From positions 1 through 57,447 of the IMG/VR virus record IMGVR_UViG_3300031566_000035: a stretch of DNA of 57,447 nucleotides. The stretch is one strand, 5' to 3'. Under the pieces are notes generated by a model. That model saw nothing but the letters and a program-made list of their open reading frames with translations, had not been told where the DNA came from and made no database searches. The translations under genes and the position numbers were made by a program. Positions 1 through 57,447 of the stretch are shown here, in pieces; the first letter of the stretch is position 1; each line of letters starts with the position of its first letter. This DNA is from a virus (Duplodnaviria > Caudoviricetes).

Positions 1-132
1 AGAGGAAGGATTGAAACCTATTGATGATTGGACTGTTGTTGAATATTACTTTCTCACTAACAGAAGGGGCAGGGGCAGGGGGGGCGTTGTTGCTGGTTAT
101 GCTCCAATGGTAAAAATTCCAGTAAATACTTA
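1..132. repeat. Terminal direct repeat, left copy (circular assembly overlap)
   Basis: 1-132 matches 57316-57447 except position 6 (a vs t); 7-132 is an exact 126-bp match. Confidence 0.95.
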
Positions 133-2299
133 TGTAGTTATGAATTATCTTTCTGGGTTTTTTGACGGTAACGCACCTAAAAGACAGCTTTTCGCAGTTC
201 CACCGACAAAATTTCAAGATCAAGAAGGTTTTTACCTTGCCGACAGGGAACAGATACTCGGAGAGGATTTTTCGGATATAGATTTAAGCGGTGACGAATA
301 TGTTTGGTTAAGCACAAAAACTTATGGAATTGCAATTATAGAAAAATCACTTGACAATATAGTATGGTACAGAAGTGTTCCAACAAATCCATTCAAAGCT
401 TATAAATCAATAAAGTTCGGGAATCTAAATAAACAACCAGACATAAATCCTGAATGGTGGGAGGAGTTTGATAAGGGTGAGATATTCCCATCAAAAGGTG
501 ATTACGAACTGAGTGAACTTACCGTTTGGGACGGGGGTATTATTTATAGCGGTGGACTTAAGGAACAATTGTACTGTACGACCAAGTTCAGTAGGGAGGA
601 ATTCAGGAAAATAGATGTTGTTTCCGAATCTGATCCGTCTGGCTATGAGCCACCGCAAGGTGAGGGATGGCATTTAAGGTCAAAAGTGAAGGTAGGCGGA
701 CAGAACGGGCATCTTTGGACAAGAAAACCTTTTAACGGTGCTTTTTCCGATAATTGGTCTTTGCAGGATGAAGAAGAAAACACGGATGGTCAATCGGATC
801 ATTTTGAATGGTGGAGAAAAAGGACGACAAGGATAAATTACGATAAGAATATATCAACAGGGGATTGTACGACAACGATAACATCAAGGGGGTTCTTGGA
901 ATATGCATTAAGGAATACAAGCAGTGTCTTTGAGGGGAAAAACGTGTATTCGACATTTTTCTTTAATGATTTTGAGGATGAACTTCCTATATTGGAAGAT
1001 AGGATAGGGCAGGGGTACAATTATGTAACACTTGCAAAAAATTACCTGAACAACACATCATTTATACTGACGAGGGATTTGATACCAGATATAGACCTTT
1101 CGGACAAATCAACCTTCCCGGACATATCGTTGAAAGAAATAATCGAGGATTTTAACAATCTTTTTGCAGGAAACCTGTACTGTTTTCTGGATGATGATTT
1201 TAATTTAAGGATAGAACACGTAAAATACATAGACCTTACAAAGACCGTTACCGATCTTAGGGGGCGCGAGGAACTTTCTGAGACGTTGGTTTGGAAATAT
1301 GATAAAAGTTTGATGTTCAACAAAGTTGAACTAAGGCAGGTAAATGCAAAAGGAAGGGATTTTACAGAAAACCTGATAGTATTCGACAAAATAGTCTCCA
1401 ATAAAAGGACAAAAGACATAAAACAGGAGTTCGAGACATCTATATTCTCGACAGACATAAGGTATGCCATAGAAAATTCAGGAGACCTTGAAGACGGTGT
1501 GTTCTTCCTTGCGACAGAACCGAACAATATACTTGTTGAAAATCCGCAGATAGATGAAATAGAAGTAAGTGGAAGCACTGGAAGTGCCGGAGTAACCGCA
1601 GGTGGTTTGACTAGGACAATAAACGCAAGCTATTTGGGGGCTGTATTTTCGGTAATAAGTTTTATAAGTGCGTATTCTGATGATTATAGCAGTATAGGGA
1701 TTTCGTTGACAAGAAACTTAGATAAATTGATATTTACAAAAAATGGCCGGTTCCAAAATGCTTCAATATTGAACATTTCTGGAAATATGAACGGTGTCGC
1801 ATCACAAGTACGAGCGTATAGCGTAACAGGGACTTCTACAAAACAAACCGTAAGGTCTAAGATCGGATTTTTAAGCGGTGTGGAAGAAGCAAACGGATTC
1901 CTTGCATTATCTAACATTATAAACGACTTTGGGAGATATGAAGGTGTTTGGGAAAAAGGAATTGTTAATGGAATAGAAAAAGATTTTACAACAACGTCAA
2001 GAACAAAAAAAGGCGATGAAATACTTTTAAAAGGGATAAGTACATCTCTTTTTTATATAACGGATATAGGGATAGGGATAGTAGATGATGAAACGATTGA
2101 TTTTGAAGAAGAAAATACAAAATTAAATATATCTTACAGATATGATTCAAATCCGTATTCAGATAGGTTTGTTCTTGTTGCACAGAAAGAGAACGACTTT
2201 ATTGGGGCTGAAAACATTTGGTTGGACATTGCAAGTTATACAACATGGCAAATTATACAACATGAGCGGAATAATAACACAACAAAGGATACAACATGA
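11..2299 (+). CDS. C-terminal part of large tail/baseplate hub-like protein (~900 aa in total)
   Basis: Long ORF two genes downstream of the tape measure gene on the circle; function inferred from position. Confidence 0.7.
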   Translation: MKPIDDWTVVEYYFLTNRRGRGRGGVVAGYAPMVKIPVNTYVVMNYLSGFFDGNAPKRQLFAVPPTKFQDQEGFYLADREQILGEDFSDIDLSGDEYVWLSTKTYGIAIIEKSLDNIVWYRSVPTNPFKAYKSIKFGNLNKQPDINPEWWEEFDKGEIFPSKGDYELSELTVWDGGIIYSGGLKEQLYCTTKFSREEFRKIDVVSESDPSGYEPPQGEGWHLRSKVKVGGQNGHLWTRKPFNGAFSDNWSLQDEEENTDGQSDHFEWWRKRTTRINYDKNISTGDCTTTITSRGFLEYALRNTSSVFEGKNVYSTFFFNDFEDELPILEDRIGQGYNYVTLAKNYLNNTSFILTRDLIPDIDLSDKSTFPDISLKEIIEDFNNLFAGNLYCFLDDDFNLRIEHVKYIDLTKTVTDLRGREELSETLVWKYDKSLMFNKVELRQVNAKGRDFTENLIVFDKIVSNKRTKDIKQEFETSIFSTDIRYAIENSGDLEDGVFFLATEPNNILVENPQIDEIEVSGSTGSAGVTAGGLTRTINASYLGAVFSVISFISAYSDDYSSIGISLTRNLDKLIFTKNGRFQNASILNISGNMNGVASQVRAYSVTGTSTKQTVRSKIGFLSGVEEANGFLALSNIINDFGRYEGVWEKGIVNGIEKDFTTTSRTKKGDEILLKGISTSLFYITDIGIGIVDDETIDFEEENTKLNISYRYDSNPYSDRFVLVAQKENDFIGAENIWLDIASYTTWQIIQHERNNNTTKDTT

Positions 2300-2327
2300 G
2301 CGGAATAATAACACAACAAAGGATACA
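2255..2327 (+). repeat. 34-bp tandem duplication over a gene junction
   Basis: ATACAACATGAGCGGAATAATAACACAACAAAGG at 2255 and 2289. Confidence 0.9.
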
Positions 2328-3132
2328 CGAACTCGGTACATATACACAGGTATCGCCCGGTGATGTAGGCTACAAAGACCCTTCGACTATTTATTTGCCT
2401 GTTGATAAGAATGGGTTTACAAGACCTTTAAAGATGGCATTATCAGATTTTCTTTCCTCGCAACACATAGAAACGGCTGCGATAACCGCAACTTCGGTAA
2501 ATGTTGATGTTACTTACAGTAAACAGTTTCTTGATAGCAGTTATTTTTTTATGAAGCCTTATGTTTATAAATTGGTTACTTTGCCAAGCGGGGGCGTGAT
2601 AAGGCAAAACGTTCCGCACGATAACATAACGCCAACTTTAACAGGGTTTACGTTAAGATTGATTGAATTTCCTCCAGAGCCTGTTGTAATTACTTATTTC
2701 GCATCAGAACCAGTAATAGCTACATCGTTTACAAAGGACTATATACAAATAACGGCGGCCGACCCTACCATTAACATCCCTGGAAGTTCAAGGATACAGG
2801 TAATAGGGCTTTCAAGTATAGAGAATTCTGGATTGACTTTGGCATCAAATGAAATAACGGTATCAAAAACATCAAAATATCTTGTTTTTATAAGTTTTGC
2901 ATCGAGCAATGGGAGCGGTGGTTCTTTATTGCTTGATTTAATGAACGAAACACCTATAAGTTACGGGACTACCAGAAGGTTCGACCATTTAACGAATTAT
3001 TCAAATACGATCTTGCAATTTGAAAAAAGTTTTTCGGCCAACGAAAAGATAAGGCTTTATATAGAAAACATTATCGGGTCGGCAGGATCGTTCGATTTAT
3101 TAGATTTATCAATTACAATACAGGAAATATGA
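2296..3132 (+). CDS. Putative tail structural protein, beta-rich C-terminal domain
   Basis: 278 aa within the tail cluster; ATGA overlaps with both neighbours; C-terminus resembles a C1q/BclA-like jelly roll pattern. Confidence 0.6.
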   Translation: MSGIITQQRIHELGTYTQVSPGDVGYKDPSTIYLPVDKNGFTRPLKMALSDFLSSQHIETAAITATSVNVDVTYSKQFLDSSYFFMKPYVYKLVTLPSGGVIRQNVPHDNITPTLTGFTLRLIEFPPEPVVITYFASEPVIATSFTKDYIQITAADPTINIPGSSRIQVIGLSSIENSGLTLASNEITVSKTSKYLVFISFASSNGSGGSLLLDLMNETPISYGTTRRFDHLTNYSNTILQFEKSFSANEKIRLYIENIIGSAGSFDLLDLSITIQEI

Positions 3133-6100
3133 AAAAATTAATTTTATTTTTAATGATGTTGCCTTTATTTTCTTTTGGGCAAATAGACGATTACACTATA
3201 AGGGCTAGGTATGAATTAAAAACCGACAGTATATTTGTTATAGGAAAAGACACTTTTAAACTCGCAAATCCATTACAGGACAATCAAATAATGCAAAGGG
3301 TCAATGGTACTTGGGTAAATACATTTATTACAGGAATACAGGCATCCGATGTATCATATAATATAGCTGGCACAATTTACGATAGTACAACCGTACAGGG
3401 AGCTATAACACAGATCGGAAATCTTTTTGATGATAGTTATGGCGGATTTGAGCATACTATATTTATTAAAAACGAAGGATCGACACCTATACAAGATGCC
3501 GTAGATTTATTATCGGTATCGGATACCGTATTATTGCAATTGGATGCGGGCATATACAATGAAACAGTTACAATAACGAACAAAAACATCTCCATAACAG
3601 GGGCAGGTCATTTATCCACCGCTGTGAACGGAATAATAATAACGCAAAATACGCCCGGGATATTTCAGGAACAAAAAATATCAAATTTAACAATAACCGA
3701 GACAGTTACACTTACACAAGGAAGCGTTGCGGATTTTAAGTTCATAAGAATGGAAGATGTAACAACAGTTGGGACAATGACCGTTACGGGAGCAAGCAAC
3801 GAAAATCATTTAATAGCTATAAAAAACGGGTTTAACAATTCGGCAACGACCATTTCCAATTGTTTCTTTTCATCCGAACACAATGGATGGGGGCTTGGAT
3901 GGACATTGGCAAACAATGCTATATTCCAACACAATGCAGCAGAGATAAACGGAACTTGCACATTGGTAAGCGGAACAGAAGCATATCTTAGTGGCGCAAG
4001 GGTTTTGGCGAAGCCGAACGATCCCGGTGTTTCTGCTATTTATATAGCCCCGGAAGGGTCTATCTTGAACACGGACGGCAACACTTATTCAACAGCAAAT
4101 GTGGATGCTGTCGATCTTTCTGCTCTTGAACTCCAAGATGCCAATTCCTCAGGTTCGATTTCACCAAAATTTATTATAACCGAAAATGTGGACGGAACTA
4201 TTGATATAAGCAATTTCCCGATCAACCTTTACAACAATATAAACCATTTTGGAAAACCGAGACGATATAATATAACAGGAGTAGATGACCAAGTTTTAAC
4301 AAACAATTCATCGAATTTTATTTCTGTCGATTTTAATTCGGGAAACCCTATCCTCCGATTCGATACGTTCGACCCATCAAACGAGAGCAATATTGTCCTT
4401 ATTGCACAAAGGAACAGGAGGAACACGGAACTTCATGGATATGACCTCAATACAGAAGGGGAGGGAAAGGCTGATAAAATCAATAAGCGTTTAAAAAAAG
4501 AAGCATTTTTTAAACGTGCAAATGGTTTGATATTAGGCGAATTGCCTACAAGATACGTAACGTCTACTGCCGGACTGTTGTACATAGGGGCTTCCCCGAT
4601 TTCATTGGGTGCAACGAATTCAAGTACTGGGATTCTTGATTTTTATGCCCATGTGGCAGGGGTATATACATTGAACCCCAATGGTATTACGACCCAGTAT
4701 AATAATTCTCAATATGATAATGGAACGAACCTTGTTACTATGGGGCCGAATAAATTCAAGAATAATTTTATTTATCGCGATATAGATAATCATGACCATA
4801 TTTTTTATGTCATTGGGAATGAATTCGGGACTGTTTCACTTGCACTCGCCGAACCTAAACCTACCAACCTACCACAGATAATAACTAATAATTCTACATA
4901 TCTTGGGCGTATAATTGTAGGTACAGGGCTTTCTACGGCAGCTCTTATAATAAGTGCTTTTGAGGAAAAAGAGGCTGCCTCCGGTGTAATAGACCATGAT
5001 AATACGGGGAATATCAAAATAGCGGGGACAGGTGTTACTTATGGTCATATCAATTCTATTGTTCAAAGCATATATGGCGCAAAAACTTTCAATTCACCGG
5101 TAACCGCACCAAATTTTATCTCCACTGTAGCCACTGGAACAGCTCCTTATGCGACTACTTCGACAACCTTGAACACAAATTTGAATGCAGATTTGTTGGA
5201 TGGGCAGCACGGAGCGTATTATAAGGCCGAGTTAGACCCTTTATATATCGCCGATACATCTAATATCGCTTTTTTGAATACAAAAAATACTTTCACAAAA
5301 AATCAAACAATATCTAAAATTATAGGAGGAACTTCAACAACTTCCGATTTATATCTTCAAACAACGAGCGGAATCGGTACAATAGGGGCTGATATGCACT
5401 TTCTCGTTGGGAATAATGGAGCAACAGAAGCGATGACGATATTGAACAATGCTAATGTCGGCATCGGGACGACGAGTCCGTCAAAGAAACTAGATGTTAA
5501 TGGAACTTCCATTTTTAATGGAGAGTCTATGTTTATAACAGATGATGGCGCTCAATCTGTTTACATTGCTCGTACTGCTGGGTCTGGAAGTGCCCAATCA
5601 ATGGAAATGTATGTTGAGGATAGAGATTTTTATTTTAATTCTATTCAAGATGAAAATACTGGCTACCATAGAGTTAATTTTAATATAAGTGGTCCTGCCC
5701 CAGAAAAATATTATTCTTTTATGAACGGCAACGTCGGCATCGGGACGACTGCCCCGACAGCTTATTTGCATATAAAAGCAGGGACAGCTTCATTTTCTCC
5801 TTTTAGGCTTTCAAGTGGAATATTGAAGACATCTCCCGATGCTGGGGATTTTGGATTTTTGAACGATAGGCTTTATTTTGCAATAACAACCGGCCCAGCA
5901 TGGAAAACATTTGCGTTCCTGACAGATATTTACCCATCTGCCGGGATTGCGCTTTCAACTGGATCGGCTTGGGGGAGTTCGATAACCGATAATTCTACTA
6001 ATTGGAACACGGCGTACACTGACAGGTTGAAATGGGACGGTGGGTCGACTGGACTTGTGGCTGCAACCGGGAGGACGTCCCTTGGTGCAAATACCATAGG

Positions 6101-7373
6101 TTCTAACATCTTTACATTGCCAAATCCCGATGCAATAACATTTATGAGCGCAAATGCAAACAATACGGTATCCATGCTGAATGCTGCTGATTTCAGGACT
6201 GCCATTGGGGTACTTTCGATAAGCGGTTCTGGCACGACAGGCAGATTCCCTTATTTTTCTGCCCCCGCAACACTTTCCGATTCCCCATTGGAATGGGAAA
6301 ACGATTCTACTATATTTGTTAAATTTTCCGTTATCGGCGATACGATAAACAGGAGCAACACCGCGGGCGTAGATTGGATTTTATCTTTGAGCAATGAATA
6401 TCAAACAGTAAGTTCTAAGAATTATTATGGGAAATATGGGTTCAGGATTGATTCTGACAATAATTTACATCTTGACAGAAGGAACATTTCCATTAAAACG
6501 CTTCCATCTCCATCGTACTCAAATTTGGAAATAGACCTTTCATCGGGAAATTGGACATTGGAAGCAAACTTAACAGCGGCTACATATGGCTCGGACGGTT
6601 CTGTTTCCGATACAGAACTGAAATATATAAACACTTTATCGAGCAATGCACAAACACAACTTAGCGATAAAATAAACGGTTCTGGTACTGCGAATATAGG
6701 AACAATGTTTACGGCGAACAAAACAATAGGTAACGCACCGATTCTTTATTCATCCGGGAATGCTATTTTTTCCGGAAAAATAAATACGGACAATGCAACG
6801 GATGCAACAACGACAACAGACGGGTCTTTGCAGACAGATGGCGGACTGAGTGTCGTTAAGTCTGCTGTAATCGGTGCAAATATAGCAGCATCGACTTATG
6901 GTTCTGATGGATCGGTAAGCAATACTGAATTACTTTACATCAATACCTTATCGAGCAATGCACAAGATCAAATAGATGCAATTACAGCTGGATCAGCTGT
7001 ACTTTATCAGTTAGTAACGCTAGATGCAACTGCGGTCAGTAATTCCGGGAGCGCGCAAACAATATTGGCAGCCCCCGGCGCAGGGAAGGAATACATGATT
7101 GTAGCAATAAGATTAAAGCCAACAGTATCGACACCACTTGAAGTCGGAACGCAAACCCTACAAATAACCACTGGCGGGGGCGCAATATATAGTTTTACCA
7201 ATAATGAAATTGAAGCTAACAGCAGTGTACGAACGTACAATCCTACGCAATTACCTGTCGCTTGGACACTTGAAAATACTGCCGTTACAGCACGCCTTTC
7301 ATCTGGTACAAACCCAACAAGTGGGGATGCTACGTGGGCATTTAGGATTATATATAAAATAATAGATCTTTAA
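3129..7373 (+). CDS. Tail fibre/adhesin-like protein with N-terminal signal peptide
   Basis: 1414 aa, G/T/S/N-rich; beta-helix-like N-terminal part; two NVGIGTT.P repeats; internal TYGSDGSVS.TEL.YINTLSSNAQ repeat; starts MKKLILFLMMLPLFSFG-Q. Confidence 0.75.
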   Translation: MKKLILFLMMLPLFSFGQIDDYTIRARYELKTDSIFVIGKDTFKLANPLQDNQIMQRVNGTWVNTFITGIQASDVSYNIAGTIYDSTTVQGAITQIGNLFDDSYGGFEHTIFIKNEGSTPIQDAVDLLSVSDTVLLQLDAGIYNETVTITNKNISITGAGHLSTAVNGIIITQNTPGIFQEQKISNLTITETVTLTQGSVADFKFIRMEDVTTVGTMTVTGASNENHLIAIKNGFNNSATTISNCFFSSEHNGWGLGWTLANNAIFQHNAAEINGTCTLVSGTEAYLSGARVLAKPNDPGVSAIYIAPEGSILNTDGNTYSTANVDAVDLSALELQDANSSGSISPKFIITENVDGTIDISNFPINLYNNINHFGKPRRYNITGVDDQVLTNNSSNFISVDFNSGNPILRFDTFDPSNESNIVLIAQRNRRNTELHGYDLNTEGEGKADKINKRLKKEAFFKRANGLILGELPTRYVTSTAGLLYIGASPISLGATNSSTGILDFYAHVAGVYTLNPNGITTQYNNSQYDNGTNLVTMGPNKFKNNFIYRDIDNHDHIFYVIGNEFGTVSLALAEPKPTNLPQIITNNSTYLGRIIVGTGLSTAALIISAFEEKEAASGVIDHDNTGNIKIAGTGVTYGHINSIVQSIYGAKTFNSPVTAPNFISTVATGTAPYATTSTTLNTNLNADLLDGQHGAYYKAELDPLYIADTSNIAFLNTKNTFTKNQTISKIIGGTSTTSDLYLQTTSGIGTIGADMHFLVGNNGATEAMTILNNANVGIGTTSPSKKLDVNGTSIFNGESMFITDDGAQSVYIARTAGSGSAQSMEMYVEDRDFYFNSIQDENTGYHRVNFNISGPAPEKYYSFMNGNVGIGTTAPTAYLHIKAGTASFSPFRLSSGILKTSPDAGDFGFLNDRLYFAITTGPAWKTFAFLTDIYPSAGIALSTGSAWGSSITDNSTNWNTAYTDRLKWDGGSTGLVAATGRTSLGANTIGSNIFTLPNPDAITFMSANANNTVSMLNAADFRTAIGVLSISGSGTTGRFPYFSAPATLSDSPLEWENDSTIFVKFSVIGDTINRSNTAGVDWILSLSNEYQTVSSKNYYGKYGFRIDSDNNLHLDRRNISIKTLPSPSYSNLEIDLSSGNWTLEANLTAATYGSDGSVSDTELKYINTLSSNAQTQLSDKINGSGTANIGTMFTANKTIGNAPILYSSGNAIFSGKINTDNATDATTTTDGSLQTDGGLSVVKSAVIGANIAASTYGSDGSVSNTELLYINTLSSNAQDQIDAITAGSAVLYQLVTLDATAVSNSGSAQTILAAPGAGKEYMIVAIRLKPTVSTPLEVGTQTLQITTGGGAIYSFTNNEIEANSSVRTYNPTQLPVAWTLENTAVTARLSSGTNPTSGDATWAFRIIYKIIDL

Positions 7374-7404
7374 TTAAAAAACGAAAATTTAAAAAAATAA
7401 AACC

Positions 7405-7617
7405 ATGGCAAAAACAGCAGTAAAGATTGATGAAAAAAACATTATGGTATCATGGACGGATACCGTAAACGATGAAGAAAAACCAAAAAATGTACCTTAT
7501 AATTTGGATTTCCTTAAAGACCAAAAGGCCCTAATAATCGCACAAAGGGAAAAGGAGATCGCAGAAATAGATATGTTATTGGGAATGTTTGAAAATGTAG
7601 GTATTTCTACGAAATGA
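7405..7617 (+). CDS. Small hypothetical protein after the fibre gene
   Basis: 70 aa ORF with A-rich leader. Confidence 0.65.
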   Translation: MAKTAVKIDEKNIMVSWTDTVNDEEKPKNVPYNLDFLKDQKALIIAQREKEIAEIDMLLGMFENVGISTK

Positions 7618-7758
7618 AATTATCATTAAAAATATTCGAGATAGTCCTATGGTCTGCGATTGCCATAAGGATCATAATGCTTTTCATTATAATGGATTAA
7701 AATATGTAACTTTAGGGTTACTTTTATAAATAAGTATTAATTAATAATAAAAATTATC

Positions 7759-7911
7759 ATGGAAAATTCAACAACTGAAAAATTCAAAGAAATTGATAAA
7801 TCTATATACTGCTTGGAATTGCAGATATGGCATTTAAGAAAGAAATTAGACCCAGAAATGAAGGACGAGCCACCAATACCACCTCCTCCTGATCCACCAG
7901 GCAATCCATAA
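7759..7911 (+). CDS. 50-aa peptide with poly-proline C-terminus
   Basis: MENSTTEKFKEID...DEPPIPPPPDPPGNP; A-rich leader; below the ORF-track cutoff. Confidence 0.6.
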   Translation: MENSTTEKFKEIDKSIYCLELQIWHLRKKLDPEMKDEPPIPPPPDPPGNP

Positions 7912-7915
7912 GGAC

Positions 7916-8368
7916 ATGAAAAACAAGGACGTTCTAATAGTGATATGCATATCGTTGTACATTTATTTCCAATATATTGTTTATGATATTTTTGGTAAAA
8001 ACAACAATGTTTTATGGGTATTATATCATTGGTTCGTCCCTGTTTTTTTTATAACATTGGCCTTGGTTTGTGTTATTTTTGCTAAAAAAACAAACGCCAT
8101 TCCAAAATTTAAAAATCCTATATTTTATTTAAAAATATATTCATGTATCACAATATTTGTTACGTGGTATCATTATTTAAGGATTTGTTTTAAATATCCT
8201 ATCACAAAAGGGTATCTTGATTTTTTTAATGAAATAAAAGAATCTATCATTGTATATAACAGCACCATTATATGGCTATACCTTTCATTTTTATTGTTGG
8301 TATGGATAAAGTGGGAATTTATTAAAGAATTTATAAAAAAATGGACAAAAAAGAGAAATTTCAATTAA
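7916..8368 (+). CDS. Multi-pass membrane protein (about 4 TM)
   Basis: Four hydrophobic stretches in 150 aa. Confidence 0.65.
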   Translation: MKNKDVLIVICISLYIYFQYIVYDIFGKNNNVLWVLYHWFVPVFFITLALVCVIFAKKTNAIPKFKNPIFYLKIYSCITIFVTWYHYLRICFKYPITKGYLDFFNEIKESIIVYNSTIIWLYLSFLLLVWIKWEFIKEFIKKWTKKRNFN

Positions 8369-8694
8369 TAGCTATCCATGCTGTTATTACGACCATTATA
8401 GTCTTGGCCATAACAGGTATTTTTGGGTATTTTGGGAATACATTTGAAAAAGCTGAAAATGCCGCAAGTATTGATTATGTAAATAAAGCAAACGAAAAAC
8501 AAGATGCAGCCCTAATGAAGATTGTTGAAAGTTTAAATGTTTCAATAAATTTAAAAGCCGATAAAACATATGTGGACGATGAAAACAAGAGGATGTATGA
8601 GCTCTTATTAATAATTGATGGCAGGGTTTATGACTTATGGGCAAAAGCAAACGGTTATAACAATAGAGGTGAAGAAAGCACAAAACGAAATTAA
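8341..8694 (+). CDS. Membrane-anchored coiled-coil protein, lysis region
   Basis: One N-terminal TM followed by helical region. Confidence 0.65.
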   Translation: MDKKEKFQLIAIHAVITTIIVLAITGIFGYFGNTFEKAENAASIDYVNKANEKQDAALMKIVESLNVSINLKADKTYVDDENKRMYELLLIIDGRVYDLWAKANGYNNRGEESTKRN

Positions 8695-8998
8695 TTTATT
8701 ATCTTTGTTTTACAAAAATAGAATTATTAATTAAAAATTTAAAAACAAAAACGATAATGGATTCAAGAATTTTCGATCTATGGAAAGAGCGAAAATAACA
8801 ATAAATCAAACAATGAAAATCATTATATTTGTATTTGAATTTATATGGATGCTGATATGTTTTACAATATCAATATATCTATTTATTTTTTTAATATATG
8901 GTAATATGTTTTTCCCAAACAAGAATTGGTTTTGGCCCATCGACCAAGGATTCAAGATAACCTTTAAATATAATTTATAAACAAAAAAAACTAAAATT

Positions 8999-9214
8999 AT
9001 GAAAGCAAAAGAAATTTTTATGTACGCACTCGGCGCAATAGTATTGATCGGATTTTTTATTACACTTTTCTTTTTAGTAAAAGAAGGTATATATGAAAGC
9101 ACGATTAATTTGGCAATCGGTGCATTGATTGCCGCATTTGCAACCGTAGTAGGATATTTTTATGGGTCCTCAAAAGGAAGTACCGATAAAAATGAAATGA
9201 TAAACAATAAGTAG
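8999..9214 (+). CDS. Putative holin
   Basis: 71 aa, two TM segments, VVGYFYGSSKGS tail typical of small phage holins, directly upstream of endolysin. Confidence 0.75.
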   Translation: MKAKEIFMYALGAIVLIGFFITLFFLVKEGIYESTINLAIGALIAAFATVVGYFYGSSKGSTDKNEMINNK

Positions 9215-9220
9215 AAAAAA

Positions 9221-9676
9221 ATGTACACAAAAGCAGAACTTAAAAAACTCATTGATGAAGTATTGAAAGGTATCGGGAAACATTCGCCCGATGCCTCCAA
9301 TTTAATCCAAGGGATAATAGCCCAAGAATCCAGAATGGGAAAATATAGAAGGCAGCTTGGTGGCGGTCCGGCATTGGGAATTTGCCAAATCGAGCCGAAT
9401 ACTTTTAACGATTTGATAAATTATATAAAAAAAGATATACAATTATATTTTAAAATATTGAAAACCTGCAAAATATCGTCATTCGATCCCATTGATCTGA
9501 TAAGCAACGATAAACTTTCGATATGTATGTGCAGGGTTTTCTTTTTAAGGTTCAAAGAAAAATTGCCATCTACGATAGGAGGTTATGCAAAGGAATGGAA
9601 GGTAAGGTACAACACAAAGTACGGAAAGGGTACGGTAGAGGAGTTTATCAAAAACTATAAAAAATACATTTTATGA
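9221..9676 (+). CDS. Putative endolysin (lysozyme-like fold)
   Basis: QES...GPALGICQIEP and WK.RYNT..GKG motifs; next to holin. Confidence 0.75.
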   Translation: MYTKAELKKLIDEVLKGIGKHSPDASNLIQGIIAQESRMGKYRRQLGGGPALGICQIEPNTFNDLINYIKKDIQLYFKILKTCKISSFDPIDLISNDKLSICMCRVFFLRFKEKLPSTIGGYAKEWKVRYNTKYGKGTVEEFIKNYKKYIL

Positions 9677-10383
9677 AAATAACCAAAACGGCAAAAATAG
9701 CGGTAACGACATTCATAATTTTTATCCTTGTAATTTCCGCTTGGCAATTTTATAAACTTTTCGACAAAAACAAAACCTACGAAACGCAATTACAATTTTC
9801 CAATGCGAAAATAAGCCTATACAGCGATACGGTAACCGTTTTGAAGCAGGATACCGCAAAGTTGTTAAGGCGCATCGACAGCTTCGCTAAAGCGGCACAC
9901 GAGACATTTTTGTTGCACGAAGCGGAAATACAAAAAAGGTTGGCTTTGGAAAAAGAAAAAGAAGCCGCAAAAGAAGGGATAAAAAACTCCTCAGAGCCGG
10001 AACAGGTCAAATTTTTTATCTCTTATACCGGGGAAAATTACGAACCAGAAATCTTCAAGGATAAATATCTTATAAGTTTCCCCAGTATAAGTTATTTCAA
10101 CAATATTGCAATAGACTATGATTTTTGCATCAGGAACAATCTGTCGTTAATAACCGATCTTGAAATCCGTAACAAAGAAATTTTAAATAAAAACGGTGAA
10201 TTGAAATCTTTTTATACGTATAGGGAAAAAACAGATAAAATGCTTATTATGAAAAATTCGATAATAGCAGAAAGCAATACAAAATTTTATTTGCAAAACG
10301 GCGAAATAAAAAAATACAAAAAACAAAGGAATGTATCTTATGGCCTTACAATAGCCCTTATTTTAATAAAATCCATATTCTAA
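9673..10383 (+). CDS. Spanin-like membrane coiled-coil protein
   Basis: N-terminal TM, coiled coil, hydrophobic C-terminus; follows endolysin. Confidence 0.55.
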   Translation: MKITKTAKIAVTTFIIFILVISAWQFYKLFDKNKTYETQLQFSNAKISLYSDTVTVLKQDTAKLLRRIDSFAKAAHETFLLHEAEIQKRLALEKEKEAAKEGIKNSSEPEQVKFFISYTGENYEPEIFKDKYLISFPSISYFNNIAIDYDFCIRNNLSLITDLEIRNKEILNKNGELKSFYTYREKTDKMLIMKNSIIAESNTKFYLQNGEIKKYKKQRNVSYGLTIALILIKSIF

Positions 10384-10425
10384 TTATATGTAAATCAGTT
10401 ATTTAATTAGACATCTTTATGGTTT

Positions 10426-10456
10426 AAGGGAATCAAATATAGGTTCTCTTTTTTTT
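10426..10456 (+). terminator. Putative intrinsic terminator after lysis genes
   Basis: AAGGGAATC...GGTTCTCTT stem with wobble pairs followed by a T-run. Confidence 0.55.
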
Positions 10457-10500
10457 AAATATTTATTCTTATTTATACTAAATATAAACAACGAAAAAAC

Positions 10501-10531
10501 TTGACTTCTTGTTTGTTTATTTATATATTTG
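10501..10531 (+). promoter_or_regulatory. Bacteroidota-type promoter
   Basis: TTG at 10501 and TATATTTG (TAnnTTTG -7 box) at 10524-10531, upstream of the 10.6 kb operon. Confidence 0.6.
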
Positions 10532-10575
10532 AAATATGAAACAATCAAATAAACAATTAATCTAAATTAAAAACC

Positions 10576-10887
10576 ATGAAAAAGCACACGATCGAGAAAA
10601 TAGATTTATGGGACTCAAAAAGACAAGGTGAATCATTCGACATTTCAACTCCTGATTCTTTTGCGGAAAAGAGATGTTCAGAATTGAACTTGATGGGAGA
10701 AGAATATAAGCATAATTATGTTTACATTATCAATCCGGAAAATAAAGACGGCTTTCCATTCGAGTTATATGAGACCGATTATTCATCGAGGGCACATGTA
10801 ACTCCGGTTGTAATTGGAATTTACAGGAAGCCTTTAAAATCGAAAAAAATGAAAACATCGATAAAAGAAGATGAAAAAATTATTTAA
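10576..10887 (+). CDS. Hypothetical protein
   Basis: 103 aa ORF, first gene after the promoter. Confidence 0.65.
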   Translation: MKKHTIEKIDLWDSKRQGESFDISTPDSFAEKRCSELNLMGEEYKHNYVYIINPENKDGFPFELYETDYSSRAHVTPVVIGIYRKPLKSKKMKTSIKEDEKII

Positions 10888-11137
10888 AATAATACATTTT
10901 ATTTTTATTTTTATTTTTATTTTGTTTGTTGTATTTACATGTGATTTAAAAGAACAAAAGTTGAGACGAGAAATGTTAAGGGTTTCTGATTTGCAAGATA
11001 AATACATTGAAAAATATTTAAAGCTGCCATTTAAAGGATCGTATGAATTGAAAAAAATATATAATGATTCGATACAATTATACCGTGATAGCGTGCATTA
11101 CTTTTATATCGAAATATATCCAAAAAATATACATTAA
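10871..11137 (+). CDS. Hypothetical membrane/lipoprotein-like protein
   Basis: Hydrophobic N-terminus ending FTC. Confidence 0.5.
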   Translation: MKKLFKIIHFIFIFIFILFVVFTCDLKEQKLRREMLRVSDLQDKYIEKYLKLPFKGSYELKKIYNDSIQLYRDSVHYFYIEIYPKNIH

Positions 11138-11159
11138 TAACAAAATCATAAAAGAAAGT

Positions 11160-11348
11160 ATGGAAAAAAAAGACATATGCCCTATTTTGAAGAAAATGGA
11201 GAAAGGCGAAAAGGAAGAGTATCCATCAGATCGGTATTCGACATTGAGAACATCCATTCACAGGATACAAACAGAAACCGGGAAAAGATTCTCATTGAGA
11301 AGATCGGCGAAACCATTAAATTCGCTTATTATCGAAAGGGTAAAATAA
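11160..11348 (+). CDS. Small basic putative DNA-binding protein
   Basis: MEKKDICPILKKMEKGE...; start reassigned to ATG 11160. Confidence 0.55.
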   Translation: MEKKDICPILKKMEKGEKEEYPSDRYSTLRTSIHRIQTETGKRFSLRRSAKPLNSLIIERVK

Positions 11349-11353
11349 AAATT

Positions 11354-11905
11354 ATGAAAATGGCAAGATTAGATTTGAATAGTGAAAAGAAACTCCGTAA
11401 AATTCCAATACTTATTACAAAGTGGAATGATGAAAATGTGGGATGGCGTGTTGAAATAGCAGACAATTATGAAGACTATAAACCTGTAAAACCGAATGAG
11501 GTAAATTTTGAGGACTTATCATTTCTTTTTGAGCACAATGTAGATACCCATGAAGATGACCGCCTACTATTTTATAGAAAAAAGGATGCGGTGGCATGTG
11601 CCGAATATATAAATAAAACTTACTTGAACAATAAATGTAAAGTGTGGCTTTACGGGGAATCGCGCCTGATAAATTCATGCCATCCAGTGCATGACAGTGC
11701 GCAGGCTATTGAAGATAAATTAGAACATTTAAAATTAAACGAGAAAGAATCGGAATTAGTAAGAATACTTTTAAGGATCGAATTTGATCGTGAAAAATCT
11801 GCTTATATTTATTCCAAAGAATATTACGAAAGAATAATTTCCATTTCAGAAAAGTTAGGACTTGAAAAGGAATTTATCCAAGACCTTAAAAAAGACATGA
11901 AATGA
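11354..11905 (+). CDS. Hypothetical protein
   Basis: Track ORF 11177..11905; likely start ATG 11354 after an A-rich leader. Confidence 0.6.
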   Translation: MKMARLDLNSEKKLRKIPILITKWNDENVGWRVEIADNYEDYKPVKPNEVNFEDLSFLFEHNVDTHEDDRLLFYRKKDAVACAEYINKTYLNNKCKVWLYGESRLINSCHPVHDSAQAIEDKLEHLKLNEKESELVRILLRIEFDREKSAYIYSKEYYERIISISEKLGLEKEFIQDLKKDMK

Positions 11906-12324
11906 AAAAAATAACAATAAAAAAAGATAAATCGCTTATTAAATTAGCGACACTTCTTGGCAGGTCCCCCGATTTGCTAATTGAACAAATGTTATCGGCG
12001 GCACAAAGAGAAGGATTGACGGACGATGTTTGCAATGTGCAGATGTTATTGGTCGATATTTTTGTGTTGCACGGGGATTTATATACAAACTCCGGGGCCT
12101 GCCTACTGTGTACGGGAAGCCATGATTCGAGGATAATAGAATTGTTCGAGAAACTTATTATTCGGGGCGTCGGTGATTGCCCTGAGTGCGGGTGCGAATC
12201 CGAAGAAAGCCCAAAAAACAGGTACACTCCATTAGGGCCGCACCCTTGCCTTGACCAACCAGAGATTATCGGCGATGAGCTAATGGTTTGCATGAAATGC
12301 AAAAATGAATTTTATAAAAAATAA
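11902..12324 (+). CDS. Hypothetical protein with C-terminal zinc ribbon
   Basis: CPECG and CMKCK pairs. Confidence 0.65.
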   Translation: MKKITIKKDKSLIKLATLLGRSPDLLIEQMLSAAQREGLTDDVCNVQMLLVDIFVLHGDLYTNSGACLLCTGSHDSRIIELFEKLIIRGVGDCPECGCESEESPKNRYTPLGPHPCLDQPEIIGDELMVCMKCKNEFYKK

Positions 12325-12331
12325 ATTTATT

Positions 12332-12658
12332 ATGAGTGAAAATATAAATACAATGACAACAGAACAAATTTATGAATTATTGATTGAGGCTTCAAAAGTT
12401 GAAACCTCTGGATTTAGAAAAAACAAAATACAATGCTTGTTAGGTGAGCAATCCGCTGGGTTTAATGGTGAATATTACGAAATTGAAGGATGTGTGGCTG
12501 GAATAAAGCCAATCCTCGATAAACTGTACTTAGATACGCTGGATAATAATCCAAAACTGTTACCTTCTCTATTGCCAGTTTTTGCAATAATATCGGGTGA
12601 ACGAGAAAAGGAACATATAGTTGCCGATGCTGATTGGAATTTCATTAATAGGCTATAA
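12332..12658 (+). CDS. Hypothetical protein
   Basis: ORF within the operon. Confidence 0.6.
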   Translation: MSENINTMTTEQIYELLIEASKVETSGFRKNKIQCLLGEQSAGFNGEYYEIEGCVAGIKPILDKLYLDTLDNNPKLLPSLLPVFAIISGEREKEHIVADADWNFINRL

Positions 12659-12680
12659 AGGCGGTTTTAAAACTAAAAAT

Positions 12681-12851
12681 ATGAAAACAGTAGACGATTA
12701 TTTGATTGCTCTTGAAAAAAAGGGCAATGATAAAAACGACCAACTCTTAACAAAGTTGCACGCTTTTTTGATGAACCAAAAAGCAAACGGAAAAGGGAAT
12801 ATGTCCGTAACGAATGTTGAAATGTTGAACTTGATAAATAAATATTTATGA
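12681..12851 (+). CDS. Small hypothetical protein
   Basis: MKTVDDYL...; ATGA overlap with next gene. Confidence 0.55.
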   Translation: MKTVDDYLIALEKKGNDKNDQLLTKLHAFLMNQKANGKGNMSVTNVEMLNLINKYL

Positions 12852-13669
12852 AGGCATTTTTTGTAAATCTGAACACAAAACAAATCCATGTACCAAATTC
12901 GAGGTGGTACGAGATCGGCGATTACACAAAGACAAAAATAGCATATCCCGGAGTAACCTCGATTTTACAAGTAAAGGCAAAGCAAGGATTGATGAACTGG
13001 CAGATCCAAATAACTAAATTAGGCATAGACCCAAAGGAACTTGGACGGAAGATGATGGACGAGGGCAGCAAGGTACATAATGCAGCAGAAAAATTAACGA
13101 ACGGTGAAACGTTGACGTATTCTGATGAATATGATTTTTATGGGGAATGGCTACCGATCTGTAGGTTCAAATCCGCGTTCGAGGAACTTGAAATAAAGCC
13201 TATCCTCATAGAACAAACCGTGTGGTCGAATAGGATGAAGTGTGCCGGGACATTGGATCAGTTATCATTCATCACATTGAAAGGACTTAAAAATCCGGTC
13301 TTGGCATTGATCGACCTGAAAAGGAGCGCAAACGCATACATAGATTACCAATGGCAAATATCAGCTTATAAGGAATGCTTGGTCGAAATGATCGAAAAAC
13401 AAGATAGCATGAGCAAATTCCTTGTATCTTATTTGTGCGATAAAATGAAAATGAGATCAAACGAGATACTCGATGAACTTAAAAAGACAAGGTGTTTTTT
13501 GCTCCTTTTGAACACGCCGACAAAAAAAGGGTGGAGATTGGCGGAGGTTGAAAATATCGAAACCAAACTTGCGGGATTCGAGGCTTGCAATACATTGTTC
13601 AAAGTGGAATACCCGAACTTGGAATATATACGTGAACTTTATCCAACTGAATTAACTTTAAATTTATAA
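12848..13669 (+). CDS. PD-(D/E)XK exonuclease (phage recombination nuclease)
   Basis: YPGVTSIL, GSKVH, AGTLD, LIDLK, WQISAY motifs. Confidence 0.85.
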   Translation: MKAFFVNLNTKQIHVPNSRWYEIGDYTKTKIAYPGVTSILQVKAKQGLMNWQIQITKLGIDPKELGRKMMDEGSKVHNAAEKLTNGETLTYSDEYDFYGEWLPICRFKSAFEELEIKPILIEQTVWSNRMKCAGTLDQLSFITLKGLKNPVLALIDLKRSANAYIDYQWQISAYKECLVEMIEKQDSMSKFLVSYLCDKMKMRSNEILDELKKTRCFLLLLNTPTKKGWRLAEVENIETKLAGFEACNTLFKVEYPNLEYIRELYPTELTLNL

Positions 13670-13672
13670 AAA

Positions 13673-14437
13673 ATGAATTACAGAGACAAATTAAAAGAAT
13701 CGCAAGGGGACAACCAGTCATTCCCAAAATTAATACCCGATTTATTTATCGAGGTAAAGGACAACAACGGAGTACCATCATTTTCTTTTTGGGATAAGGA
13801 TTTGGAGAAACGCAAATACAATCCAAAACCTATTGTTGGAGTATTGATAGGCAAATGTATTGCCGCATCTATCTATGACGACCAGCTTGGCCCAAAAGGC
13901 GGAACTTATAAGAGTTCATATTATCTTAACAATAACAATCAAATTGTGCTATTTGGCAATGGGGGAAAAATTGAGGTTAAGGGAACTATTGAAGATTTGG
14001 AACGGTTCGCAAATGGATGTACCGGAAATTTATCTAAAAAACAAGTATTATTGGTTCTTACAGATAATGGCTTGATGGCCGTTTCAACAAATCTAACCCT
14101 GTCTATCGGGCAGCTATCTTCTATTGGAACCGATGTTTTTTTAGATAAAAATATCATTCTTACTCCAACTCTTTACAATCCCGATGACATAGAAATTTCT
14201 TCTAAAACTAAAAAATATCTTGGCAAATTCGCAGCTACAAACAAACCTAAATACGCGTCCATTTCAATTGGAGGGAATATTGACGATACCATGCAAGGAT
14301 TAAGCGAGGCTGCCGATATGTTTATTGAATGGCGGAATCATATAAATAAAGGCGGTGATGTTATTGTAGAAATAAACGAAGATATACATGAACATTCCAT
14401 TGATGACATTCCGCCAGAAGATGATTTGCCTTTTTGA
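13673..14437 (+). CDS. Putative ssDNA-binding/annealing protein
   Basis: Follows the exonuclease; acidic tail ending DDLPF. Confidence 0.6.
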   Translation: MNYRDKLKESQGDNQSFPKLIPDLFIEVKDNNGVPSFSFWDKDLEKRKYNPKPIVGVLIGKCIAASIYDDQLGPKGGTYKSSYYLNNNNQIVLFGNGGKIEVKGTIEDLERFANGCTGNLSKKQVLLVLTDNGLMAVSTNLTLSIGQLSSIGTDVFLDKNIILTPTLYNPDDIEISSKTKKYLGKFAATNKPKYASISIGGNIDDTMQGLSEAADMFIEWRNHINKGGDVIVEINEDIHEHSIDDIPPEDDLPF

Positions 14438-14479
14438 TTTAATAAGATACCCATATTTGTGCTTTGGTTAATAATGGAT

Positions 14480-14527
14480 TCCGGCAATTTAATTGGGATA
14501 GCAGGTTCGATTCCTGCTGCCGGATCA
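14480..14527 (+). ncRNA. tRNA-like minihelix (acceptor stem plus T arm only)
   Basis: TCCGGCA/TGCCGGA 7-bp stem, GCAGG-TTCGATT-CCTGC T arm, only 14 nt in place of the D and anticodon arms. Confidence 0.6.
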
Positions 14528-14575
14528 AAAAATTAAACATAAAAAACACAAAAAAATATAAAAATCAGAAAAATT

Positions 14576-14845
14576 ATGAAAATAGAACTTTCTTACAAAC
14601 ATTCAAAACTTGACAAAACACAACAATTCGGATTGGTTATAAATGGAATTAATGAAGATTACGCACGATGGGTGTTTTTTTATTTGGGGAAATATCTGGG
14701 TGTAAAAGAACCGTCAATTTTCCCGTATAAAATTGGAGAAATTTTATATGATTATAAACATCTCAACGATGCGGAACGACAAGGATTGCTGATAGCCAAT
14801 AAAATCGTTAAAAAATTAAAAAAATCAGAACCGATTGTATTTTAG
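14576..14845 (+). CDS. Hypothetical protein
   Basis: 89 aa ORF. Confidence 0.6.
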   Translation: MKIELSYKHSKLDKTQQFGLVINGINEDYARWVFFYLGKYLGVKEPSIFPYKIGEILYDYKHLNDAERQGLLIANKIVKKLKKSEPIVF

Positions 14846-14885
14846 ATGGGCCAATTAATTATTTTATAGATTATAAATAAATATC

Positions 14886-15113
14886 ATGAAAAAAACGCAA
14901 TTACAAAAAGTCAAAGACCATTTAGAACTTTATGGAAGTATAACTACAATGTGCGCATTCAATCGTTATGGGATAACAAGATTGAGCGAACACATAAGAA
15001 AATTGAGGAACGAATATTATTGGAGCATCCCGGACGAATGGATTTGTCCATTCAAAGGTAATAGATATAAAGTTTATAAATTTAAAAACAATGCTGAAAA
15101 TAAAGAAGTTTAA
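14886..15113 (+). CDS. Winged helix-turn-helix protein
   Basis: HLELYGSIT...YGITRLSEHIRKLR pattern of small phage wHTH proteins. Confidence 0.75.
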   Translation: MKKTQLQKVKDHLELYGSITTMCAFNRYGITRLSEHIRKLRNEYYWSIPDEWICPFKGNRYKVYKFKNNAENKEV

Positions 15114-15154
15114 AATATTGAAGCGGATAAAAATCAGGTAACGAAACATAAAAA

Positions 15155-15601
15155 ATGAGGGAAATTTCTACGTATGGAAATATTGAAAGCGGGAAATTAA
15201 AAATCTATAAGAAAAGAGAATTCTTGGAAAGTATAGAAATCCTTGGTGGGAATAAAAAAGTCCGTGTTGAAATAATAATAAAAAAACTTTATAAAAAACG
15301 CAGCAATGAACAAAACAGGTATTATTGGGGATATATAATAATGGAATTTTGCAGGGGGTTCAAAGAAACAACAGGTGAAATAATATCAAAGGAACAAGCT
15401 CATGAATTTCTTAAAAGTAAATTCCTTTATATTGAATTCGTAAATGAAGAACATGGAACAATAGAGCGCATTCCAAGACAGTCATCAAAATTGACAACTG
15501 TTGAGTGGATCGAATTCAATGATGAATGCGGGAAATTTATAACCGAATGGTTCGGGATAACAATACTTGAACCTAATCAACAATCTGAATTAATATTTTA
15601 A
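15155..15601 (+). CDS. NinB-like recombination protein
   Basis: KRSNEQNRYYWG, HEFLK, SSKLTTVE motifs. Confidence 0.7.
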   Translation: MREISTYGNIESGKLKIYKKREFLESIEILGGNKKVRVEIIIKKLYKKRSNEQNRYYWGYIIMEFCRGFKETTGEIISKEQAHEFLKSKFLYIEFVNEEHGTIERIPRQSSKLTTVEWIEFNDECGKFITEWFGITILEPNQQSELIF

Positions 15602-15724
15602 GACAATGGAATTATTCTGGGTTCAAACAATACGATTGATAATAATATGCTTGATTTGCTTTGCTGTTCTCGTGATCGGATACAAAAATGCAAGAAGAAA
15701 TTAATAACTAAAAAGATAAAAATC

Positions 15725-15937
15725 ATGATAGGAACACAAATAAAAAATGGCTTTATAGACTTTGCAAAAACAGACTTTAGCTGTCCAAATTGCGGGAAAG
15801 AATACAACGATACAGATGATAAGTTTTTAAAAAGATGCCAAAGAAATAAAAGTGGAACAACTAAAATAAAATGCGAATGCAGGAAGCCGTTTTTCATGAC
15901 TTATAATTATAAGTCAGATGCTGTGTCATTTTTATAA
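15725..15937 (+). CDS. Zinc-ribbon protein
   Basis: CPNCG and CEC motifs; likely start 15725. Confidence 0.65.
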   Translation: MIGTQIKNGFIDFAKTDFSCPNCGKEYNDTDDKFLKRCQRNKSGTTKIKCECRKPFFMTYNYKSDAVSFL

Positions 15938-15975
15938 TATAACCAACGATAGATAAATTTTCAAATTATAACAAA

Positions 15976-16257
15976 ATGAAAAACGAAGCAAAAAAGATTG
16001 ATAACAAACAAGGCAATGGAGTTTTACCGTGTGTTAGCGGTTCGTTTTCATGGAAAAAACTTCTACACAACTTTTGTTATTGGACAAATCCATTTTATAT
16101 GCTATCAACTGATTTAAAGAATAGTCCAAAAGCGCAGGCATTTATTGTAGAGCATTTCGGACATATACTTGAGCCAATAGTAATTTGGTTATCTAAAATG
16201 TTGTATTGCGCCATTAAGGCTTGTGCGCATAGCATCCGTTACGCTAAGAAAGGCTAA
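15976..16257 (+). CDS. Chimeric hypothetical protein at the degenerate left end of array 1
   Basis: Reads through orphan GTT arms at 16033 and 16200. Confidence 0.5.
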   Translation: MKNEAKKIDNKQGNGVLPCVSGSFSWKKLLHNFCYWTNPFYMLSTDLKNSPKAQAFIVEHFGHILEPIVIWLSKMLYCAIKACAHSIRYAKKG

Positions 16258-16284
16258 TTGAGTGATTTAAAAAGTTTTGAAATT

Positions 16285-16785
16285 ATGACTCATAAAGAAG
16301 AAAGAGAATTTATTCGACTAAAGTTTAATGGTAGATGTGCGTATTGCGGAAACCCATTGCCTAATAAGTGGCACGTAGACCATAAAATTCCAGTTGTTAG
16401 AAATAAAGAGTTTAATTATGAAAAAAACAAATGGGTTTCCGCAGGCTTTGAGAATCCAGAGAATGACAATATTGAAAACAAAATACCATCTTGTCCAAGT
16501 TGTAACATTAATAAACACTCATTGAGCGTAGATCAATTTCGTAGTTTGATTTCTGGATTTATAAAATCATTAAATAGAGACTCTGTGCAATATAAGGTAT
16601 CTAAAAGATATGGGTTGATACAAGAAATTGATAGGGATGTAGAATTTTATTTTGAAAAATTTCAAAACGAAAATCACGTCCCGTCGGTTTGCAAGTGTAT
16701 AAACTGGCATCCTTCAATTAAAGCAGATATGGGTAAAAAAGCAAGATGTTCGCATTGTGGTAAATTACGGCAAACTTATTGCTAA
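16285..16785 (+). CDS. HNH endonuclease with fused C-terminal Cys-rich tail
   Basis: CAYCG...VDHKIP...N..PSCPSCN motif; stop codon lies in CTAAC. Confidence 0.85.
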   Translation: MTHKEEREFIRLKFNGRCAYCGNPLPNKWHVDHKIPVVRNKEFNYEKNKWVSAGFENPENDNIENKIPSCPSCNINKHSLSVDQFRSLISGFIKSLNRDSVQYKVSKRYGLIQEIDRDVEFYFEKFQNENHVPSVCKCINWHPSIKADMGKKARCSHCGKLRQTYC

Positions 16786-16842
16786 CGGTGGTGTATGACA
16801 CGTTTGAATTAAACAGACATTAATTAAAAATACTATACAGTT

Positions 16843-17085
16843 ATGAAAAACACTAAATATACAAATACAGACTACGTGCAAATGTGTTATGACACGTTGT
16901 TAGCACCCGTTGTTTGGGGCGTTAATAAATTCGGACAAGAAGTAAAAGAACATGATAAGCTAAGTTGTGGCAATGGACACGATACTTGGTTTACTCACGT
17001 AATGTTTGACACACAAAGAAACTGTTGGCACAGGGAGCAAGACTATTACCACAGCCGAGTGGTTGGTTTTTACAATGGGTGCTAA
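16843..17085 (+). CDS. Cassette hypothetical protein
   Basis: Starts in attC loop, crosses GTT 16899, stops at TAAC. Confidence 0.7.
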   Translation: MKNTKYTNTDYVQMCYDTLLAPVVWGVNKFGQEVKEHDKLSCGNGHDTWFTHVMFDTQRNCWHREQDYYHSRVVGFYNGC

Positions 17086-17134
17086 CGGTTTGTGTTTGTG
17101 TAGTGCGTGAAATATGCACAAAATTTGATACGAG

Positions 17135-17335
17135 ATGAAAAAAACAATTTTATTTAACGACTTCTGTGCTAATAAAAAATGTGAAGAATATATTGCATGG
17201 AATTATGATGTCGAAGGTTGTCCAGTAGACTGTGAAAGTTGTAAACTGGTAGGACAAAGCCATGACATTACGGAATATCCTAAAAATTGTTTGTTTTTGA
17301 ATGACATACAAAAGTTTGAACGAGGCAGAAAGTAA
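17135..17335 (+). CDS. Cys-rich cassette protein inside an attC-like loop
   Basis: 66 aa with six Cys. Confidence 0.65.
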   Translation: MKKTILFNDFCANKKCEEYIAWNYDVEGCPVDCESCKLVGQSHDITEYPKNCLFLNDIQKFERGRK

Positions 17336-17476
17336 GCATGGAATTTACGCATTGTTAGCGTTATTGTGTTTTGCGAAACTATTTTGCTTCAACTTAGATT
17401 AAACTTTGTTGAGCAAAATATTAACGCTAACGGTTTAGGTATGGCATGTAATTTTACGAATTAAAAGAACGAAATA

Positions 17477-17719
17477 ATGGAAACAAAAGTATTAGAAATT
17501 ATTAAAGATGAAAGTGAAAAAGCAGATGTTAGAAAATACACCTGCATTAACGGATTTGGATATTCGCAGTTTGAACGCAATATAGCAGATAGGGTAGTAA
17601 AATTATTTGCTATACCACGTGTTACAAACTGGCGTTTTTGGTATGACAACCGAAACAACAGGATTGTAGGATTTATAGTTGGATTGATTACAGGCATGGC
17701 TATTTACGCTTGTTTGTAA
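17477..17719 (+). CDS. Cassette protein with C-terminal TM
   Basis: Crosses GTT 17621, stops at TAAC. Confidence 0.7.
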   Translation: METKVLEIIKDESEKADVRKYTCINGFGYSQFERNIADRVVKLFAIPRVTNWRFWYDNRNNRIVGFIVGLITGMAIYACL

Positions 17720-17868
17720 CGTTGACGCTATGAAAAGTAGCGGAAATCGAAGCACTTAACTATCAAATTACGATGAATTTAAATAAAATTATAAACCACC
17801 AAACAGCACCGACACCGCTATTTTTTATAGCATGTGTTATGCGCTGGGCGGTATAATAACAAATAATT

Positions 17869-18117
17869 ATGAAAAGTAATGATAAACCCGTAAACCCAAC
17901 TCCAATAGCTGGAGGTGATGAATCAGTAGTAAATATTCATTCAATGGCTAATAGTACAGGAATGACAGAAGGAATTACATTGCGTGAACATTTTGCATCA
18001 ATGGCTATGCAAGGATTATTAAGTCAACATAATCTAAAACAGCCTACTGACCAACAAATAATATGTCAACTTAGCGTTGAATTAGCCGATACGTTGCTTG
18101 ATGAACTCGCAAAGTAG
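17869..18117 (+). CDS. Conserved phage hypothetical protein (GxTLRExFA.MAMQG family)
   Basis: GITLREHFASMAMQGLL...ADTLL motif. Confidence 0.75.
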   Translation: MKSNDKPVNPTPIAGGDESVVNIHSMANSTGMTEGITLREHFASMAMQGLLSQHNLKQPTDQQIICQLSVELADTLLDELAK

Positions 18118-18238
18118 CCTTGCGCATAACGGTTTGGCTATGTTTTGAAGCCTAACCACAACCACAAATGATTGAATTTAGTATAAACTTGACAAAGGCT
18201 TTTAAATATAGCTTTTGTTATAAACTGAAAAAAAAATT

Positions 18239-18388
18239 ATGGCAACAACTATTTGGTTGATACTATCCTTGATTGAAAAAGAGCCGATACCTAACTTTTT
18301 GCAAAGCAATGGCAGTTGGGTTAGTTCGTGGATACCTGCATTATTGCTTGATTTATTCGTTATTTACATAATTTTTTATTGTTTATAA
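18239..18388 (+). CDS. 49-aa membrane peptide cassette
   Basis: MATTIWLILSLI...IYIIFYCL fills body 18217-18389 and stops at TAAC. Confidence 0.55.
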   Translation: MATTIWLILSLIEKEPIPNFLQSNGSWVSSWIPALLLDLFVIYIIFYCL

Positions 18389-18427
18389 CGAAAAAGTATA
18401 TGAACTGAAATTAAAATTTTTTGAGCG

Positions 18428-18640
18428 ATGGCAAGAACTAAAGGAAGCGGTTGGGGTGGTGGAACTATCCTATACCAAAAATGCCCTAAATGCGGCAAAA
18501 AGAAAGTAATGTATGATGGTGGTAGCGGAATAAGAGATTTAACCTCAATTCCGTTTAAATGCACCTCATGTAAGCATAGGTTTAATGACTCTGATTTGAT
18601 TAGAGAGCAATACGCAGCAAAAGCGGGTAGGCAATTTTAA
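18428..18640 (+). CDS. Zinc-ribbon protein inside an attC-like loop
   Basis: CPKCG and CTSCK pairs. Confidence 0.75.
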   Translation: MARTKGSGWGGGTILYQKCPKCGKKKVMYDGGSGIRDLTSIPFKCTSCKHRFNDSDLIREQYAAKAGRQF

Positions 18641-18820
18641 TTTTTGTTTATATACAGTGTTGTATTGAGCGCAGCGGCGTTTTAATGCAATACAACGTAT
18701 GGTAATATGAAAAGTTGGCTTTGTAGTCACTTTCAGTTTACCATCGCAGCTTGATAGCCAATTTTTTATATTACGTGTTATCGGCTGCCTTTTATTGTTA
18801 AATTATTAAATATCAAATAA

Positions 18821-19204
18821 ATGAAAAGAGAAATATTATTTAAAGGAAAATCGGTTAATACTGGCGAATGGGTTGAAAGTATGACTATTGCAAAAGGAAC
18901 TATTAAACGCAAAAAAGATGATGTGTTTATGGAGATTGGCGAAAATAAATGGATAGGTATTGAACCTAAATCATTAAGCCAATTTATAAACCAAAAGGAT
19001 AAAAACGGCAAAAAGATTTTTGAAGGCGATTATGATGCCGATGGTAATTGTGTTGTTTGGTGTGAAAACTGTAATGGTTTTGAATTTGCTGCTATAGATG
19101 TACCAACTAAAGATATTTGCATACCATGCCATAGATGCGATGGAAATTTCTTCTTTGGCGACCAAATAAACGACTTTGAGATTGTCGGAAATATTGCGGA
19201 CTAA
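18821..19204 (+). CDS. YopX family protein
   Basis: MKREILFKGK...DKNGKKIFEGD...EIVGNI. Confidence 0.85.
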   Translation: MKREILFKGKSVNTGEWVESMTIAKGTIKRKKDDVFMEIGENKWIGIEPKSLSQFINQKDKNGKKIFEGDYDADGNCVVWCENCNGFEFAAIDVPTKDICIPCHRCDGNFFFGDQINDFEIVGNIAD

Positions 19205-19299
19205 GGTTGCCGATAACGAATAGTGGTAAGCGGTCGTTTTAATGCCGTTTACCACGTGTTACCGGCTGACACGGATTATTAACCACTAAAGATTATTAA

Positions 19300-20139
19300 A
19301 TGAACGAATGTAGCAATAACAGTTTTTTGAGCGTTGGCAAAAACGGCTTTGCCGAACTTACACACGGCTCACTTTTTAGTGGCGTTGGCGGGTTTGAAGA
19401 AGGCTCTGAGCTGGCAGGAATAAAGACTATTTGGAATTGTGAACTTGAAAATTACCAAAGTAAAATATTAAAGCAAAATTACAATGAAAGCAAACAATAT
19501 AGAGATATTACAGAAGCCGAAATCAAAGAGCGAGTTAGCATCATTAGTGGAGGTTTTCCGTGCCAAGACATTAGCGTTGCGGGAAAAATGGAAGGTATCA
19601 CAGGTAAACGCTCTGGGCTTTGGAGTGAGATGTTTAGAATTATTAGGGACATTAGACCTTACTACGTCATCATTGAAAACTCGCCAGCTTTGCTTATTCG
19701 AGGATTTGAACAAGTCTTATGCGACCTTTCCAAAATCGGGTATAATGCAGAATGGCAAAGTATTTCAAACATCGCTTTTGGATACCCACACAAGAGAGAA
19801 AGATTATACGCTATTGCCTACGCCAACGAAATCGGATTACAAAGCGACATTTGCACAGGTGACGGCTTTAACTCGATATTTAGAAAGTGGACACCAAATC
19901 AGAATGATGGATATTCTTTGTCAAAAAGGATTCACGAAATCGGAGCGTGTGAAGATATTAGAAATGGTGATGGGTTTCAATCCTGGACACACAGAGTTGG
20001 AAGCATAGGAAATGCAGTAAACCCAACAGTTGCCTACTATTTATTTGAATGTATTAAGCATCATTTTTTAAAAAGGAGGGGAGAAAAAACTGTTATTGCG
20101 GACTTACAGCAGATAACTCGATTAAATGTATCGGCGTAG
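19300..20139 (+). CDS. C5 cytosine DNA methyltransferase, alpha chain
   Basis: LFSGVGG (I), GGFPCQD (IV), ENS (VI), HKRERLY (VIII), GNAV (X); motif IX not seen. Confidence 0.92.
   Translation: MNECSNNSFLSVGKNGFAELTHGSLFSGVGGFEEGSELAGIKTIWNCELENYQSKILKQNYNESKQYRDITEAEIKERVSIISGGFPCQDISVAGKMEGITGKRSGLWSEMFRIIRDIRPYYVIIENSPALLIRGFEQVLCDLSKIGYNAEWQSISNIAFGYPHKRERLYAIAYANEIGLQSDICTGDGFNSIFRKWTPNQNDGYSLSKRIHEIGACEDIRNGDGFQSWTHRVGSIGNAVNPTVAYYLFECIKHHFLKRRGEKTVIADLQQITRLNVSA
19484..20008 (+). CDS. Overlapping alternative-frame ORF, putative methyltransferase beta chain
   Basis: Nested in the +1 frame; LLPTPTKSD and terminal LEMVMGFNPGHT resembling motif IX; true start uncertain. Confidence 0.7.
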   Translation: MKANNIEILQKPKSKSELASLVEVFRAKTLALREKWKVSQVNALGFGVRCLELLGTLDLTTSSLKTRQLCLFEDLNKSYATFPKSGIMQNGKVFQTSLLDTHTREKDYTLLPTPTKSDYKATFAQVTALTRYLESGHQIRMMDILCQKGFTKSERVKILEMVMGFNPGHTELEA

Positions 20140-20239
20140 TGTTTGCTGGTAACGGTTTGGCTATGCACCGTATGAGGAACGAATATGGGGTATAGGTGTT
20201 GTTACCCACCTGTACCGATTTAATAACGAAAAACTTTAA

Positions 20240-20692
20240 TTGAAAATGAAAACTTTTGTCTTGACTGTTTCAAAGCAGTTTCCAAAAACACACGAAAAGG
20301 CTGGAAAATCAACTGGCTTTGTAGAAAATATCTCCCGACTATTTACTAATGATAGTGAGAAGATACATACTATTCGCTCAAATTATGACCTATGGCACAA
20401 ACGAGCAAAAGAAATAAACGAAGGAAAGGCTGTGTTGTCGATTAGATACTGGTTTGAAATGCCTTACCGTTCAAAGCAAGTTGAAATTTGCAGACTTGAA
20501 AGAGTTGGTGTTGAAAAACTTGAACAGCCTGACAACTTCGTATTTGCTCCAATTGAAGGGAAGCCGATTGATTGGGAATTAGTGGCAAAGAATGACGGTT
20601 TAAGTTTTGAGGACTTTTGCGAGTGGTTTAAGTCAAGACAAAAAGAACCTATGGCTGTTCTTCATTTTACCGACTTTAGGTATGGTGGGTAA
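20240..20692 (+). CDS. ASCH/PUA-like protein
   Basis: KIHTIR...W...PYRSKQ...AKNDGLSFEDF..WF; stops at TAAC. Confidence 0.65.
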   Translation: MKMKTFVLTVSKQFPKTHEKAGKSTGFVENISRLFTNDSEKIHTIRSNYDLWHKRAKEINEGKAVLSIRYWFEMPYRSKQVEICRLERVGVEKLEQPDNFVFAPIEGKPIDWELVAKNDGLSFEDFCEWFKSRQKEPMAVLHFTDFRYGG

Positions 20693-20874
20693 CGGTGGCA
20701 ATAAGAAACGAAAGGGATTGCGAGCCACGAACCTATCAAACCGTGAAAATTTGGCACGGATTACTGAACTTGATTAACCGATTAAACCCTTTTGTTTTTT
20801 ATTGCGTGTTATAAGCCGTATTTGTTTTATTATCAACCGAAAGTAAAATAATTTAAAAATAAATCACTTTTTAC

Positions 20875-20905
20875 TTGTATATATGATATATATTATATAT
20901 CTTTA
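20875..20905 (+). promoter_or_regulatory. Internal promoter/operator in cassette 20808-21257
   Basis: TTGTAT followed by near-palindromic ATATATGATATATTATATAT and TATCTTTA (near TAnnTTTG). Confidence 0.5.
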
Positions 20906-20938
20906 CTTCATAATTAATAACAAATAAAACATACAATT

Positions 20939-21103
20939 ATGAGTACAACAGAAGTAAGAGAACAATTAAAAGCAGAAGGAATTTCTGCAATTGTTAAATT
21001 GGTAGATAATAGATTTGAAATAAAAGTAAAAATGCAGGAAAACTTTACAAAAGTAGTAAGAATGTTTCCTTTGGCAAATGTAAGCCATACAACGATTAGA
21101 TAA
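20939..21103 (+). CDS. 54-aa hypothetical protein
   Basis: MSTTEVREQLKAEG...HTTIR; below the track cutoff. Confidence 0.65.
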   Translation: MSTTEVREQLKAEGISAIVKLVDNRFEIKVKMQENFTKVVRMFPLANVSHTTIR

Positions 21104-21244
21104 ATGAAAAAGATTATTGATATACCTGACGAAATAGTTAAAGACTTAAAGAAGTTAGCTATTGACCAAAATAAAGACCTAAAAAACTTTATTCAAGACG
21201 AACTAAAAAAACTTGTCGAGAACCCTCAATCGAAGCCGTCTTAA
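21104..21244 (+). CDS. Ribbon-helix-helix (CopG/Arc-like) regulator
   Basis: MKKIIDIPDEIVKDLKKLAIDQNKDLKNFIQDELKKLV; strand-helix-helix pattern. Confidence 0.75.
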   Translation: MKKIIDIPDEIVKDLKKLAIDQNKDLKNFIQDELKKLVENPQSKPS

Positions 21245-21399
21245 TATGGCTTATAACGTTGAGTATAAGAAACGTAGCGTTTTAAAACACTTAACTACAA
21301 TAACTTACAAAAGTGAAATTGAAATAGAAAATTTAATATTAACCACTGGTGCAGCTATGTTTTTTATACATTGTTACCACCAGTACATTAATTAACAGC

Positions 21400-21645
21400 A
21401 TGAAGAAATTTAATATAAACCACTATATGTACATTCAGATAACCGATACTGGATGGCAACACCTAAAGCAAACTGTGGGTGAAGATTACATTAAACATTG
21501 TATTGAACCTTATAAAACTGATGTAGATGGCAAAACTTGGTATAGATTACAAGCCCACAGTGTATTTGAACTACTGCCAATAAATTTCGGTGGACAAGTA
21601 GCCTACAACCCTAATGTAATGTTTGACGATAAAGACCTTACTTAG
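21400..21645 (+). CDS. Cassette hypothetical protein
   Basis: Fills body 21373-21658. Confidence 0.7.
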   Translation: MKKFNINHYMYIQITDTGWQHLKQTVGEDYIKHCIEPYKTDVDGKTWYRLQAHSVFELLPINFGGQVAYNPNVMFDDKDLT

Positions 21646-21702
21646 TATTGGTGGTAACGTTGAGTGTATGGTTTGATTTTTAACGATTTAAAAGAACGAA
21701 AT

Positions 21703-21954
21703 ATGAAAGATTTAGAACACTTACAAAGAATTATAAAAGAATTGCAAAATGATAAAGATAACGGAAAACTTGGTGATTACGCACAAGGTAGATTAGCTGC
21801 ATTTAAGATGTCAGAAAAATTAGTTAAAAATTTAACTATACATATTGTTAGCAATTCGGTTTGCTGCGATAACTGCCAACACCAAACACCAAGACATAGT
21901 ATTATGTGCAGTAGTTGCTTAGGGTTTAATCACTTTCAGCAAACTGATTGCTAA
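21703..21954 (+). CDS. Cassette protein with C-terminal zinc finger
   Basis: Crosses GTT 21847; CDNC and CSSC encoded in the body. Confidence 0.7.
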   Translation: MKDLEHLQRIIKELQNDKDNGKLGDYAQGRLAAFKMSEKLVKNLTIHIVSNSVCCDNCQHQTPRHSIMCSSCLGFNHFQQTDC

Positions 21955-22076
21955 TGTTTCGACTGTATGGCGTGAGCCTTGTACTTCACAAGGCGGAAAG
22001 CCATTCAATAGATGCTTACGCTATACAGTATGTTATGAGTAGTGACACAAGTTTTAACCTTAAAATAATTATAGAA

Positions 22077-22343
22077 ATGGAAAATGTAAAAGAATTAATT
22101 GAATTAAAAGCTATGATGATATTGGCTTGTAAACTAAATAAAGAGCAACTTATAATTGAACTTACAGACCTTGTAAATTCAATTAATTCAGCATCTATCG
22201 AAAGTCGAAACATTATGAGTAATGAGGCTCAAAAAGAGCTATTAATTGATGTGCTTAATGTTATTGAGCGTTACTATGATGTAGAATTTGGTAACATTGA
22301 TAATGCAGTAAGCTATATATTAGCTAAAATTAATAGTGATTGA
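22077..22343 (+). CDS. Cassette hypothetical protein
   Basis: Within body 22032-22371. Confidence 0.6.
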   Translation: MENVKELIELKAMMILACKLNKEQLIIELTDLVNSINSASIESRNIMSNEAQKELLIDVLNVIERYYDVEFGNIDNAVSYILAKINSD

Positions 22344-22428
22344 GCCGTCCACTTGTGGCATTACTCATAACGGTTTGGCTATGTTTTGAAAATATATTTT
22401 ACTAATTTTTAACTAAAATAAAAAGATA

Positions 22429-22857
22429 ATGAAAAGAGAAATTAAATTTAGAGTTTGGGAACAAAATAAAAAGAAAATGGTATATCCGATTGACACTTTA
22501 AAGGTGAGTAACGAGGAAGGATATTCACATTTAGAGCAATTTTTAGATCGTGGAGATTTAGTAATGGCAGACGATTATGATATTAAGCATTATAAAAAGT
22601 TACCATGTATTATGATGCAATACACTGGAATAAAAGATGTTGACGGCAAAGAAATTTACGAAGATGACATAATTAACGGTATGACCGTAACATACTGCGG
22701 AGATCAAAATGGCGGGCTTGGAATGGCTTGTGGTTGGTATTTACAGCAAGATGATTTTGAAAGATGGATAGAGTTAGAATCTAAATGTAATGCAAATGGA
22801 GATAACCATAAAATTGATGGGAATGTACATGAGAACCCTGAACTACTAAAAAGCTAA
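22429..22857 (+). CDS. YopX family protein inside an attC-like loop
   Basis: MKREIKFRVW...MQYTGIKDVDGKEIYEDD...GNVHENPELL. Confidence 0.9.
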   Translation: MKREIKFRVWEQNKKKMVYPIDTLKVSNEEGYSHLEQFLDRGDLVMADDYDIKHYKKLPCIMMQYTGIKDVDGKEIYEDDIINGMTVTYCGDQNGGLGMACGWYLQQDDFERWIELESKCNANGDNHKIDGNVHENPELLKS

Positions 22858-23098
22858 AAATATATTTATAAAATATTAGCTGTTGTTGTATTGCGCCATT
22901 AAGGCTTGTGCACATAGCATCCGTTACGCTAAGAACTGATTATTAATATGCAGATTATCAGCTTTAAACTGATACAGAGACTATGAAACATAAAAAACAT
23001 TATAGCGTAATGGAATACAATGGATGGCAATAAGAATAGTTGGCTCTCGAAATTTAGTACAGACTTTAATTTGAAATACAAATAAAAACAAAAAAGAG

Positions 23099-23422
23099 AT
23101 GGAAAAACATGATTTAAGAACACAAATTTGCATAGAAGTAGATGCAAAAAATATTGATGGTAAAACAGCGAGCAGATTACTACAAGCTATTAATAATACC
23201 GAAAATAAGCAAATAAGCAAATTACAACATTTCAAGGACACAACTGTTGGGCTATATGCTTTTGATTGTAACCCAGAAGATTTAATTATAAAATTTGTAA
23301 ATAGCCAAAGCGATGCTTGTAGTTTATTTACAGAAGATGTTGATAGACTTACTGAAGATTGGAAAACATTTTGTAATGATAAAAATATTGTAAAAAGTCC
23401 ATTTTTCAGAATTAGTGGGTAG
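23099..23422 (+). CDS. Hypothetical protein inside an attC-like loop
   Basis: 107 aa between arms at 23019 and 23494. Confidence 0.7.
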   Translation: MEKHDLRTQICIEVDAKNIDGKTASRLLQAINNTENKQISKLQHFKDTTVGLYAFDCNPEDLIIKFVNSQSDACSLFTEDVDRLTEDWKTFCNDKNIVKSPFFRISG

Positions 23423-23510
23423 GCTTTTGTTTTTATTCCACACAAACCTACTGCACTTGATTGAAAAACAAGCCAATTATTTTTATTGCGTGTTATAAAC
23501 TGTAAAAATT

Positions 23511-23702
23511 ATGAGCATATTATTAGACAAATTACTAAAAGAAGCAGACACCTCAACAACCACACAAGCAAAAGATTTGAAGTGGTATATCGCAAAACCA
23601 TTACCGTTTTATTCGTTGAAAACAAAACTTAAAAGGATAAAAGATGGATTAAGAGTTATGAACGGAAAATCTTTTGCGGTACATTATAAACAAGATGAAT
23701 AA
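23511..23702 (+). CDS. Cassette hypothetical protein
   Basis: Fills body 23492-23719. Confidence 0.7.
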   Translation: MSILLDKLLKEADTSTTTQAKDLKWYIAKPLPFYSLKTKLKRIKDGLRVMNGKSFAVHYKQDE

Positions 23703-23846
23703 TTTTTATTGTTTATAACGGCTGGCGGTATGGTTTAGTAAAGGCTGACCACTACCGACCAATCGAAGAACAAAACTTAATTCAGCCTTTATTAACTATA
23801 CCGCTTGTTAGGCTTTCGTGCTTTGCGGGCGGGAAACACAAAGATT

Positions 23847-24074
23847 ATGAGAAACTATACAACATTAGATTTAGTGAGGTTTAACAGGCTTGCAAATGAA
23901 AACAAAGACCTAAAGCCAATTGAGTTGATTAAATTATATAATGAAAAGTACCCTGAGAAAACAGCAAAAGAAAAACTGATAATTTTATCAAAGGCTTTAG
24001 GAATTAATAACCTACACAAAGCCTTAACTGGTAATGATATTCCAGAGGACGAGCGTTGGGAGCATGAAGCCTAA
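23847..24074 (+). CDS. Cassette hypothetical protein
   Basis: Stops at TAAC. Confidence 0.7.
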   Translation: MRNYTTLDLVRFNRLANENKDLKPIELIKLYNEKYPEKTAKEKLIILSKALGINNLHKALTGNDIPEDERWEHEA

Positions 24075-24134
24075 CGGCAAATTGTAAGTTGTCGGGTGCT
24101 GTTGAAATACGCACAGAATTAAATTGAAAAATAA

Positions 24135-24470
24135 ATGTTGAATAACTTAAATAGTGAACGGATGAAATTTACAGACAAACAAATTAAGGCAGCAAAGGAA
24201 GTGAAAGAAGAAGTAATACACGGTACTTTGTATGATTGGAGACATATTTACATGGCTGGTGAAATTTGCATGTGGGACGAATTACAGCAAAAGAAAGTGA
24301 ACGGTGTTGAACAAAGCGAAAGCACCTGCAATTTACAAAATGTTATAGATAGGTTTTGTGCGTTGGAAGATGCGATGAAACTTACTCTTACAAAAAACAT
24401 TGGTAAAGTTAGTTTAATAAATAGATTTGAAGAACTTGGTAAAGCGCTGGGGAGGGAAACTTCTCTATAA
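24135..24470 (+). CDS. Cassette hypothetical protein
   Basis: Crosses GTT 24342, stops at TAAC. Confidence 0.7.
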   Translation: MLNNLNSERMKFTDKQIKAAKEVKEEVIHGTLYDWRHIYMAGEICMWDELQQKKVNGVEQSESTCNLQNVIDRFCALEDAMKLTLTKNIGKVSLINRFEELGKALGRETSL

Positions 24471-24534
24471 CGTTGAGCGTATGCGCCTGTTGGCGTGTTG
24501 ATTAGAATTACATAACTTTAAAAACAGATATAAG

Positions 24535-24762
24535 ATGAAAAAAGAAAACACAGTTAAAAATACCACTAAGCCAATGGCGTATGACGCATTGTTAGGTGTT
24601 GTTGCTGCCGAGCTAACCCAAGCAGCCGAAATAATACAACACTTAAAGGCTTATGGAATGATACACCCAGTTACAGGAGTTAAATACCCAGAAGGAACGC
24701 ACCAAGATTTTATTAGAAAAGCTGATGAATGGCTATGGCGTTTCCGAGGCAATAACACCTAA
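24535..24762 (+). CDS. Cassette hypothetical protein
   Basis: Crosses GTT 24591 (AYDALL), stops at TAAC. Confidence 0.7.
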   Translation: MKKENTVKNTTKPMAYDALLGVVAAELTQAAEIIQHLKAYGMIHPVTGVKYPEGTHQDFIRKADEWLWRFRGNNT

Positions 24763-24810
24763 CGGTAAATTGTATGGGTTGATTTTGCCCGATTTAAAAT
24801 AACAAATGAT

Positions 24811-25104
24811 ATGAAAAAAGACTTAATTAAAACGCTATGTATTTTCCAATACTGGCTACACGACAATTACAAAACAATAAGCACCAGCTCTATTGATATG
24901 ACAAATAGAGCTTCTGAATTTGTACAAAGCAAAGGGCAAAATTTACCTGTACAAATTGTTAGCGATAGTACGTTAACTAAACATAGAAGCCTTGGATGGG
25001 TTCGAGAAGTAAAGCAGTATAAATGTCCTCACTGCTTAAGAAATCAAGTGCCTGAACTGGCTTCATTTTGCCCAGATTGCGGTGCTAAATTTGATTGGGA
25101 TTAG
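24811..25104 (+). CDS. Cassette protein with C-terminal zinc ribbon
   Basis: Crosses GTT 24958; CPHC...FCPDCG. Confidence 0.7.
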   Translation: MKKDLIKTLCIFQYWLHDNYKTISTSSIDMTNRASEFVQSKGQNLPVQIVSDSTLTKHRSLGWVREVKQYKCPHCLRNQVPELASFCPDCGAKFDWD

Positions 25105-25189
25105 TATTATCGCTAACGAAAAGCAATAAGAAACGTGCGAAATAACGCACAAAACTAAATACGAGTACTGATTTTAAATAAAAAAAGCG

Positions 25190-25483
25190 ATGGAAGAAAA
25201 CACAGTATTATTGAGCCTTGAAAAATATGATAGGCTAGTTGAAGCTCATAAAAAAGTAAATGAGCCAAGGAAAAAAACAGTATTAATTGAAAGCGCAATG
25301 TTTAGCCGTTATGAGTGTAAAACAGATGACGAAGCGACTGCGAAATTGGCGAATGATTTAAAAGAGGTTAAGGCTGAACTGGCAGAAGCTAAGGCGAAGT
25401 TAGACAAACTGCCAAAAGAAATAACGCTTGATGACATTAAACAAATGAGCTGGCGTGAGTTTAAGAAGTGGAAGCGTGGGTAG
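25190..25483 (+). CDS. Coiled-coil protein inside an attC-like loop
   Basis: 97 aa between arms at 25115 and 25563. Confidence 0.7.
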   Translation: MEENTVLLSLEKYDRLVEAHKKVNEPRKKTVLIESAMFSRYECKTDDEATAKLANDLKEVKAELAEAKAKLDKLPKEITLDDIKQMSWREFKKWKRG

Positions 25484-25700
25484 GCTTTTTATTTAAAATT
25501 GCCCCAATAACCCACTAAAGCTAATACGAGGCACAGACCTAAGCATGTTTTTTATTGCATGTTGTACGCTGTGCCTTGTTTAAAAGCAAACTGAACTACC
25601 AATTACGCACCAACCTAATTAAAGATTTTAGGCATTGCGTACAACGGTAGTAGGTAAGTTGCGTTGCGTGAATTTAGTAAAAACTTAAAAAATATAACAA

Positions 25701-25913
25701 ATGTTAAAATTTATAAAAAACTTATTTAAAGGTAAAAAGCAGCAATGCAATTTACCTGTTGTTAGCGGTAGTGCTTGGGATTTGCCTGATGGCGTTTACC
25801 AAGTTGGAGTTGATAAAGCAGCTAAAGGAAGTAAAGACTATAGCTGCCGTGTATGGATGAAAAAGGGAATAAGTGGAGAAATGATAATTGTAGCGGAGGA
25901 GCATTACCGCTAA
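25701..25913 (+). CDS. Cassette hypothetical protein
   Basis: Crosses GTT 25761, stops at TAAC; last unit of array 1. Confidence 0.7.
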   Translation: MLKFIKNLFKGKKQQCNLPVVSGSAWDLPDGVYQVGVDKAAKGSKDYSCRVWMKKGISGEMIIVAEEHYR

Positions 25914-25965
25914 CTATGTTATATAGTTACTTAATTGTTATTAATTTAAAAATCAAATAATTATG
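25909..25965. repeat. Array-terminal site, copy 1 (57-bp direct repeat)
   Basis: Identical to 29002-29058; core AACTATGTTATATAGTT. Confidence 0.9.
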
Positions 25966-26187
25966 ATTGAATATATTTCAAATACTGAAAAATTTATGAG
26001 TAGTTATAATTTATTATTGCAGAAAGTGAAAGAAAGGTGGGTCCGGGCCGATTGCAAAAGAACAGGGATTAATGAAACGAAAGTTAGTAGAATAAAAAAC
26101 GGGCAATTTGATATTTTAACATTAATAGAAATGGCTTCTGTGTGTAATCTTGAAATGGATTGCGATATTAAAGAAATTTGGCATTAA
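25963..26187 (+). CDS. XRE/Cro-like HTH protein
   Basis: RADCKRTGINETKVSRIKNG...TLIEMA helix-turn-helix pattern. Confidence 0.65.
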   Translation: MIEYISNTEKFMSSYNLLLQKVKERWVRADCKRTGINETKVSRIKNGQFDILTLIEMASVCNLEMDCDIKEIWH

Positions 26188-26219
26188 AGAAAAATAGAAG
26201 AAATAACAAAAATTTATAT

Positions 26220-26315
26220 ATGAAAAGGATACAAAGAAAAAGGACAAAAGGTTGGAGGATGCCAGATAATACTATTTTTGTTGGCAGACCTACAAAATGG
26301 GGAAATCCGAAATGA
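26220..26315 (+). pseudogene. Truncated DUF4326-like gene
   Basis: MKRIQRKRTKGWRMPDNTIFVGRPTKWGNP then stop; this is the typical N-terminus of that family. Confidence 0.7.
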
Positions 26316-26461
26316 GAAAAAAGGGACGTATTTATATTGGAATTTTCGAGAATTGCATAAATTATGAAAATGGATATTGCAAAGAAAAAGGCATTGTTTT
26401 GATAAGAAAAGACAAGGTTTGCCATACTTGCAGGGATTTTAAGAAGATTAAAAAATAATAG

Positions 26462-26641
26462 ATGAAAAAGAAAGTAATATTAACGTTTAAAGCAGAATAT
26501 ATTTTAGAAGCCAAAGATGAGGATTCTATGAATATTCTTGATGAATGGGTAGAAGAGCTTGATATGACAACAAGTAAAATTAGTAATGTAACAGGCTCAA
26601 TAAATAGAATCCGAGTTGATAAGAAAATTTTAAAGAAATGA
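26462..26641 (+). CDS. 59-aa hypothetical protein
   Basis: MKKKVILTFKAEYILEAKDE... open frame. Confidence 0.55.
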   Translation: MKKKVILTFKAEYILEAKDEDSMNILDEWVEELDMTTSKISNVTGSINRIRVDKKILKK

Positions 26642-26674
26642 TAGTAGATGAATTACCATAAAATTTAAGATAAA

Positions 26675-26935
26675 ATGGAAAAAACAACAAAATTTAAAAT
26701 CAGGGAAGGTATTAAACTACCTAAAAAAGAATCTTATCGCAAATACCCATTTTCAGATATGGAAATCGGAGATTCGTTTATTGTTGGCAAGTATTCAAGA
26801 TATTTGATGACCAACTGTTTAAATGCAGCCAGAAATTGGGCAAAACAATCTGATAGAAATTGGGAATTTGCAGCCAGAAAAATAGAATATGAAAAATCAG
26901 GGACTTACACAATTGGGATTTGGAGGGTTTCTTAA
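26675..26935 (+). CDS. Small putative DNA-binding protein
   Basis: RKYPFSDMEIGDSF...IWRV motif common in phages. Confidence 0.7.
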   Translation: MEKTTKFKIREGIKLPKKESYRKYPFSDMEIGDSFIVGKYSRYLMTNCLNAARNWAKQSDRNWEFAARKIEYEKSGTYTIGIWRVS

Positions 26936-26961
26936 TGAAAAACTATTTAATGTAATGGATT

Positions 26962-27366
26962 ATGGATTCTAAAACAATCAAAAAATATTCAAAAAAAACC
27001 GTCCCGCAATTAATAAAAATTGCAACACTGCATTTTAATAAATTTATCAGGGAAAGGGACAAGGATTTTGGATGTGTCTCATGTCAATCAAAAGTAAATC
27101 AGGCTGGACATTTTTATTCCGGTGGTCATTATTCAGCCCTTAGATTCAATCAGAACAATGTACATGGACAATGTACAAGATGCAATCTGTACCTTTCTGG
27201 AAACCTTAACGAATACCGAAAAAATATTGTTAAAAGGATAGGTGAAAACGGACTTGTTAAACTTGATGAACTCGCTGCATATTATAAAAGGAACGGGTTT
27301 AAATGGGATAGATTTACACTTATAAAGATCATAGAGGAACATAAATTATTAAACAAAAAAAAATGA
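26962..27366 (+). CDS. ninG: NinG/Rap-like recombination endonuclease
   Basis: FNKFIRERD..CVSC..AGHF...LRFN..NVHGQC..CN..LSGN. Confidence 0.88.
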   Translation: MDSKTIKKYSKKTVPQLIKIATLHFNKFIRERDKDFGCVSCQSKVNQAGHFYSGGHYSALRFNQNNVHGQCTRCNLYLSGNLNEYRKNIVKRIGENGLVKLDELAAYYKRNGFKWDRFTLIKIIEEHKLLNKKK

Positions 27367-27494
27367 CAAACGAAAAAATATTGGAATTATTGTGGGAGCT
27401 AAAAACGGAAGATAAATTTTATTTTATTTCTTACGGGATTGATCTCTTTAGTGGTGGATCACGTGAATTAAGTCGAAGAAATCGAAAAATTACT

Positions 27495-27625
27495 TGATAT
27501 TAACTAAATAATTACTATCTTTATGGTGCAGTTCGGTCATGAAAAAAATAAATCCCATATCGTTAACATCGCCTAATCCGAATATTTCGGGACCGGACTG
27601 CCTTTGTTCTCGGTATGGGTATTTT
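27495..27625 (+). promoter_or_regulatory. Promoter followed by structured leader with interleaved inverted repeats
   Basis: TTGATA...TATCTTTA, then GCAGTTCGGTC/GACCGGACTGC and CCCATATCG/CGGTATGGG. Confidence 0.55.
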
Positions 27626-27663
27626 ATTATGAAAGAAATTTGAAAATATAAAATTTAATCAAA

Positions 27664-28332
27664 ATGGGACTAAATAAATCAAAAGGTAATATGTATGGGT
27701 TTATCACCCACACTTGGAACACTGTTAAAGGTGCTTGTTTTCACGATTGCAGTTATTGTTATATGAAAAGATGGGGTAAACAAAACCCTATTAGATTTGA
27801 TGAAAAGGAATTAAAAACAGATTTAGGAATTGGAAATTTTATATTTGTTGGAAGTAGTTGTGATATGTGGGCTAAAAATATTCCTGATGAATGGATAATT
27901 AAGACATTGAAAAAATGCGAAATTTCTGATAATAAATACCTTTTCCAAACCAAAAACCCAGATAGAATACTTCATTTTATGGACGCATGTATTATTAGTG
28001 ATAAATCTATTGCATGTACTACAATTGAAAGTGATAAATTTTATCCTGAAATAATGAAAAATTCACCACATCCAGTACTTAGAAGTTTATCAATGGAAGA
28101 AATAAGCGGTGCGATTAAAACATTTGTAACAATCGAACCGATAATGGATTTTAATTTAAAAAATTTAATACAAATAATAAAACGATGTAATCCAGAACAG
28201 GTAAATATCGGTGCTGATTCTGGAAATAACAATCTACCAGAACCACCAAAAGAAAAAGTTTTAGAACTTATTTCTGAACTTCAAAAATTCACAATTGTAC
28301 ACAAAAAATCTAATTTGAACAGGCTTTTTTAA
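27664..28332 (+). CDS. DUF5131 / phage Gp37-Gp68 family radical-SAM-like protein
   Basis: TWN...GACFHDCSYCY, FVGSSCD, QTKNP, TIEP motifs. Confidence 0.8.
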   Translation: MGLNKSKGNMYGFITHTWNTVKGACFHDCSYCYMKRWGKQNPIRFDEKELKTDLGIGNFIFVGSSCDMWAKNIPDEWIIKTLKKCEISDNKYLFQTKNPDRILHFMDACIISDKSIACTTIESDKFYPEIMKNSPHPVLRSLSMEEISGAIKTFVTIEPIMDFNLKNLIQIIKRCNPEQVNIGADSGNNNLPEPPKEKVLELISELQKFTIVHKKSNLNRLF

Positions 28333-28354
28333 TTTACAATATACAGTAGAACAA

Positions 28355-28576
28355 ATGCAGGAATTAGACCATATTCCAACCGATGAAATTGTTCAGGATA
28401 TAAAAGATACTGAGCGTGAGGTAAAGGATTACAATGATGAACTTGAAATATTAATGAGAAATCCACCTCAAAATAAATTGCGTATTTATATGATAGAAGG
28501 TCATATTTTACAACACAAAGAACTGATAGAAAAACTCAATAAAATAATAAGGTTCCGTGAAGGCGTGCGGGAATAA
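28355..28576 (+). CDS. Hypothetical protein, cassette remnant
   Basis: Followed by the TTTTATTTGTTTATAAC cassette end. Confidence 0.6.
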   Translation: MQELDHIPTDEIVQDIKDTEREVKDYNDELEILMRNPPQNKLRIYMIEGHILQHKELIEKLNKIIRFREGVRE

Positions 28577-28590
28577 TTTTATTTGTTTAT

Positions 28591-29021
28591 AACGTCTTGA
28601 TGTATGAACTGATTTTTTAACGATTAAATAAACTAAAATGAAAAATATAAAGATAAATTTTGAAGGTAGAAACGAAGGTTGTGCTTTTTTTGCTTTGTAC
28701 GCAGGACTTAGAATGTACAACGAATATAAGCACGAACAACACAAGGGTAAAGATTCATTCAGTACCGCAGGAGCAGAAGCCTATGGCATCATGGAAGACC
28801 TTAGATATAGCCACCCTAAAGAATATGAAGAAGCAAAAAAAGAGTACGATAGTGAGTTGAAAAATTTGATTATACATCTTGTTAGCCAACAAAGCGAACA
28901 GTTAATTAATTTTTTAACATGGCATGATTCGGAGAACTTAGGTTGCTTACCTGACGGAATTGAAGGCAGAGTGGATGAATATCTAAAATTAATTAATTGT
29001 GGCTAACTATGTTATATAGTT
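28591..29021. mobile_element. Cassette array 2 (one complete unit plus terminal site)
   Basis: AAC 28591 GATGTATGAACTGATTTTTTAAC pairs with GTTGAAAAATTTGATTATACATC-TT-GTT 28881; body GTTAGCCA...TGGCTAAC 29007. Confidence 0.85.
28638..29006 (+). CDS. Cassette hypothetical protein
   Basis: Crosses GTT 28881, stops at TAAC. Confidence 0.7.
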   Translation: MKNIKINFEGRNEGCAFFALYAGLRMYNEYKHEQHKGKDSFSTAGAEAYGIMEDLRYSHPKEYEEAKKEYDSELKNLIIHLVSQQSEQLINFLTWHDSENLGCLPDGIEGRVDEYLKLINCG

Positions 29022-29058
29022 ACTTAATTGTTATTAATTTAAAAATCAAATAATTATG
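29002..29058. repeat. Array-terminal site, copy 2
   Basis: Identical to 25909-25965; supplies the leader and ATG of the replication gene. Confidence 0.9.
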
Positions 29059-29778
29059 GCAAAAAGATTTACTGATACAAATAAATACAAAAAACCCTTT
29101 ATAAGGGGCTTACAAGGGGCTTATAAGGTGCTTTGGGATTATATTTGCCTTGATTGCGACCATGCTGGAATTTGGATTGTCGATTTTGATGTAGCACAAA
29201 TATATGTAGGCAAAGAACCGTATATGAAAGTTAATAAATTAGATGCATTAAAATTTTTTAATACAGGAGAAATAAGAATTATAGAAATTAATGATGGATC
29301 AAAATGGTTTATACCTTCATTTATAGAATTTCAATATGGATTTTTAAATGAACAAAATCGAGCGCATAATTCTGTTATTAAAATTTTATATAAATATGGA
29401 TTTTATAAAAATAAGGGGCTTGCAAGCCCCTTACAAGGACGTAAAGATAAAGATAAAGATAAAGATAAAGATAAAGATAAAGATAAGAAGGAGAAATTTG
29501 AATTATTTTGGGAACAGTATCATATGATGACTAAACTTTTGAAATCAGATAAATCACCTACTGAAAAACACTGGATGAAACTTTCTTACGATGAAATGGA
29601 TAAGGCAATTAGTAATATTCAGCCTTATTACAATTCCTTAAGGCTTATAAATAATAAAAAACCAGTTAAAAAGGCGAGGACTTATTTATCCGATAAAAAT
29701 TTCAACGATGAATTTATTGAACCAATTAAAAAATCAAATCCACAAATATTCGAGATCGACCCAAAATTTTCACAATGA
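29056..29778 (+). CDS. Replication initiator / replisome organiser
   Basis: MAKRFTDT...LW.YI...CDHAGIW N-terminus, DKDKDK linker, FELFW..Y C-terminal domain; upstream of helicase. Confidence 0.8.
   Translation: MAKRFTDTNKYKKPFIRGLQGAYKVLWDYICLDCDHAGIWIVDFDVAQIYVGKEPYMKVNKLDALKFFNTGEIRIIEINDGSKWFIPSFIEFQYGFLNEQNRAHNSVIKILYKYGFYKNKGLASPLQGRKDKDKDKDKDKDKDKKEKFELFWEQYHMMTKLLKSDKSPTEKHWMKLSYDEMDKAISNIQPYYNSLRLINNKKPVKKARTYLSDKNFNDEFIEPIKKSNPQIFEIDPKFSQ
29413..29486. repeat. Putative replication origin elements within initiator gene
   Basis: Palindrome AAGGGGCTTGCAAGCCCCTT then about seven TAAAGA units; related AGGGGCTTA repeats at 29104-29128. Confidence 0.6.
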
Positions 29779-30095
29779 ACTCTATAATTTCAGAACGGGG
29801 AAAAGAATTGGCGGAAAGCCAATTGTTATTTAAAAAAAGGATAAGAAATGAAGCAAGGAGTGGATTGTCTGAAAATTTTATTAAATTTTTGATAGGTTAC
29901 CATGATTTTACTGAAAAATATATTTCAGAAGTTGAAATGGAAAATTTAAGATTACATTTAAAGGTAAATAAACTTAATAAAAAATCAGAGGCAGGTGTAG
30001 ATGCTGTTTCATGGCTTCAGTCAATTTTAATAAAACAACTGAAAAAATTCAACAATGAACTTAGAGCAATTAAAGAAAGAAAGACAAAAGGTTAA
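29775..30095 (+). CDS. Hypothetical protein
   Basis: Between initiator and helicase. Confidence 0.6.
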   Translation: MNSIISERGKELAESQLLFKKRIRNEARSGLSENFIKFLIGYHDFTEKYISEVEMENLRLHLKVNKLNKKSEAGVDAVSWLQSILIKQLKKFNNELRAIKERKTKG

Positions 30096-31014
30096 AGACG
30101 CCATCTATCTTGAAGACTGCAAAAAGTCAATGATGGATGGTTTCCGCAATGGATATGAAATAGGGAAAACAACACATTTTTATGAAATCGACCGTCATTT
30201 CAGGTGGCTGAAACAGAATGTCATAATATTCGGCGGTTATGGAAATCACGGTAAATCAACTTTTTTATATCAATTATTGCTTTTACGGGCATTGAACAAT
30301 GGAGAAAAATTTGCAATATTTTCACCGGAAAATATGCCTGCGGACTTTTTTTACAACGATCTTATTCATACATTGATCGGAAAATCGACCATACTTCAAC
30401 ACTCAAACAGGATGACGCAGTTGGAATATGAAAAAGCAATGGAATTTATCAATGAACATTTCTTTTTGATTTACCCTGAAAACGATGAACCAAGTCCTGT
30501 ATATGTAAACGAAAGGTTCAAAGAAGCAATCGAAAAGCATAAAATTGACGGGTGCATAACAGACCCTTTCAATCAGCTTGACAGGGACTGGGAAAAATCC
30601 GGTAGGGACGATAGGTATATAAGCGATTATTTGAACAAAGAAAAGAGATTTTCACAATCTAACAATGTTTATAAAATAACGGTCGTCCATTGCCATTCGA
30701 GGGTTTCGTTCGATGAATCAGGTATGTTAAAAGAACCGAATGTTTATAGTATTTCAGGTGGCTCAATGTGGAGCAATAAAGCAGACGATATTTTATTTAT
30801 TCACAGGCCTTACAAGCATTCAGACCCAATGAACACCTCAACAACTTTCATCTCGGACAAAATAAAAAAACAAAGGATTTGCGGATTTCCGGGAAGCGTA
30901 ATATTGGATTTTAATATTTTAGAAAATAGATATTATGTAAACGGGAACAGCCCATTTTCAAAATTTGATAATTTTATGAATGATAAAATTGAAAAGTTTC
31001 AAAGAAAAATATAA
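30055..31014 (+). CDS. SF4 (DnaB/Twinkle-like) replicative helicase
   Basis: Walker A GGYGNHGKST, FSPEN, ITDPFN, ISGGSMWSNKAD. Confidence 0.85.
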   Translation: MNLEQLKKERQKVKDAIYLEDCKKSMMDGFRNGYEIGKTTHFYEIDRHFRWLKQNVIIFGGYGNHGKSTFLYQLLLLRALNNGEKFAIFSPENMPADFFYNDLIHTLIGKSTILQHSNRMTQLEYEKAMEFINEHFFLIYPENDEPSPVYVNERFKEAIEKHKIDGCITDPFNQLDRDWEKSGRDDRYISDYLNKEKRFSQSNNVYKITVVHCHSRVSFDESGMLKEPNVYSISGGSMWSNKADDILFIHRPYKHSDPMNTSTTFISDKIKKQRICGFPGSVILDFNILENRYYVNGNSPFSKFDNFMNDKIEKFQRKI

Positions 31015-31018
31015 CAAT

Positions 31019-31216
31019 ATGAAAATTACTAAAAAAATGAAAAGAGAATTACTTCAAGATTACGTGAAAAAATATGAAGCTCTTGAGAATATATCCTTTA
31101 AACTTTATAGGCTTGGATATGAGGATTTATGTAAAGGCATTATCGAAGAAATGGCTGGATTGAAATTATTAATAGAATGCTGTGAAAATATTAATGAGGA
31201 CGAAAAAAACAAATAA
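31019..31216 (+). CDS. Hypothetical protein
   Basis: Track ORF 30980..31216; likely later start. Confidence 0.5.
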   Translation: MKITKKMKRELLQDYVKKYEALENISFKLYRLGYEDLCKGIIEEMAGLKLLIECCENINEDEKNK

Positions 31217-31622
31217 ACCAACATTGGACATAGGCTTTTTCAAAGAAATCCCATTATATCCGACAAGATTTTCAGTCGATATTTGGGTTTGTAATAATCA
31301 AGATAATCTTGCAAAATATTTCAAAAAAAGATATGGTGCAAGCGTTGAATATTACAAAGAAGAAGTAGCCCCAAATCAAGTTGCAAATTTACATTCGACC
31401 ATTGAATCAGAATTAAATGGGGAGGTAAGAATAGTAATGAATGTCATTGATTGGGATTTAAATGTAATTGGACATGAATTGATTCATATAATTTATCATT
31501 TAGATAAAATTTGTAATTTAGGCATAGATTTCCATTGTCAAGAATGGGTAAGTTATTTGTTCGAATATTTATTCGAACGTTGTAAAAATGATGGCAGTTT
31601 TAAATCGTGCGATTCAATATAA
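31182..31622 (+). CDS. HExxH-containing hypothetical protein
   Basis: IGHELIH...E motif. Confidence 0.65.
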   Translation: MKILMRTKKTNKPTLDIGFFKEIPLYPTRFSVDIWVCNNQDNLAKYFKKRYGASVEYYKEEVAPNQVANLHSTIESELNGEVRIVMNVIDWDLNVIGHELIHIIYHLDKICNLGIDFHCQEWVSYLFEYLFERCKNDGSFKSCDSI

Positions 31623-31965
31623 AAACAACAATAATATGAACGAAGCATTGAGAACACGAATAGACGAACATTGTCAAATGGTAAAATGTGGCGTAAAGCC
31701 ATTAAGTTTATTGACATATCAAGCAAGGTATCACGAAGAAGTAATAAATATCATAAAAGATTACGATCTTTATTATTCATCTGAACCAAATGGCAAAGGA
31801 TGGCTGACAATTTATATTTATAAAAACAAAGCAATTGGATTCCTGATCCCGGAATTGCCAAAAACCCCTAAAAAACCAATCGAACATGCTTTAGTTGGAT
31901 TGTTTTTGGGATATGGCATAGATTCGATTTGTGAATTTATATTTAAAAAATATAATTTATTTTGA
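31588..31965 (+). CDS. Hypothetical protein (GLFLGY motif)
   Basis: GVKPL...H...GLFLGY. Confidence 0.65.
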   Translation: MMAVLNRAIQYKNNNNMNEALRTRIDEHCQMVKCGVKPLSLLTYQARYHEEVINIIKDYDLYYSSEPNGKGWLTIYIYKNKAIGFLIPELPKTPKKPIEHALVGLFLGYGIDSICEFIFKKYNLF

Positions 31966-31993
31966 ACGGCATATAAAATACTGGCAAGAAACG

Positions 31994-32374
31994 ATGGATG
32001 AAATTTATATAGCTCAAATGGATTACGGATATGGCAAGAGTGATAAAAGTTGGTTGCCTTGCACTAAAGATGATGAATTTATTTACTTTAAGAGAGACGA
32101 AAATGGCGTACACGCTTGGCACTGTAATAAAGTATCATTAAGTGACCATAGATTACTTGATTTGAAACCACAAGCTTTTAAAATTATGTGGGAATATGCG
32201 ATAATACCAATTAGCTTTAAAGATTACAATGAGTATGTTGATTGTTTAAATGATTATGGAAAAGAGGGGTGGATATTTGGAGCAATGATACGGACTTACG
32301 AAGATTCACCAATGATAGGAATTACGACACACGACTATGTATGCAGACGTGCGAATAATTTTTATTGTTTATAA
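31994..32374 (+). CDS. Hypothetical protein with DUF4177-like C-terminal half
   Basis: MWEY...LNDYGKEGW; ends in the TTTTTATTGTTTATAAT cassette end. Confidence 0.55.
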   Translation: MDEIYIAQMDYGYGKSDKSWLPCTKDDEFIYFKRDENGVHAWHCNKVSLSDHRLLDLKPQAFKIMWEYAIIPISFKDYNEYVDCLNDYGKEGWIFGAMIRTYEDSPMIGITTHDYVCRRANNFYCL

Positions 32375-32465
32375 TCTTCGATGCGTATGTTGAGTGAACC
32401 CGATGTCGCATTTTAGCGACCCGTGAGTTCACGAAGAAACATCCATAACGTAAAAATACAGAAAA

Positions 32466-32795
32466 ATGAAAACAGAAAAAGAAAAATTAATTGATGCTCA
32501 AAAAGAGTATATTAAATTTTTAGATAAATACATAAGTGGAGTTTCAATGTATTTACATGTTCACGGACAAATTCAAAATGATAAAGATGTTAAGAAAGGA
32601 AAACTTATGAGGGATAAAATATCAGAATTAGAAAAATCAATTAATCCTCAGAATGAACCCGCTGGGCATCGAAGATTAGAGGATAATAAGGTTCAAAAAA
32701 AGCCTTGTCCTCATCCGGGAATCATGTGTTTTGACACAATGAAACCTGTTAAATGTTGGAAATGTGATAAATTATTAAGTAAAAAAGGCGATTGA
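32466..32795 (+). CDS. Hypothetical protein with Cys-rich C-terminus
   Basis: 109 aa ORF. Confidence 0.65.
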   Translation: MKTEKEKLIDAQKEYIKFLDKYISGVSMYLHVHGQIQNDKDVKKGKLMRDKISELEKSINPQNEPAGHRRLEDNKVQKKPCPHPGIMCFDTMKPVKCWKCDKLLSKKGD

Positions 32796-32876
32796 ACCGT
32801 TCGTTTTTACGATATTAACCATACCGCTTGTTAGCGTTTCGTTTTTGAGCGTTGGCGGTAGAAAACTTAAAATATC

Positions 32877-33215
32877 ATGGGAGAAACAGCAGACATGATA
32901 CTTGATGGTATCTTAGATGAACAAACAGGTGAATATATCGGTGAGGCGGTAGGATATCCACGGACAATGCAGAAAGGATGTTATAACTCAATTAAAAAAC
33001 GAAAGCCTAAACGAAACATTAAATATGCGATGAAAGGCGAAAGTTTAGGAGGGTTGCATTTAGTGGGAAAGAACGCTATAATCGAAAATGTAGGTGAATG
33101 TGAAATTGTGGACTATATAGGGAAAAGAGGTCGTAAAAGATATGTTTTGATTGATAATGAAGGTAAAGAACATAGAGTTGAATTTAGCAGTATGACGCTG
33201 TGCGTTGGCAAATGA
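32877..33215 (+). CDS. Cassette hypothetical protein
   Basis: MGETADMILDG...GEYIGE..GYPR; fills body 32830-33223. Confidence 0.75.
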   Translation: MGETADMILDGILDEQTGEYIGEAVGYPRTMQKGCYNSIKKRKPKRNIKYAMKGESLGGLHLVGKNAIIENVGECEIVDYIGKRGRKRYVLIDNEGKEHRVEFSSMTLCVGK

Positions 33216-33290
33216 ACGCTAACGGTAAAGCTATGTTGCGTGCGAGAATACAGAAAAATAATTATACGTTAAATAAAAAAAATAGAAATT

Positions 33291-33488
33291 ATGAGTGCAA
33301 AGGATTTTAAAAGAAAAAAAGCAATTGCATTTTTAGGGTTAATTGGAGTTAAAACAGACACTAAAATAAACCTAGAACATGGAAAAGATTGTGGTGCTAC
33401 AATGAAATTAATAGATATTATGGTTGCGTTTTATGATGATATGTGCGATACACAAAAAAACACCGTATGCAATTGCACAAAAAGCTAG
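33291..33488 (+). CDS. Cassette hypothetical protein
   Basis: Starts after left arm 33221; right arm not found. Confidence 0.55.
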   Translation: MSAKDFKRKKAIAFLGLIGVKTDTKINLEHGKDCGATMKLIDIMVAFYDDMCDTQKNTVCNCTKS

Positions 33489-33792
33489 CGGTGTTGACTT
33501 GGTGTTTACGTGTACTTGCGGCGAAAAAATAAACTTATAATATGGTTGCTAATGTTAGTATAAGTGGCGTTTTTTCTATGCCATTTATACATTGTTACCT
33601 GACTGGTACGATTTATAAGCCTAAAACTTTGATTTAAGCACACAATAAGTAACTATTTATTTTTTAGCGTTGGCAAATTAATGAGGCACGAATTAAAATA
33701 TTTACAAAATAATTAAAATAATTTGCTTTTATAGTTGATAATTACAAAATAAGTTATATATTTGTAGTGTAAGAAACAAACAAATAGAAATT

Positions 33793-34080
33793 ATGAAAAG
33801 AAATGTGTGGATACCAAAAATGACAAAAGGAAGATTAGAAAGATTATTAGCCAAATCAAAGTTAACTAATGATGAAAAAGAAGATTTGTTAGACTACAAG
33901 TATTTTTTACTTAATCAAAAAGTTTGTGCTTATGAGAAAAAATTAATGGATGCTGTAAGTGTTAATCAAGCAGAAGAGTTTTGCGATATTAGAGGTTGTA
34001 TTTTAGTTCCTAAAAATATGTTTTGGTTAACTAACATAAATCATTTAACTAACGGATTTAAAAGCGAATACTATTTATAA
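33793..34080 (+). CDS. Hypothetical protein in promoter-bearing cassette
   Basis: Preceded by a TATATTTG -7 box near 33757. Confidence 0.7.
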   Translation: MKRNVWIPKMTKGRLERLLAKSKLTNDEKEDLLDYKYFLLNQKVCAYEKKLMDAVSVNQAEEFCDIRGCILVPKNMFWLTNINHLTNGFKSEYYL

Positions 34081-34268
34081 TGGCATACATATACTACAAT
34101 AAAGAATTAAACCAATACAGATTGTTTGGAAGCCTTCCTGTAATGTGTAAGACTTGCGAATTAGATTACACGCATTTACAATACGCATTTAGAAATAATA
34201 AAACGGAATACGAAAACGACACTTTAAAGATTATTAAGGTTACGCTTGAAAGGGGTGGAAAAAAATAA
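34080..34268 (+). CDS. Small putative HTH regulator
   Basis: FGSLPVMC...LDYTHLQYAF helix pattern; translationally coupled. Confidence 0.6.
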   Translation: MAYIYYNKELNQYRLFGSLPVMCKTCELDYTHLQYAFRNNKTEYENDTLKIIKVTLERGGKK

Positions 34269-34474
34269 ATAGTTACGTGTAGATAAAAACAGGTTTTAGA
34301 ATTAAGCACGAACCTAAGTACTTGCAGGTACGAAAAAGTATATGATTTCGAGCCGATAAATGGCACGAAACTACAATAACAGAATAAAGTAAATTAATAT
34401 TATAAACTAAGAAGATAGCACCAACACGGCTTGAATTATATACGGTGTTGTGCATCTTTTAAAAATGCGGAATT

Positions 34475-34789
34475 ATGCAAGGAAAATACCTTATAAACAC
34501 AGATGAATGGTTTGTTGCACCAAATGGTAATAGCTACAAAGCAGCGTGGGGAAATGTTGAAATAATAGAAGACACTTCTTTAGGACTAAAAACTAACAGA
34601 AATAGTACAAATTGGTATGCTAGAGTGGGGAGCGAGGACAACCACATAATAATAGCAGGTTGCCAAATACACTACGCTGTTAGATGCGAGAATAAACCTA
34701 ATACAGAACCGAGCGAAGAATGGCAAGCAGATGCAGCCAATGGGCTAAAAGAATATAAAGCACCTGCCCGAATATATATAGCTGAGTAG
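34475..34789 (+). CDS. Cassette hypothetical protein
   Basis: Fills body 34447-34809. Confidence 0.75.
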   Translation: MQGKYLINTDEWFVAPNGNSYKAAWGNVEIIEDTSLGLKTNRNSTNWYARVGSEDNHIIIAGCQIHYAVRCENKPNTEPSEEWQADAANGLKEYKAPARIYIAE

Positions 34790-34956
34790 CATTTTTTATT
34801 GTGCACAACAACGCTAAGCTGAAATTCGTTTCAATGAATTTTAGCGACCGTTATCAATCGTATGACGGAGGCTGAGCTTGTCGAAGCCGAGTAATATGAT
34901 TGACAGGACAGACAAAAAGTTTTTAAATGCAGATTTTTATATAAATTTAAAAAAAA

Positions 34957-35142
34957 ATGAAAATAAACATAACTTGTTCATGTGGAAGGGTATTCGATGT
35001 TATAGGTAATGGGATCAGGTTCATTCATCATGGAAAAGAAAACAAAATAATGTTAAAAGATGAAATAATACGTTGCAAATGCGGATCGGATAACCTTAAT
35101 TTTACGAGTAATTTAAAAATAAAAAAATCGGATTACCCATAA
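34957..35142 (+). CDS. Zinc-ribbon protein
   Basis: CSCG and CKCG. Confidence 0.6.
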   Translation: MKINITCSCGRVFDVIGNGIRFIHHGKENKIMLKDEIIRCKCGSDNLNFTSNLKIKKSDYP

Positions 35143-35245
35143 GTAAAGAGCTTTATTTATTTTGATTTTGATTAAATATTTATTATATTTGTATCTTGTT
35201 TCATGTTTATATATTTAGATTAGATGTTTGGTTAGTAAATTGGTT

Positions 35246-35276
35246 AAAAAGGGCTATTTCTCGATAGCCTTTTTTT
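35246..35276 (+). terminator. Intrinsic terminator-like hairpin
   Basis: AAAAAGGGCTAT-ttctcg-ATAGCCTTTTTTT. Confidence 0.7.
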
Positions 35277-35317
35277 ATTATACAAAACCCGATCCTGATC
35301 TTATAAGAAAATAAATT

Positions 35318-35572
35318 ATGGTTATATCACACATACCGCTAAAGCTAATATTAGTTGAAGACCCAAAGGTTGGAGGTTACACATCTTTTTTTGCGCAATT
35401 CCCAGAAATTTTGGCTCAGGGTGAAACAGAAGATGAGGCAACTGAAAATTTGTTTAAAACGGTTAGTATTGTTTTTAAACACAAGGGTGGTATTGGACAT
35501 GGTGTTAAGAAGAGTGAATATAATGTTATAGAAAAAGACATAAATCTTGACACCTGTGAATGTCGGAAATAA
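35318..35572 (+). CDS. HicB-like antitoxin domain protein
   Basis: EDPKVGGYTSFFAQFPEILAQGETEDEA..NL. Confidence 0.8.
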   Translation: MVISHIPLKLILVEDPKVGGYTSFFAQFPEILAQGETEDEATENLFKTVSIVFKHKGGIGHGVKKSEYNVIEKDINLDTCECRK

Positions 35573-35768
35573 TCCTTTAATTACAAGTCATGGTTTACAC
35601 GAATGGATTTTAAATGCGTTAATATCGACTTTATTTACCTAAAACAAAATAGAACGAATATAAACAATATACATAAATACCTGAAATAAAATATAATAAA
35701 AGGAATAAAAATAAAAAATAAAATATTTAGAATATTTTTATTATCTTAGCATTATAAAATCTCCGAAC

Positions 35769-36251
35769 ATGATAAAAATATTAAAAAACGAAAAAACAGA
35801 AAATGGTAATTTTTTTATATTTTTCAATACCGAAACAAAGGAAAAGGCAAGGATAAAAACAGACAATACATCTGTATTGGCGTTATGCGAACTAATAAAC
35901 GGGGAGCGGATAAATTTAAAACAGGCAGAATGCTTTAATCTTTTGGATTATAAAAGCATCTTATTAGAGAAAAAAGAGACACGTGTACAGTCGGACGTAA
36001 TGGACATATCATATTTATTGGTGAGTATAAACGGGAAAGATTACCTTAAAATCTTCCATAAAGGACAGGATATGCTTTCTTTCAGCTCCGCACCGATCAA
36101 AAACATAAAATCCTTTATGGCTTATACGGAAAAAAAACTACAAGATGTCGAATGGGGCTTGATTGATGAGCGATCCGCTATTATAGAATCATCGGAATCC
36201 ATCCTTTCTGGAATAAGAAAAGCCAATGGTTTTTATTCAATAAAAAAATAA
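35769..36251 (+). CDS. Hypothetical protein
   Basis: 160 aa ORF. Confidence 0.65.
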   Translation: MIKILKNEKTENGNFFIFFNTETKEKARIKTDNTSVLALCELINGERINLKQAECFNLLDYKSILLEKKETRVQSDVMDISYLLVSINGKDYLKIFHKGQDMLSFSSAPIKNIKSFMAYTEKKLQDVEWGLIDERSAIIESSESILSGIRKANGFYSIKK

Positions 36252-36604
36252 TTTATTTATATCCGTATTTATTATTTATAACTGCATTTACCTTTTATTT
36301 ATAGTGCCATTTATGCTTTATTTATGGCGCCATTTATCGTTTATTTATGGTTGCATTTATATATGGCGCATTAGCCCAATATAGATATATAGACACAGCG
36401 CATATGTATTAATATATATAAGAACCTTTAATTGCTATAAATAATGTACATATGTTATAATGCTTCAACTATTTGTAATTAATATAAACAACATATATAA
36501 AATATTGATAATGAAATAATTTGAAATGAAGCTTAAAAAAACGCTTGACAAATTTCTTAATTTGCTGTAGATTAGCAGAAAATTATTAACCAAAAACTTG
36601 CAAA

Positions 36605-36910
36605 ATGAAAACGATTAAATCAAACAAATTAAATTTAAAAACCATGAAAAACTTGAAAAATGCAATTACAGACAATCTAATTAATTATTATGCGAATTCA
36701 ATTAATTTATTCGATTTTGTCGAAAATAATATTTCGCCATTCATTGAAATTTCTGAAGAATCAAAAGAAACAATACGATTGATAATATCGCAAAGCCAAA
36801 GAGGGTGGTATGCAATTGAATGCGATGAGGAAGGGCCCACAAAAGAACAGGACGAAGAAATGGACGCCTATATAGAATCGGTAACGGCCGAAATTTTAAA
36901 TTCACTATAA
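36605..36910 (+). CDS. Acidic putative early protein
   Basis: After TTGACA at 36545; acidic C-terminus. Confidence 0.65.
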   Translation: MKTIKSNKLNLKTMKNLKNAITDNLINYYANSINLFDFVENNISPFIEISEESKETIRLIISQSQRGWYAIECDEEGPTKEQDEEMDAYIESVTAEILNSL

Positions 36911-36921
36911 AAAATAAAACC

Positions 36922-37173
36922 ATGAAATTCACAAAAGATCACTACAAGTTAATCAAGGACAGGTTTATAAATCTTGGAATTGATGCAATTATAGAACACC
37001 AAGCATATTGCTTGCTCAATAATTATTCAAAAACAAGATTTGTGTGGGGGGTTTATTGGGAAGCCGAGGATGAAAATTCAAGGTTGGATACATCCAATTA
37101 TTCGGACATACACATCGAAACGGCCATAACAACGGCAATAAAAGAACTATTAAAAGATAAATACCTTTATTAA
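36922..37173 (+). CDS. Hypothetical early protein
   Basis: 83 aa with AAAACCATG leader. Confidence 0.7.
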   Translation: MKFTKDHYKLIKDRFINLGIDAIIEHQAYCLLNNYSKTRFVWGVYWEAEDENSRLDTSNYSDIHIETAITTAIKELLKDKYLY

Positions 37174-37241
37174 ATCGCTTTAACACCCCTGCCCCACGGG
37201 CAGTATTTCAAACAAAAATCAATTAAAATAAACATAACATC

Positions 37242-37466
37242 ATGAAAACATCGATAAAAGAAGTATTTGAAAGCGGAAGTTGGATGATCCAACGAATCCA
37301 TCAAGGAACAAGCAACAAGACAAGGCGCATTGATGCAAAGCGAAGATTCCCAGAAGCTGATGGAAAGAATTCATTTTCAGAATGGTGCAGCACTGCATAC
37401 GCCGATAGGTTGGCGAGAGAACATTATGGGAAAAATACCAATGATTTTATGTGTTTTTGCTATTAA
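37242..37466 (+). CDS. Hypothetical early protein
   Basis: 74 aa ORF. Confidence 0.7.
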   Translation: MKTSIKEVFESGSWMIQRIHQGTSNKTRRIDAKRRFPEADGKNSFSEWCSTAYADRLAREHYGKNTNDFMCFCY

Positions 37467-37486
37467 ATAATTTAAAAACTTGCAAA

Positions 37487-37693
37487 ATGAAAAAACTAAC
37501 AAAAAAAGAATTAGCGGAATGGTATGTTAGCGCTCATTCCGACTGCGGACACGTATTATATTTTTCAGGGGATCCCCGTTCAGCGGTAACCGAAGATTAT
37601 TTTTTTAAACACCTGATGAAAAAAAGGAGAGGGGAATTGGTCGAATTGATCTATAACCATTCAGACGAGGGTAGGGCGTTTTTAAACAAATAA
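37487..37693 (+). CDS. Hypothetical early protein
   Basis: Leader AAAAACTTGCAAAATG is shared with ORF 36605. Confidence 0.65.
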   Translation: MKKLTKKELAEWYVSAHSDCGHVLYFSGDPRSAVTEDYFFKHLMKKRRGELVELIYNHSDEGRAFLNK

Positions 37694-37761
37694 TCAAAAA
37701 AAATGAAAGAAATTTCAACAAATAATTAGGATTTTAAACAAATATTAAATAACTTAGCATT

Positions 37762-38541
37762 ATGGAAACCAAAGTATTACATAATAAATTCAAATATATA
37801 TTGGAAGGATTGGCCCCTGCCGGAAAGGAAGAGGAAGGGCATCTGTACATTGAAGTTGACGGGCTTACATATGACGTTACAGCGAAGCCCGACATATACC
37901 ATGTAATGGCGTACGATAGGCCAAGGAATACAATAACGGTGGATACATGGCTGCCCGTGTTCCCCGGGTTTTACGGGACTATTTTCGATCACGGCGAAGC
38001 CATCGACATTGAACGCGAAAACATTGAACAGGACAGAAAGGATAAAGGGTTATCACCACCGCTCACACAAAAAGAAATCGAAAGCATTGACTTCGATATA
38101 AATTCAAGGATGAATGACATTGCAGCGAAATGTTGTGGAATAATGGAAATGGAACTATCAGGCTTCGTACACTCAATAGAATTCCAGGGAGTCCATAGCC
38201 CACGCTCCTACAACTTCACGAACGATCAGATCAATTGCCGTATCACGTTCGACATGCAGGCGGCCAGGAAATACATAACGGATGACATTGAAGCATTCAA
38301 GGCCCACCTAAAGGAACGGTACACATCAAGGGATGGGTTTATCCCATTGCAATCAAGCGACGCAAAAGATTGGCAATTCTACGATGTGCTAAGGGACGAA
38401 CACAAAGCGGGCGAAGTACTCCAGTTTATCTGCAACCAACAGGGCATAACAGATGAAGACCTGCAAGAGGCCTCAATGATGTACATCAGCGCCAATAACT
38501 ACGATTACGAGAAGCACGAGATAATCATTAACAACAAGTGA
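37762..38541 (+). CDS. Acidic conserved phage hypothetical protein
   Basis: FPGFY, SPRSYNFTND, YTSRDGF motifs; visibly higher GC than flanks. Confidence 0.75.
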   Translation: METKVLHNKFKYILEGLAPAGKEEEGHLYIEVDGLTYDVTAKPDIYHVMAYDRPRNTITVDTWLPVFPGFYGTIFDHGEAIDIERENIEQDRKDKGLSPPLTQKEIESIDFDINSRMNDIAAKCCGIMEMELSGFVHSIEFQGVHSPRSYNFTNDQINCRITFDMQAARKYITDDIEAFKAHLKERYTSRDGFIPLQSSDAKDWQFYDVLRDEHKAGEVLQFICNQQGITDEDLQEASMMYISANNYDYEKHEIIINNK

Positions 38542-38561
38542 ATATGTAAGCTAAACAATTT

Positions 38562-38596
38562 AAAACCCCTCTCAATAACAACAGAGGGGTTTTTTT
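38562..38596 (+). terminator. Intrinsic terminator
   Basis: AAAACCCCTCT...AGAGGGGTTTTTTT. Confidence 0.8.
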
Positions 38597-38971
38597 ATGC
38601 AATAACACACCAAACCAATACAAAAGAAGCATACTTACAGTAAAGCCCTGTCTATACTATCCGGATCAAAACAAACCAAACTATCCAAAGGCTAAAACAA
38701 ACCCAAAGAAGATCAAAGCAAACCCCATAACTTGTGGAATAAAGGGTTAATGGGCAATTGTCTTTTTTAAATCCTTTTCATGTGCGCAAGAATAACGCCC
38801 TGTAATGAACGATAACACACTTATAGTATCCATACATAGGATAATATTAAAGACCTGTTAGGTGCGCTTATATGAAGCTATATGGGTAGATTATCAGGGG
38901 GGCTGTTGAATGGTTAAAGGCAGACTTATTACTATCATTATAACTTATTGATTAATAGTGCATTAACACCT

Positions 38972-38999
38972 ACTTAACATAATGGTAATTATAGGACAA
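38972..38999 (-). other. dif-like XerCD recombination site
   Basis: Minus strand TTGTCCTATAA-TTACCA-TTATGTTAAGT, 11-6-11 layout with near-canonical XerD arm, in a long non-coding region. Confidence 0.8.
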
Positions 39000-39484
39000 A
39001 TAAATAAATATAATATACTGACACAGTGATGGTTATAAATACGTCATAAATCTTTAACATCTTTTTTGCGTTTTCGTTTTGCCCGATAGGGCCTTTTCCC
39101 TCCTATAATTACCAAACACAAAACCTAAAATAACTTTTTGGATTCGTTATAAATTACGGATATAGTTGTATATGTTACAAAAATGTAGTATTATTGCCGA
39201 TAGAACACAACAAAGATGTAGTATTGATAATTTTAAGGGGTCATTCCGCCTTGATGATGACATTAATTTTTATTGTTGGTAATGGAAAAGAATATGAATA
39301 ATAAGGGAGTAAGGCACGGGTAAGAGTCCCGTAGAAATAGGTGAAGTGTCGATAGGGCAATCAGCCAACTGCAATCCTACCCTTATTATTTATTGTTGTA
39401 TGTCTTTTTAAATTGTAGATAACGCACCGTGCGCGGAGTGAAACGGGATACAATGCGGACTGTTGATTAAAATTACAAAAGGCG

Positions 39485-39799
39485 ATGGACAAGGAAAGTA
39501 GATACGAATTACAAAAAATTGACTGCAACTGTAACGATTGCTTTTTTATGGTTAGGGATTTTGATACTTATAAAAAATGGGGATCATTTCACATGGATTT
39601 GCAATTAAAAGAATTTGAACATAAAAAAGAGAACGGAGAAATAAGACCTAATGCGCAATTTCAATTTGATAAAAGCACTTTACTTCAATATGGGAAATGC
39701 TCAAAATTAGGCAAAGGCATTTCGTTTATACCTAACGTATGTCAAATTGAGACTCAAGAGTGCTTCAAACATAGGCGAGTGCGTTTTAATGCATTTTAA
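39485..39799 (+). CDS. Cys-rich hypothetical protein
   Basis: DCNCNDC...C...C...CF. Confidence 0.7.
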   Translation: MDKESRYELQKIDCNCNDCFFMVRDFDTYKKWGSFHMDLQLKEFEHKKENGEIRPNAQFQFDKSTLLQYGKCSKLGKGISFIPNVCQIETQECFKHRRVRFNAF

Positions 39800-39829
39800 A
39801 CATTGTTGTAAATCTTTTAAATACGGAAT

Positions 39830-40066
39830 ATGGAACACGAACTTAAAATACTCCCACAATACTTCGAGGAAGTGTGGAGCGAAAACAAAACCTTTGAACT
39901 AAGAGAGGATGACAGAGATTATAAAATAGGTGATACTTTGAGACTACTTGAATTTGACTACGGAACTTATACAGGTAGAGAATGCAACCGAACAATATTA
40001 TACATACTTAGAGATGCTGACCAATACGGACTGAAAGAAGGTTTTGTGATACTAGCAATGAAGTAG
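39830..40066 (+). CDS. ASCH/DUF3850 family protein
   Basis: HELKILPQYF...KTFELR.DDRDYKIGD.L.L.E. Confidence 0.85.
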   Translation: MEHELKILPQYFEEVWSENKTFELREDDRDYKIGDTLRLLEFDYGTYTGRECNRTILYILRDADQYGLKEGFVILAMK

Positions 40067-40203
40067 TATTTTATTGTTTACAACGTTGAATGCAAGGTGT
40101 CGTGGCTGCCTGATAAAAGCTACATAGTTATAAATTTAAACAAATATTGATATGAAAAACGAAACTTTAAAACCCCAACAGCCATGCACTATATAACATA
40201 GTT

Positions 40204-40485
40204 ATGGGTAGTACTTATAGAATGCCAGAAAGTTTCTCTGAATATGAAGGCGAAGAGATTATGTCAAACTTTGACGGGCGTGTAGTAGAAGAAAGTGCAA
40301 AAGCAATTAAAGGTAAGGAATTATTTAGTAGGTATGCTGGTTGGAACTTTAACGGAAAAGTTTGGTGGCAGAATGATAAATGGTTATGTGAAGTGTGGTG
40401 TTATAGAAGCTGGAGAGAAACTTTCGTTTGTGAAACGCCAAAAGAATTAATGGAAGAGATAAGCTCTGAATATGGGTACGAATAG
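40204..40485 (+). CDS. Cassette hypothetical protein
   Basis: Fills body 40201-40498. Confidence 0.7.
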   Translation: MGSTYRMPESFSEYEGEEIMSNFDGRVVEESAKAIKGKELFSRYAGWNFNGKVWWQNDKWLCEVWCYRSWRETFVCETPKELMEEISSEYGYE

Positions 40486-40576
40486 TATTACCCATAACGG
40501 ACAGCGGTATGATTCGTTTGCTCCTCGAATCACCACGAAATTAGGAGCGTAGTATTAACTTAACAATTTACGAGCG

Positions 40577-40924
40577 ATGGATTTTGGATATGCTATACAG
40601 ATTTTAAGAGAAAAATTAGTTGATGATAGTTATGAACTTACATTAGCTGTTGAACAAAAAGATGAAGAAGTGCAGGAACGGCAAAAAGAACGCTTAGCTA
40701 TATTGCAGGATGCGATGAATGCGTTGGCTAAACCTTCGAGCATACCACAAGCAAATGAATTATTACCGCATGTTAGCGGTAGTAATAATTTTAAGAAGAT
40801 ACTTAAAAAAGCTAACAGTGAAATATGGCACCTAACTAATGATGAAATAAGAAGTTGGGAAAAAGATGGAAGTATAGAACGTGGTGATATTTTGTACAAA
40901 GTTGTAACAGATACACTGTACTAA
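40577..40924 (+). CDS. Cassette hypothetical protein
   Basis: Crosses GTT 40772 (LLPHVSGS). Confidence 0.7.
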   Translation: MDFGYAIQILREKLVDDSYELTLAVEQKDEEVQERQKERLAILQDAMNALAKPSSIPQANELLPHVSGSNNFKKILKKANSEIWHLTNDEIRSWEKDGSIERGDILYKVVTDTLY

Positions 40925-41006
40925 TTATTACCGCTAACGGTTTGTGTATGAAAAGTACGGGATTAACCCTAAAAATTATAAACGAGTACAAATAAAATTT
41001 ACGATT

Positions 41007-41228
41007 ATGAAAACAACAAATGAATTAAGAGACGAATTAGCAATGAAAATGCCAAAAGAAGCATTGCCAACGCTTAACGCACAAGAAACTATGGAGAAAG
41101 TTGCAAAAGAATTTGATATTGATGTTGACTTTAATGATGAGATAAGCCTTATTGAATTTAGCCTAAAATACCAAGCTGCAATAAGGTATAAGTATGCTGA
41201 TGCAATGATTGAAGCAAGAGCTAAGTAA
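41007..41228 (+). CDS. Hypothetical protein inside an attC-like loop
   Basis: LRDELAM...YKYADAMIEAR motif. Confidence 0.75.
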   Translation: MKTTNELRDELAMKMPKEALPTLNAQETMEKVAKEFDIDVDFNDEISLIEFSLKYQAAIRYKYADAMIEARAK

Positions 41229-41407
41229 ATTTTATTGCTTCAATTACGCAGCAAAGTAGATACGAGAGATACAGTAGTATTTTTTATACACTTTGTTACC
41301 GTGTCGTTGCTTCTCCTTAAAAGATGTGACGCTCAAAGATTGCTACTAATTAATTTTAGAGCAATGCACGGTAACTATGTTATATAGTTCACTTTTATTG
41401 CAATAAA

Positions 41408-41623
41408 ATGAAGATATACACTAATAGACAGGTGATTATGATTTCAGGCGAACAAGCAAAAAGTAGCAATGGATTATATACATTGTTACCCACAGTGCCG
41501 ATGTTTGATTACATAAAATGCCCTTTGAATAAATGGACTTTTAAAGTGAGAAATATAAGGGAATGGGTGGAGAAAAATTGCGAAGGAAAAACATTGTTAC
41601 CAACCGTTAATTTATTGATATGA
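41408..41623 (+). pseudogene. Probable cassette remnant
   Basis: Contains two orphan arms ACATTGTTACC (TLLPTV twice) and looks truncated. Confidence 0.45.
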
Positions 41624-41826
41624 AAAACTGTAAAGATTGCAAAAGTTGGGACAAAATGACACACCGAGAAGGATATGGATTTTGCCAAAGTGAAAAATGG
41701 AATAGACACCCAAACTACTATGAAAATAGCGACAAGGTAACAGAACTTGATATGGTTGAAATAACTTACAGCCCAATTACGGGCAAAGACTTTGGATGCG
41801 TTCATCATAATGGTGGGTTTGAATAA
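41620..41826 (+). CDS. Cys-rich small phage protein
   Basis: CKDCKSW...GFC...DFGCVHH. Confidence 0.7.
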   Translation: MKNCKDCKSWDKMTHREGYGFCQSEKWNRHPNYYENSDKVTELDMVEITYSPITGKDFGCVHHNGGFE

Positions 41827-41940
41827 GAATAGTAGGCAAAACAAAACCCAGGTACAGGATAAAGGAGTATTTGGGATTTTATTACATCGAAAAGCATGTT
41901 TACCATGAAGTATCACTTTAAGTAATCTTTGTAAACTATT

Positions 41941-42105
41941 ATGATGCAAGTTGTTGCGATAAAAGAAGGTAAATTTTTCCATGGCAATGCCGTCGAGGTC
42001 GCTTCCGTTATTGGGAGAAACCCGGAGACCGTTCGCAGGTGGTGGCGTTCAGGCAAGAACATGCACGTCAACGGCTGGGACGTTTATGTCAGGAAAGCAA
42101 CGTGA
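41941..42105 (+). CDS. 54-aa HTH protein
   Basis: AVEVASVIGRNPETVRRWWRSG. Confidence 0.65.
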   Translation: MMQVVAIKEGKFFHGNAVEVASVIGRNPETVRRWWRSGKNMHVNGWDVYVRKAT

Positions 42106-42168
42106 TTTATTGATTTTAAAATTATAGGCATGAACAATTGTGATTGGATTCGATAATCTCCCATAATA

Positions 42169-43467
42169 TTACCACAGCCTCCCTTTCATCCATATAGAAT
42201 ATTTCCCTGCATCTATTGCGTGATCGTGTTCTTTGATCGGATCGGGGAGTATTGTCCCGTTCTTATCTATCGCCCTTACATAGTTCTCGAATTCGTTCTT
42301 TATGTTTTCCGAACTTGATGTAAGTATATGGTTGAACGAAAGGAGCATGTTTATACCGTCTATTATTTTTGGTTTGTCCGATGCGAATACGTTGAACCCT
42401 GAGTTCCTGAGTTCCATTATGCTATCGTTCCTCGAAGAATCGGCAACTATCAAATGATCTTTGTCGAAATCCAGTTCTTCGAGCTTGTTCTGAATGCTGT
42501 GAGGGAGCATTGAATCGCTTTGCACGGCGGTAAGCCCTGTTTGGTAGAATATTTCGTCCCATACTATCGTGTGGTCTCCGAGCAGGTAAAGGTCTATCAG
42601 TGTTGCGGGATGTGGGCTGAACCCGAAGTCGAGACCAGATGGTATTCTCCTTAAATGTTCGCCATCTATAAAAGGCTCTCCGCCCCTCCATTCTATTTCG
42701 CCACCTACGGACCAGTTTTTCATTATGCACCTGTCGGATATTTCACCATATTCTCCGTCCAAAAAACGTTTTCTTTCTTCTTCCGGCAAACGGTTCAGTT
42801 CTTCTATAAAATCACCTTCAAGGTTTTCTGCATTTCCCGATGGGTGCATCATCATCGAGGAATAAAGGCTTTTGTCGAGCAATGTTTTTGTTTTTATCAA
42901 AGGATTGCTGACAGGTTCTATCCCAAGCTCGAATATCTTGTATGTCCAATGAGTTTTCAATGGTGGGTTGCAATCGTAATAAAATTTGTTCTTGAGACCT
43001 GAGTTTTCTGCAAGCCTCGTTCTTGCTATCAATATTGATTTATAGGAAATTTGTGAGCATTCATTGAAATATATGGTTGAATACTCGGTCCCGAGTATCT
43101 TCTCTGTCCTTTCTTTGTCGTCCAGTCCTCCGACCCATATTTCGCTTCCGTTAGGCAATTGTATGTACCAATGTGATTTGTTCCCGTAATAAGGAAGGTT
43201 CGGGAAGCATATGTCCATAACCTTTGGTAATGTTTGATGCCATATCGAGGTGATCGCATGCGAAAACGTCGCCCTCAATATGACGTGCTTTGATACTTTC
43301 TTTAATGCCCTTAGTATTATGGAATAAACGAGTATAAAGGTTTTTCCAGACCTTGATCCCCCATATAGCATAACGTGCTTTGCGGCCCCACCCAAGAGTT
43401 TAACGGCTTTTTTCTGGTCTTCCGTTTTTTTGAACTTTCCAACAGGTGCGTTAGAGTCCTTCATCAT
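42169..43467 (-). CDS. terL: Terminase large subunit
   Basis: Walker A YGGSRSGKT, FNECSQ, DCNPP, GLDFGF, DHAIDA. Confidence 0.95.
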   Translation of the reverse strand: MMKDSNAPVGKFKKTEDQKKAVKLLGGAAKHVMLYGGSRSGKTFILVYSIILRALKKVSKHVILRATFSHAITSIWHQTLPKVMDICFPNLPYYGNKSHWYIQLPNGSEIWVGGLDDKERTEKILGTEYSTIYFNECSQISYKSILIARTRLAENSGLKNKFYYDCNPPLKTHWTYKIFELGIEPVSNPLIKTKTLLDKSLYSSMMMHPSGNAENLEGDFIEELNRLPEEERKRFLDGEYGEISDRCIMKNWSVGGEIEWRGGEPFIDGEHLRRIPSGLDFGFSPHPATLIDLYLLGDHTIVWDEIFYQTGLTAVQSDSMLPHSIQNKLEELDFDKDHLIVADSSRNDSIMELRNSGFNVFASDKPKIIDGINMLLSFNHILTSSSENIKNEFENYVRAIDKNGTILPDPIKEHDHAIDAGKYSIWMKGRLW

Positions 43468-43906
43468 CTTTGTCGAATATAAGGCTTATTTTCCCTCCAA
43501 GTTCTTTTTTGTCTTTCAATCCCTGTTTGGCCATTATTATCCTTTCGTTATAATTCCCTATAACGGCATGTTGGATCTGATGGTCGTCTATATACTCTTT
43601 TATTTTATTGTAAGTGTCGTGGAATTCTGAACGGTCTTCCATCGTCCCGTAATTATATAGCGTGATCTTTGTGTAGCCTACGAACAAAGCAAACCCATCC
43701 ATTGTCATTATGTGAGGCATCTCTACGGGGAATGTTTTTCCTGCGTTCTGCCCGGACTTTATCATTTCGTTTCTGGACAACGGGGTTTCCTCACAATGTT
43801 CTTTGTATTCAAAAAACAAGGATTCAAGTTCTTCTGGTGATTTGAATACTTTTTGCCTGTGGAATTTTTTCCCGACCTCCTGATGAGTCATTTTCTTCTT
43901 TTTCAT
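43451..43906 (-). CDS. terS: Terminase small subunit (P22 gp3-like)
   Basis: FKSPEEL...EY, TMDGFALFVG, YNERII..QGLKDK; directly upstream of terL. Confidence 0.85.
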   Translation of the reverse strand: MKKKKMTHQEVGKKFHRQKVFKSPEELESLFFEYKEHCEETPLSRNEMIKSGQNAGKTFPVEMPHIMTMDGFALFVGYTKITLYNYGTMEDRSEFHDTYNKIKEYIDDHQIQHAVIGNYNERIIMAKQGLKDKKELGGKISLIFDKDDEGL

Positions 43907-43947
43907 AGAGTTGAAAAGTTTACTTAAAGCATTACTTTAGCTATGTG

Positions 43948-44024
43948 CAAATATAATAAAACAAGGAGTTTAAAACAAATTTATTTTTTAATTTTGTTTT
44001 TTGTATTTGTAAGTTGTATATTTG
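43948..44024. promoter_or_regulatory. Divergent Bacteroidota-type promoters between terS and portal
   Basis: TATATTTG on minus at 43948-43955 and on plus at 44017-44024. Confidence 0.6.
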
Positions 44025-44071
44025 TAGTTATTTATAATATTTACTTAAAGTGATACTTTAAATTAAAAGAT

Positions 44072-45430
44072 TTGATTTATTTGCAAAATAAATTCCCTTT
44101 TTTCAGGAGGGGGTCGTTTTTTTCGAGCATGTACGGCAATTATAATGCTAATTGGATGGATTTTGCAGACCTTTCCTTGTTGTATAACAAAGTTTCTGCC
44201 ATAAGGATCGTAATGGATATAAAAGCAAACGCAAAAGCGAACATGAAACTTACGCCTGTCGATCTCAACGGTGAGCTTATTACCACCGAGAACGCAAGCA
44301 GGGACCAGAAAAGAATAATCAAACTGATAGAACGCCCGAACCCGATACAGGGAACATGGGAATTCCTCCGTTTGGTTGGGCTTTACAAGGAAATATGGGG
44401 AAGGAGTTTTGTATATGCCAATGTTCCGGCAGGTTTTGATATAAACGGAACAAATATAGCAACGCTGATGCCGTTGCCATCTCAATATATGCGACCTATA
44501 TATACGGGAAGGCTATTCGACCAAAACAATAGGTCTGATATTATAAAAAGGTACGAATTGCGGTATAACGGCATGAACGCAAAGACATTTGAACCAAATA
44601 CAATATTGGACAGGTCGGATTCGGATGTTTCGTTCTTTGACGATATTTACGGTTCGCTTGGTATTTCAGATTTGTACGGGAACTATAATGTTAATTCCAA
44701 ATCCAAGCTGTTGAGCGTAAAAAAGGAGATAACAAATTACATCCTCTCTTTAGAGGGAAGGAACATAACGACAAAAAAATTGGGTGCAAGGGGAATTTTA
44801 ACTTCTGGCAAAAAAGACGGCATGGGTTCTTATCCGTTGACCGACAAAGAGAGGGAATCCGCACAGGCAAGGCTTGATAATTATGGTGCAATGGAAGACC
44901 AAAAACAATATATAGTAGCATCAGAGCCGTTGCTGTACCAAAATATAGCGTTTTCGCCAAAAGACCTTATGTTGCACGAGGAAACATACCAAACGATGAT
45001 AACCATTGCCCAAGTAACGCAAGTACCGGAAGGGCTGGTCAGGCTGTACATGAGCGGTTCTGGAAAAGAAGCTGAAAAAGAACTTTTGAAAAGGCTTTAT
45101 ACACAAACGATAATCCCCGAAAGCAAAGATACGGCAGATGATTTGAACGAATTTTTGAAAACGGAAAAGTTTGGGATGAGGTTCAAGGCGAGCTTCGACC
45201 ATTTGGACTTTTTGCAAGAGGACAAAAAAGATGAGTCCATTAAGAACAGGAACATAAACATAGCTTATAGGGACATGTTCAAATCTGGGACGATAACTTA
45301 TAATCAATGGCTCGAAGCAATGGGGCTTCCTTCCGATCCAGAATTTGGCGACAAAAGGATTTGGGATTTGTCCACAGAACAACAAGCTATAATAACAGGG
45401 AATATCATACAGGATGTACCAAAAAAATAA
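44072..45430 (+). CDS. Portal protein (HK97-like)
   Basis: LIERPNPIQ, GILT, LYTQTIIP, FDHLDFLQ, TYNQW; start codon uncertain. Confidence 0.9.
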   Translation: MIYLQNKFPFFRRGSFFSSMYGNYNANWMDFADLSLLYNKVSAIRIVMDIKANAKANMKLTPVDLNGELITTENASRDQKRIIKLIERPNPIQGTWEFLRLVGLYKEIWGRSFVYANVPAGFDINGTNIATLMPLPSQYMRPIYTGRLFDQNNRSDIIKRYELRYNGMNAKTFEPNTILDRSDSDVSFFDDIYGSLGISDLYGNYNVNSKSKLLSVKKEITNYILSLEGRNITTKKLGARGILTSGKKDGMGSYPLTDKERESAQARLDNYGAMEDQKQYIVASEPLLYQNIAFSPKDLMLHEETYQTMITIAQVTQVPEGLVRLYMSGSGKEAEKELLKRLYTQTIIPESKDTADDLNEFLKTEKFGMRFKASFDHLDFLQEDKKDESIKNRNINIAYRDMFKSGTITYNQWLEAMGLPSDPEFGDKRIWDLSTEQQAIITGNIIQDVPKK

Positions 45431-45522
45431 AACAATGAAAAACAAAGTCGACAAAAAAGCCTTGGAAAAAGCAATAGAAAAGAAAAAAAAGATTTTGAAA
45501 GAAAACAAAATAATTTATAAAA

Positions 45523-46344
45523 ATGGCACAGAAAAGAATTGAAATACCTGAATTTGAAACACGAAAGGAATTATTTGATTTCCTTGAAACAGAAAAAGAT
45601 ATGTTGATAGCGCAGAAAAAAGCTATTGCAAAGGAATCTGATGGCGTTTTTTATGTTTCGTCAATTAATGATAAAAAAGAAGTGGAGGTGAAGGCGAATG
45701 AACCTATTGATGTATCTGGATTGGACGAGATCAAGGTAAGGGTAGTTATCAATACCACTAATTTAATGGACAGCCATGATGACGTACACATTCCTAACTT
45801 GTGGAATAAGAGCCTAAAAGAAAATAAGATGATTATGTTTTTACAGGAGCATATAATGAAATTCGATAAAATAATAGCGGATTCAGAAGACCTTAATGCT
45901 TTTGTTAAAACTTTTACATGGAAATCGCTTGGATTTGATTTGGATGGCAGCACACAAGCCCTTGTTTTTGATGCGACCATAAAAAGGAGCAGGAACGAAT
46001 TTATGTTTGAACAATATGCTAAAGGATTTATAAAGAACCATTCGGTAGGTATGAGGTATGTAAAAATTGGATTGGCGGTAAATGACGAAGATCGTGTTAG
46101 CGCTTTTGCTCTTTGGGAAAAATACATTGATGAAATCGCGAATAAAGACCTTGCTATCGAAAAAGGATATTTCTGGGCTGTTACGGAAGCGAAAATTATA
46201 GAGGGGAGCGCAGTCCCGTTAGGGAGCAATTTTGCTACGCCTACCCTTGAAAACAATAAAGAGCCGCTGGAAAGCACTCAAAAAGAGCCGTCTAACGACA
46301 CTCAACAAAAGGAGTTTTATTTTAATTACTTAAAAAAACAATGA
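45523..46344 (+). CDS. Prohead maturation protease
   Basis: DSHDDVH, LQEH, HSVGM, EGSAVPLGSN. Confidence 0.85.
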   Translation: MAQKRIEIPEFETRKELFDFLETEKDMLIAQKKAIAKESDGVFYVSSINDKKEVEVKANEPIDVSGLDEIKVRVVINTTNLMDSHDDVHIPNLWNKSLKENKMIMFLQEHIMKFDKIIADSEDLNAFVKTFTWKSLGFDLDGSTQALVFDATIKRSRNEFMFEQYAKGFIKNHSVGMRYVKIGLAVNDEDRVSAFALWEKYIDEIANKDLAIEKGYFWAVTEAKIIEGSAVPLGSNFATPTLENNKEPLESTQKEPSNDTQQKEFYFNYLKKQ

Positions 46345-46345
46345 A

Positions 46346-48088
46346 ATGGAAAAAATTTGGATCAAGGACGGTAAATTTGCGGAACTCACAGACGAGCAAA
46401 TAAAAGGCTTGGATGTGGATCAACTTGCCGCATACACCGCAGAAACAAACAAATCCCAAACAAATAAACTGATTGAGGATTTTGAAAAGAAAATGGATGA
46501 AAAAACCAAGGATTTTTTAACACAAGCAGAAATTGACAAAATCAAAACTGATTTTGCAGATAGTGTTAAAGGATTGGACAAAGAGGCACTTTCAAAGTAC
46601 ACGGAAACGATTGACGGATTGAAAAAAGAAGTCAAGGACGTTACCGAACTTGCTGATGAAATCAAAGAAATTGCCAGGGAACAAGGAATTACAATTAAGT
46701 CTATGGGTGAAAACAAAATCCCTGATGTAAGGCGCAAAGCGACAAGGGAGGATCAATTAAAAGCGTTAATAACAAATGCTTTATATTCCACCGAATTTAA
46801 AAATTTTGAAAATCGTGGGTTCACTGGCAACTCCTCCAAGATGTTCTTAGATCAACTTGATGGGAGGGTTCAACTTAAAAAGCTTGGGTCTCAAAAAGGA
46901 GAGGATGCAGGGAATGTTGAGAAAGCTACTGTTGACACATCGAGCCATACAGGTACGGTTATGATTAGTGAGGTCTCGGATATGGTTAGGGATGATGCTC
47001 CAACACGCAGGTCTCATGTAAGGGACATTATTAACGTTGGGATGACAAATCAAGCTCAAATAGTTGCTGGTCAGGTTTATGACTTTACCGATGCCCTTAC
47101 CCTCGGTGCTGTTATGCTTGCTGAAAATGGCGAAGCTCCTGAAAGTGTATTCAAATCAAAAGAGAATACATGGACGATCAAACGTATTGCGAATTCGATG
47201 AGGATTTCAAAACGTGAAATAAAAGTCAATGGATTAAAATTTGTATTAGATAAAGTTCTTTCTAAACTTCCTGATTCAACCCTATTCGTAGAGGATGTTC
47301 AATTACTATTTGGTGACGGTGCAGGAAATAATGTAAAAGGACTTGCTAATGATGCCCGGGCGTTCAATTTAATCCCAAATACATATGCTGCCGCAGCTTT
47401 TTTAAGTGTTGCAACTTATAATAGCGGAACACAGGCGCTTATTACGTTCAATGCTGCACATGGAATGAAAAACGGGGACAACCTAACAATTGCAAATGCT
47501 ACCGAAGCCACGTATAACGATACACATACCTCGGCTGAGGTCATCAACGCTACTCAGGTAATTATCGACCTTGCTTATGTTGCAGAAACTTTAGGGAACG
47601 TTGCAAATTGGACTGGTTCTTCTTCTTCTCCTTTCTATCTTGAGATAGAAGCTGCACAAGAATATGATGTACTGGCTGTCGCAGATGCAAATCTTGAGGC
47701 TGGGGAATACATGAACAGTGGGTATGTTATACACCCAAGCCAATCAACCCAAATGGGACTACTTAAAGCAACTGACAGCAATTACCTAAATATCACGAAA
47801 GATGCGAGCGGTAAAATTGCAAGCGTAAACGGGAAGCCGGTTGTTACAACTACAGCAATGCCTTATGGCAAGTGGATTTGCGGTGATTTTTCAAGAAATG
47901 GCCTTGAATTAAAAGAGTTTACACCTTTGAACATCCAATTTGTTGAAGATGTTGAGTCTGTTAAGAAAAATGAAATCGTTGTGGTCATAGAAGAAGAAAT
48001 AATTTTCCCAATCTATAATCCTTATTGGTTCATATTCGGAAAGTTCAGCACTGCAAAAGCACAATTACTTAAACCTGATGCAATTTAA
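46346..48088 (+). CDS. Major capsid protein (HK97 fold) with delta domain and internal insertion
   Basis: Coiled-coil N-terminus, ENGEAPES, EDVQLLFGDG, GKPVVTT, GDF, KNEIVVVIEE. Confidence 0.9.
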   Translation: MEKIWIKDGKFAELTDEQIKGLDVDQLAAYTAETNKSQTNKLIEDFEKKMDEKTKDFLTQAEIDKIKTDFADSVKGLDKEALSKYTETIDGLKKEVKDVTELADEIKEIAREQGITIKSMGENKIPDVRRKATREDQLKALITNALYSTEFKNFENRGFTGNSSKMFLDQLDGRVQLKKLGSQKGEDAGNVEKATVDTSSHTGTVMISEVSDMVRDDAPTRRSHVRDIINVGMTNQAQIVAGQVYDFTDALTLGAVMLAENGEAPESVFKSKENTWTIKRIANSMRISKREIKVNGLKFVLDKVLSKLPDSTLFVEDVQLLFGDGAGNNVKGLANDARAFNLIPNTYAAAAFLSVATYNSGTQALITFNAAHGMKNGDNLTIANATEATYNDTHTSAEVINATQVIIDLAYVAETLGNVANWTGSSSSPFYLEIEAAQEYDVLAVADANLEAGEYMNSGYVIHPSQSTQMGLLKATDSNYLNITKDASGKIASVNGKPVVTTTAMPYGKWICGDFSRNGLELKEFTPLNIQFVEDVESVKKNEIVVVIEEEIIFPIYNPYWFIFGKFSTAKAQLLKPDAI

Positions 48089-48100
48089 AAATTAGAAGTT

Positions 48101-48520
48101 ATGAAAAAAATATTGATTTTATTATTCGTTATATTATTATTTTCTTTTGGTGCAACAGCCCAATCGACAAATAGTTATGTTTCTTTTGCTGCCGATTCAA
48201 CATTGGACGCAGAAACGGTTTACCTTGTCTTGGATTCACCAGACCCCATAACAAGGAACCATGCCGTTACATTGACGCTCGTCCCGGTAAACAATACCGG
48301 AACAGCAACTGTATTGGCAACACCTCAAGGGAGTCTTGACGGTACTGTTTATTTTGACCTTCAAACTGCCGCTGATACCGTAAACAACGCAGGAACTATC
48401 GCCGTAAAGACATATACGTATGCAGATGCGTATTGGAGATATTATAGGCAAAAATTAGTTAGTTCGGGAACGGGAGTGACGGATTTTACGGGCGAACTTG
48501 GTATGAAAAGAAAGTATTAA
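48101..48520 (+). CDS. Beta-rich protein with signal peptide next to capsid gene
   Basis: MKKILILLFVILLFSFGATA-Q; QGSLDG..Y and YWRYYR. Confidence 0.75.
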   Translation: MKKILILLFVILLFSFGATAQSTNSYVSFAADSTLDAETVYLVLDSPDPITRNHAVTLTLVPVNNTGTATVLATPQGSLDGTVYFDLQTAADTVNNAGTIAVKTYTYADAYWRYYRQKLVSSGTGVTDFTGELGMKRKY

Positions 48521-48521
48521 T

Positions 48522-48824
48522 ATGGCGAAACTGATAATTACCGGAAGTATAAATCAGTTGAAGCTGATAGTACGGGAAAATAGGATACGGGCGAGCAGAT
48601 CGGGGATTTCTTTTTCTTTAGTGGAAGACGATATTTCCGTAACCGAAAAAACTTGTATCTCTAATTTTCCAAATCAGGAATCGGATCACGAATTTTCTGT
48701 AAGGAAGATAATCCCGATGATAGAAGCTTGTGCCTCTATTTATGAACTTAAAAAGTTCGATGGCGATGACAGAAAGACCGTCATTGCAGCTTATTTAAAA
48801 AAGTTGAAATCTTTTGAGGCATGA
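48522..48824 (+). CDS. Head-region hypothetical protein
   Basis: DDRKTVIAA C-terminal motif. Confidence 0.65.
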   Translation: MAKLIITGSINQLKLIVRENRIRASRSGISFSLVEDDISVTEKTCISNFPNQESDHEFSVRKIIPMIEACASIYELKKFDGDDRKTVIAAYLKKLKSFEA

Positions 48825-49414
48825 GCATAGATAAATCATATTTTATCAGGGAAATAGCGATCCCGAACCTTAACCAAGCACCTGTTATCGCAGAACTTGA
48901 TGTGGATATACTTTTTTATGAAAAGGAAATCCTCACAGACCTTTTGGGTTACGAACTTTATGCCGCATATATTACAGGTATAGCAGGAGAAACCCCGGAA
49001 GCGAAATGGACGGATTTAAGGGATGGGGCTGATTTTTCTTTTGAATTTTGCGGCCGTACCGTAAACACAAGATGGAACGGCTTTGAAAATTCGGAAAAAG
49101 ATTCGCTAATAGCTTATTATGTTTATGCAAACTGGGTAAGTAAAAGGATGCAGACGTTGACAAGTATAGGTGTCGGAGCGGCAAGTTCGGAAAACTCAAG
49201 TGCGGTTACGGGAGAAAGGAAAATGGTTGGCGCATGGAGGCGTTTTTTAGAGCTTTATGGAAAAGCACCTGACTGGGTTTGCGATTATGCCCATGAACCT
49301 ACCATGCATTTTAACGAAAAGCCATCGGCGTACAATTTTTTGTTGGCCAACTTTGATAATTATGATAATTGGATATTCACTAAAAGGGAGGATGTTGTAA
49401 TTGGAGGTTTCTAG
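48821..49414 (+). CDS. Putative head-tail adaptor
   Basis: Position; LLGYELY...IAYYVY. Confidence 0.7.
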   Translation: MSIDKSYFIREIAIPNLNQAPVIAELDVDILFYEKEILTDLLGYELYAAYITGIAGETPEAKWTDLRDGADFSFEFCGRTVNTRWNGFENSEKDSLIAYYVYANWVSKRMQTLTSIGVGAASSENSSAVTGERKMVGAWRRFLELYGKAPDWVCDYAHEPTMHFNEKPSAYNFLLANFDNYDNWIFTKREDVVIGGF

Positions 49415-50099
49415 CACTATATTGACAAATGTTTTCGATGAACTCGTGGCTAGCATGAGGGAAACTGGAGTTATTGGTTCCGTAGTGGAAACTGACGGTA
49501 TTTCGGTTATGCAAAGCGTAAACGCTTTATCTGAAAACGAAGTCGTGGTCATCAACGGTGCTGATTATACTGTTTTTAATGTCAGCACTATTGGTTTTTC
49601 AGTGGAAGGCACAGGGCTTTCTGGTTCTTGGGTTTCACAAAGCCCTTATTATGATTATGGGCATTTAAAGGAAATATCGAACAAACTGATAAAAATGGAC
49701 ACGGAAACCGCACCTTACAGTTATAAGAAATACCCATTGATAGCACTTGTCACGGATATTGAAATAGACGAGGGCGATCCGATCGTAGAAGGTATCGTGA
49801 GAAATCTTTTTTTGGTGATAATAAACAATACCCAGGAAGAATACTCATCAAAAGAAAGGTACGAAAATAACATTATACCCATTCTATATCCTCTATTCGA
49901 GGAATTAAAGAAAAAAATAAAGAGTTCTAAATATTTTATCGGTGTCTATCCGAAAATCAACCTAAAACGCAAAGAAATGCCGTTTTGGGGAAGCACTTCA
50001 AAATACGGGAATATCAAAAACATCACAAATGACCCGTTGGACGCCATACAGATACGGATAACAGAACTCAAAATAGATTCAAAAAAATGTATAATTTAA
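49401..50099 (+). CDS. Putative tail terminator/completion protein
   Basis: KYPLIAL...RY...PILYP; upstream of major tail gene. Confidence 0.6.
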   Translation: MEVSSTILTNVFDELVASMRETGVIGSVVETDGISVMQSVNALSENEVVVINGADYTVFNVSTIGFSVEGTGLSGSWVSQSPYYDYGHLKEISNKLIKMDTETAPYSYKKYPLIALVTDIEIDEGDPIVEGIVRNLFLVIINNTQEEYSSKERYENNIIPILYPLFEELKKKIKSSKYFIGVYPKINLKRKEMPFWGSTSKYGNIKNITNDPLDAIQIRITELKIDSKKCII

Positions 50100-50111
50100 A
50101 AAAATAAAACT

Positions 50112-50978
50112 ATGGATTGTTTATTAACAGGGAATACCGGAAGTAAATATTGCACTACAAAGGCAATTTTTGGTGATCCGGAAGGTATCATCTTGGCAAA
50201 GGACGGCTTCTCTATGAGCGCAGCCGACTTTTTGGACAAAGATAAATGGTACGAAGCTATAAATGCAGGGAATATATTCCCTATAATGGATTTAAAGGCA
50301 TTTTTAGTTAATCCTACAGAGGTTAAATACCAAGAATACGATAACGATAAACGCTCGTTCATCAAACATGGAGTATATCGTTTTTCTGTGGAATTCAACA
50401 AAAACCAAGAACAAAAGAAGCAATTGCAATCATTTATGGGATTTACGCAAAAGTTTTTCTTTGTATATGCAAATGACGTTATCAGGGGTCGCTCCATTGA
50501 CGGTGGAACAAATGTAGAAGGGATAAGGATTTCGGAACTTGTCGTTGACAAGGAGAGACTTAGCACTACTAGTGAATCTTCTATGATCCCTATCCACGTT
50601 GACGTAAAAAACTATAAAGACCTTAACGGGTTCGATTATGCGATGGAAGTCGATTGGGACGTTACGGAACTTGACGGTCTTACAGAGGTCGATCTCGAAC
50701 AAGTCGGAACTGCTTCTGCAACTGAGTTGACGATAAGCATATATGGAACCGTGTACGGTAAAAGTTATCCGATAACCGGGACTGTACTTGATGATTTTTC
50801 AATTACAGGGACAGGTACTTTGGATAGTGTCGTGGATAATGGAGATGGAACTTATACTTTTGCCACTACTGGTCTTATTACTACTGATATTGTCGATTTA
50901 GATGCACCAGCTGACATGACGACACAAAATTTGCTTATAAAATCAAGTGGCGCTGTTACTGTAACTGTAACTCCATGA
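50112..50978 (+). CDS. Major tail tube protein
   Basis: 288 aa, acidic, Ig-like C-terminus (DNGDGTYT); position. Confidence 0.7.
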   Translation: MDCLLTGNTGSKYCTTKAIFGDPEGIILAKDGFSMSAADFLDKDKWYEAINAGNIFPIMDLKAFLVNPTEVKYQEYDNDKRSFIKHGVYRFSVEFNKNQEQKKQLQSFMGFTQKFFFVYANDVIRGRSIDGGTNVEGIRISELVVDKERLSTTSESSMIPIHVDVKNYKDLNGFDYAMEVDWDVTELDGLTEVDLEQVGTASATELTISIYGTVYGKSYPITGTVLDDFSITGTGTLDSVVDNGDGTYTFATTGLITTDIVDLDAPADMTTQNLLIKSSGAVTVTVTP

Positions 50979-51427
50979 TAGAAACGCTGATAGCACGGGC
51001 GAGGTCGATTGATATTGACATGATATTGGACAATACAATAAACCAAAGGATCGAATTTTTACTCGATCTTGTCCGTTCTCAGCTTTTGTCAGGGGAAAGG
51101 TCGGACGGTACGCCGATAGGCACGTACTCAAAAAGTGAAATCGGGAAGTATTATGTCGACCTAAAATTCGACATGGGGCTTTTCAAAGGTGGGAGTGATC
51201 CAAACTACGACCTATATTTTGACGGTACGTACCATAAAAGCCTAACGGCAAAAGTAACATCCGATAGCATAGAAATATGGTCGACAGATCCGAAAGAACC
51301 TGAAATAGAGATGAACACAGGAAGTCTGGACAACGCATTGGTGCTGAACGAAGAAAATTTGCAATTATTTATAGATGAGTTAATACCATTGATAAAAAAT
51401 GATATATATGGAAAACTTGGGATATAG
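50975..51427 (+). CDS. Tail completion/neck protein
   Basis: QLLSGERSDG, DLYFDGTYHKS. Confidence 0.65.
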   Translation: MIETLIARARSIDIDMILDNTINQRIEFLLDLVRSQLLSGERSDGTPIGTYSKSEIGKYYVDLKFDMGLFKGGSDPNYDLYFDGTYHKSLTAKVTSDSIEIWSTDPKEPEIEMNTGSLDNALVLNEENLQLFIDELIPLIKNDIYGKLGI

Positions 51428-51626
51428 ATATGTTATGTATGTAACAGAACTAAAAAAAGGCTATCCAAAAGGATGGTTGTTCAGGCCTTTGATATGGCTG
51501 TTTTTCAAAAGGTACAGGTCTAAATTAAAAAAGAGGCTTGCTTTACTAGAGGAACAGCATAATAACGGGCTTGTCAAGAAAGAAGTTTATACAATATGGA
51601 AAAAAATGATAAAAGAAGTATTATGA
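51399..51626 (+). CDS. Small basic hypothetical protein
   Basis: 75 aa ORF in tail operon. Confidence 0.5.
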   Translation: MIYMENLGYRYVMYVTELKKGYPKGWLFRPLIWLFFKRYRSKLKKRLALLEEQHNNGLVKKEVYTIWKKMIKEVL

Positions 51627-52009
51627 AACCAATCGTAACGAACAAAAAAAAGCAAAAGGACATTGATTATATAACGAGGCTTGCACAGAATTATGCAAAT
51701 AACGAAAAAAAAGATGTATATGTTTTCAAAATTGAAAAACAAGGTATCGGGGTTTGTTTTGATTTTTCGGAAGAAAAACACCCAAAAACAGTCGTTACTG
51801 TACGATTCGATAGAAGACCTGCTCGTAAAACCGTTCTTCAAGATAATGGAGACAGGGAACTTGAACCTATTGAAAAAAAAGAACGTAAGGGTAAGCGCGA
51901 AAAAACTGGAAGAAACTTGGGAGAACTTAAAAGAGCAGTACTGGAAGGAGAAGGACAAACAGAAATACAAGGCGTTCCTAAAGAAACAAAAGAGGATAAG
52001 GCTACTTGA
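51623..52009 (+). CDS. Hypothetical protein overlapping next gene
   Basis: ATGA coupling at 51623. Confidence 0.55.
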   Translation: MKPIVTNKKKQKDIDYITRLAQNYANNEKKDVYVFKIEKQGIGVCFDFSEEKHPKTVVTVRFDRRPARKTVLQDNGDRELEPIEKKERKGKREKTGRNLGELKRAVLEGEGQTEIQGVPKETKEDKAT

Positions 52010-52358
52010 GATCGAGATAAGCGCATGCAAGATGTGTATCGCTTATTACGAAATGACTGGACAAATACATGAAAGTTTCAAGGATTTCGGTTATGAGGTA
52101 AGGGACGGCAAGGACGTAGAAAAGGTAAGGCAGCACATAGGCGTGAAAATGACGAAGTTTTCCAGGATTCTGATAGAAAACGAAATATTGAATGAAGCGG
52201 AAAGTACCTCTTTTTGGGAAATATTGACAGATTTTGAGGCGATGTTAAACGAATGGGGAGTAATAAAAGGACAGCTCGACATCGAAAATACAACTGTTTC
52301 AAGATGGATAGCCTACGAAAAAACATTGAAAAAAAGGCAAATGGCGCAAAAAAAATAA
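51681..52358 (+). CDS. Putative tail assembly chaperone
   Basis: Immediately upstream of tape measure gene; start uncertain. Confidence 0.6.
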   Translation: MHRIMQITKKKMYMFSKLKNKVSGFVLIFRKKNTQKQSLLYDSIEDLLVKPFFKIMETGNLNLLKKKNVRVSAKKLEETWENLKEQYWKEKDKQKYKAFLKKQKRIRLLEIEISACKMCIAYYEMTGQIHESFKDFGYEVRDGKDVEKVRQHIGVKMTKFSRILIENEILNEAESTSFWEILTDFEAMLNEWGVIKGQLDIENTTVSRWIAYEKTLKKRQMAQKK

Positions 52359-52361
52359 GAT

Positions 52362-55300
52362 ATGTCAAAAGGAAAGATAGGAAAAGATACGTTTTTTGAT
52401 TCTGATGGCATTAGATCAGGTGTAGACCAACTTATAAAGCAGTTGCAGAGAATACCATTGGAACTTGCCAATATCTCCAAGGATATAAAATCGTCAGGTG
52501 GCTTAAAAGAACTCAACGAACTTTCAAAAAAAGGTGCTTTATTGAACGAAAGTTACAATGCTTCAATAAAAAAGCTCACCACCAGTATAGATAGCCATAC
52601 AAAATCCATGACGAAATCAGGGAGTGCCGGAAAGAAAAACAACAAAACCGCATCAGAGGGCGCAAGGATAAGGGAAAGGCTTAGAAAAGTCATTGAACAG
52701 AATAGGCTCGCGCAAAAAGGAATGACATCAGAGCTTGTAAAACAACAGGTCAAAAGGCAGCAATTAAATAAAACATTAAGGGATCAGGCACGTGCAGAAC
52801 TCGGAATAGCAAAAAGTTCAGGTGGTCTTAGAAATGGTTTTAAGCTCATGGCCGCACAGCTCAGAAACCTTGCGGTGGCATATTTAGGCGTACAGACTGT
52901 TATACGTGGGTTTCAAGATATATTCAAGGTAACAAAGACTTTGGATGCCATAGGGTTTGCACAAAAGAGGGTCATTCAGAGCCAAGTGGAATTTGCACAA
53001 ACACAGGAATTCCTGTCGCGGATAATCGTTGACTATGGGCTTGACCTTGTCGCTGTAACGGAAAGGTATACAAAATTCAGGGCTGCCACGAATTCAAGTA
53101 ATTTAACCGCTATCCAAACACAGAAGATATTCGATAGCGTTTCAAAGGCGTCTGCCGTTTTAGGCTTAAAGACAGATGAACTAAGGGGCGTGTACCTTGC
53201 CTTGGAGCAGATGATCTCAAAAGGGACCGTGACGACCGAAGAGCTCAGGAGACAGCTAGGAGAACGTTTGCCGGGTGCGTTTCAGATCATGGCAAAAGCT
53301 TTGGGAACGAACACCAGGGGACTTAATAAAATGCTCCGTGCAGGGGAGGTGCTCGCAGAAGAAGCATTGCCTAAATTCATAATAGCCTTAGAAGAAGCAT
53401 ATGGACTTGATAGCGTAAAGACCGTTGACACTTTGATAGCTGCACAGAATAGGCTAAGAACCGCATGGATCGAATTCATAAAACTAATGGACGGTGCTGA
53501 TTTTTTTAAGGGAGTACTTAACCAGTTATCTGGATTTGTTAGGTGGATTGGTGAAAATATAAACTTATTGGTAAAACTCGGAAAGGTCGTTATAAATCTG
53601 ACTATTATTTATACGGCATACAGGATAGGATTAAAGCTAACCACAAACGCATCTATACGCTATATCGCTGTTACAAGAGGAATTACTGTTGCACAGGCCG
53701 TGCTGACAATTGCTACGACAAAAGTAAAGAATGCGTTTATTGCACTAAGGGCTGCATTTATGACAAGTGGGATAGGGACTATTATAACGCTTATAGGTGT
53801 TGCTGTATCTGTATTATTACCGTTTATTATTAAAACAAAGGAAGCAAAAGAAGAATTAAAATCGTTTGACAACCAAGTAAGTGAAAGCCAAAAAAAGTTA
53901 GATTTAATATTTGCATCTTTAAAAAACGCAGCAAAAGGGACAAATGAATGGAAATTGGCAAAACAGGAATTTAATAAAACGTATGCAAAGTATCTTGGTT
54001 ATATTATTGACGAGAAGACAAACATCGAGGATATTCTTAAATTAGAAAAAGAATTAAAAGAAGAAGAAGAAGGAAAGATAAGGAGGATGCAGTATGAAGT
54101 TGAGATCAGTGAAGCAAATAGAAGTCAAAGGGATAGGGAGGCTGTTGCTATATCTGAGTTAAGGGATCGTTTTGAAGAATATAACGAAGAAAGGAAAAAA
54201 GAAGGAAAGGTCGGACTTACGCCTTTTGATATAGAGAAAAAAATTGCAAAATTTAAAGATTTATCAAGACAATATGCAGATGGGAAAATATCTGCAACTG
54301 GTTTTATTGCAGGTCTTGTTGACACTGAATTAAATATGATTAAGGTCGATAGATCAACCTTCGAACTTGCAAATTCATATAAAGACTTAGATGATGAAAC
54401 AAAAAGAATAACAACAAGTCTTTTTGCTTGGATCAAAGCAAATGAAACGTCTAAGGGCTTTGATTTAGATAAGTTTAAAAATAATTTAAAAGGAGCGGAA
54501 AAAATATTTACCAAGTTTACATCACTTACATCAGGAGACCTAAAAAAATGGGTATCCGATAATGAAAAAATCACAATAGAGGGTATAAAGAAAAGTTTCA
54601 CGGCTGCCGACTTCGGTACTTATGAAAAATTCCTTAAAGAACTCCGAAAGAAATACAAAGACCCACAAGCAAGGATAGAAATTGAGCTTGAACTTTCAAG
54701 GGTAAGGGACAAAAAAGGCGGAGATGCTATATCTATACAAAGAGAAATAAACAAACAATTGCTTTCAGAAGAAAAAGCGATGCAAGAACTTGATTTGAAG
54801 TTCAGTATAGAAAAACTACAAAAAAAAGGAGCATCAGAGGAATTCATGAACAATTTCATACAAGATCAGCGAAGGGAGAACAATATCGCACTATTGGAAC
54901 TTGAAATAGGACTCAGCAAAAAACTTTTAAAACTATCAAAAGATGATGCAAGCGCACAGGCGAAGATAAGGACAGATATTGCAAAACTTTATGAAGGTAT
55001 CGCAAAAGAACAATCTGAGCAAGAAATAGACGAAGCCAAAAGAACATCGGAAGAAAAAAAAAGGATTTTGAAAAAAGAGGCTTCCGATATAGAAACCGAA
55101 GGAATGGATCGTGTACTTTCTGTAGAAAAAACGGCATCAAATCTTATAAACAGCGAACTCCAAAGATTTAAAGATAGAGAGATAACACATAAAGAGTTCA
55201 CAAAGAACATAGAAGAAATAGAACAGAATTTACAGGATGAGATACTTAAAATACAAATTGATTCGCTAAAGAAAAAGCAATTGCTTTACGATCAAGATTC

Positions 55301-56138
55301 AGATGAATACGCAAAAATTTCGCAGCAGATACTTAACCTTGAATCACAAAAAAACAAAAACATCGTAGAGGACGACAAAAAGACCGCTGAAAAGATAGCC
55401 GAAGAAAGGAAATTACTGTCCGAAAAATCAAAGGAATTCATAAACGAACTGTTCAATGCGGTCATAGCATCGTTCGAGAACCAACTCGCCGCCGCAGAAC
55501 AGGCAAAGAATTTTGAGGTTGCGCTTGCAGGGTCGAATACGGAACAAAGGATAAAGGCTGAAAGGAAATTTGAAAAGAAAAGTGCGGATATAAAAAGAAG
55601 GCAAGCAAACGCACAGAAGGCACAGTCTGCATTTAATATCATAACAAACACGGCTCAAGCGATAATAGGGTTCTTGGCTAACCCGAGCGGTTTTCCAGGT
55701 CTTGCGCTTTCGATACTTGCAGGTTCTATAGGTGCCATACAACTCGCAACGGTACTAAGCACGCCAGTGCCTACATTTGCGGAAGGCGGTATTACGGATA
55801 AAGATGGAGGTATAATCGTAGGTGATAAGAAAGGCGATAAAACGCTTACGAAAAAAGGTGGAAGTGAACTCGCTGTACTTCCAAGTGGCAAGTCTTTCTT
55901 GACAAGTGCATACCCGACAATGATGGACGTTCCAAAAGGTACTGAGATAATACCGCACGACATGACCCAAAAAATGCTTGCAGTGGAGGCTAAAAAATCG
56001 GCATACGAAAGACATGACATGTTAAAATCAGAAAGATATTTAAGGGAGATAAGGGACAAGGATGATATAACGTACCGTGATGGATACAAAATAGTAACGA
56101 GGAAAAATTTCAGGGGGGTATATGCTTCAAGGATATAA
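52362..56138 (+). CDS. Tail tape measure protein
   Basis: 1258 aa helical; ALEQMISKGTVTTEELRRQLGERLPGA tape-measure motif; FAEGG near the C-terminus. Confidence 0.95.
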   Translation: MSKGKIGKDTFFDSDGIRSGVDQLIKQLQRIPLELANISKDIKSSGGLKELNELSKKGALLNESYNASIKKLTTSIDSHTKSMTKSGSAGKKNNKTASEGARIRERLRKVIEQNRLAQKGMTSELVKQQVKRQQLNKTLRDQARAELGIAKSSGGLRNGFKLMAAQLRNLAVAYLGVQTVIRGFQDIFKVTKTLDAIGFAQKRVIQSQVEFAQTQEFLSRIIVDYGLDLVAVTERYTKFRAATNSSNLTAIQTQKIFDSVSKASAVLGLKTDELRGVYLALEQMISKGTVTTEELRRQLGERLPGAFQIMAKALGTNTRGLNKMLRAGEVLAEEALPKFIIALEEAYGLDSVKTVDTLIAAQNRLRTAWIEFIKLMDGADFFKGVLNQLSGFVRWIGENINLLVKLGKVVINLTIIYTAYRIGLKLTTNASIRYIAVTRGITVAQAVLTIATTKVKNAFIALRAAFMTSGIGTIITLIGVAVSVLLPFIIKTKEAKEELKSFDNQVSESQKKLDLIFASLKNAAKGTNEWKLAKQEFNKTYAKYLGYIIDEKTNIEDILKLEKELKEEEEGKIRRMQYEVEISEANRSQRDREAVAISELRDRFEEYNEERKKEGKVGLTPFDIEKKIAKFKDLSRQYADGKISATGFIAGLVDTELNMIKVDRSTFELANSYKDLDDETKRITTSLFAWIKANETSKGFDLDKFKNNLKGAEKIFTKFTSLTSGDLKKWVSDNEKITIEGIKKSFTAADFGTYEKFLKELRKKYKDPQARIEIELELSRVRDKKGGDAISIQREINKQLLSEEKAMQELDLKFSIEKLQKKGASEEFMNNFIQDQRRENNIALLELEIGLSKKLLKLSKDDASAQAKIRTDIAKLYEGIAKEQSEQEIDEAKRTSEEKKRILKKEASDIETEGMDRVLSVEKTASNLINSELQRFKDREITHKEFTKNIEEIEQNLQDEILKIQIDSLKKKQLLYDQDSDEYAKISQQILNLESQKNKNIVEDDKKTAEKIAEERKLLSEKSKEFINELFNAVIASFENQLAAAEQAKNFEVALAGSNTEQRIKAERKFEKKSADIKRRQANAQKAQSAFNIITNTAQAIIGFLANPSGFPGLALSILAGSIGAIQLATVLSTPVPTFAEGGITDKDGGIIVGDKKGDKTLTKKGGSELAVLPSGKSFLTSAYPTMMDVPKGTEIIPHDMTQKMLAVEAKKSAYERHDMLKSERYLREIRDKDDITYRDGYKIVTRKNFRGVYASRI

Positions 56139-56895
56139 TACGTTGCAATATTACGAGAGCAAAAGCCTTCAAAGATGGGAAAGGCTCGACAATATGATAT
56201 TTGTTTATTTTAAGACAGATATATTACCTTCATTTATATTGATCTCCGATACCAGTGCTTCATCTGCAACCGCACAAGTGTATAATGCAATAGACGATAC
56301 ACCGTTCGGTGCAACTTTTCCTGTTGTCGTTTCCGTTTCCGGTTCTAAAAAGATTTTAAAGATAGAAAACAAACAAACGGTCGGTGGCGAAGATGGTTGT
56401 TATTACACAAAGATAATTGCAGGGGGCGATATTTTTTATTCCGAGGTTTACAAATGGGTCGATGACACATTGGTTAACAGGAAAGAAATAGGGCTATTGG
56501 AAATAACCGCTGTCAGCCAAGCGATCACTATTGGTTCAACATATGAAGTGGATGCATTCACGTATTCCTGCCTTTTGAAAACAAACAACCCCGTTGTGAA
56601 CGAAAGTATAAAAGAAACAGGGAAGGAAAGGACCTATGGTGATTTGTCTGTATTTACAACAAGGGTCATTAAGCAAAAATACGAAATGCTCGGCGGAGTG
56701 GATGCATTCAAGTTCCTTACAGGGTTAAGGGTATTGGATACAAACGGCACTGTTACTTTTATTTATGACGGGATTTCTTACATAGGGATAGATATAAATT
56801 TTGAAAAAACGGACAGCATTTCTTTTGACGATGGGATCTCCATGACAATAGAATTCACCGAACAAGACTATATAAGCACAAGGAATGAGACATAA
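56122..56895 (+). CDS. Putative distal tail protein
   Basis: Directly after the tape measure gene. Confidence 0.6.
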   Translation: MLQGYNTLQYYESKSLQRWERLDNMIFVYFKTDILPSFILISDTSASSATAQVYNAIDDTPFGATFPVVVSVSGSKKILKIENKQTVGGEDGCYYTKIIAGGDIFYSEVYKWVDDTLVNRKEIGLLEITAVSQAITIGSTYEVDAFTYSCLLKTNNPVVNESIKETGKERTYGDLSVFTTRVIKQKYEMLGGVDAFKFLTGLRVLDTNGTVTFIYDGISYIGIDINFEKTDSISFDDGISMTIEFTEQDYISTRNET

Positions 56896-57447
56896 GATGT
56901 ACATAGATATAGGCGATGGGTACAATGAATTTTACCCGGATAAGATAGAACCGTTCCGTAGGGGCGGGGATGCTTCCGGTATAACGAGATATATCTTTCG
57001 GTATTCATGGGGAAAGCTCTCTGTATCCAATGACACACAAATGTACGAATCCACTGGTGATGACGTGTACAGGCTTTATGATATTGTAAATTCTTATAAG
57101 CCAACCTTTGAGGTCAAAGTAAAGTTAGTATCGGATTCATTGGAAATAGAAGGATATTTTGGTATAAATGACTGTGAATTTGATGATGATAAAAAGATAT
57201 TCGATGTAAAACCAACTATATTAGATATATACACGCCATTATTCGAGAACTGGGAGACAAAGATTGATTTTTCAGGCGTTGATTTCGATGCGCTTCCTAC
57301 GGAATTAAACGTAAAAGAGGTAGGATTGAAACCTATTGATGATTGGACTGTTGTTGAATATTACTTTCTCACTAACAGAAGGGGCAGGGGCAGGGGGGGC
57401 GTTGTTGCTGGTTATGCTCCAATGGTAAAAATTCCAGTAAATACTTA
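56885..57447 (+). CDS. N-terminal part of large tail/baseplate protein (continues at window start)
   Basis: Open frame MRHKMYIDIGDG...EVGLKPIDDW from ATG 56885, 147 codons before the LKPIDD shared with ORF 11..2299; missing from the ORF track because it wraps. Confidence 0.85.
   Translation, partial: MRHKMYIDIGDGYNEFYPDKIEPFRRGGDASGITRYIFRYSWGKLSVSNDTQMYESTGDDVYRLYDIVNSYKPTFEVKVKLVSDSLEIEGYFGINDCEFDDDKKIFDVKPTILDIYTPLFENWETKIDFSGVDFDALPTELNVKEVGLKPIDDWTVVEYYFLTNRRGRGRGGVVAGYAPMVKIPVNT
57316..57447. repeat. Terminal direct repeat, right copy
   Basis: Same sequence as 1-132; the reading frame from 56885 continues in frame into ORF 11..2299. Confidence 0.95.

Follow-up and report, generated by a model that had tools for sequence, protein, structure and literature searches.

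Cassette and stem-loop systems closest to the hairpin elements

Qi et al. (2023, PMC9892861) describe clusters of attC sites lacking an integrase (CALINs) in virulent phages; according to the same account, their cargo includes methyltransferases and one such CALIN lies in a Polaribacter phage (PMC9892861). A second system, the promoter-early stem-loops (PeSLs) of T4-type phages, is described as small conserved intergenic stem-loop cassettes located in plastic regions beside non-essential ORFs of unknown origin; the cassettes act as exchange points between otherwise unrelated sequences and give rise to insertions, deletions and replacements among close relatives, and a circular intermediate has been demonstrated for them (Arbiol et al. 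2010, PMC2839356; Comeau et al. 2014, PMC4122927).

The DNA analysed here, hereafter the window, is a phage sequence of 57,447 nucleotides (IMG/VR record IMGVR_UViG_3300031566_000035), in which paired arms together with a short G-rich repeat provide a standard frame for many of the small genes. We would place the underlying hairpin system beside the phage CALIN or the PeSL systems. Specifically, like attC sites as characterised in these accounts, its imperfect hairpin combines an R box of the form AAC...GTT with an L stem, a variable loop and a spacer that stays unpaired; a single strand folds; the stop codon often falls within TAAC; and complementarity links the distal part of one R box with the R box on the other side of the ORF, a hallmark of circular cassettes after linearisation. 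Co-oriented small ORFs with such sites between them recall attC arrays, the CALIN label as there defined needs no integrase, and a methyltransferase is among the cargo here too. Unlike attC sites, the elements show R complementarity of up to 12 bp, conserved G·T wobbles in place of identified extrahelical bases, an additional G-rich box and some ORFs inside the loop, and the flanks fit RYYYAAC / GTTRRRY only in part. In addition, the hairpin body travels here with the downstream ORF, which would put the crossover on the sense strand, within its 5' R box (TAA|C). The strand bearing the ORFs would accordingly have the layout of the attC bottom strand, opposite to the usual integron arrangement.

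The likeness to PeSLs, in the features for which they are described, extends to all the traits listed above apart from the demonstrated circle. In contrast with PeSLs as published, the unit has no recognisable promoter, the hairpin is long, two-boxed and covarying, the ORF is spanned by paired arms, host phylum and phage groups are other ones, and the limits are sharper than homology alone predicts.

In sedentary chromosomal integrons, such as those with the Vibrio cholerae repeats, one near-identical attC element stands on many unrelated small ORFs, a situation that raises the question of cassette genesis. The elements described here differ in residing in phage genomes without integrase or attI, and in a frame with a direct repeat on either side of the ORF. 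The lambda nut site, composed of boxA plus the boxB hairpin, offers a further parallel, which we take only as a lead: upstream of genes, a conserved short linear box is followed a few bases on by a small hairpin with a GNRA-like loop, and the surrounding region is full of terminator-like hairpins. However, there is no sequence similarity, the copies are many per genome, and no N-like protein was identified.

Fold, strand and across-ORF pairing of the hairpin family

Many phage contigs in IMG/VR, probably from phages of Bacteroidota, share the hairpin family that carries these motifs. The elements of this family are laid out as TAAC, an unpaired spacer, a covarying stem with conserved G·U pairs, a variable loop and GTTA. 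They were gathered by exact words and regular expressions; the loci are thus an ascertained sample, in which the invariant positions are partly built in. The 16-mer TAACGGTTTGGCTATG occurs exactly in at least 118 IMG/VR stretches, where tens of exact matches are possible by chance, but homologous flanks and several contigs with two copies indicate that most matches belong to the family. The 22-mer GCGTTGGCAAATGAACGCTAAC is found exactly in 37 stretches, preceded by unrelated coding sequence, and TTTTGAGCGTTGGCAAA in 48. A search of 50,697 deposited phage records yielded no element resembling these.

In 32 short elements, pairing reached 95.2% of cells versus 82.7% in shuffles, and the covariation score was 0.365 versus 0.148, neither value being attained in 500 shuffles; slid controls gave 24-49% pairing. 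Two G·U pairs are conserved, in 30/32 and 28/32 of these elements, so the fold exists on the + strand only. All six of the best covariance-model matches in the window are on that strand, and the elements are invariably co-oriented with the genes. Complete elements include one of the long-loop class at 18127-18227 (model R1, 36 bits, E=2.7e-5) and one of the short class, TAACGGTTTGGCTATG ... TATAGGTGTTGTTA, at 20142-20214 (R1, 63.9 bits; itself among the members of alignment A1).

In 27/120 cases, at least 7 of the 8 nt following GTTA pair, across the ORF, with the 8 nt that precede the next TAAC, compared with 2/120 for the hairpin's own TAAC and 2.3% for random partners (Wilcoxon p=1.4e-6 for the next-TAAC signal). 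Transition-type mismatches in 46 across-ORF arm pairs comprise 36 G·T versus 2 A·C (p=5e-9). Pairing with the next rather than the own TAAC is the pattern expected of linearised circular cassettes.

At the level of single genes, 6 of 60 window ORFs possess their own flanking inverted repeat (score of at least 12) versus 0.28 expected, a count reached in 0/2000 permutations, and only 0.47% of 3422 mismatched flank pairs score that high. The flanking inverted repeats are thus specific to their own ORF. Since each module's R'ext is complementary to its own R''ext, an inverted repeat surrounds the ORF in a linear array, which is what the preliminary description had sighted; most of these repeats are accounted for more simply by the splitting of the R box in a permuted att-like hairpin.

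G-rich boxes and units of the window

The G-rich box has the consensus GAGCGWTGGCA and resembles R' GTTRGC. The window contains 8 matches to AGCGWTGG versus 1.80 expected, and 7 to GCGTTGGC versus 0.67 expected, and 0/100 shuffles reach either count, so that both motifs are enriched over background. The matches are confined to 18.4-41.1 kb and, bar one, lie on the + strand. Unpaired boxes also exist, and the GCGTTGGC at 19382, considered as a boundary box, is coding sequence of methyltransferase motif I. A G-rich right-hand motif recurs just inside the right arm, in three units of the window and in contigs L172, L189 and L193; in the latter two, direct repeats (AGCGTTGG / AGCGTTGG, 8/8, and AGCGTTGG / AGCGTGGG, respectively) are located just within complementary arms. 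On both of its sides, the cargo slot is marked by the G-rich box.

All strings quoted in the preliminary description are present where it had placed them, and most of its boxes and repeats proved real. The features below are all on the + strand. The hairpin element at 18386-18662 holds ORF 18428-18640 in its apical region: it begins with TAAC (18386-18389), whose TAA is the stop of ORF 18239-18388, and continues with the L'' arm (18396-18418), a T-run, the left box GAGCGATGGCAAG (18423-18435), the cargo, the right box AGCGGGTAGGCAA (18622-18634), the L' arm (18633-18655) and R' GTTG (18659-18662). Its arms form a 23-nt inverted repeat of 87% complementarity (flank score 14), and the two boxes do lie inside it, the repeat flanking the ORF as had been claimed. 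The preceding ORF 18239-18388 is flanked, within 18213-18393, by R'ext and R''ext arms (18213-18234 and 18372-18393; 22-nt inverted repeat, 82%), the R' of the 18127 element pairing with the next R''. An ORF-less R'-R'' unit overlooked at first (18659-18696) reads GTTGTATTG, a 20-nt box-like loop beginning AGCGCAGCGG, then CAATACAAC, and is a candidate empty cargo slot; a second ORF-less hairpin with a box-like loop lies at about 3693-3762 of contig L137.

At 19313-20099, a perfect 16-bp repeat, GCAATAACAGTTTTTT (19313-19328) / AAAAAACTGTTATTGC (20084-20099), encloses a C5 DNA methyltransferase core (PF00145, E=6e-40), in agreement with the earlier observation, its orientation being inverted. 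The arms encode the first and last residues of the methyltransferase ORF; the left box is GAGCGTTGGCAAAAAC (19329-19344) and the G-rich right motif AAAAGGAGGGGAGAA (20071-20085). ORF 23511-23702 is flanked by R'ext GTTATAAACTGTAAAAATTAT (23492-23512) and R''ext ATAATTTTTATTGTTTATAAC (23699-23719), a 21-nt inverted repeat of 90% (score 15) delimiting the unit 23492-23719, in which metagenome run X2 shows a joint 23516->23699. The hairpin element at 23708-23820 follows, and at 24052-24075 a previously overlooked right-type box, AGCGTTGG...CCTAAC, ends ORF 23847-24074.

The hairpin at 25114-25564, of the GCAATAAGAAAC / GTTTTTTATTGC subfamily, has ORF 25190-25483 nested within, flanked by inner arms 25171-25188 / 25484-25499 (score 14); as reported, a left box AGCGATGG (25186-25196) and a right box AGCGTGGGTAGGC (25473-25485) lie inside these arms. 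The slot-type frame at 32830-33223 runs from R' GTTAGCGTT through a T-run, the box GAGCGTTGGCGG (32847-32858) and a leader to ORF 32877-33215 and the right 22-mer GCGTTGGCAAATGAACGCTAAC (33202-33223); the GCGTTGGC noted at both ends of this ORF is present at 32849 and 33202. The box at 33661-33677, which had been called cargo-free, is actually the junction on the left side of a filled unit. In this unit (33649-34276), the arms 33649-33665 / 34260-34276, a perfect inverted repeat of 17 bp, enclose the box at 33666-33683, a small hairpin and ORFs 33793-34080 and 34080-34268, with the G-rich right motif AAAGGGGTGGAAA at 34249-34261. Of the proposed 40572/40721 bracket, the left box GAGCGATGGATT (40572-40583) stands, its ATG being the start of ORF 40577-40924, but GCGTTGGC at 40721 lies in the middle of that ORF and therefore brackets nothing. 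Lastly, the 12-bp inverted repeat described around ORF 41007-41228 is found as AATAAAATTTAC (40991-41002) / GTAAATTTTATT (41225-41236; unit 40991-41236, score 12).

Cargo replacement and its possible explanations

Cargo is replaced inside fixed frames, and the junctions coincide with the G-rich motif. At 12 loci, one frame holds 11 unrelated cargo families, and the cargo ORF borrows from the frame both its start (the ATG in the box) and its stop (ALANER* in 8/12 loci, CVGK* in 2/12). The window and contig L073 have in common a left flank of 84% identity, extending into AGCGATGG[A/C]AGAAA, and, on the right, a flank from GTG[G/C]GTAGG together with the arm, and BLASTP between their cargo ORFs gave no match at E<=100. 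Contigs from other metagenomes join 25185->25476, 32850->33202 (X2) and 32855->33200 (X3) at the boxes, the two sides alone being known. The commonest frame has a conserved left block that continues past the box to the ATG; the box is therefore not the left limit of variability. A given hairpin body is always found with the same R'ext but with varying R''ext (L130, L135, L137, L147, L153 and window 23716). In the 99% identical genomes L060 and L066, a swapped segment is bounded on either side at TAAC|G, and the X4 metagenome joint 23720->33554 falls likewise at TAACG|.

Given this architecture, its conservation, the strand-specific fold, the across-ORF pairing and the cargo replacement, we tentatively favour, at somewhat short of even confidence, the view that standard gene modules are delimited by the G-rich motif and the inner inverted repeats, within an attC-like hairpin system. 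On the + strand, a module would comprise C, spacer, L'' stem, variable loop, L' stem and GTTA plus R'ext, followed by a T-run plus G-rich box, leader, ORF, often a second box, and R''ext plus TAA, with R'ext complementary to R''ext. Such modules would pass between phages as units by recombination at or beside TAA|C, a point suggested by one near-identical genome pair, one metagenome joint and one linkage argument, and probably via a circular or single-stranded folded form, in a manner resembling integron cassettes or, in T4-type phages, the PeSL mini-circles. The box would be the slot joining ORFs of different origin to the conserved frame, either between R'ext and R''ext or in the apical loop of the hairpin. 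The same frames with different genes in unrelated phages look like integron-style swapping without a known enzyme, and the enzyme would not be an obvious phage gene: the six-frame translation of the window revealed neither a tyrosine or serine recombinase nor a Y1 HUH transposase, Pfam named no recombinase among its large ORFs, and PF00589 is absent from three related records that are 94-100% complete. Against the module explanation, a simple R-box crossover does not yield the apical-loop ORFs (18428, 23099, 25190, 32466 and the methyltransferase), and neither a circular form nor an empty allele was directly observed.

The + strand is also the mRNA strand, so its G·T bias (36 G·T versus 2 A·C in the long-range arms) and the across-ORF pairing fit an RNA function equally. 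Hairpins and across-ORF stems could punctuate a polycistronic mRNA by processing, termination or stabilisation, as do the processing stems flanking rRNAs, with the box as a UTR motif for a protein or translation control and cargo variability due to ordinary recombination and selection for intact RNA modules. Besides the sense-strand-only fold with its conserved G·U pairs, this is favoured by co-orientation with the genes, a T-run behind R', a left block conserved up to the ATG, the negative recombinase search and a small perfect hairpin between box and ATG in 33/46 contexts, including 19/19 T-rich ones (raw counts), with loops such as GAAAA and GATA. However, the 23708-23820 element shares 90-96% identity, apical loop included, with elements of L157, L147, L135, L153, L137 and L130, whose neighbouring genes differ, which points to recent DNA transfer; the sharp TAAC|G limits in L060/L066 need more than RNA function, and a simple terminator scan did not flag the big hairpins. 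We consider this account possible but rather unlikely.

Less probable still is that hairpin, T-run and box together make up a conserved regulatory block serving merely as homology patches for gene shuffling by general or short-homology recombination, with no site-specific reaction. PeSLs behave in this way in T4-type phages, forming mini-circles, as far as their descriptions go (PMC2839356, PMC4122927), and the phage encodes an exonuclease-like protein (phrog_298). In L041/L102, a different direct repeat, 16 nt long and located at gene starts, bounds the indels, so short repeats do mediate gene indels in the contigs retrieved. Yet homologous exchange predicts neither the pairing of R'ext with the next R''ext and its strand-specific G·T tolerance nor limits after just 5 common bases (TAACG). 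Moreover, a promoter consensus at a constant position was not seen; there are 84 sigma-70-like sites versus 95.6 expected, and inspection by eye showed no Bacteroidota -7 motif at a fixed place.

The preliminary description had proposed that genes are taken up at the apex of pre-existing hairpins at a GCGTTGG-like site. On this reading, ORFs would enter empty hairpins at that loop site and duplicate it, the nested repeats being a scar of cassette genesis. A trace of this kind is possible, and the L189 and L193 direct repeats, the window/L073 junctions with unrelated cargo, the ORF-less units with box-like loops, the metagenome joints at boxes and the frame-derived starts and stops agree with it. 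Nevertheless, as a full account we judge it improbable: boxes occur unpaired, the left block is conserved past the box, nested ORF 32466-32795 has junctions without a box, the cargo lacks transposon ends, and there is no known enzyme. Specific searches for empty alleles found none; the form R'-N5-30-GCGTTGGCAAAT gave 13 matches in IMG/VR, 0 of them element-like, and the 25171 hairpin could not be found in an empty form.

Finally, chance similarity in an AT-rich genome, to which the loosely matching right-hand motifs AGGAGGGG and AGGGGTGG and the low complexity of T-rich and A-rich arms might point, is hardly credible, being already refuted by the shuffle and permutation controls and by exact 16- to 22-mers recurring in dozens of contigs.

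The hairpin family of the small-ORF array

The window, an entire virus record of 57,447 bases, ends in a 132-bp direct repeat (1-132 and 57316-57447, 99% identical), which suggests a complete genome; its source record is classed as linear, with an estimated completeness of 64%. At a G+C content of about 34%, it encodes small and large terminase subunits, portal, capsid, a DnaB-like helicase, an HNH endonuclease, an exonuclease-like protein and a C5 DNA methyltransferase, and about 60 small ORFs, located at approximately 16-42 kb, are without exception on the + strand. Megablast and blastn searches of 50,697 deposited phage records gave no close relative, the methyltransferase being the sole match, and a search with the DnaB-like helicase returned distant relatives alone (at most 36% identity). 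A hairpin used as blastn query against deposited phages retrieved nothing relevant, Rfam (E≤1) gave one weak, unrelated match, and a tRNA search found none. A 22-mer from the array is present in seven genome contigs, six of which are titled Bacteroidota, so that the host of the phage is probably a member of this phylum.

In addition, a 57-nt stretch is 100% identical at 25909-25965 and 29002-29058, upstream of ORFs 25963 and 29056 (GCTAACTATGTTATATAGTTAC...), and occurs also at 20885-20941; its palindrome-like core is found as a 20-nt, 95% inverted pair at 40185-40204 and 41372-41391, 1.2 kb apart. Contig depth in the bin 29006-29672 was far above the rest in all four metagenome runs. About six ...CATTTAT..TTTATTTATGG... 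units form an iteron-like run (36252-36420) in a 353-nt AT-rich gap behind ORF 35769-36251, and this run may be a replication origin.

The intergenic regions of the window contain a family of long imperfect hairpins. Specifically, TAAC and about 5 unpaired bases precede a stem (e.g. GGCTATG / TATAGCC) with a loop of 10 to more than 60 nt, and the return stem is followed by 2-3 unpaired bases and GTTA (the R' end), often with a T-run next. The 16-mer TAACGGTTTGGCTATG occurs exactly in at least 118 IMG/VR stretches, where by a rough estimate tens of exact matches could arise by chance in a collection of this size; among the matches listed, most have the same flank layout and several contigs carry two copies. 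Elements of the window share 90-96% identity with those in contigs where the neighbouring genes are unrelated, and the carriers of the family span from genomes of about 30 kb to contigs of more than 300 kb.

In an alignment of 32 non-redundant short elements, RNAalifold predicted 15 pairs, compensatory changes being present in 6. On these short elements (n=32), 95.2% of cells pair, compared to 82.7% in shuffles, and the covariation score is 0.365, compared to 0.148, with none of 500 shuffles as high for either value; slid controls pair at 24-49%. Gathering the elements by exact words and regular expressions makes the invariance of TAAC, TAT and GTT partly a matter of construction, which does not apply to the covarying positions; GTTA is present in 24 of the 32. 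Two G·U pairs are nearly invariant (30/32 and 28/32), indicating that the fold forms only on the + strand, and the six best window matches of a covariance model built from the 32 elements all lie on that strand.

The apical loops belong to a small number of conserved classes, GAGG[A/C]ACGA, CGTTTTAATG and GTACTTGTATGG (e.g. window 20166-20195 and 33684-33700, and many loci of other phage contigs), and a common binding partner is possible. Moreover, the 3' half of the hairpin (TTTACCnnnTGTTAGCGG) is found at 16023, 24580, 25751, 40760 and 41475, inside the first 20-60 codons of ORFs; the ORFs starting inside a hairpin element (15976, 24535, 25701, 40577 and 41408) share peptides such as LPCVSGS and LPVVSGS.

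Pairing of arms across ORFs and probable limits of the modules

The inverted repeats which the preliminary description had noted around cargo genes at 18421-40728 proved to be real and ORF-specific: when flanks of 45 nt are compared, a score of 12 or more is reached by 6 of 60 ORFs, compared to 0.47% of 3422 mismatched flank pairs, and 0 of 2000 permutations matched the observed 6/60. Beside these six, further perfect inverted repeats of 16 bp (19313 / 20084) and 17 bp (33649 / 34260) were found.

The pairing of the arms was measured on 120 complete hairpins with a TAAC-type half site no more than 2.5 kb downstream, taking the 8 nt behind GTTA as the extended arm (R'ext). With the 8 nt ahead of the next downstream TAAC, R'ext pairs at 7 or more of 8 positions in 27/120 cases (mean contiguous run 3.2), compared to 2/120 (mean run 0.9) with the 8 nt ahead of its own TAAC and to 2.3% (mean run 0.8) with random partners (next versus own, Wilcoxon p=1.4e-6). 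Therefore, each ORF is bracketed by arms belonging together, and the hairpin in the array is closed by TAAC / GTTA only. This pattern is expected if a circular element carrying a single complete hairpin is cut open within its R box and then lined up in an array; the pattern is also a known property of integron cassettes. Among 46 well-paired arm pairs, the transition-type mismatches comprise 36 G·T and 2 A·C (p=5e-9), which argues for selection on + strand pairing of the arms too.

Three lines of evidence point to TAA|C as the probable limit of a module. The hairpin body stays constant together with R'ext while the upstream flanks differ (at window 23716 and in the phage contig loci L130, L135, L137, L147 and L153); two loci that are 99% identical, L060 and L066, differ by a segment of 2034 versus 306 nt, with both limits exactly after TAACG; and in a contig of metagenome run X4, TAACG at 23720 runs into the hairpin body at 33554. 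With this limit, a module would consist of hairpin body, R'ext, ORF, the pairing arm R''ext and TAA; the TAA of TAAC is the stop codon of at least nine window ORFs. The all-against-all blastn comparison of the loci yielded two informative near-identical pairs only. A second kind of linker was seen in the phage contig pair L041:520-1423 and L102 (reverse) 1-650, 99.6% identical and differing by insertion or replacement of small ORFs, where the differing stretches are bounded at gene starts by a direct repeat of 16-18 nt (AAACAAGACTAAGATG, gene strand).

The G-rich box, its conserved frame and the hairpin apex

The strings quoted for a G-rich motif on both sides of cargo genes were each found in place, and the motif is enriched: AGCGWTGG occurs 8 times (1.8 expected) and GCGTTGGC 7 times (0.67 expected), with neither count reached in 100 shuffles. 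The copies are confined to 18.4-41.1 kb and lie on the + strand except for one. Left copies, at or just before ORF starts, map at 18423, 19329, 25186, 32847 and 40572, and three of these five provide the start codon of the ORF with the ATG they contain. Right copies at ORF ends map at 18622, 25473 and 33202, with an additional one, previously overlooked, at 24052. Two further assignments had to be revised, as the supposedly bracketing GCGTTGGC at 40721 sits in the middle of an ORF, and the box at 33661, described as cargo-free, is actually the left junction of a unit enclosed by the 17-bp repeat and holding two ORFs.

The box is a conserved 10-13-mer, GAGCG[T/A]TGGCA, with variants GGGTTGGCA and GGGTAGGCA, and looks similar to the R' core GTTRGC on visual inspection. 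Other phage contigs carry it in the same places as the window: right behind R' and a T-run, as GTTAGCGTTTCGTTTTTGAGCGTTGGC (L042, L082, L120 and others), or within a longer series of T-rich tract, box, small hairpin and ATG. Among 46 distinct contexts of TTTTGAGCGTTGGCAAA, 19 are T-rich, and all 19 have the order box, small hairpin, ATG; the GAGGCACGA loop recurs in this small hairpin. The gene after the T-rich box is often of N6/N4 methyltransferase type, as judged by eye from the N-terminus: products starting like N6/N4 DNA methyltransferases (M..LYKGDCL..) repeatedly follow T-rich tract, box and small hairpin (loci L173, L175, L182, L188, L189, L193, L194, L200, L202, L203, L210, L212, L213, L215 and L216). 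A window box precedes the C5 methyltransferase, and methyltransferases may be a favoured cargo. The HNH endonuclease gene which opens the small-ORF array (16258-16785; phrog_2118, E=5e-37) has a 66% identical copy in locus L121 that begins at the ATG of a GAGCGATGGCA box.

Known kinds of element were considered by eye. A sigma-54 -24/-12 promoter was rejected for its wrong spacing in L100, a Bacteroidota -33/-7 promoter because the TA of TAnnTTTG is absent and the spacing wrong, and a lox-like site because the cargo-side arms are not inverted copies; a Chi-like hotspot was set aside as well.

The right box lies within a 22-mer, GCGTTGGCAAATGAACGCTAAC, found exactly in 37 IMG/VR stretches with unrelated coding sequence ahead of it. 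Left and right blocks are both common to twelve loci, the window among them, which carry 11 unrelated ORF families, L128 and L140 being the only homologous pair. The ORFs of these loci end in ALANER* (8/12), CVGK* (2/12) or their own stop (2/12), and in L120 the end reads KRWQNER*. As one DNA block closes different reading frames, its conservation acts at the DNA or RNA level, and a peptide-level role of the ALANER tail was discarded. Conservation on the right side has a sharp edge at (A)GT|GCGTTGGC; leftward it continues beyond the box up to the ATG.

Several ORFs (18428, 23099, 25190, 32466 and the methyltransferase) are located inside a hairpin and not between hairpins, in the order arm, T-run, box, ORF, G-rich motif, arm'. 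L172, L189 and L193 repeat this arrangement with 0.8-1.3 kb between the arms, and the direct repeat of L189, AGCGTTGG / AGCGTTGG, matches at 8/8 positions; at the junctions of the nested ORF 32466 no box was found. The clearest case is ORF 25190-25483: locus L073 has an 84% identical left flank and the same right flank around an ORF without similarity, and its arms have changed on both sides with complementarity kept.

Joints were also read from contigs of four metagenome DNA sequencing runs placed on the window, where only the covered parts are interpreted. Breaks, covering the two sides of each joint, were observed at the same kind of points, namely 25185->25476, 32850->33202, 32855->33200, 23516->23699, 23046->23468 and 21685->21820; in one contig the hairpin is empty, 35 nt separating 23045 from 18756. 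ORF-less R'-R'' units whose loop resembles the box occur at 18659-18696 of the window and at about 3693-3762 of L137. The IMG/VR searches, on the other hand, did not recover the specific empty alleles of the same hairpin that related phages had been expected to provide: GTTAGCG-N5-30-GCGTTGGCAAAT gave 13 matches, all in unrelated coding sequence, and the arms of the 25171 hairpin with a 0-30 nt gap gave none. All together, a conserved frame that holds unrelated ORFs, carries a direct repeat at each joint and has ORF-less units close by offers concrete sequences on which the origin of cassettes can be tested.

Proposed module exchange, alternative readings and known systems

We tentatively favour a reading in which the motifs are the limits of cassette-like modules, exchanged between phages at or near TAA|C, and in which the box marks the slot where ORFs would be joined to the conserved frame. 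If true, phages of a major environmental phylum would possess an integron-like gene exchange operating without an integrase, with genes on the folding strand and frames common to very different phages, and this movement would explain the spread of small accessory genes, including anti-restriction methyltransferases.

The main rival is a role in RNA, with hairpins, arms and box as processing or termination signals on the mRNA, which we hold possible though somewhat unlikely. As the + strand is the mRNA strand, the G·U tolerance, the co-orientation with genes, the T-runs and the box-plus-hairpin ahead of start codons all suit such signals, which would make them a new kind of structured punctuation, widespread in phage operons. 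The two readings are compatible, since the promoter-early stem-loops (PeSLs) of T4-type phages are regulatory elements that also mediate shuffling (PMC2839356, PMC4122927); exchange between adjacent PeSLs gives rise to mini-circles. Indels and replacements bounded by elements, as in PeSLs, were found here (L060/L066, window versus L073, the 12-locus frame). A PeSL joins a strong, early sigma-70-like promoter to a terminator stem-loop. In the window, sigma-70-like sites are not enriched (84, compared to 95.6 expected); the big hairpins were not called as terminators by a simple scan (loop of at most 8 nt), although a T-run lies behind R' in many copies.

A more specific and rather doubtful proposal makes the box GCGTTGGC, with its R'-like GTTRGC core, a second recombination site of an ORF-less universal frame, placed in a loop there, either that of the R'/R'' hairpin or that at the hairpin apex. 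New ORFs would be spliced in there, leaving a box on both sides and taking the start or stop codon from the frame, and phage sequences would then display cassette assembly, a step unsolved for integrons. The enzyme would not be recognisable as a phage tyrosine, serine or HUH recombinase. Six-frame translation of the window revealed no tyrosine recombinase (PF00589), serine recombinase or Y1 HUH transposase, and PF00589 matched one of five related records.

Purely homology-driven exchange, which does not predict limits falling exactly after TAACG, is unlikely. The idea of the preliminary description, that cassettes originate by capture at the box, overlaps with the cassette-module reading and, with the boxless junctions of ORF 32466 in mind, is improbable. 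Chance is hardly credible beside the shuffled and permuted controls, and a transposon or MITE with target-site duplication was rejected, as the cargos have no common ends and the repeat is one motif at every site.

The closest described systems are the PeSLs and the integrase-less attC clusters (CALINs) of virulent phages. No description of the hairpin family was found in the literature searched; the supplementary tables of Qi et al. 2023, outside the search, could list related sites. A complete integron needs an adjacent integrase, the tyrosine recombinase IntI, whereas a CALIN does not, and the family differs from the classical integron in having no recombinase in the window and no PF00589 in three relatives that are 94-100% complete. 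The attC consensus R''(RYYYAAC)-L''...L'-R'(GTTRRRY) fits the family flanks in some copies only (e.g. GTTAGGC at 23812), the unpaired central spacer measures about 5 nt instead of 2-3 nt, the L stem covaries, and no attC-type extrahelical bases were identified in the hairpins. As expected of integron cassettes, which are delimited inside the R box, the distal R' pairs across the ORF with R''. In contrast to the integron crossover at G|TT of R', with the ORF upstream of its own attC, the hairpin body of the family stays with the R'ext and ORF that lie downstream of it; together with the TAAC|G limits of L060/L066, this suggests that the crossover takes place in the sense-strand 5' box. In the attC R-R' box the site is G|TTRRRY and the bottom strand is the more active (Qi et al. 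2023, PMC9892861).

Compared to both phage attC clusters and PeSLs, the family differs in the side of the inferred crossover, in ORF orientation, in its 12-bp arms pairing across the ORF, in its conserved wobble pairs, in the G-rich box on both cargo sides, in ORFs lying inside the loop and in the apparent lack of a recognisable promoter. Qi et al. (2023, PMC9892861) describe integrase-less attC clusters in virulent phages, one of them a Polaribacter phage, with methyltransferases among the cargo, and report that IntI1 recombined 5 of 6 phage attC sites tested.

What the first reader, a model, noticed from the sequence alone, without database searches (positions are those of the whole stretch)
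25909..41389. Conserved 17-bp array-terminal site, a candidate attI
Seen: arrays 1, 2 and 4 each end right after a body with AACTATGTTATATAGTT (25912-25928, 29005-29021, 41373-41389), a near-palindrome with no long hairpin. Copies 1 and 2 extend to an identical 57 bp that includes the leader and ATG of the next core gene (HTH; replication initiator). Inference: this is the primary insertion site, so new cassettes would enter at the 3' end of each array. That fits the intact right ends and decayed left ends.
Basis: partly seen in the sequence, partly recalled or inferred. Interest (0 to 1): 0.85.

Follow-up and report, generated by a model that had tools for sequence, protein, structure and literature searches.

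The report
Integron-style terminal site in phage
A short conserved DNA site that closes three gene-cassette arrays in this Bacteroidota phage sits where a bacterial integron keeps its cassette insertion site and closely resembles the sequence beside the recombinase gene of similar arrays in Flavobacteriaceae chromosomes, so the phage may borrow a host enzyme to swap accessory genes.

Summary
AACTATGTTATATAGTT occurs exactly three times, at 25912, 29005 and 41373, and copies 1 and 2 share 57 identical bases. I found a fourth, mirror-image copy at 40187-40203 on the minus strand.

All four copies abut the TAAC end of a cassette unit. Each unit runs GTTA+N6 ... N6'+TAAC, with arms specific to that unit. 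The units belong to an attC-like hairpin family found in at least 118 IMG/VR phage contigs, in Polaribacter phage P12002L (a published phage array), and in long Bacteroidota chromosomal arrays.

Evidence that the site (X) marks a site-specific junction:
- Six different cassette arms are fused to X at the same nucleotide.
- Two related metagenome phages are 98% identical from the first base of X onward and unrelated before it.
- In the chromosomal arrays, the recombinase gene lies just beyond the same side of the crossover box.
- In four Flavobacteriaceae-family genomes that position carries AAC-N6-ATATAGTTA, as X does.

X therefore occupies the attI position. The window encodes no tyrosine recombinase, so any activity would need a host enzyme. 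Insertion at X, and variability polarised toward it, remain untested.

Verdict: the attI-like reading is partly supported. This is a new variant of a known kind. Confidence 0.5, interest 0.7.

The parts
25911..25929 (+). X1: TAACTATGTTATATAGTTA. It consists of the crossover box TAAC, a 5-nt spacer and the arm TATATAGTTA. It lies 33 nt upstream of the ATG of the HTH gene.
29004..29022 (+). X2: the same 19-mer, upstream of ORF 29056-29778 (replication-module gene, no family hit).
41372..41389 (+). X3: TAACTATGTTATATAGTT, 18 nt upstream of ORF 41408-41623.
40187..40204 (-). X4: a mirror-image copy (17 of 18 bases). On the - strand its TAAC is the GTTA of the left arm of unit 40201-40498.
25909..25965 (+). 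57-nt block identical to 29002-29058: the last two bases of the cassette arm, X, a 33-nt leader and the ATG.
   Evidence: (D3)
29002..29058 (+). Second copy of the 57-nt block.
   Evidence: D3
25761..25914 (+). Last unit of array 1: GTTAGCGGTA ... TACCGCTAAC. It is the C-terminal part of ORF 25701-25913.
28881..29007 (+). Last unit of array 2: GTTAGCCAAC ... TGTGGCTAAC, inside ORF 28638-29006.
41295..41375 (+). Last unit of array 4: an ORF-less 81-nt hairpin, GTTACCGTGT ... GCACGGTAAC.
40201..40498 (+). First unit of array 4: GTTATGGGTA ... TACCCATAAC. It encloses ORF 40204-40485, and its left arm abuts X4.
16783..25914 (+). Array 1: 17 TAAC-type junctions (16 internal, listed, plus 17083), then X1. 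It alternates GTTA..TAAC units with TAAC..GTTA hairpin junctions. All ORFs are on the + strand.
28590..29007 (+). Array 2: one internal TAAC junction at 28590, then X2.
40187..41389 (+). Array 4: three units flanked by inverted X copies (X4 on the left, X3 on the right).
25963..26187 (+). Cro/C1-type HTH gene immediately downstream of X1. The X+HTH arrangement is conserved in L140 and L165, and more loosely in L343.

Best explanation
X is the terminal, double-stranded recombination site of an integron-type cassette platform that Bacteroidota phages share with their hosts. It is the equivalent of attI.

**Anatomy.** X consists of the crossover box (TAA|C), a 5-nt spacer and one arm, TATATAGTTA(C). 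Unlike the internal sites, it has no partner arm to fold against.

**The internal sites.** These are attC-like hairpins on the coding strand: nnnnTAAC, an unpaired spacer, CTATG, a variable stem-loop, TATAG, a spacer, then GTTAnnnn.

**The cassette.** A cassette runs from one TAA|C to the next. This is why the arm after each gene is complementary to the GTTA arm before it.

**Proposed mechanism.** Exchange between X and the folded hairpin of a circular cassette would place the cassette immediately upstream of X. That is the 3' end of the array, just before the leader of a core gene.

**The enzyme.** The phage encodes no tyrosine recombinase. The enzyme would be a host Xer/IntI-like recombinase. 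In Flavobacteriaceae, genes for such an enzyme end 10-16 nt from a palindrome that follows the same box, and in some genomes the sequence is nearly the same as X.

**Shown:** the anatomy, the six junctions, the homology boundary, the position relative to the recombinase gene in bacterial arrays, and the sequence resemblance.

**Inferred:** catalysis in trans by a host enzyme, the crossover at TAA|C, and present-day insertion at X.
For: 1. **All X copies abut a unit end.** 4 of 4 do so. Units are real: 20 with at least 9 contiguous complementary bases lie in 16.5-42 kb and 0 in the rest of the window. The control orientation gives 1. In 200 shuffles the mean is 1.0 and the maximum 4.
2. **Six different arms join the invariant X at the same base.** These are X1, X2, X3, X4, L140 and L165, and 6 of 6 arms have a complementary GTTA arm.
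3. **X is a homology boundary.** L140 and L165 are 98.2% identical over 1765 nt starting at the T of TAAC, with no similarity in the 2.7-3 kb before it.
4. **X is under selection.** TAACTATGTTATATAG is invariant in 6 of 6 sites, while the HTH region is about 72% identical between lineages.
5. **The repeat family has attC architecture.** It has outer TAACG/TGTTA pairs, an unpaired spacer, CTATG/TATAG, and four covarying pairs (14-16 of 33 sequences changed on both sides for three of them). Three G.U positions mark one strand.
6. **The family includes a published phage array.** Model R1 hits Polaribacter phage P12002L 5 times, beside its DNA methyltransferase genes. Qi et al. 2023 (PMC9892861) reported a CALIN in that phage, and one of its sites recombined with attI1 under IntI1.
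7. **A bacterial array shows the same geometry.** In G001, 74 motif copies lie on one strand, about 68 of them in a 71-kb array. A 383-aa tyrosine recombinase gene lies just beyond the array end that follows the last TAAC. R1 hits lie on the same side in L300, L318, L325 and L329.
8. **The recombinase-proximal site has a common form.** By eye, at least 17 of 25 recombinase loci show YAAC, 4-6 nt, then a palindrome just before the recombinase stop. Four of them carry ATATAGTTA in the same register as X.
9. **The resemblance exceeds chance.** Local scores of X against the 80-nt proximal segments are 14, 13, 11 and 10. 6 of 25 segments score 10 or more, against 7 of 944 control windows. No control reaches 13.
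Against: - No tyrosine recombinase is present in the window: PF00589 in six frames gives 0 hits, with the control ringing in 14 of 14 genomes. The record may also be incomplete. CheckV estimates 64%, although its ends overlap by about 126 nt.
- The exact 16-mer was not found in 401 genomes of the family sample. There were 32 one-mismatch hits, against roughly 100 for the reversed control pattern.
- The arm TATATAGTTA is also an ordinary L-box variant of the hairpin family in other phage loci, at a spacing of 4 rather than 5. Part of the resemblance is therefore family-wide. That scan gave 250 hits against 135-183 in its controls.
- X has only one arm of the bacterial palindrome.
- The bacterial recombinases fail the IntI family cut-off and lack the IntI insertion.
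- Phage ORFs lie on the motif strand, and bacterial cassette ORFs on the opposite strand. The two cassette pools are therefore not simply interchangeable.
- Breakpoints between relatives occur at GTTA as well as at TAAC.
- No comparable terminal site exists in P12002L.
- In the 51%-identity relative L343, the position is kept but the sequence only partly.
- No empty site and no polarity of variability could be shown.
Confidence: 0.5

Rival explanations
1. X is an operator or promoter element. It would be a 7-5-7 palindrome (TAACTAT GTTAT ATAGTTA) bound by the phage's Cro/C1-type HTH protein, controlling its own gene, the replication gene and two further ORFs. Its contact with cassette ends would be secondary.
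For: - All four copies lie 0-33 nt upstream of an ORF start.
- Copy 1 precedes the HTH gene itself, and that arrangement is kept in L140, L165 and L343.
- The 57-nt identity covers a whole leader up to the ATG.
- Palindromes of this size are typical operators (general knowledge).
Against: - An operator does not predict six different cassette arms fused at one nucleotide.
- It does not predict the look-alike site next to recombinase genes in bacteria, where the neighbouring gene is a recombinase and not an HTH gene.
- No TAnnTTTG element (a recalled Bacteroidota -7 consensus) lies within 150 nt of X1 or X3. That test is weak, because the motif is at chance level in the whole window: 30 found, about 26 expected.
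- This reading and the best explanation are not mutually exclusive.
Confidence: 0.15
2. The arrays are shuffled by homologous recombination between short conserved blocks, as proposed for the promoter-stem-loop (PeSL) cassettes of T4-type phages. The phage's own recombination genes would drive this. X would be one more homology block, the one next to core genes, and not a site for a site-specific enzyme.
For: - The phage encodes an exonuclease (phrog_298), NinB/Orf and NinG/Rap, and no site-specific recombinase.
- Junction modules are exchanged as units, with breakpoints at both TAAC and GTTA.
- Two 57-nt blocks are identical.
- I saw the PeSL papers (PMC2839356, PMC4122927) only as search listings with the start of each abstract.
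Against: - Homologous exchange does not explain why each unit carries its own complementary arms. This is a circular-permutation signature, seen in 20 units against a shuffle mean of 1.0.
- It does not explain why unrelated sequence meets X at exactly the same base six times.
- It does not explain why the same hairpin family forms a 71-kb array ending at a tyrosine recombinase gene in a bacterium.
Confidence: 0.15
3. X is a relic. It would be a collapsed or inverted half of an ordinary hairpin site: R box, short spacer, and the perfect-complement version of an L box. A deletion or inversion left it at the array end, and it was kept by descent or by its overlap with a leader. It would have no role in recombination today.
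For: - Model R1 aligns the X region of L165 to the whole hairpin model with the loop deleted (10.7 bits, E 3.3).
- TATATAGTTA is an L-box variant seen in other phage loci.
- X4 sits where an ordinary left half site would sit.
- P12002L has no such terminal site.
Against: - 16 nt are invariant in 6 of 6 sites across lineages that are about 72% identical nearby.
- There are three to four copies per genome, always at array ends.
- The spacing matches the recombinase-proximal sites (N5-6) and not the ordinary half sites (N4).
Confidence: 0.1
4. The whole family acts at the RNA level, as stem-loops in polycistronic phage mRNA for termination, processing or stability. X would be the RNA or transcription boundary between accessory and core genes.
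For: - In phages the hairpins lie on the coding strand: the window and 10 of 10 IMG/VR loci checked.
- Three conserved G.U positions favour folding of that strand.
- T-runs follow many copies in other contigs.
Against: - In bacterial arrays the same strand is the non-coding one (6 of 6 loci).
- Unit-specific arms that enclose whole genes are not expected of RNA elements.
- No Rfam family matches.
- X itself folds weakly, at -3.0 kcal/mol.
Confidence: 0.05

Closest known systems
attI site of integrons (class 1 attI1, Vibrio attIA). Comparison from general knowledge, not from a call.
   Same: - It lies at the end of a cassette array, on the side of the crossover box where new cassettes are joined.
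- It shares the crossover triplet with the cassette sites.
- It is a linear double-stranded site, not a folded hairpin.
- Different cassettes are fused to it at one fixed base.
- Its sequence is specific to a lineage and not universal.
   Different: - No integrase gene lies next to it or anywhere in the window.
- There are three to four copies per genome instead of one.
- It lies at the 3' end of the array relative to the cassette ORFs.
- It is followed by core phage genes, with a conserved leader.
Clusters of attC sites lacking an integrase (CALINs) in virulent phages, including Polaribacter phage P12002L (Qi et al. 2023, PMC9892861; I read section 3.4 and passages).
   Same: - The same hairpin family: model R1 hits P12002L 5 times beside its methyltransferase genes.
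- No integrase in the phage.
- Methyltransferase cassettes occur here too (window 19300-20139, and the last cassette of L165).
   Different: - That paper reports 2 predicted sites in P12002L and, for the virulent phages, describes no attI-like site.
- Here there are more than 20 junctions in three to four arrays, a conserved terminal site, and a bacterial counterpart.
- I could not map their attC1 and attC2 onto my hits, because the supplementary tables are closed.
Chromosomal cassette arrays of Bacteroidota next to a Xer/IntI-like recombinase (G001 and G003; recombinase loci L313-L335). I found no description of them in my searches.
   Same: - The same hairpin motif (TAACGGTTTGGCTATG and variants).
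- The same unit-specific arms.
- The same side of the crossover box faces the terminal site.
- Four genomes carry AAC-N6-ATATAGTTA there.
   Different: - A recombinase gene is present.
- The terminal site is a full palindrome.
- Cassette ORFs lie on the strand opposite the motif (6 of 6 loci), whereas phage ORFs lie on the motif strand.
PeSL regulatory cassettes of T4-type phages (PMC2839356, PMC4122927; seen as listings only).
   Same: Small accessory ORFs in hyperplastic regions of a phage genome, separated by conserved stem-loop motifs proposed to mediate modular shuffling.
   Different: - PeSLs are promoter-terminator motifs thought to act through homologous recombination.
- Here the units have specific complementary arms, a fixed junction base, and a bacterial counterpart tied to a tyrosine recombinase.

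Membership tests
integron attI site | Lies next to the integron integrase gene. | tested here: not met
   PF00589 searched in six frames over the whole window gives 0 hits at E<=0.1, with the control ringing in 14 of 14 genomes. 30 ORFs scanned by Pfam or PHROGs show no recombinase.
integron attI site | Sits at the end of the cassette array, on the insertion side of the crossover box. | tested here: met
   X follows the last TAAC of arrays 1, 2 and 4. In bacterial arrays G001 and G003 the recombinase gene lies beyond the same side.
integron attI site | Shares the crossover box with the cassette sites, and different cassettes are joined at one fixed base. | tested here: met
   Six different arms are fused to the invariant X at TAAC. 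The homology between L140 and L165 starts at that base.
integron attI site | Is a double-stranded simple site without an attC-type hairpin. | tested here: met
   It forms only a 7-bp stem at -3.0 kcal/mol. No downstream partner arm appears in alignment A2.
integron attI site | Recombines with attC under the cognate integrase. | not testable with these tools
   This needs a recombination assay. The read-level test could not be run, because the look-up of sequencing runs was unreachable.
integron attC site (for the internal repeats) | An imperfect hairpin with outer R boxes carrying AAC/GTT, an unpaired spacer, inner L boxes and a variable loop. | tested here: met
   RNAalifold was run on 33 elements. 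The TAACG/TGTTA and CTATG/TATAG stems are conserved, four pairs covary, and the spacer is unpaired.
integron attC site (for the internal repeats) | The R box upstream of a cassette is complementary to the R box downstream of the same cassette. | tested here: met
   20 units have at least 9 contiguous complementary bases, against a shuffle mean of 1.0 and maximum of 4.
integron attC site (for the internal repeats) | Recognised by the attC covariance model of IntegronFinder or HattCI, and by an integron integrase. | tested here: inconclusive
   Those programs are not available here. The family includes sites of P12002L, where Qi et al. 2023 predicted two attC sites and recombined one with IntI1. 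I could not match coordinates, because the supplements are closed.
integron integrase IntI (TIGR02249), for the bacterial recombinases | Scores above the family cut-off and carries the IntI-specific insertion in the catalytic domain. | tested here: not met
   The G002 protein scores 187.9 bits and the G001 protein 178.5 bits, against a cut-off of 265. Each matches in two stretches that skip model positions of about 180-240. NF040815 'tyrosine recombinase/integron integrase' scores 230.4 against a cut-off of 220 for G002.
Cro/C1-type operator | A palindrome upstream of the regulator's own gene, bound by the HTH dimer. | tested here: inconclusive
   The 7-5-7 palindrome lies 33 nt upstream of the HTH gene. 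Binding cannot be tested here. In L343 the position is kept but the sequence differs.
PeSL (T4-type promoter-stem-loop cassette) | An early promoter plus a terminator-like stem-loop between accessory ORFs. | not tested
   No promoter could be identified. I saw the papers only as listings.

The most novel reading that the evidence does not exclude
Bacteroidota phages carry complete integron-type platforms, each an attI-like site plus an array of attC-like hairpins, several per genome and without an integrase. They would use a non-canonical host Xer/IntI-like recombinase during infection to gain, lose and reorder accessory genes. The same hairpin family builds large chromosomal arrays in Bacteroidota (about 68 cassettes in G001) that standard integron criteria would miss, because the recombinase lacks the IntI insertion. 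Phage cassettes have the opposite gene polarity to bacterial ones, so phage and host would run two separate cassette pools on one enzyme.
Probability: 0.3. Interest if true: 0.85.

Novelty: new variant of a known kind. Interest (0 to 1): 0.7.

Why it matters
Integrons are held to be rare or absent in Bacteroidota. According to the passages I read in PMC9024848, only integrases without cassettes were reported there earlier, plus one complete integron in Salinibacter. Phage-borne attC clusters are known only as a few small examples (PMC9892861).

If X is a working attI equivalent, three things would follow:
- A large group of marine and gut-related phages would have a dedicated, site-specific way to exchange accessory genes such as methyltransferases and small ORFs of unknown function.
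- That mechanism would depend on a host enzyme.
- Bacteroidota would hold a large, overlooked reservoir of cassette arrays.

It would also give a concrete substrate pair for experiments: X and the hairpin, with the G002-type recombinase.

Tried and rejected
**Searches and scans that gave nothing useful**
- The exact 19-mer in IMG/VR hit only two AT-rich contigs. These hold a 21-nt tandem repeat next to a MutS-like gene and look like giant viruses. I judged them unrelated.
- The 18-mer in metagenome contigs gave 41 loci, of which only L140, L160 and L165 are relevant. The rest look like chance or the same giant-virus repeat.
- X was sought in 401 genomes of a Flavobacteriaceae family sample. 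There were 0 exact matches, and the one-mismatch hits were fewer than in the reversed control.
- blastn of 25000-32900 against GenBank phages gave one 70-nt hit to Cellulophaga phage phi13:2.
- The DnaB-like helicase in IMG/VR gave only relatives of 36% identity or less.
- The HTH protein in IMG/VR gave one relative, L343.
- Rfam searches on the window and on 15 bacterial loci found no family for the repeats.
- Model R1 is too narrow for the window's diverged sites, so I catalogued junctions by pattern instead.
- A search for short TAAC..GTTA palindromes in other phage loci found none like X outside this lineage.
- A scan for bacterial palindrome arms in phage loci was noisy: 250 hits against 135-183 in controls. 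It mainly showed that TATATAGTTA is also an ordinary L-box variant.
- The Bacteroidota -7 motif is at chance level in the window.
- The array end of P12002L has no X-like site.
- The large terminase was sought in 301 genomes to test lysogeny. There was no match at E<=1e-60, and the tool warns that an empty answer shows nothing.

- The look-up of sequencing runs was unreachable four times, so read laying was never used.

**Ideas dropped**
- A transposon or MITE with conserved ends: the arms differ between units.
- An intrinsic terminator of the bacterial recombinase gene: the palindromes have 0-2 nt loops and no T-run.

Full report
**1. The observation**

One search finds AACTATGTTATATAGTT exactly at 25912, 29005 and 41373 on the + strand. 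With up to three mismatches there are 8 matches against 0.57 expected, and 0 of 100 shuffles reach 8. Three of the eight are the same sites read on the other strand, because the motif is a near-palindrome. One, at 33747, has three mismatches and looks like chance.

The blocks 25909-25965 and 29002-29058 are identical over 57 nt and end at the ATG of the next ORF. Extended by one base on each side, the site reads TAACTAT-GTTAT-ATAGTTA. It folds only into a 7-bp stem at -3.0 kcal/mol.

The gene after copy 1 is a Cro/C1-type HTH protein, just above the Pfam cut-off. The gene after copy 2 has no family hit. It does sit beside a DnaB-type helicase.

**2. What the window is**

The window is an IMG/VR virus record. 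It encodes a terminase, portal and tape-measure protein. It also encodes a lambda-like recombination set (exonuclease, NinB, NinG), a C5 methyltransferase and an HNH endonuclease. Its first and last ~126 nt overlap. The assembly is therefore probably closed, although IMG/VR calls it linear and CheckV estimates 64% completeness. A six-frame search for the tyrosine recombinase catalytic domain finds nothing, while the control rings in 14 of 14 genomes.

**3. The arrays**

*Units.* Between 16.8 and 41.4 kb the + strand carries a series of units of the form GTTA+N6 ... N6'+TAAC, whose arms are complementary and differ from unit to unit. One search lists 40 such pairs in the whole window at a loose threshold. 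I kept 21 as the series. I dropped 19 that lay outside the arrays, were alternative partners of an arm already paired, or had AT-only arms. With a stricter rule (at least 9 contiguous bases, at most 700 nt apart) there are 20 in 16501-42000 and none elsewhere. The opposite arrangement gives 1. In 200 shuffles the mean is 1.0 and the maximum 4.

*Flanks.* The flanks outside the units are conserved:
- before the left arm: TTTTTTATAnCAnnT|GTTA
- after the right arm: TAAC|G-N6-7-G(C/T)TATG

The stretch from one TAAC to the next GTTA is itself a hairpin.

*Gene boundaries.* ORFs lie inside units, inside the hairpin junctions, or run from a junction across GTTA into a unit. None of the + strand ORFs I placed against the units crosses a TAAC, so TAAC is the strict gene boundary. 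One search counts 20 internal TAAC junctions and 3 followed by the site X (TATGTTATATAGTT). X is the last TAAC-type site of arrays 1, 2 and 4. The minus-strand copy abuts the left arm of unit 40201-40498, so array 4 is flanked by inverted copies of X.

**4. The family**

It occurs 129 times in those loci. A pattern picked out 62 distinct compact elements. I aligned 30 of them with 3 sites from the window.

*Consensus fold.*
- The outer stem is TAACG/TGTTA.
- An unpaired spacer follows.
- The inner stem is CTATG/TATAG.
- Four covarying pairs come next. For three of them, 14-16 of 33 sequences changed on both sides and kept the pair.
- Three positions are G.U in 22-32 of 33 sequences, so one strand folds better than its complement.

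This is the architecture of an integron attC site: R boxes, unpaired spacer, L boxes and a variable loop.

*A published example.* A covariance model of the alignment hits Polaribacter phage P12002L five times on its gene strand, beside DNA methyltransferase genes. Qi et al. 2023 (PMC9892861; I read section 3.4 and passages) reported a cluster of attC sites with two methyltransferase genes in this phage. They also showed that one of its two predicted sites recombines with attI1 under IntI1. I could not match their coordinates, because the supplementary tables are closed. Rfam has no family for the element.

**5. The bacterial counterpart**

*Arrays.* The same 16-mer occurs in at least 120 stretches of bacterial genomes, mostly Bacteroidota. 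In G001, a Bacteroidales chromosome, 74 copies lie on one strand. About 68 of them form one array of about 71 kb.

*The recombinase.* A 383-aa tyrosine recombinase gene lies just beyond the end of that array, with its stop codon facing the array. The last cassette there is GTTACCGTTT...AAACGGTAAC. It is followed by TAGTATATATGTACACG, and about 70 nt later by the recombinase stop.

The recombinases score below the IntI cut-off: 188 and 179 bits against 265. Their matches skip the part of the model where the IntI insertion lies. The G002 protein passes NF040815, 'tyrosine recombinase/integron integrase'. Smyshlyaev et al. 2021 (PMC8138268; passages) note that this insertion is not fully conserved in their integron-like subgroup.

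*How common it is.* Homologues of the G002 protein occur in 31 of 121 genomes of one family sample. The hairpin model hits downstream of the recombinase gene, on the opposite strand, in L299, L300, L318, L325 and L329.

*The terminal site.* By eye, in at least 17 of the 25 recombinase loci the motif strand reads YAAC, then 4-6 nt, then a palindrome with arms of 9-12 nt. The recombinase stop follows 10-16 nt later in most of them. The palindromes have loops of 0-2 nt and no T-run, so they look like protein-binding sites and not like terminators.

**6. X against the bacterial terminal site**

Four of the 25 loci carry the arm ATATAGTTA: L313 in G002, L314, L315 and L321. G002 holds L232, whose record title names a Yeosuana strain.

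An ungapped alignment of four phage X sites with these four bacterial sites keeps AAC-N6-ATATAGT invariant. G002 reads ACAAC-GTATG-TATATAGTTACC where the phage reads GCTAAC-TATGT-TATATAGTTAC.

Local alignment of X against the 80 nt before each recombinase stop gives scores of 14, 13, 11 and 10:

| Segments | n | Score >= 10 | Score >= 13 |
|---|---|---|---|
| Recombinase-proximal | 25 | 6 | 2 |
| Control windows from the same loci | 944 | 7 | 0 (maximum 11) |

One caveat applies. The 10-mer TATATAGTTA also appears in other phage loci as the complement of an ordinary L box, at a spacing of 4 rather than 5 (a noisy scan). Part of the likeness is therefore a family trait. X also has only one arm of the bacterial palindrome.

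**7. X as a junction**

A metagenome scan for the 18-mer gave 41 loci, of which three matter:
- L140, which is identical to L160 over their overlap
- L165

Both L140 and L165 carry X 33-35 nt upstream of a homologue of the HTH gene.

L140 and L165 are 98.2% identical for 1765 nt, beginning at the T of TAAC. They share nothing in the 2.7-3 kb before it. Their last cassettes differ:
- L140: GTTAGGCGTT...AACGCCTAAC
- L165: GTTACCCACT...TGTGGGTAAC, holding a methyltransferase-like ORF

Together with the four copies in the window, six different cassette arms meet the invariant X at the same base. Each arm has its complementary GTTA arm. The 16 bases TAACTATGTTATATAG are identical in all six sites, although the adjoining HTH region is only about 72% identical between the window and L140/L165.

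In L343, where the HTH protein is 51% identical, a unit with 14-nt arms again ends in TAAC 42 nt before the HTH start. The following sequence only partly resembles X.

**8. Geometry**

In integrons, by general knowledge and not from a call, the folded bottom strand of attC is cut in its first R box at AA|C. The attI-specific sequence lies 3' of that cut on the same strand.

If the motif strand is that strand, a cassette runs from TAA|C to the next TAA|C. This explains three observations:
- why the arm after a gene pairs with the arm before it
- why TAAC is the strict gene boundary
- why the terminal site follows a TAAC directly

The bacterial arrays fit this model, with the recombinase gene beyond the terminal site and the cassette ORFs on the other strand (6 of 6 loci). 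The phage arrays fit too, except that their ORFs lie on the motif strand. That holds for the window, for 10 of 10 IMG/VR loci that I chose because they have two or more motif copies, and for P12002L by its R1 hits. I have no explanation for this reversal of polarity.

**9. What speaks against a simple integron reading**

- Between the window and L140, a whole TAAC-to-GTTA junction module is shared (80% over 138 nt) while the bodies on both sides differ. Breakpoints therefore occur at GTTA as well as at TAAC.
- The window's sites are diverged, and several junctions hold ORFs.
- The exact X was not found in 401 genomes.
- No empty X was seen.
- No relative of the terminase was found in 301 genomes, so there is no sign of lysogeny, although the tool warns that this shows little.
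- The phage has its own homologous recombination genes.

**10. Verdict**

X is very likely a site-specific junction. It occupies the attI position of a Bacteroidota-type cassette system and resembles real recombinase-proximal sites.

Three things remain inference: that X is an active primary insertion site, that it is served by a host enzyme, and that variability is polarised toward it. The read-level test could not be run, because the look-up of sequencing runs was unreachable.

On prior literature: my searches found attC clusters in phages (PMC9892861). They also found the statement that Bacteroidetes had only integrases without cassettes, plus one complete integron in Salinibacter (PMC9024848; passages). 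I found no description of this hairpin family, of the chromosomal arrays, or of a phage attI-like site without an integrase. These searches cover only the held library.

Noticed in passing
G001:C1:2556175-2628584 (loci L190, L244, L299): A Bacteroidales chromosome holds about 68 copies of the hairpin motif in one ~71-kb array. The array ends at a 383-aa Xer/IntI-like recombinase gene that fails the IntI cut-off. This is a large integron-like array of a kind that I did not find described in my literature searches.
   Followed up: partly
window 16500-26000; L014, L020, L026, L035, L037, L047, L056, L061, L091, L126; L190, L232, L244, L274, L299, L300: ORFs lie on the motif strand in the window and in 10 of 10 phage loci checked. 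They lie on the opposite strand in 6 of 6 bacterial array loci. I have no explanation for this reversal.
   Followed up: partly
window 1-132 and 57322-57447: The record's ends overlap by about 126 nt, offset by 6 nt at the start. The genome is therefore probably closed or terminally redundant, although IMG/VR classes it as linear and CheckV estimates 64% completeness.
   Followed up: partly
window 14480-14526 (-): A tRNA-like T-arm and acceptor fragment (GGAATCGAACCTGC) lies in an intergenic gap. It was picked up only as a weak Rfam match to an unrelated family (E 0.082). It could be a remnant of an attachment site.
   Followed up: no
window 36272-36360: About four tandem copies of a 23-nt unit (TTATTTATGACTGCATTTATCCT) lie in a gene-poor, AT-rich stretch. 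They look like iterons.
   Followed up: no
window 29099-29133, 29411-29438, 29442-29486: Three features lie inside ORF 29056-29778: 11-nt repeats (TTATAAGGGGC, 3.2 copies), an inverted copy 310 nt later, and a run of TAAAGA (7.5 copies, a KD repeat in the protein). This is the pattern of an origin embedded in an initiator gene.
   Followed up: no
window 17100-17125, 24095-24125, 25130-25150: A second small conserved hairpin (GTGCG..GAAATA..GCAC followed by AAAA) follows several internal junctions, before the next ATG. Its function is unknown.
   Followed up: no
window 16008-16041, 25745-25775, 40747-40780: The left half site is read through by several ORFs and encodes a recurring peptide, LP(C/V/H)VSGS. 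The DNA repeat thus imposes a protein motif on unrelated small proteins.
   Followed up: partly
L001 2290-2440, L002 6240-6380 (also L141, L148, L150, L167): AT-rich contigs hold 6-7 tandem copies of a 21-nt unit (TTATATAGTTAACTTAAATTG) upstream of a MutS-like gene. They look like giant viruses. They share the 19-mer with X, apparently by chance.
   Followed up: partly
L165 (reverse strand) 2354-3046; window 19258-20153: DNA methyltransferase genes are cassettes in these arrays, as in P12002L. In L165 the methyltransferase is the cassette next to X.
   Followed up: no
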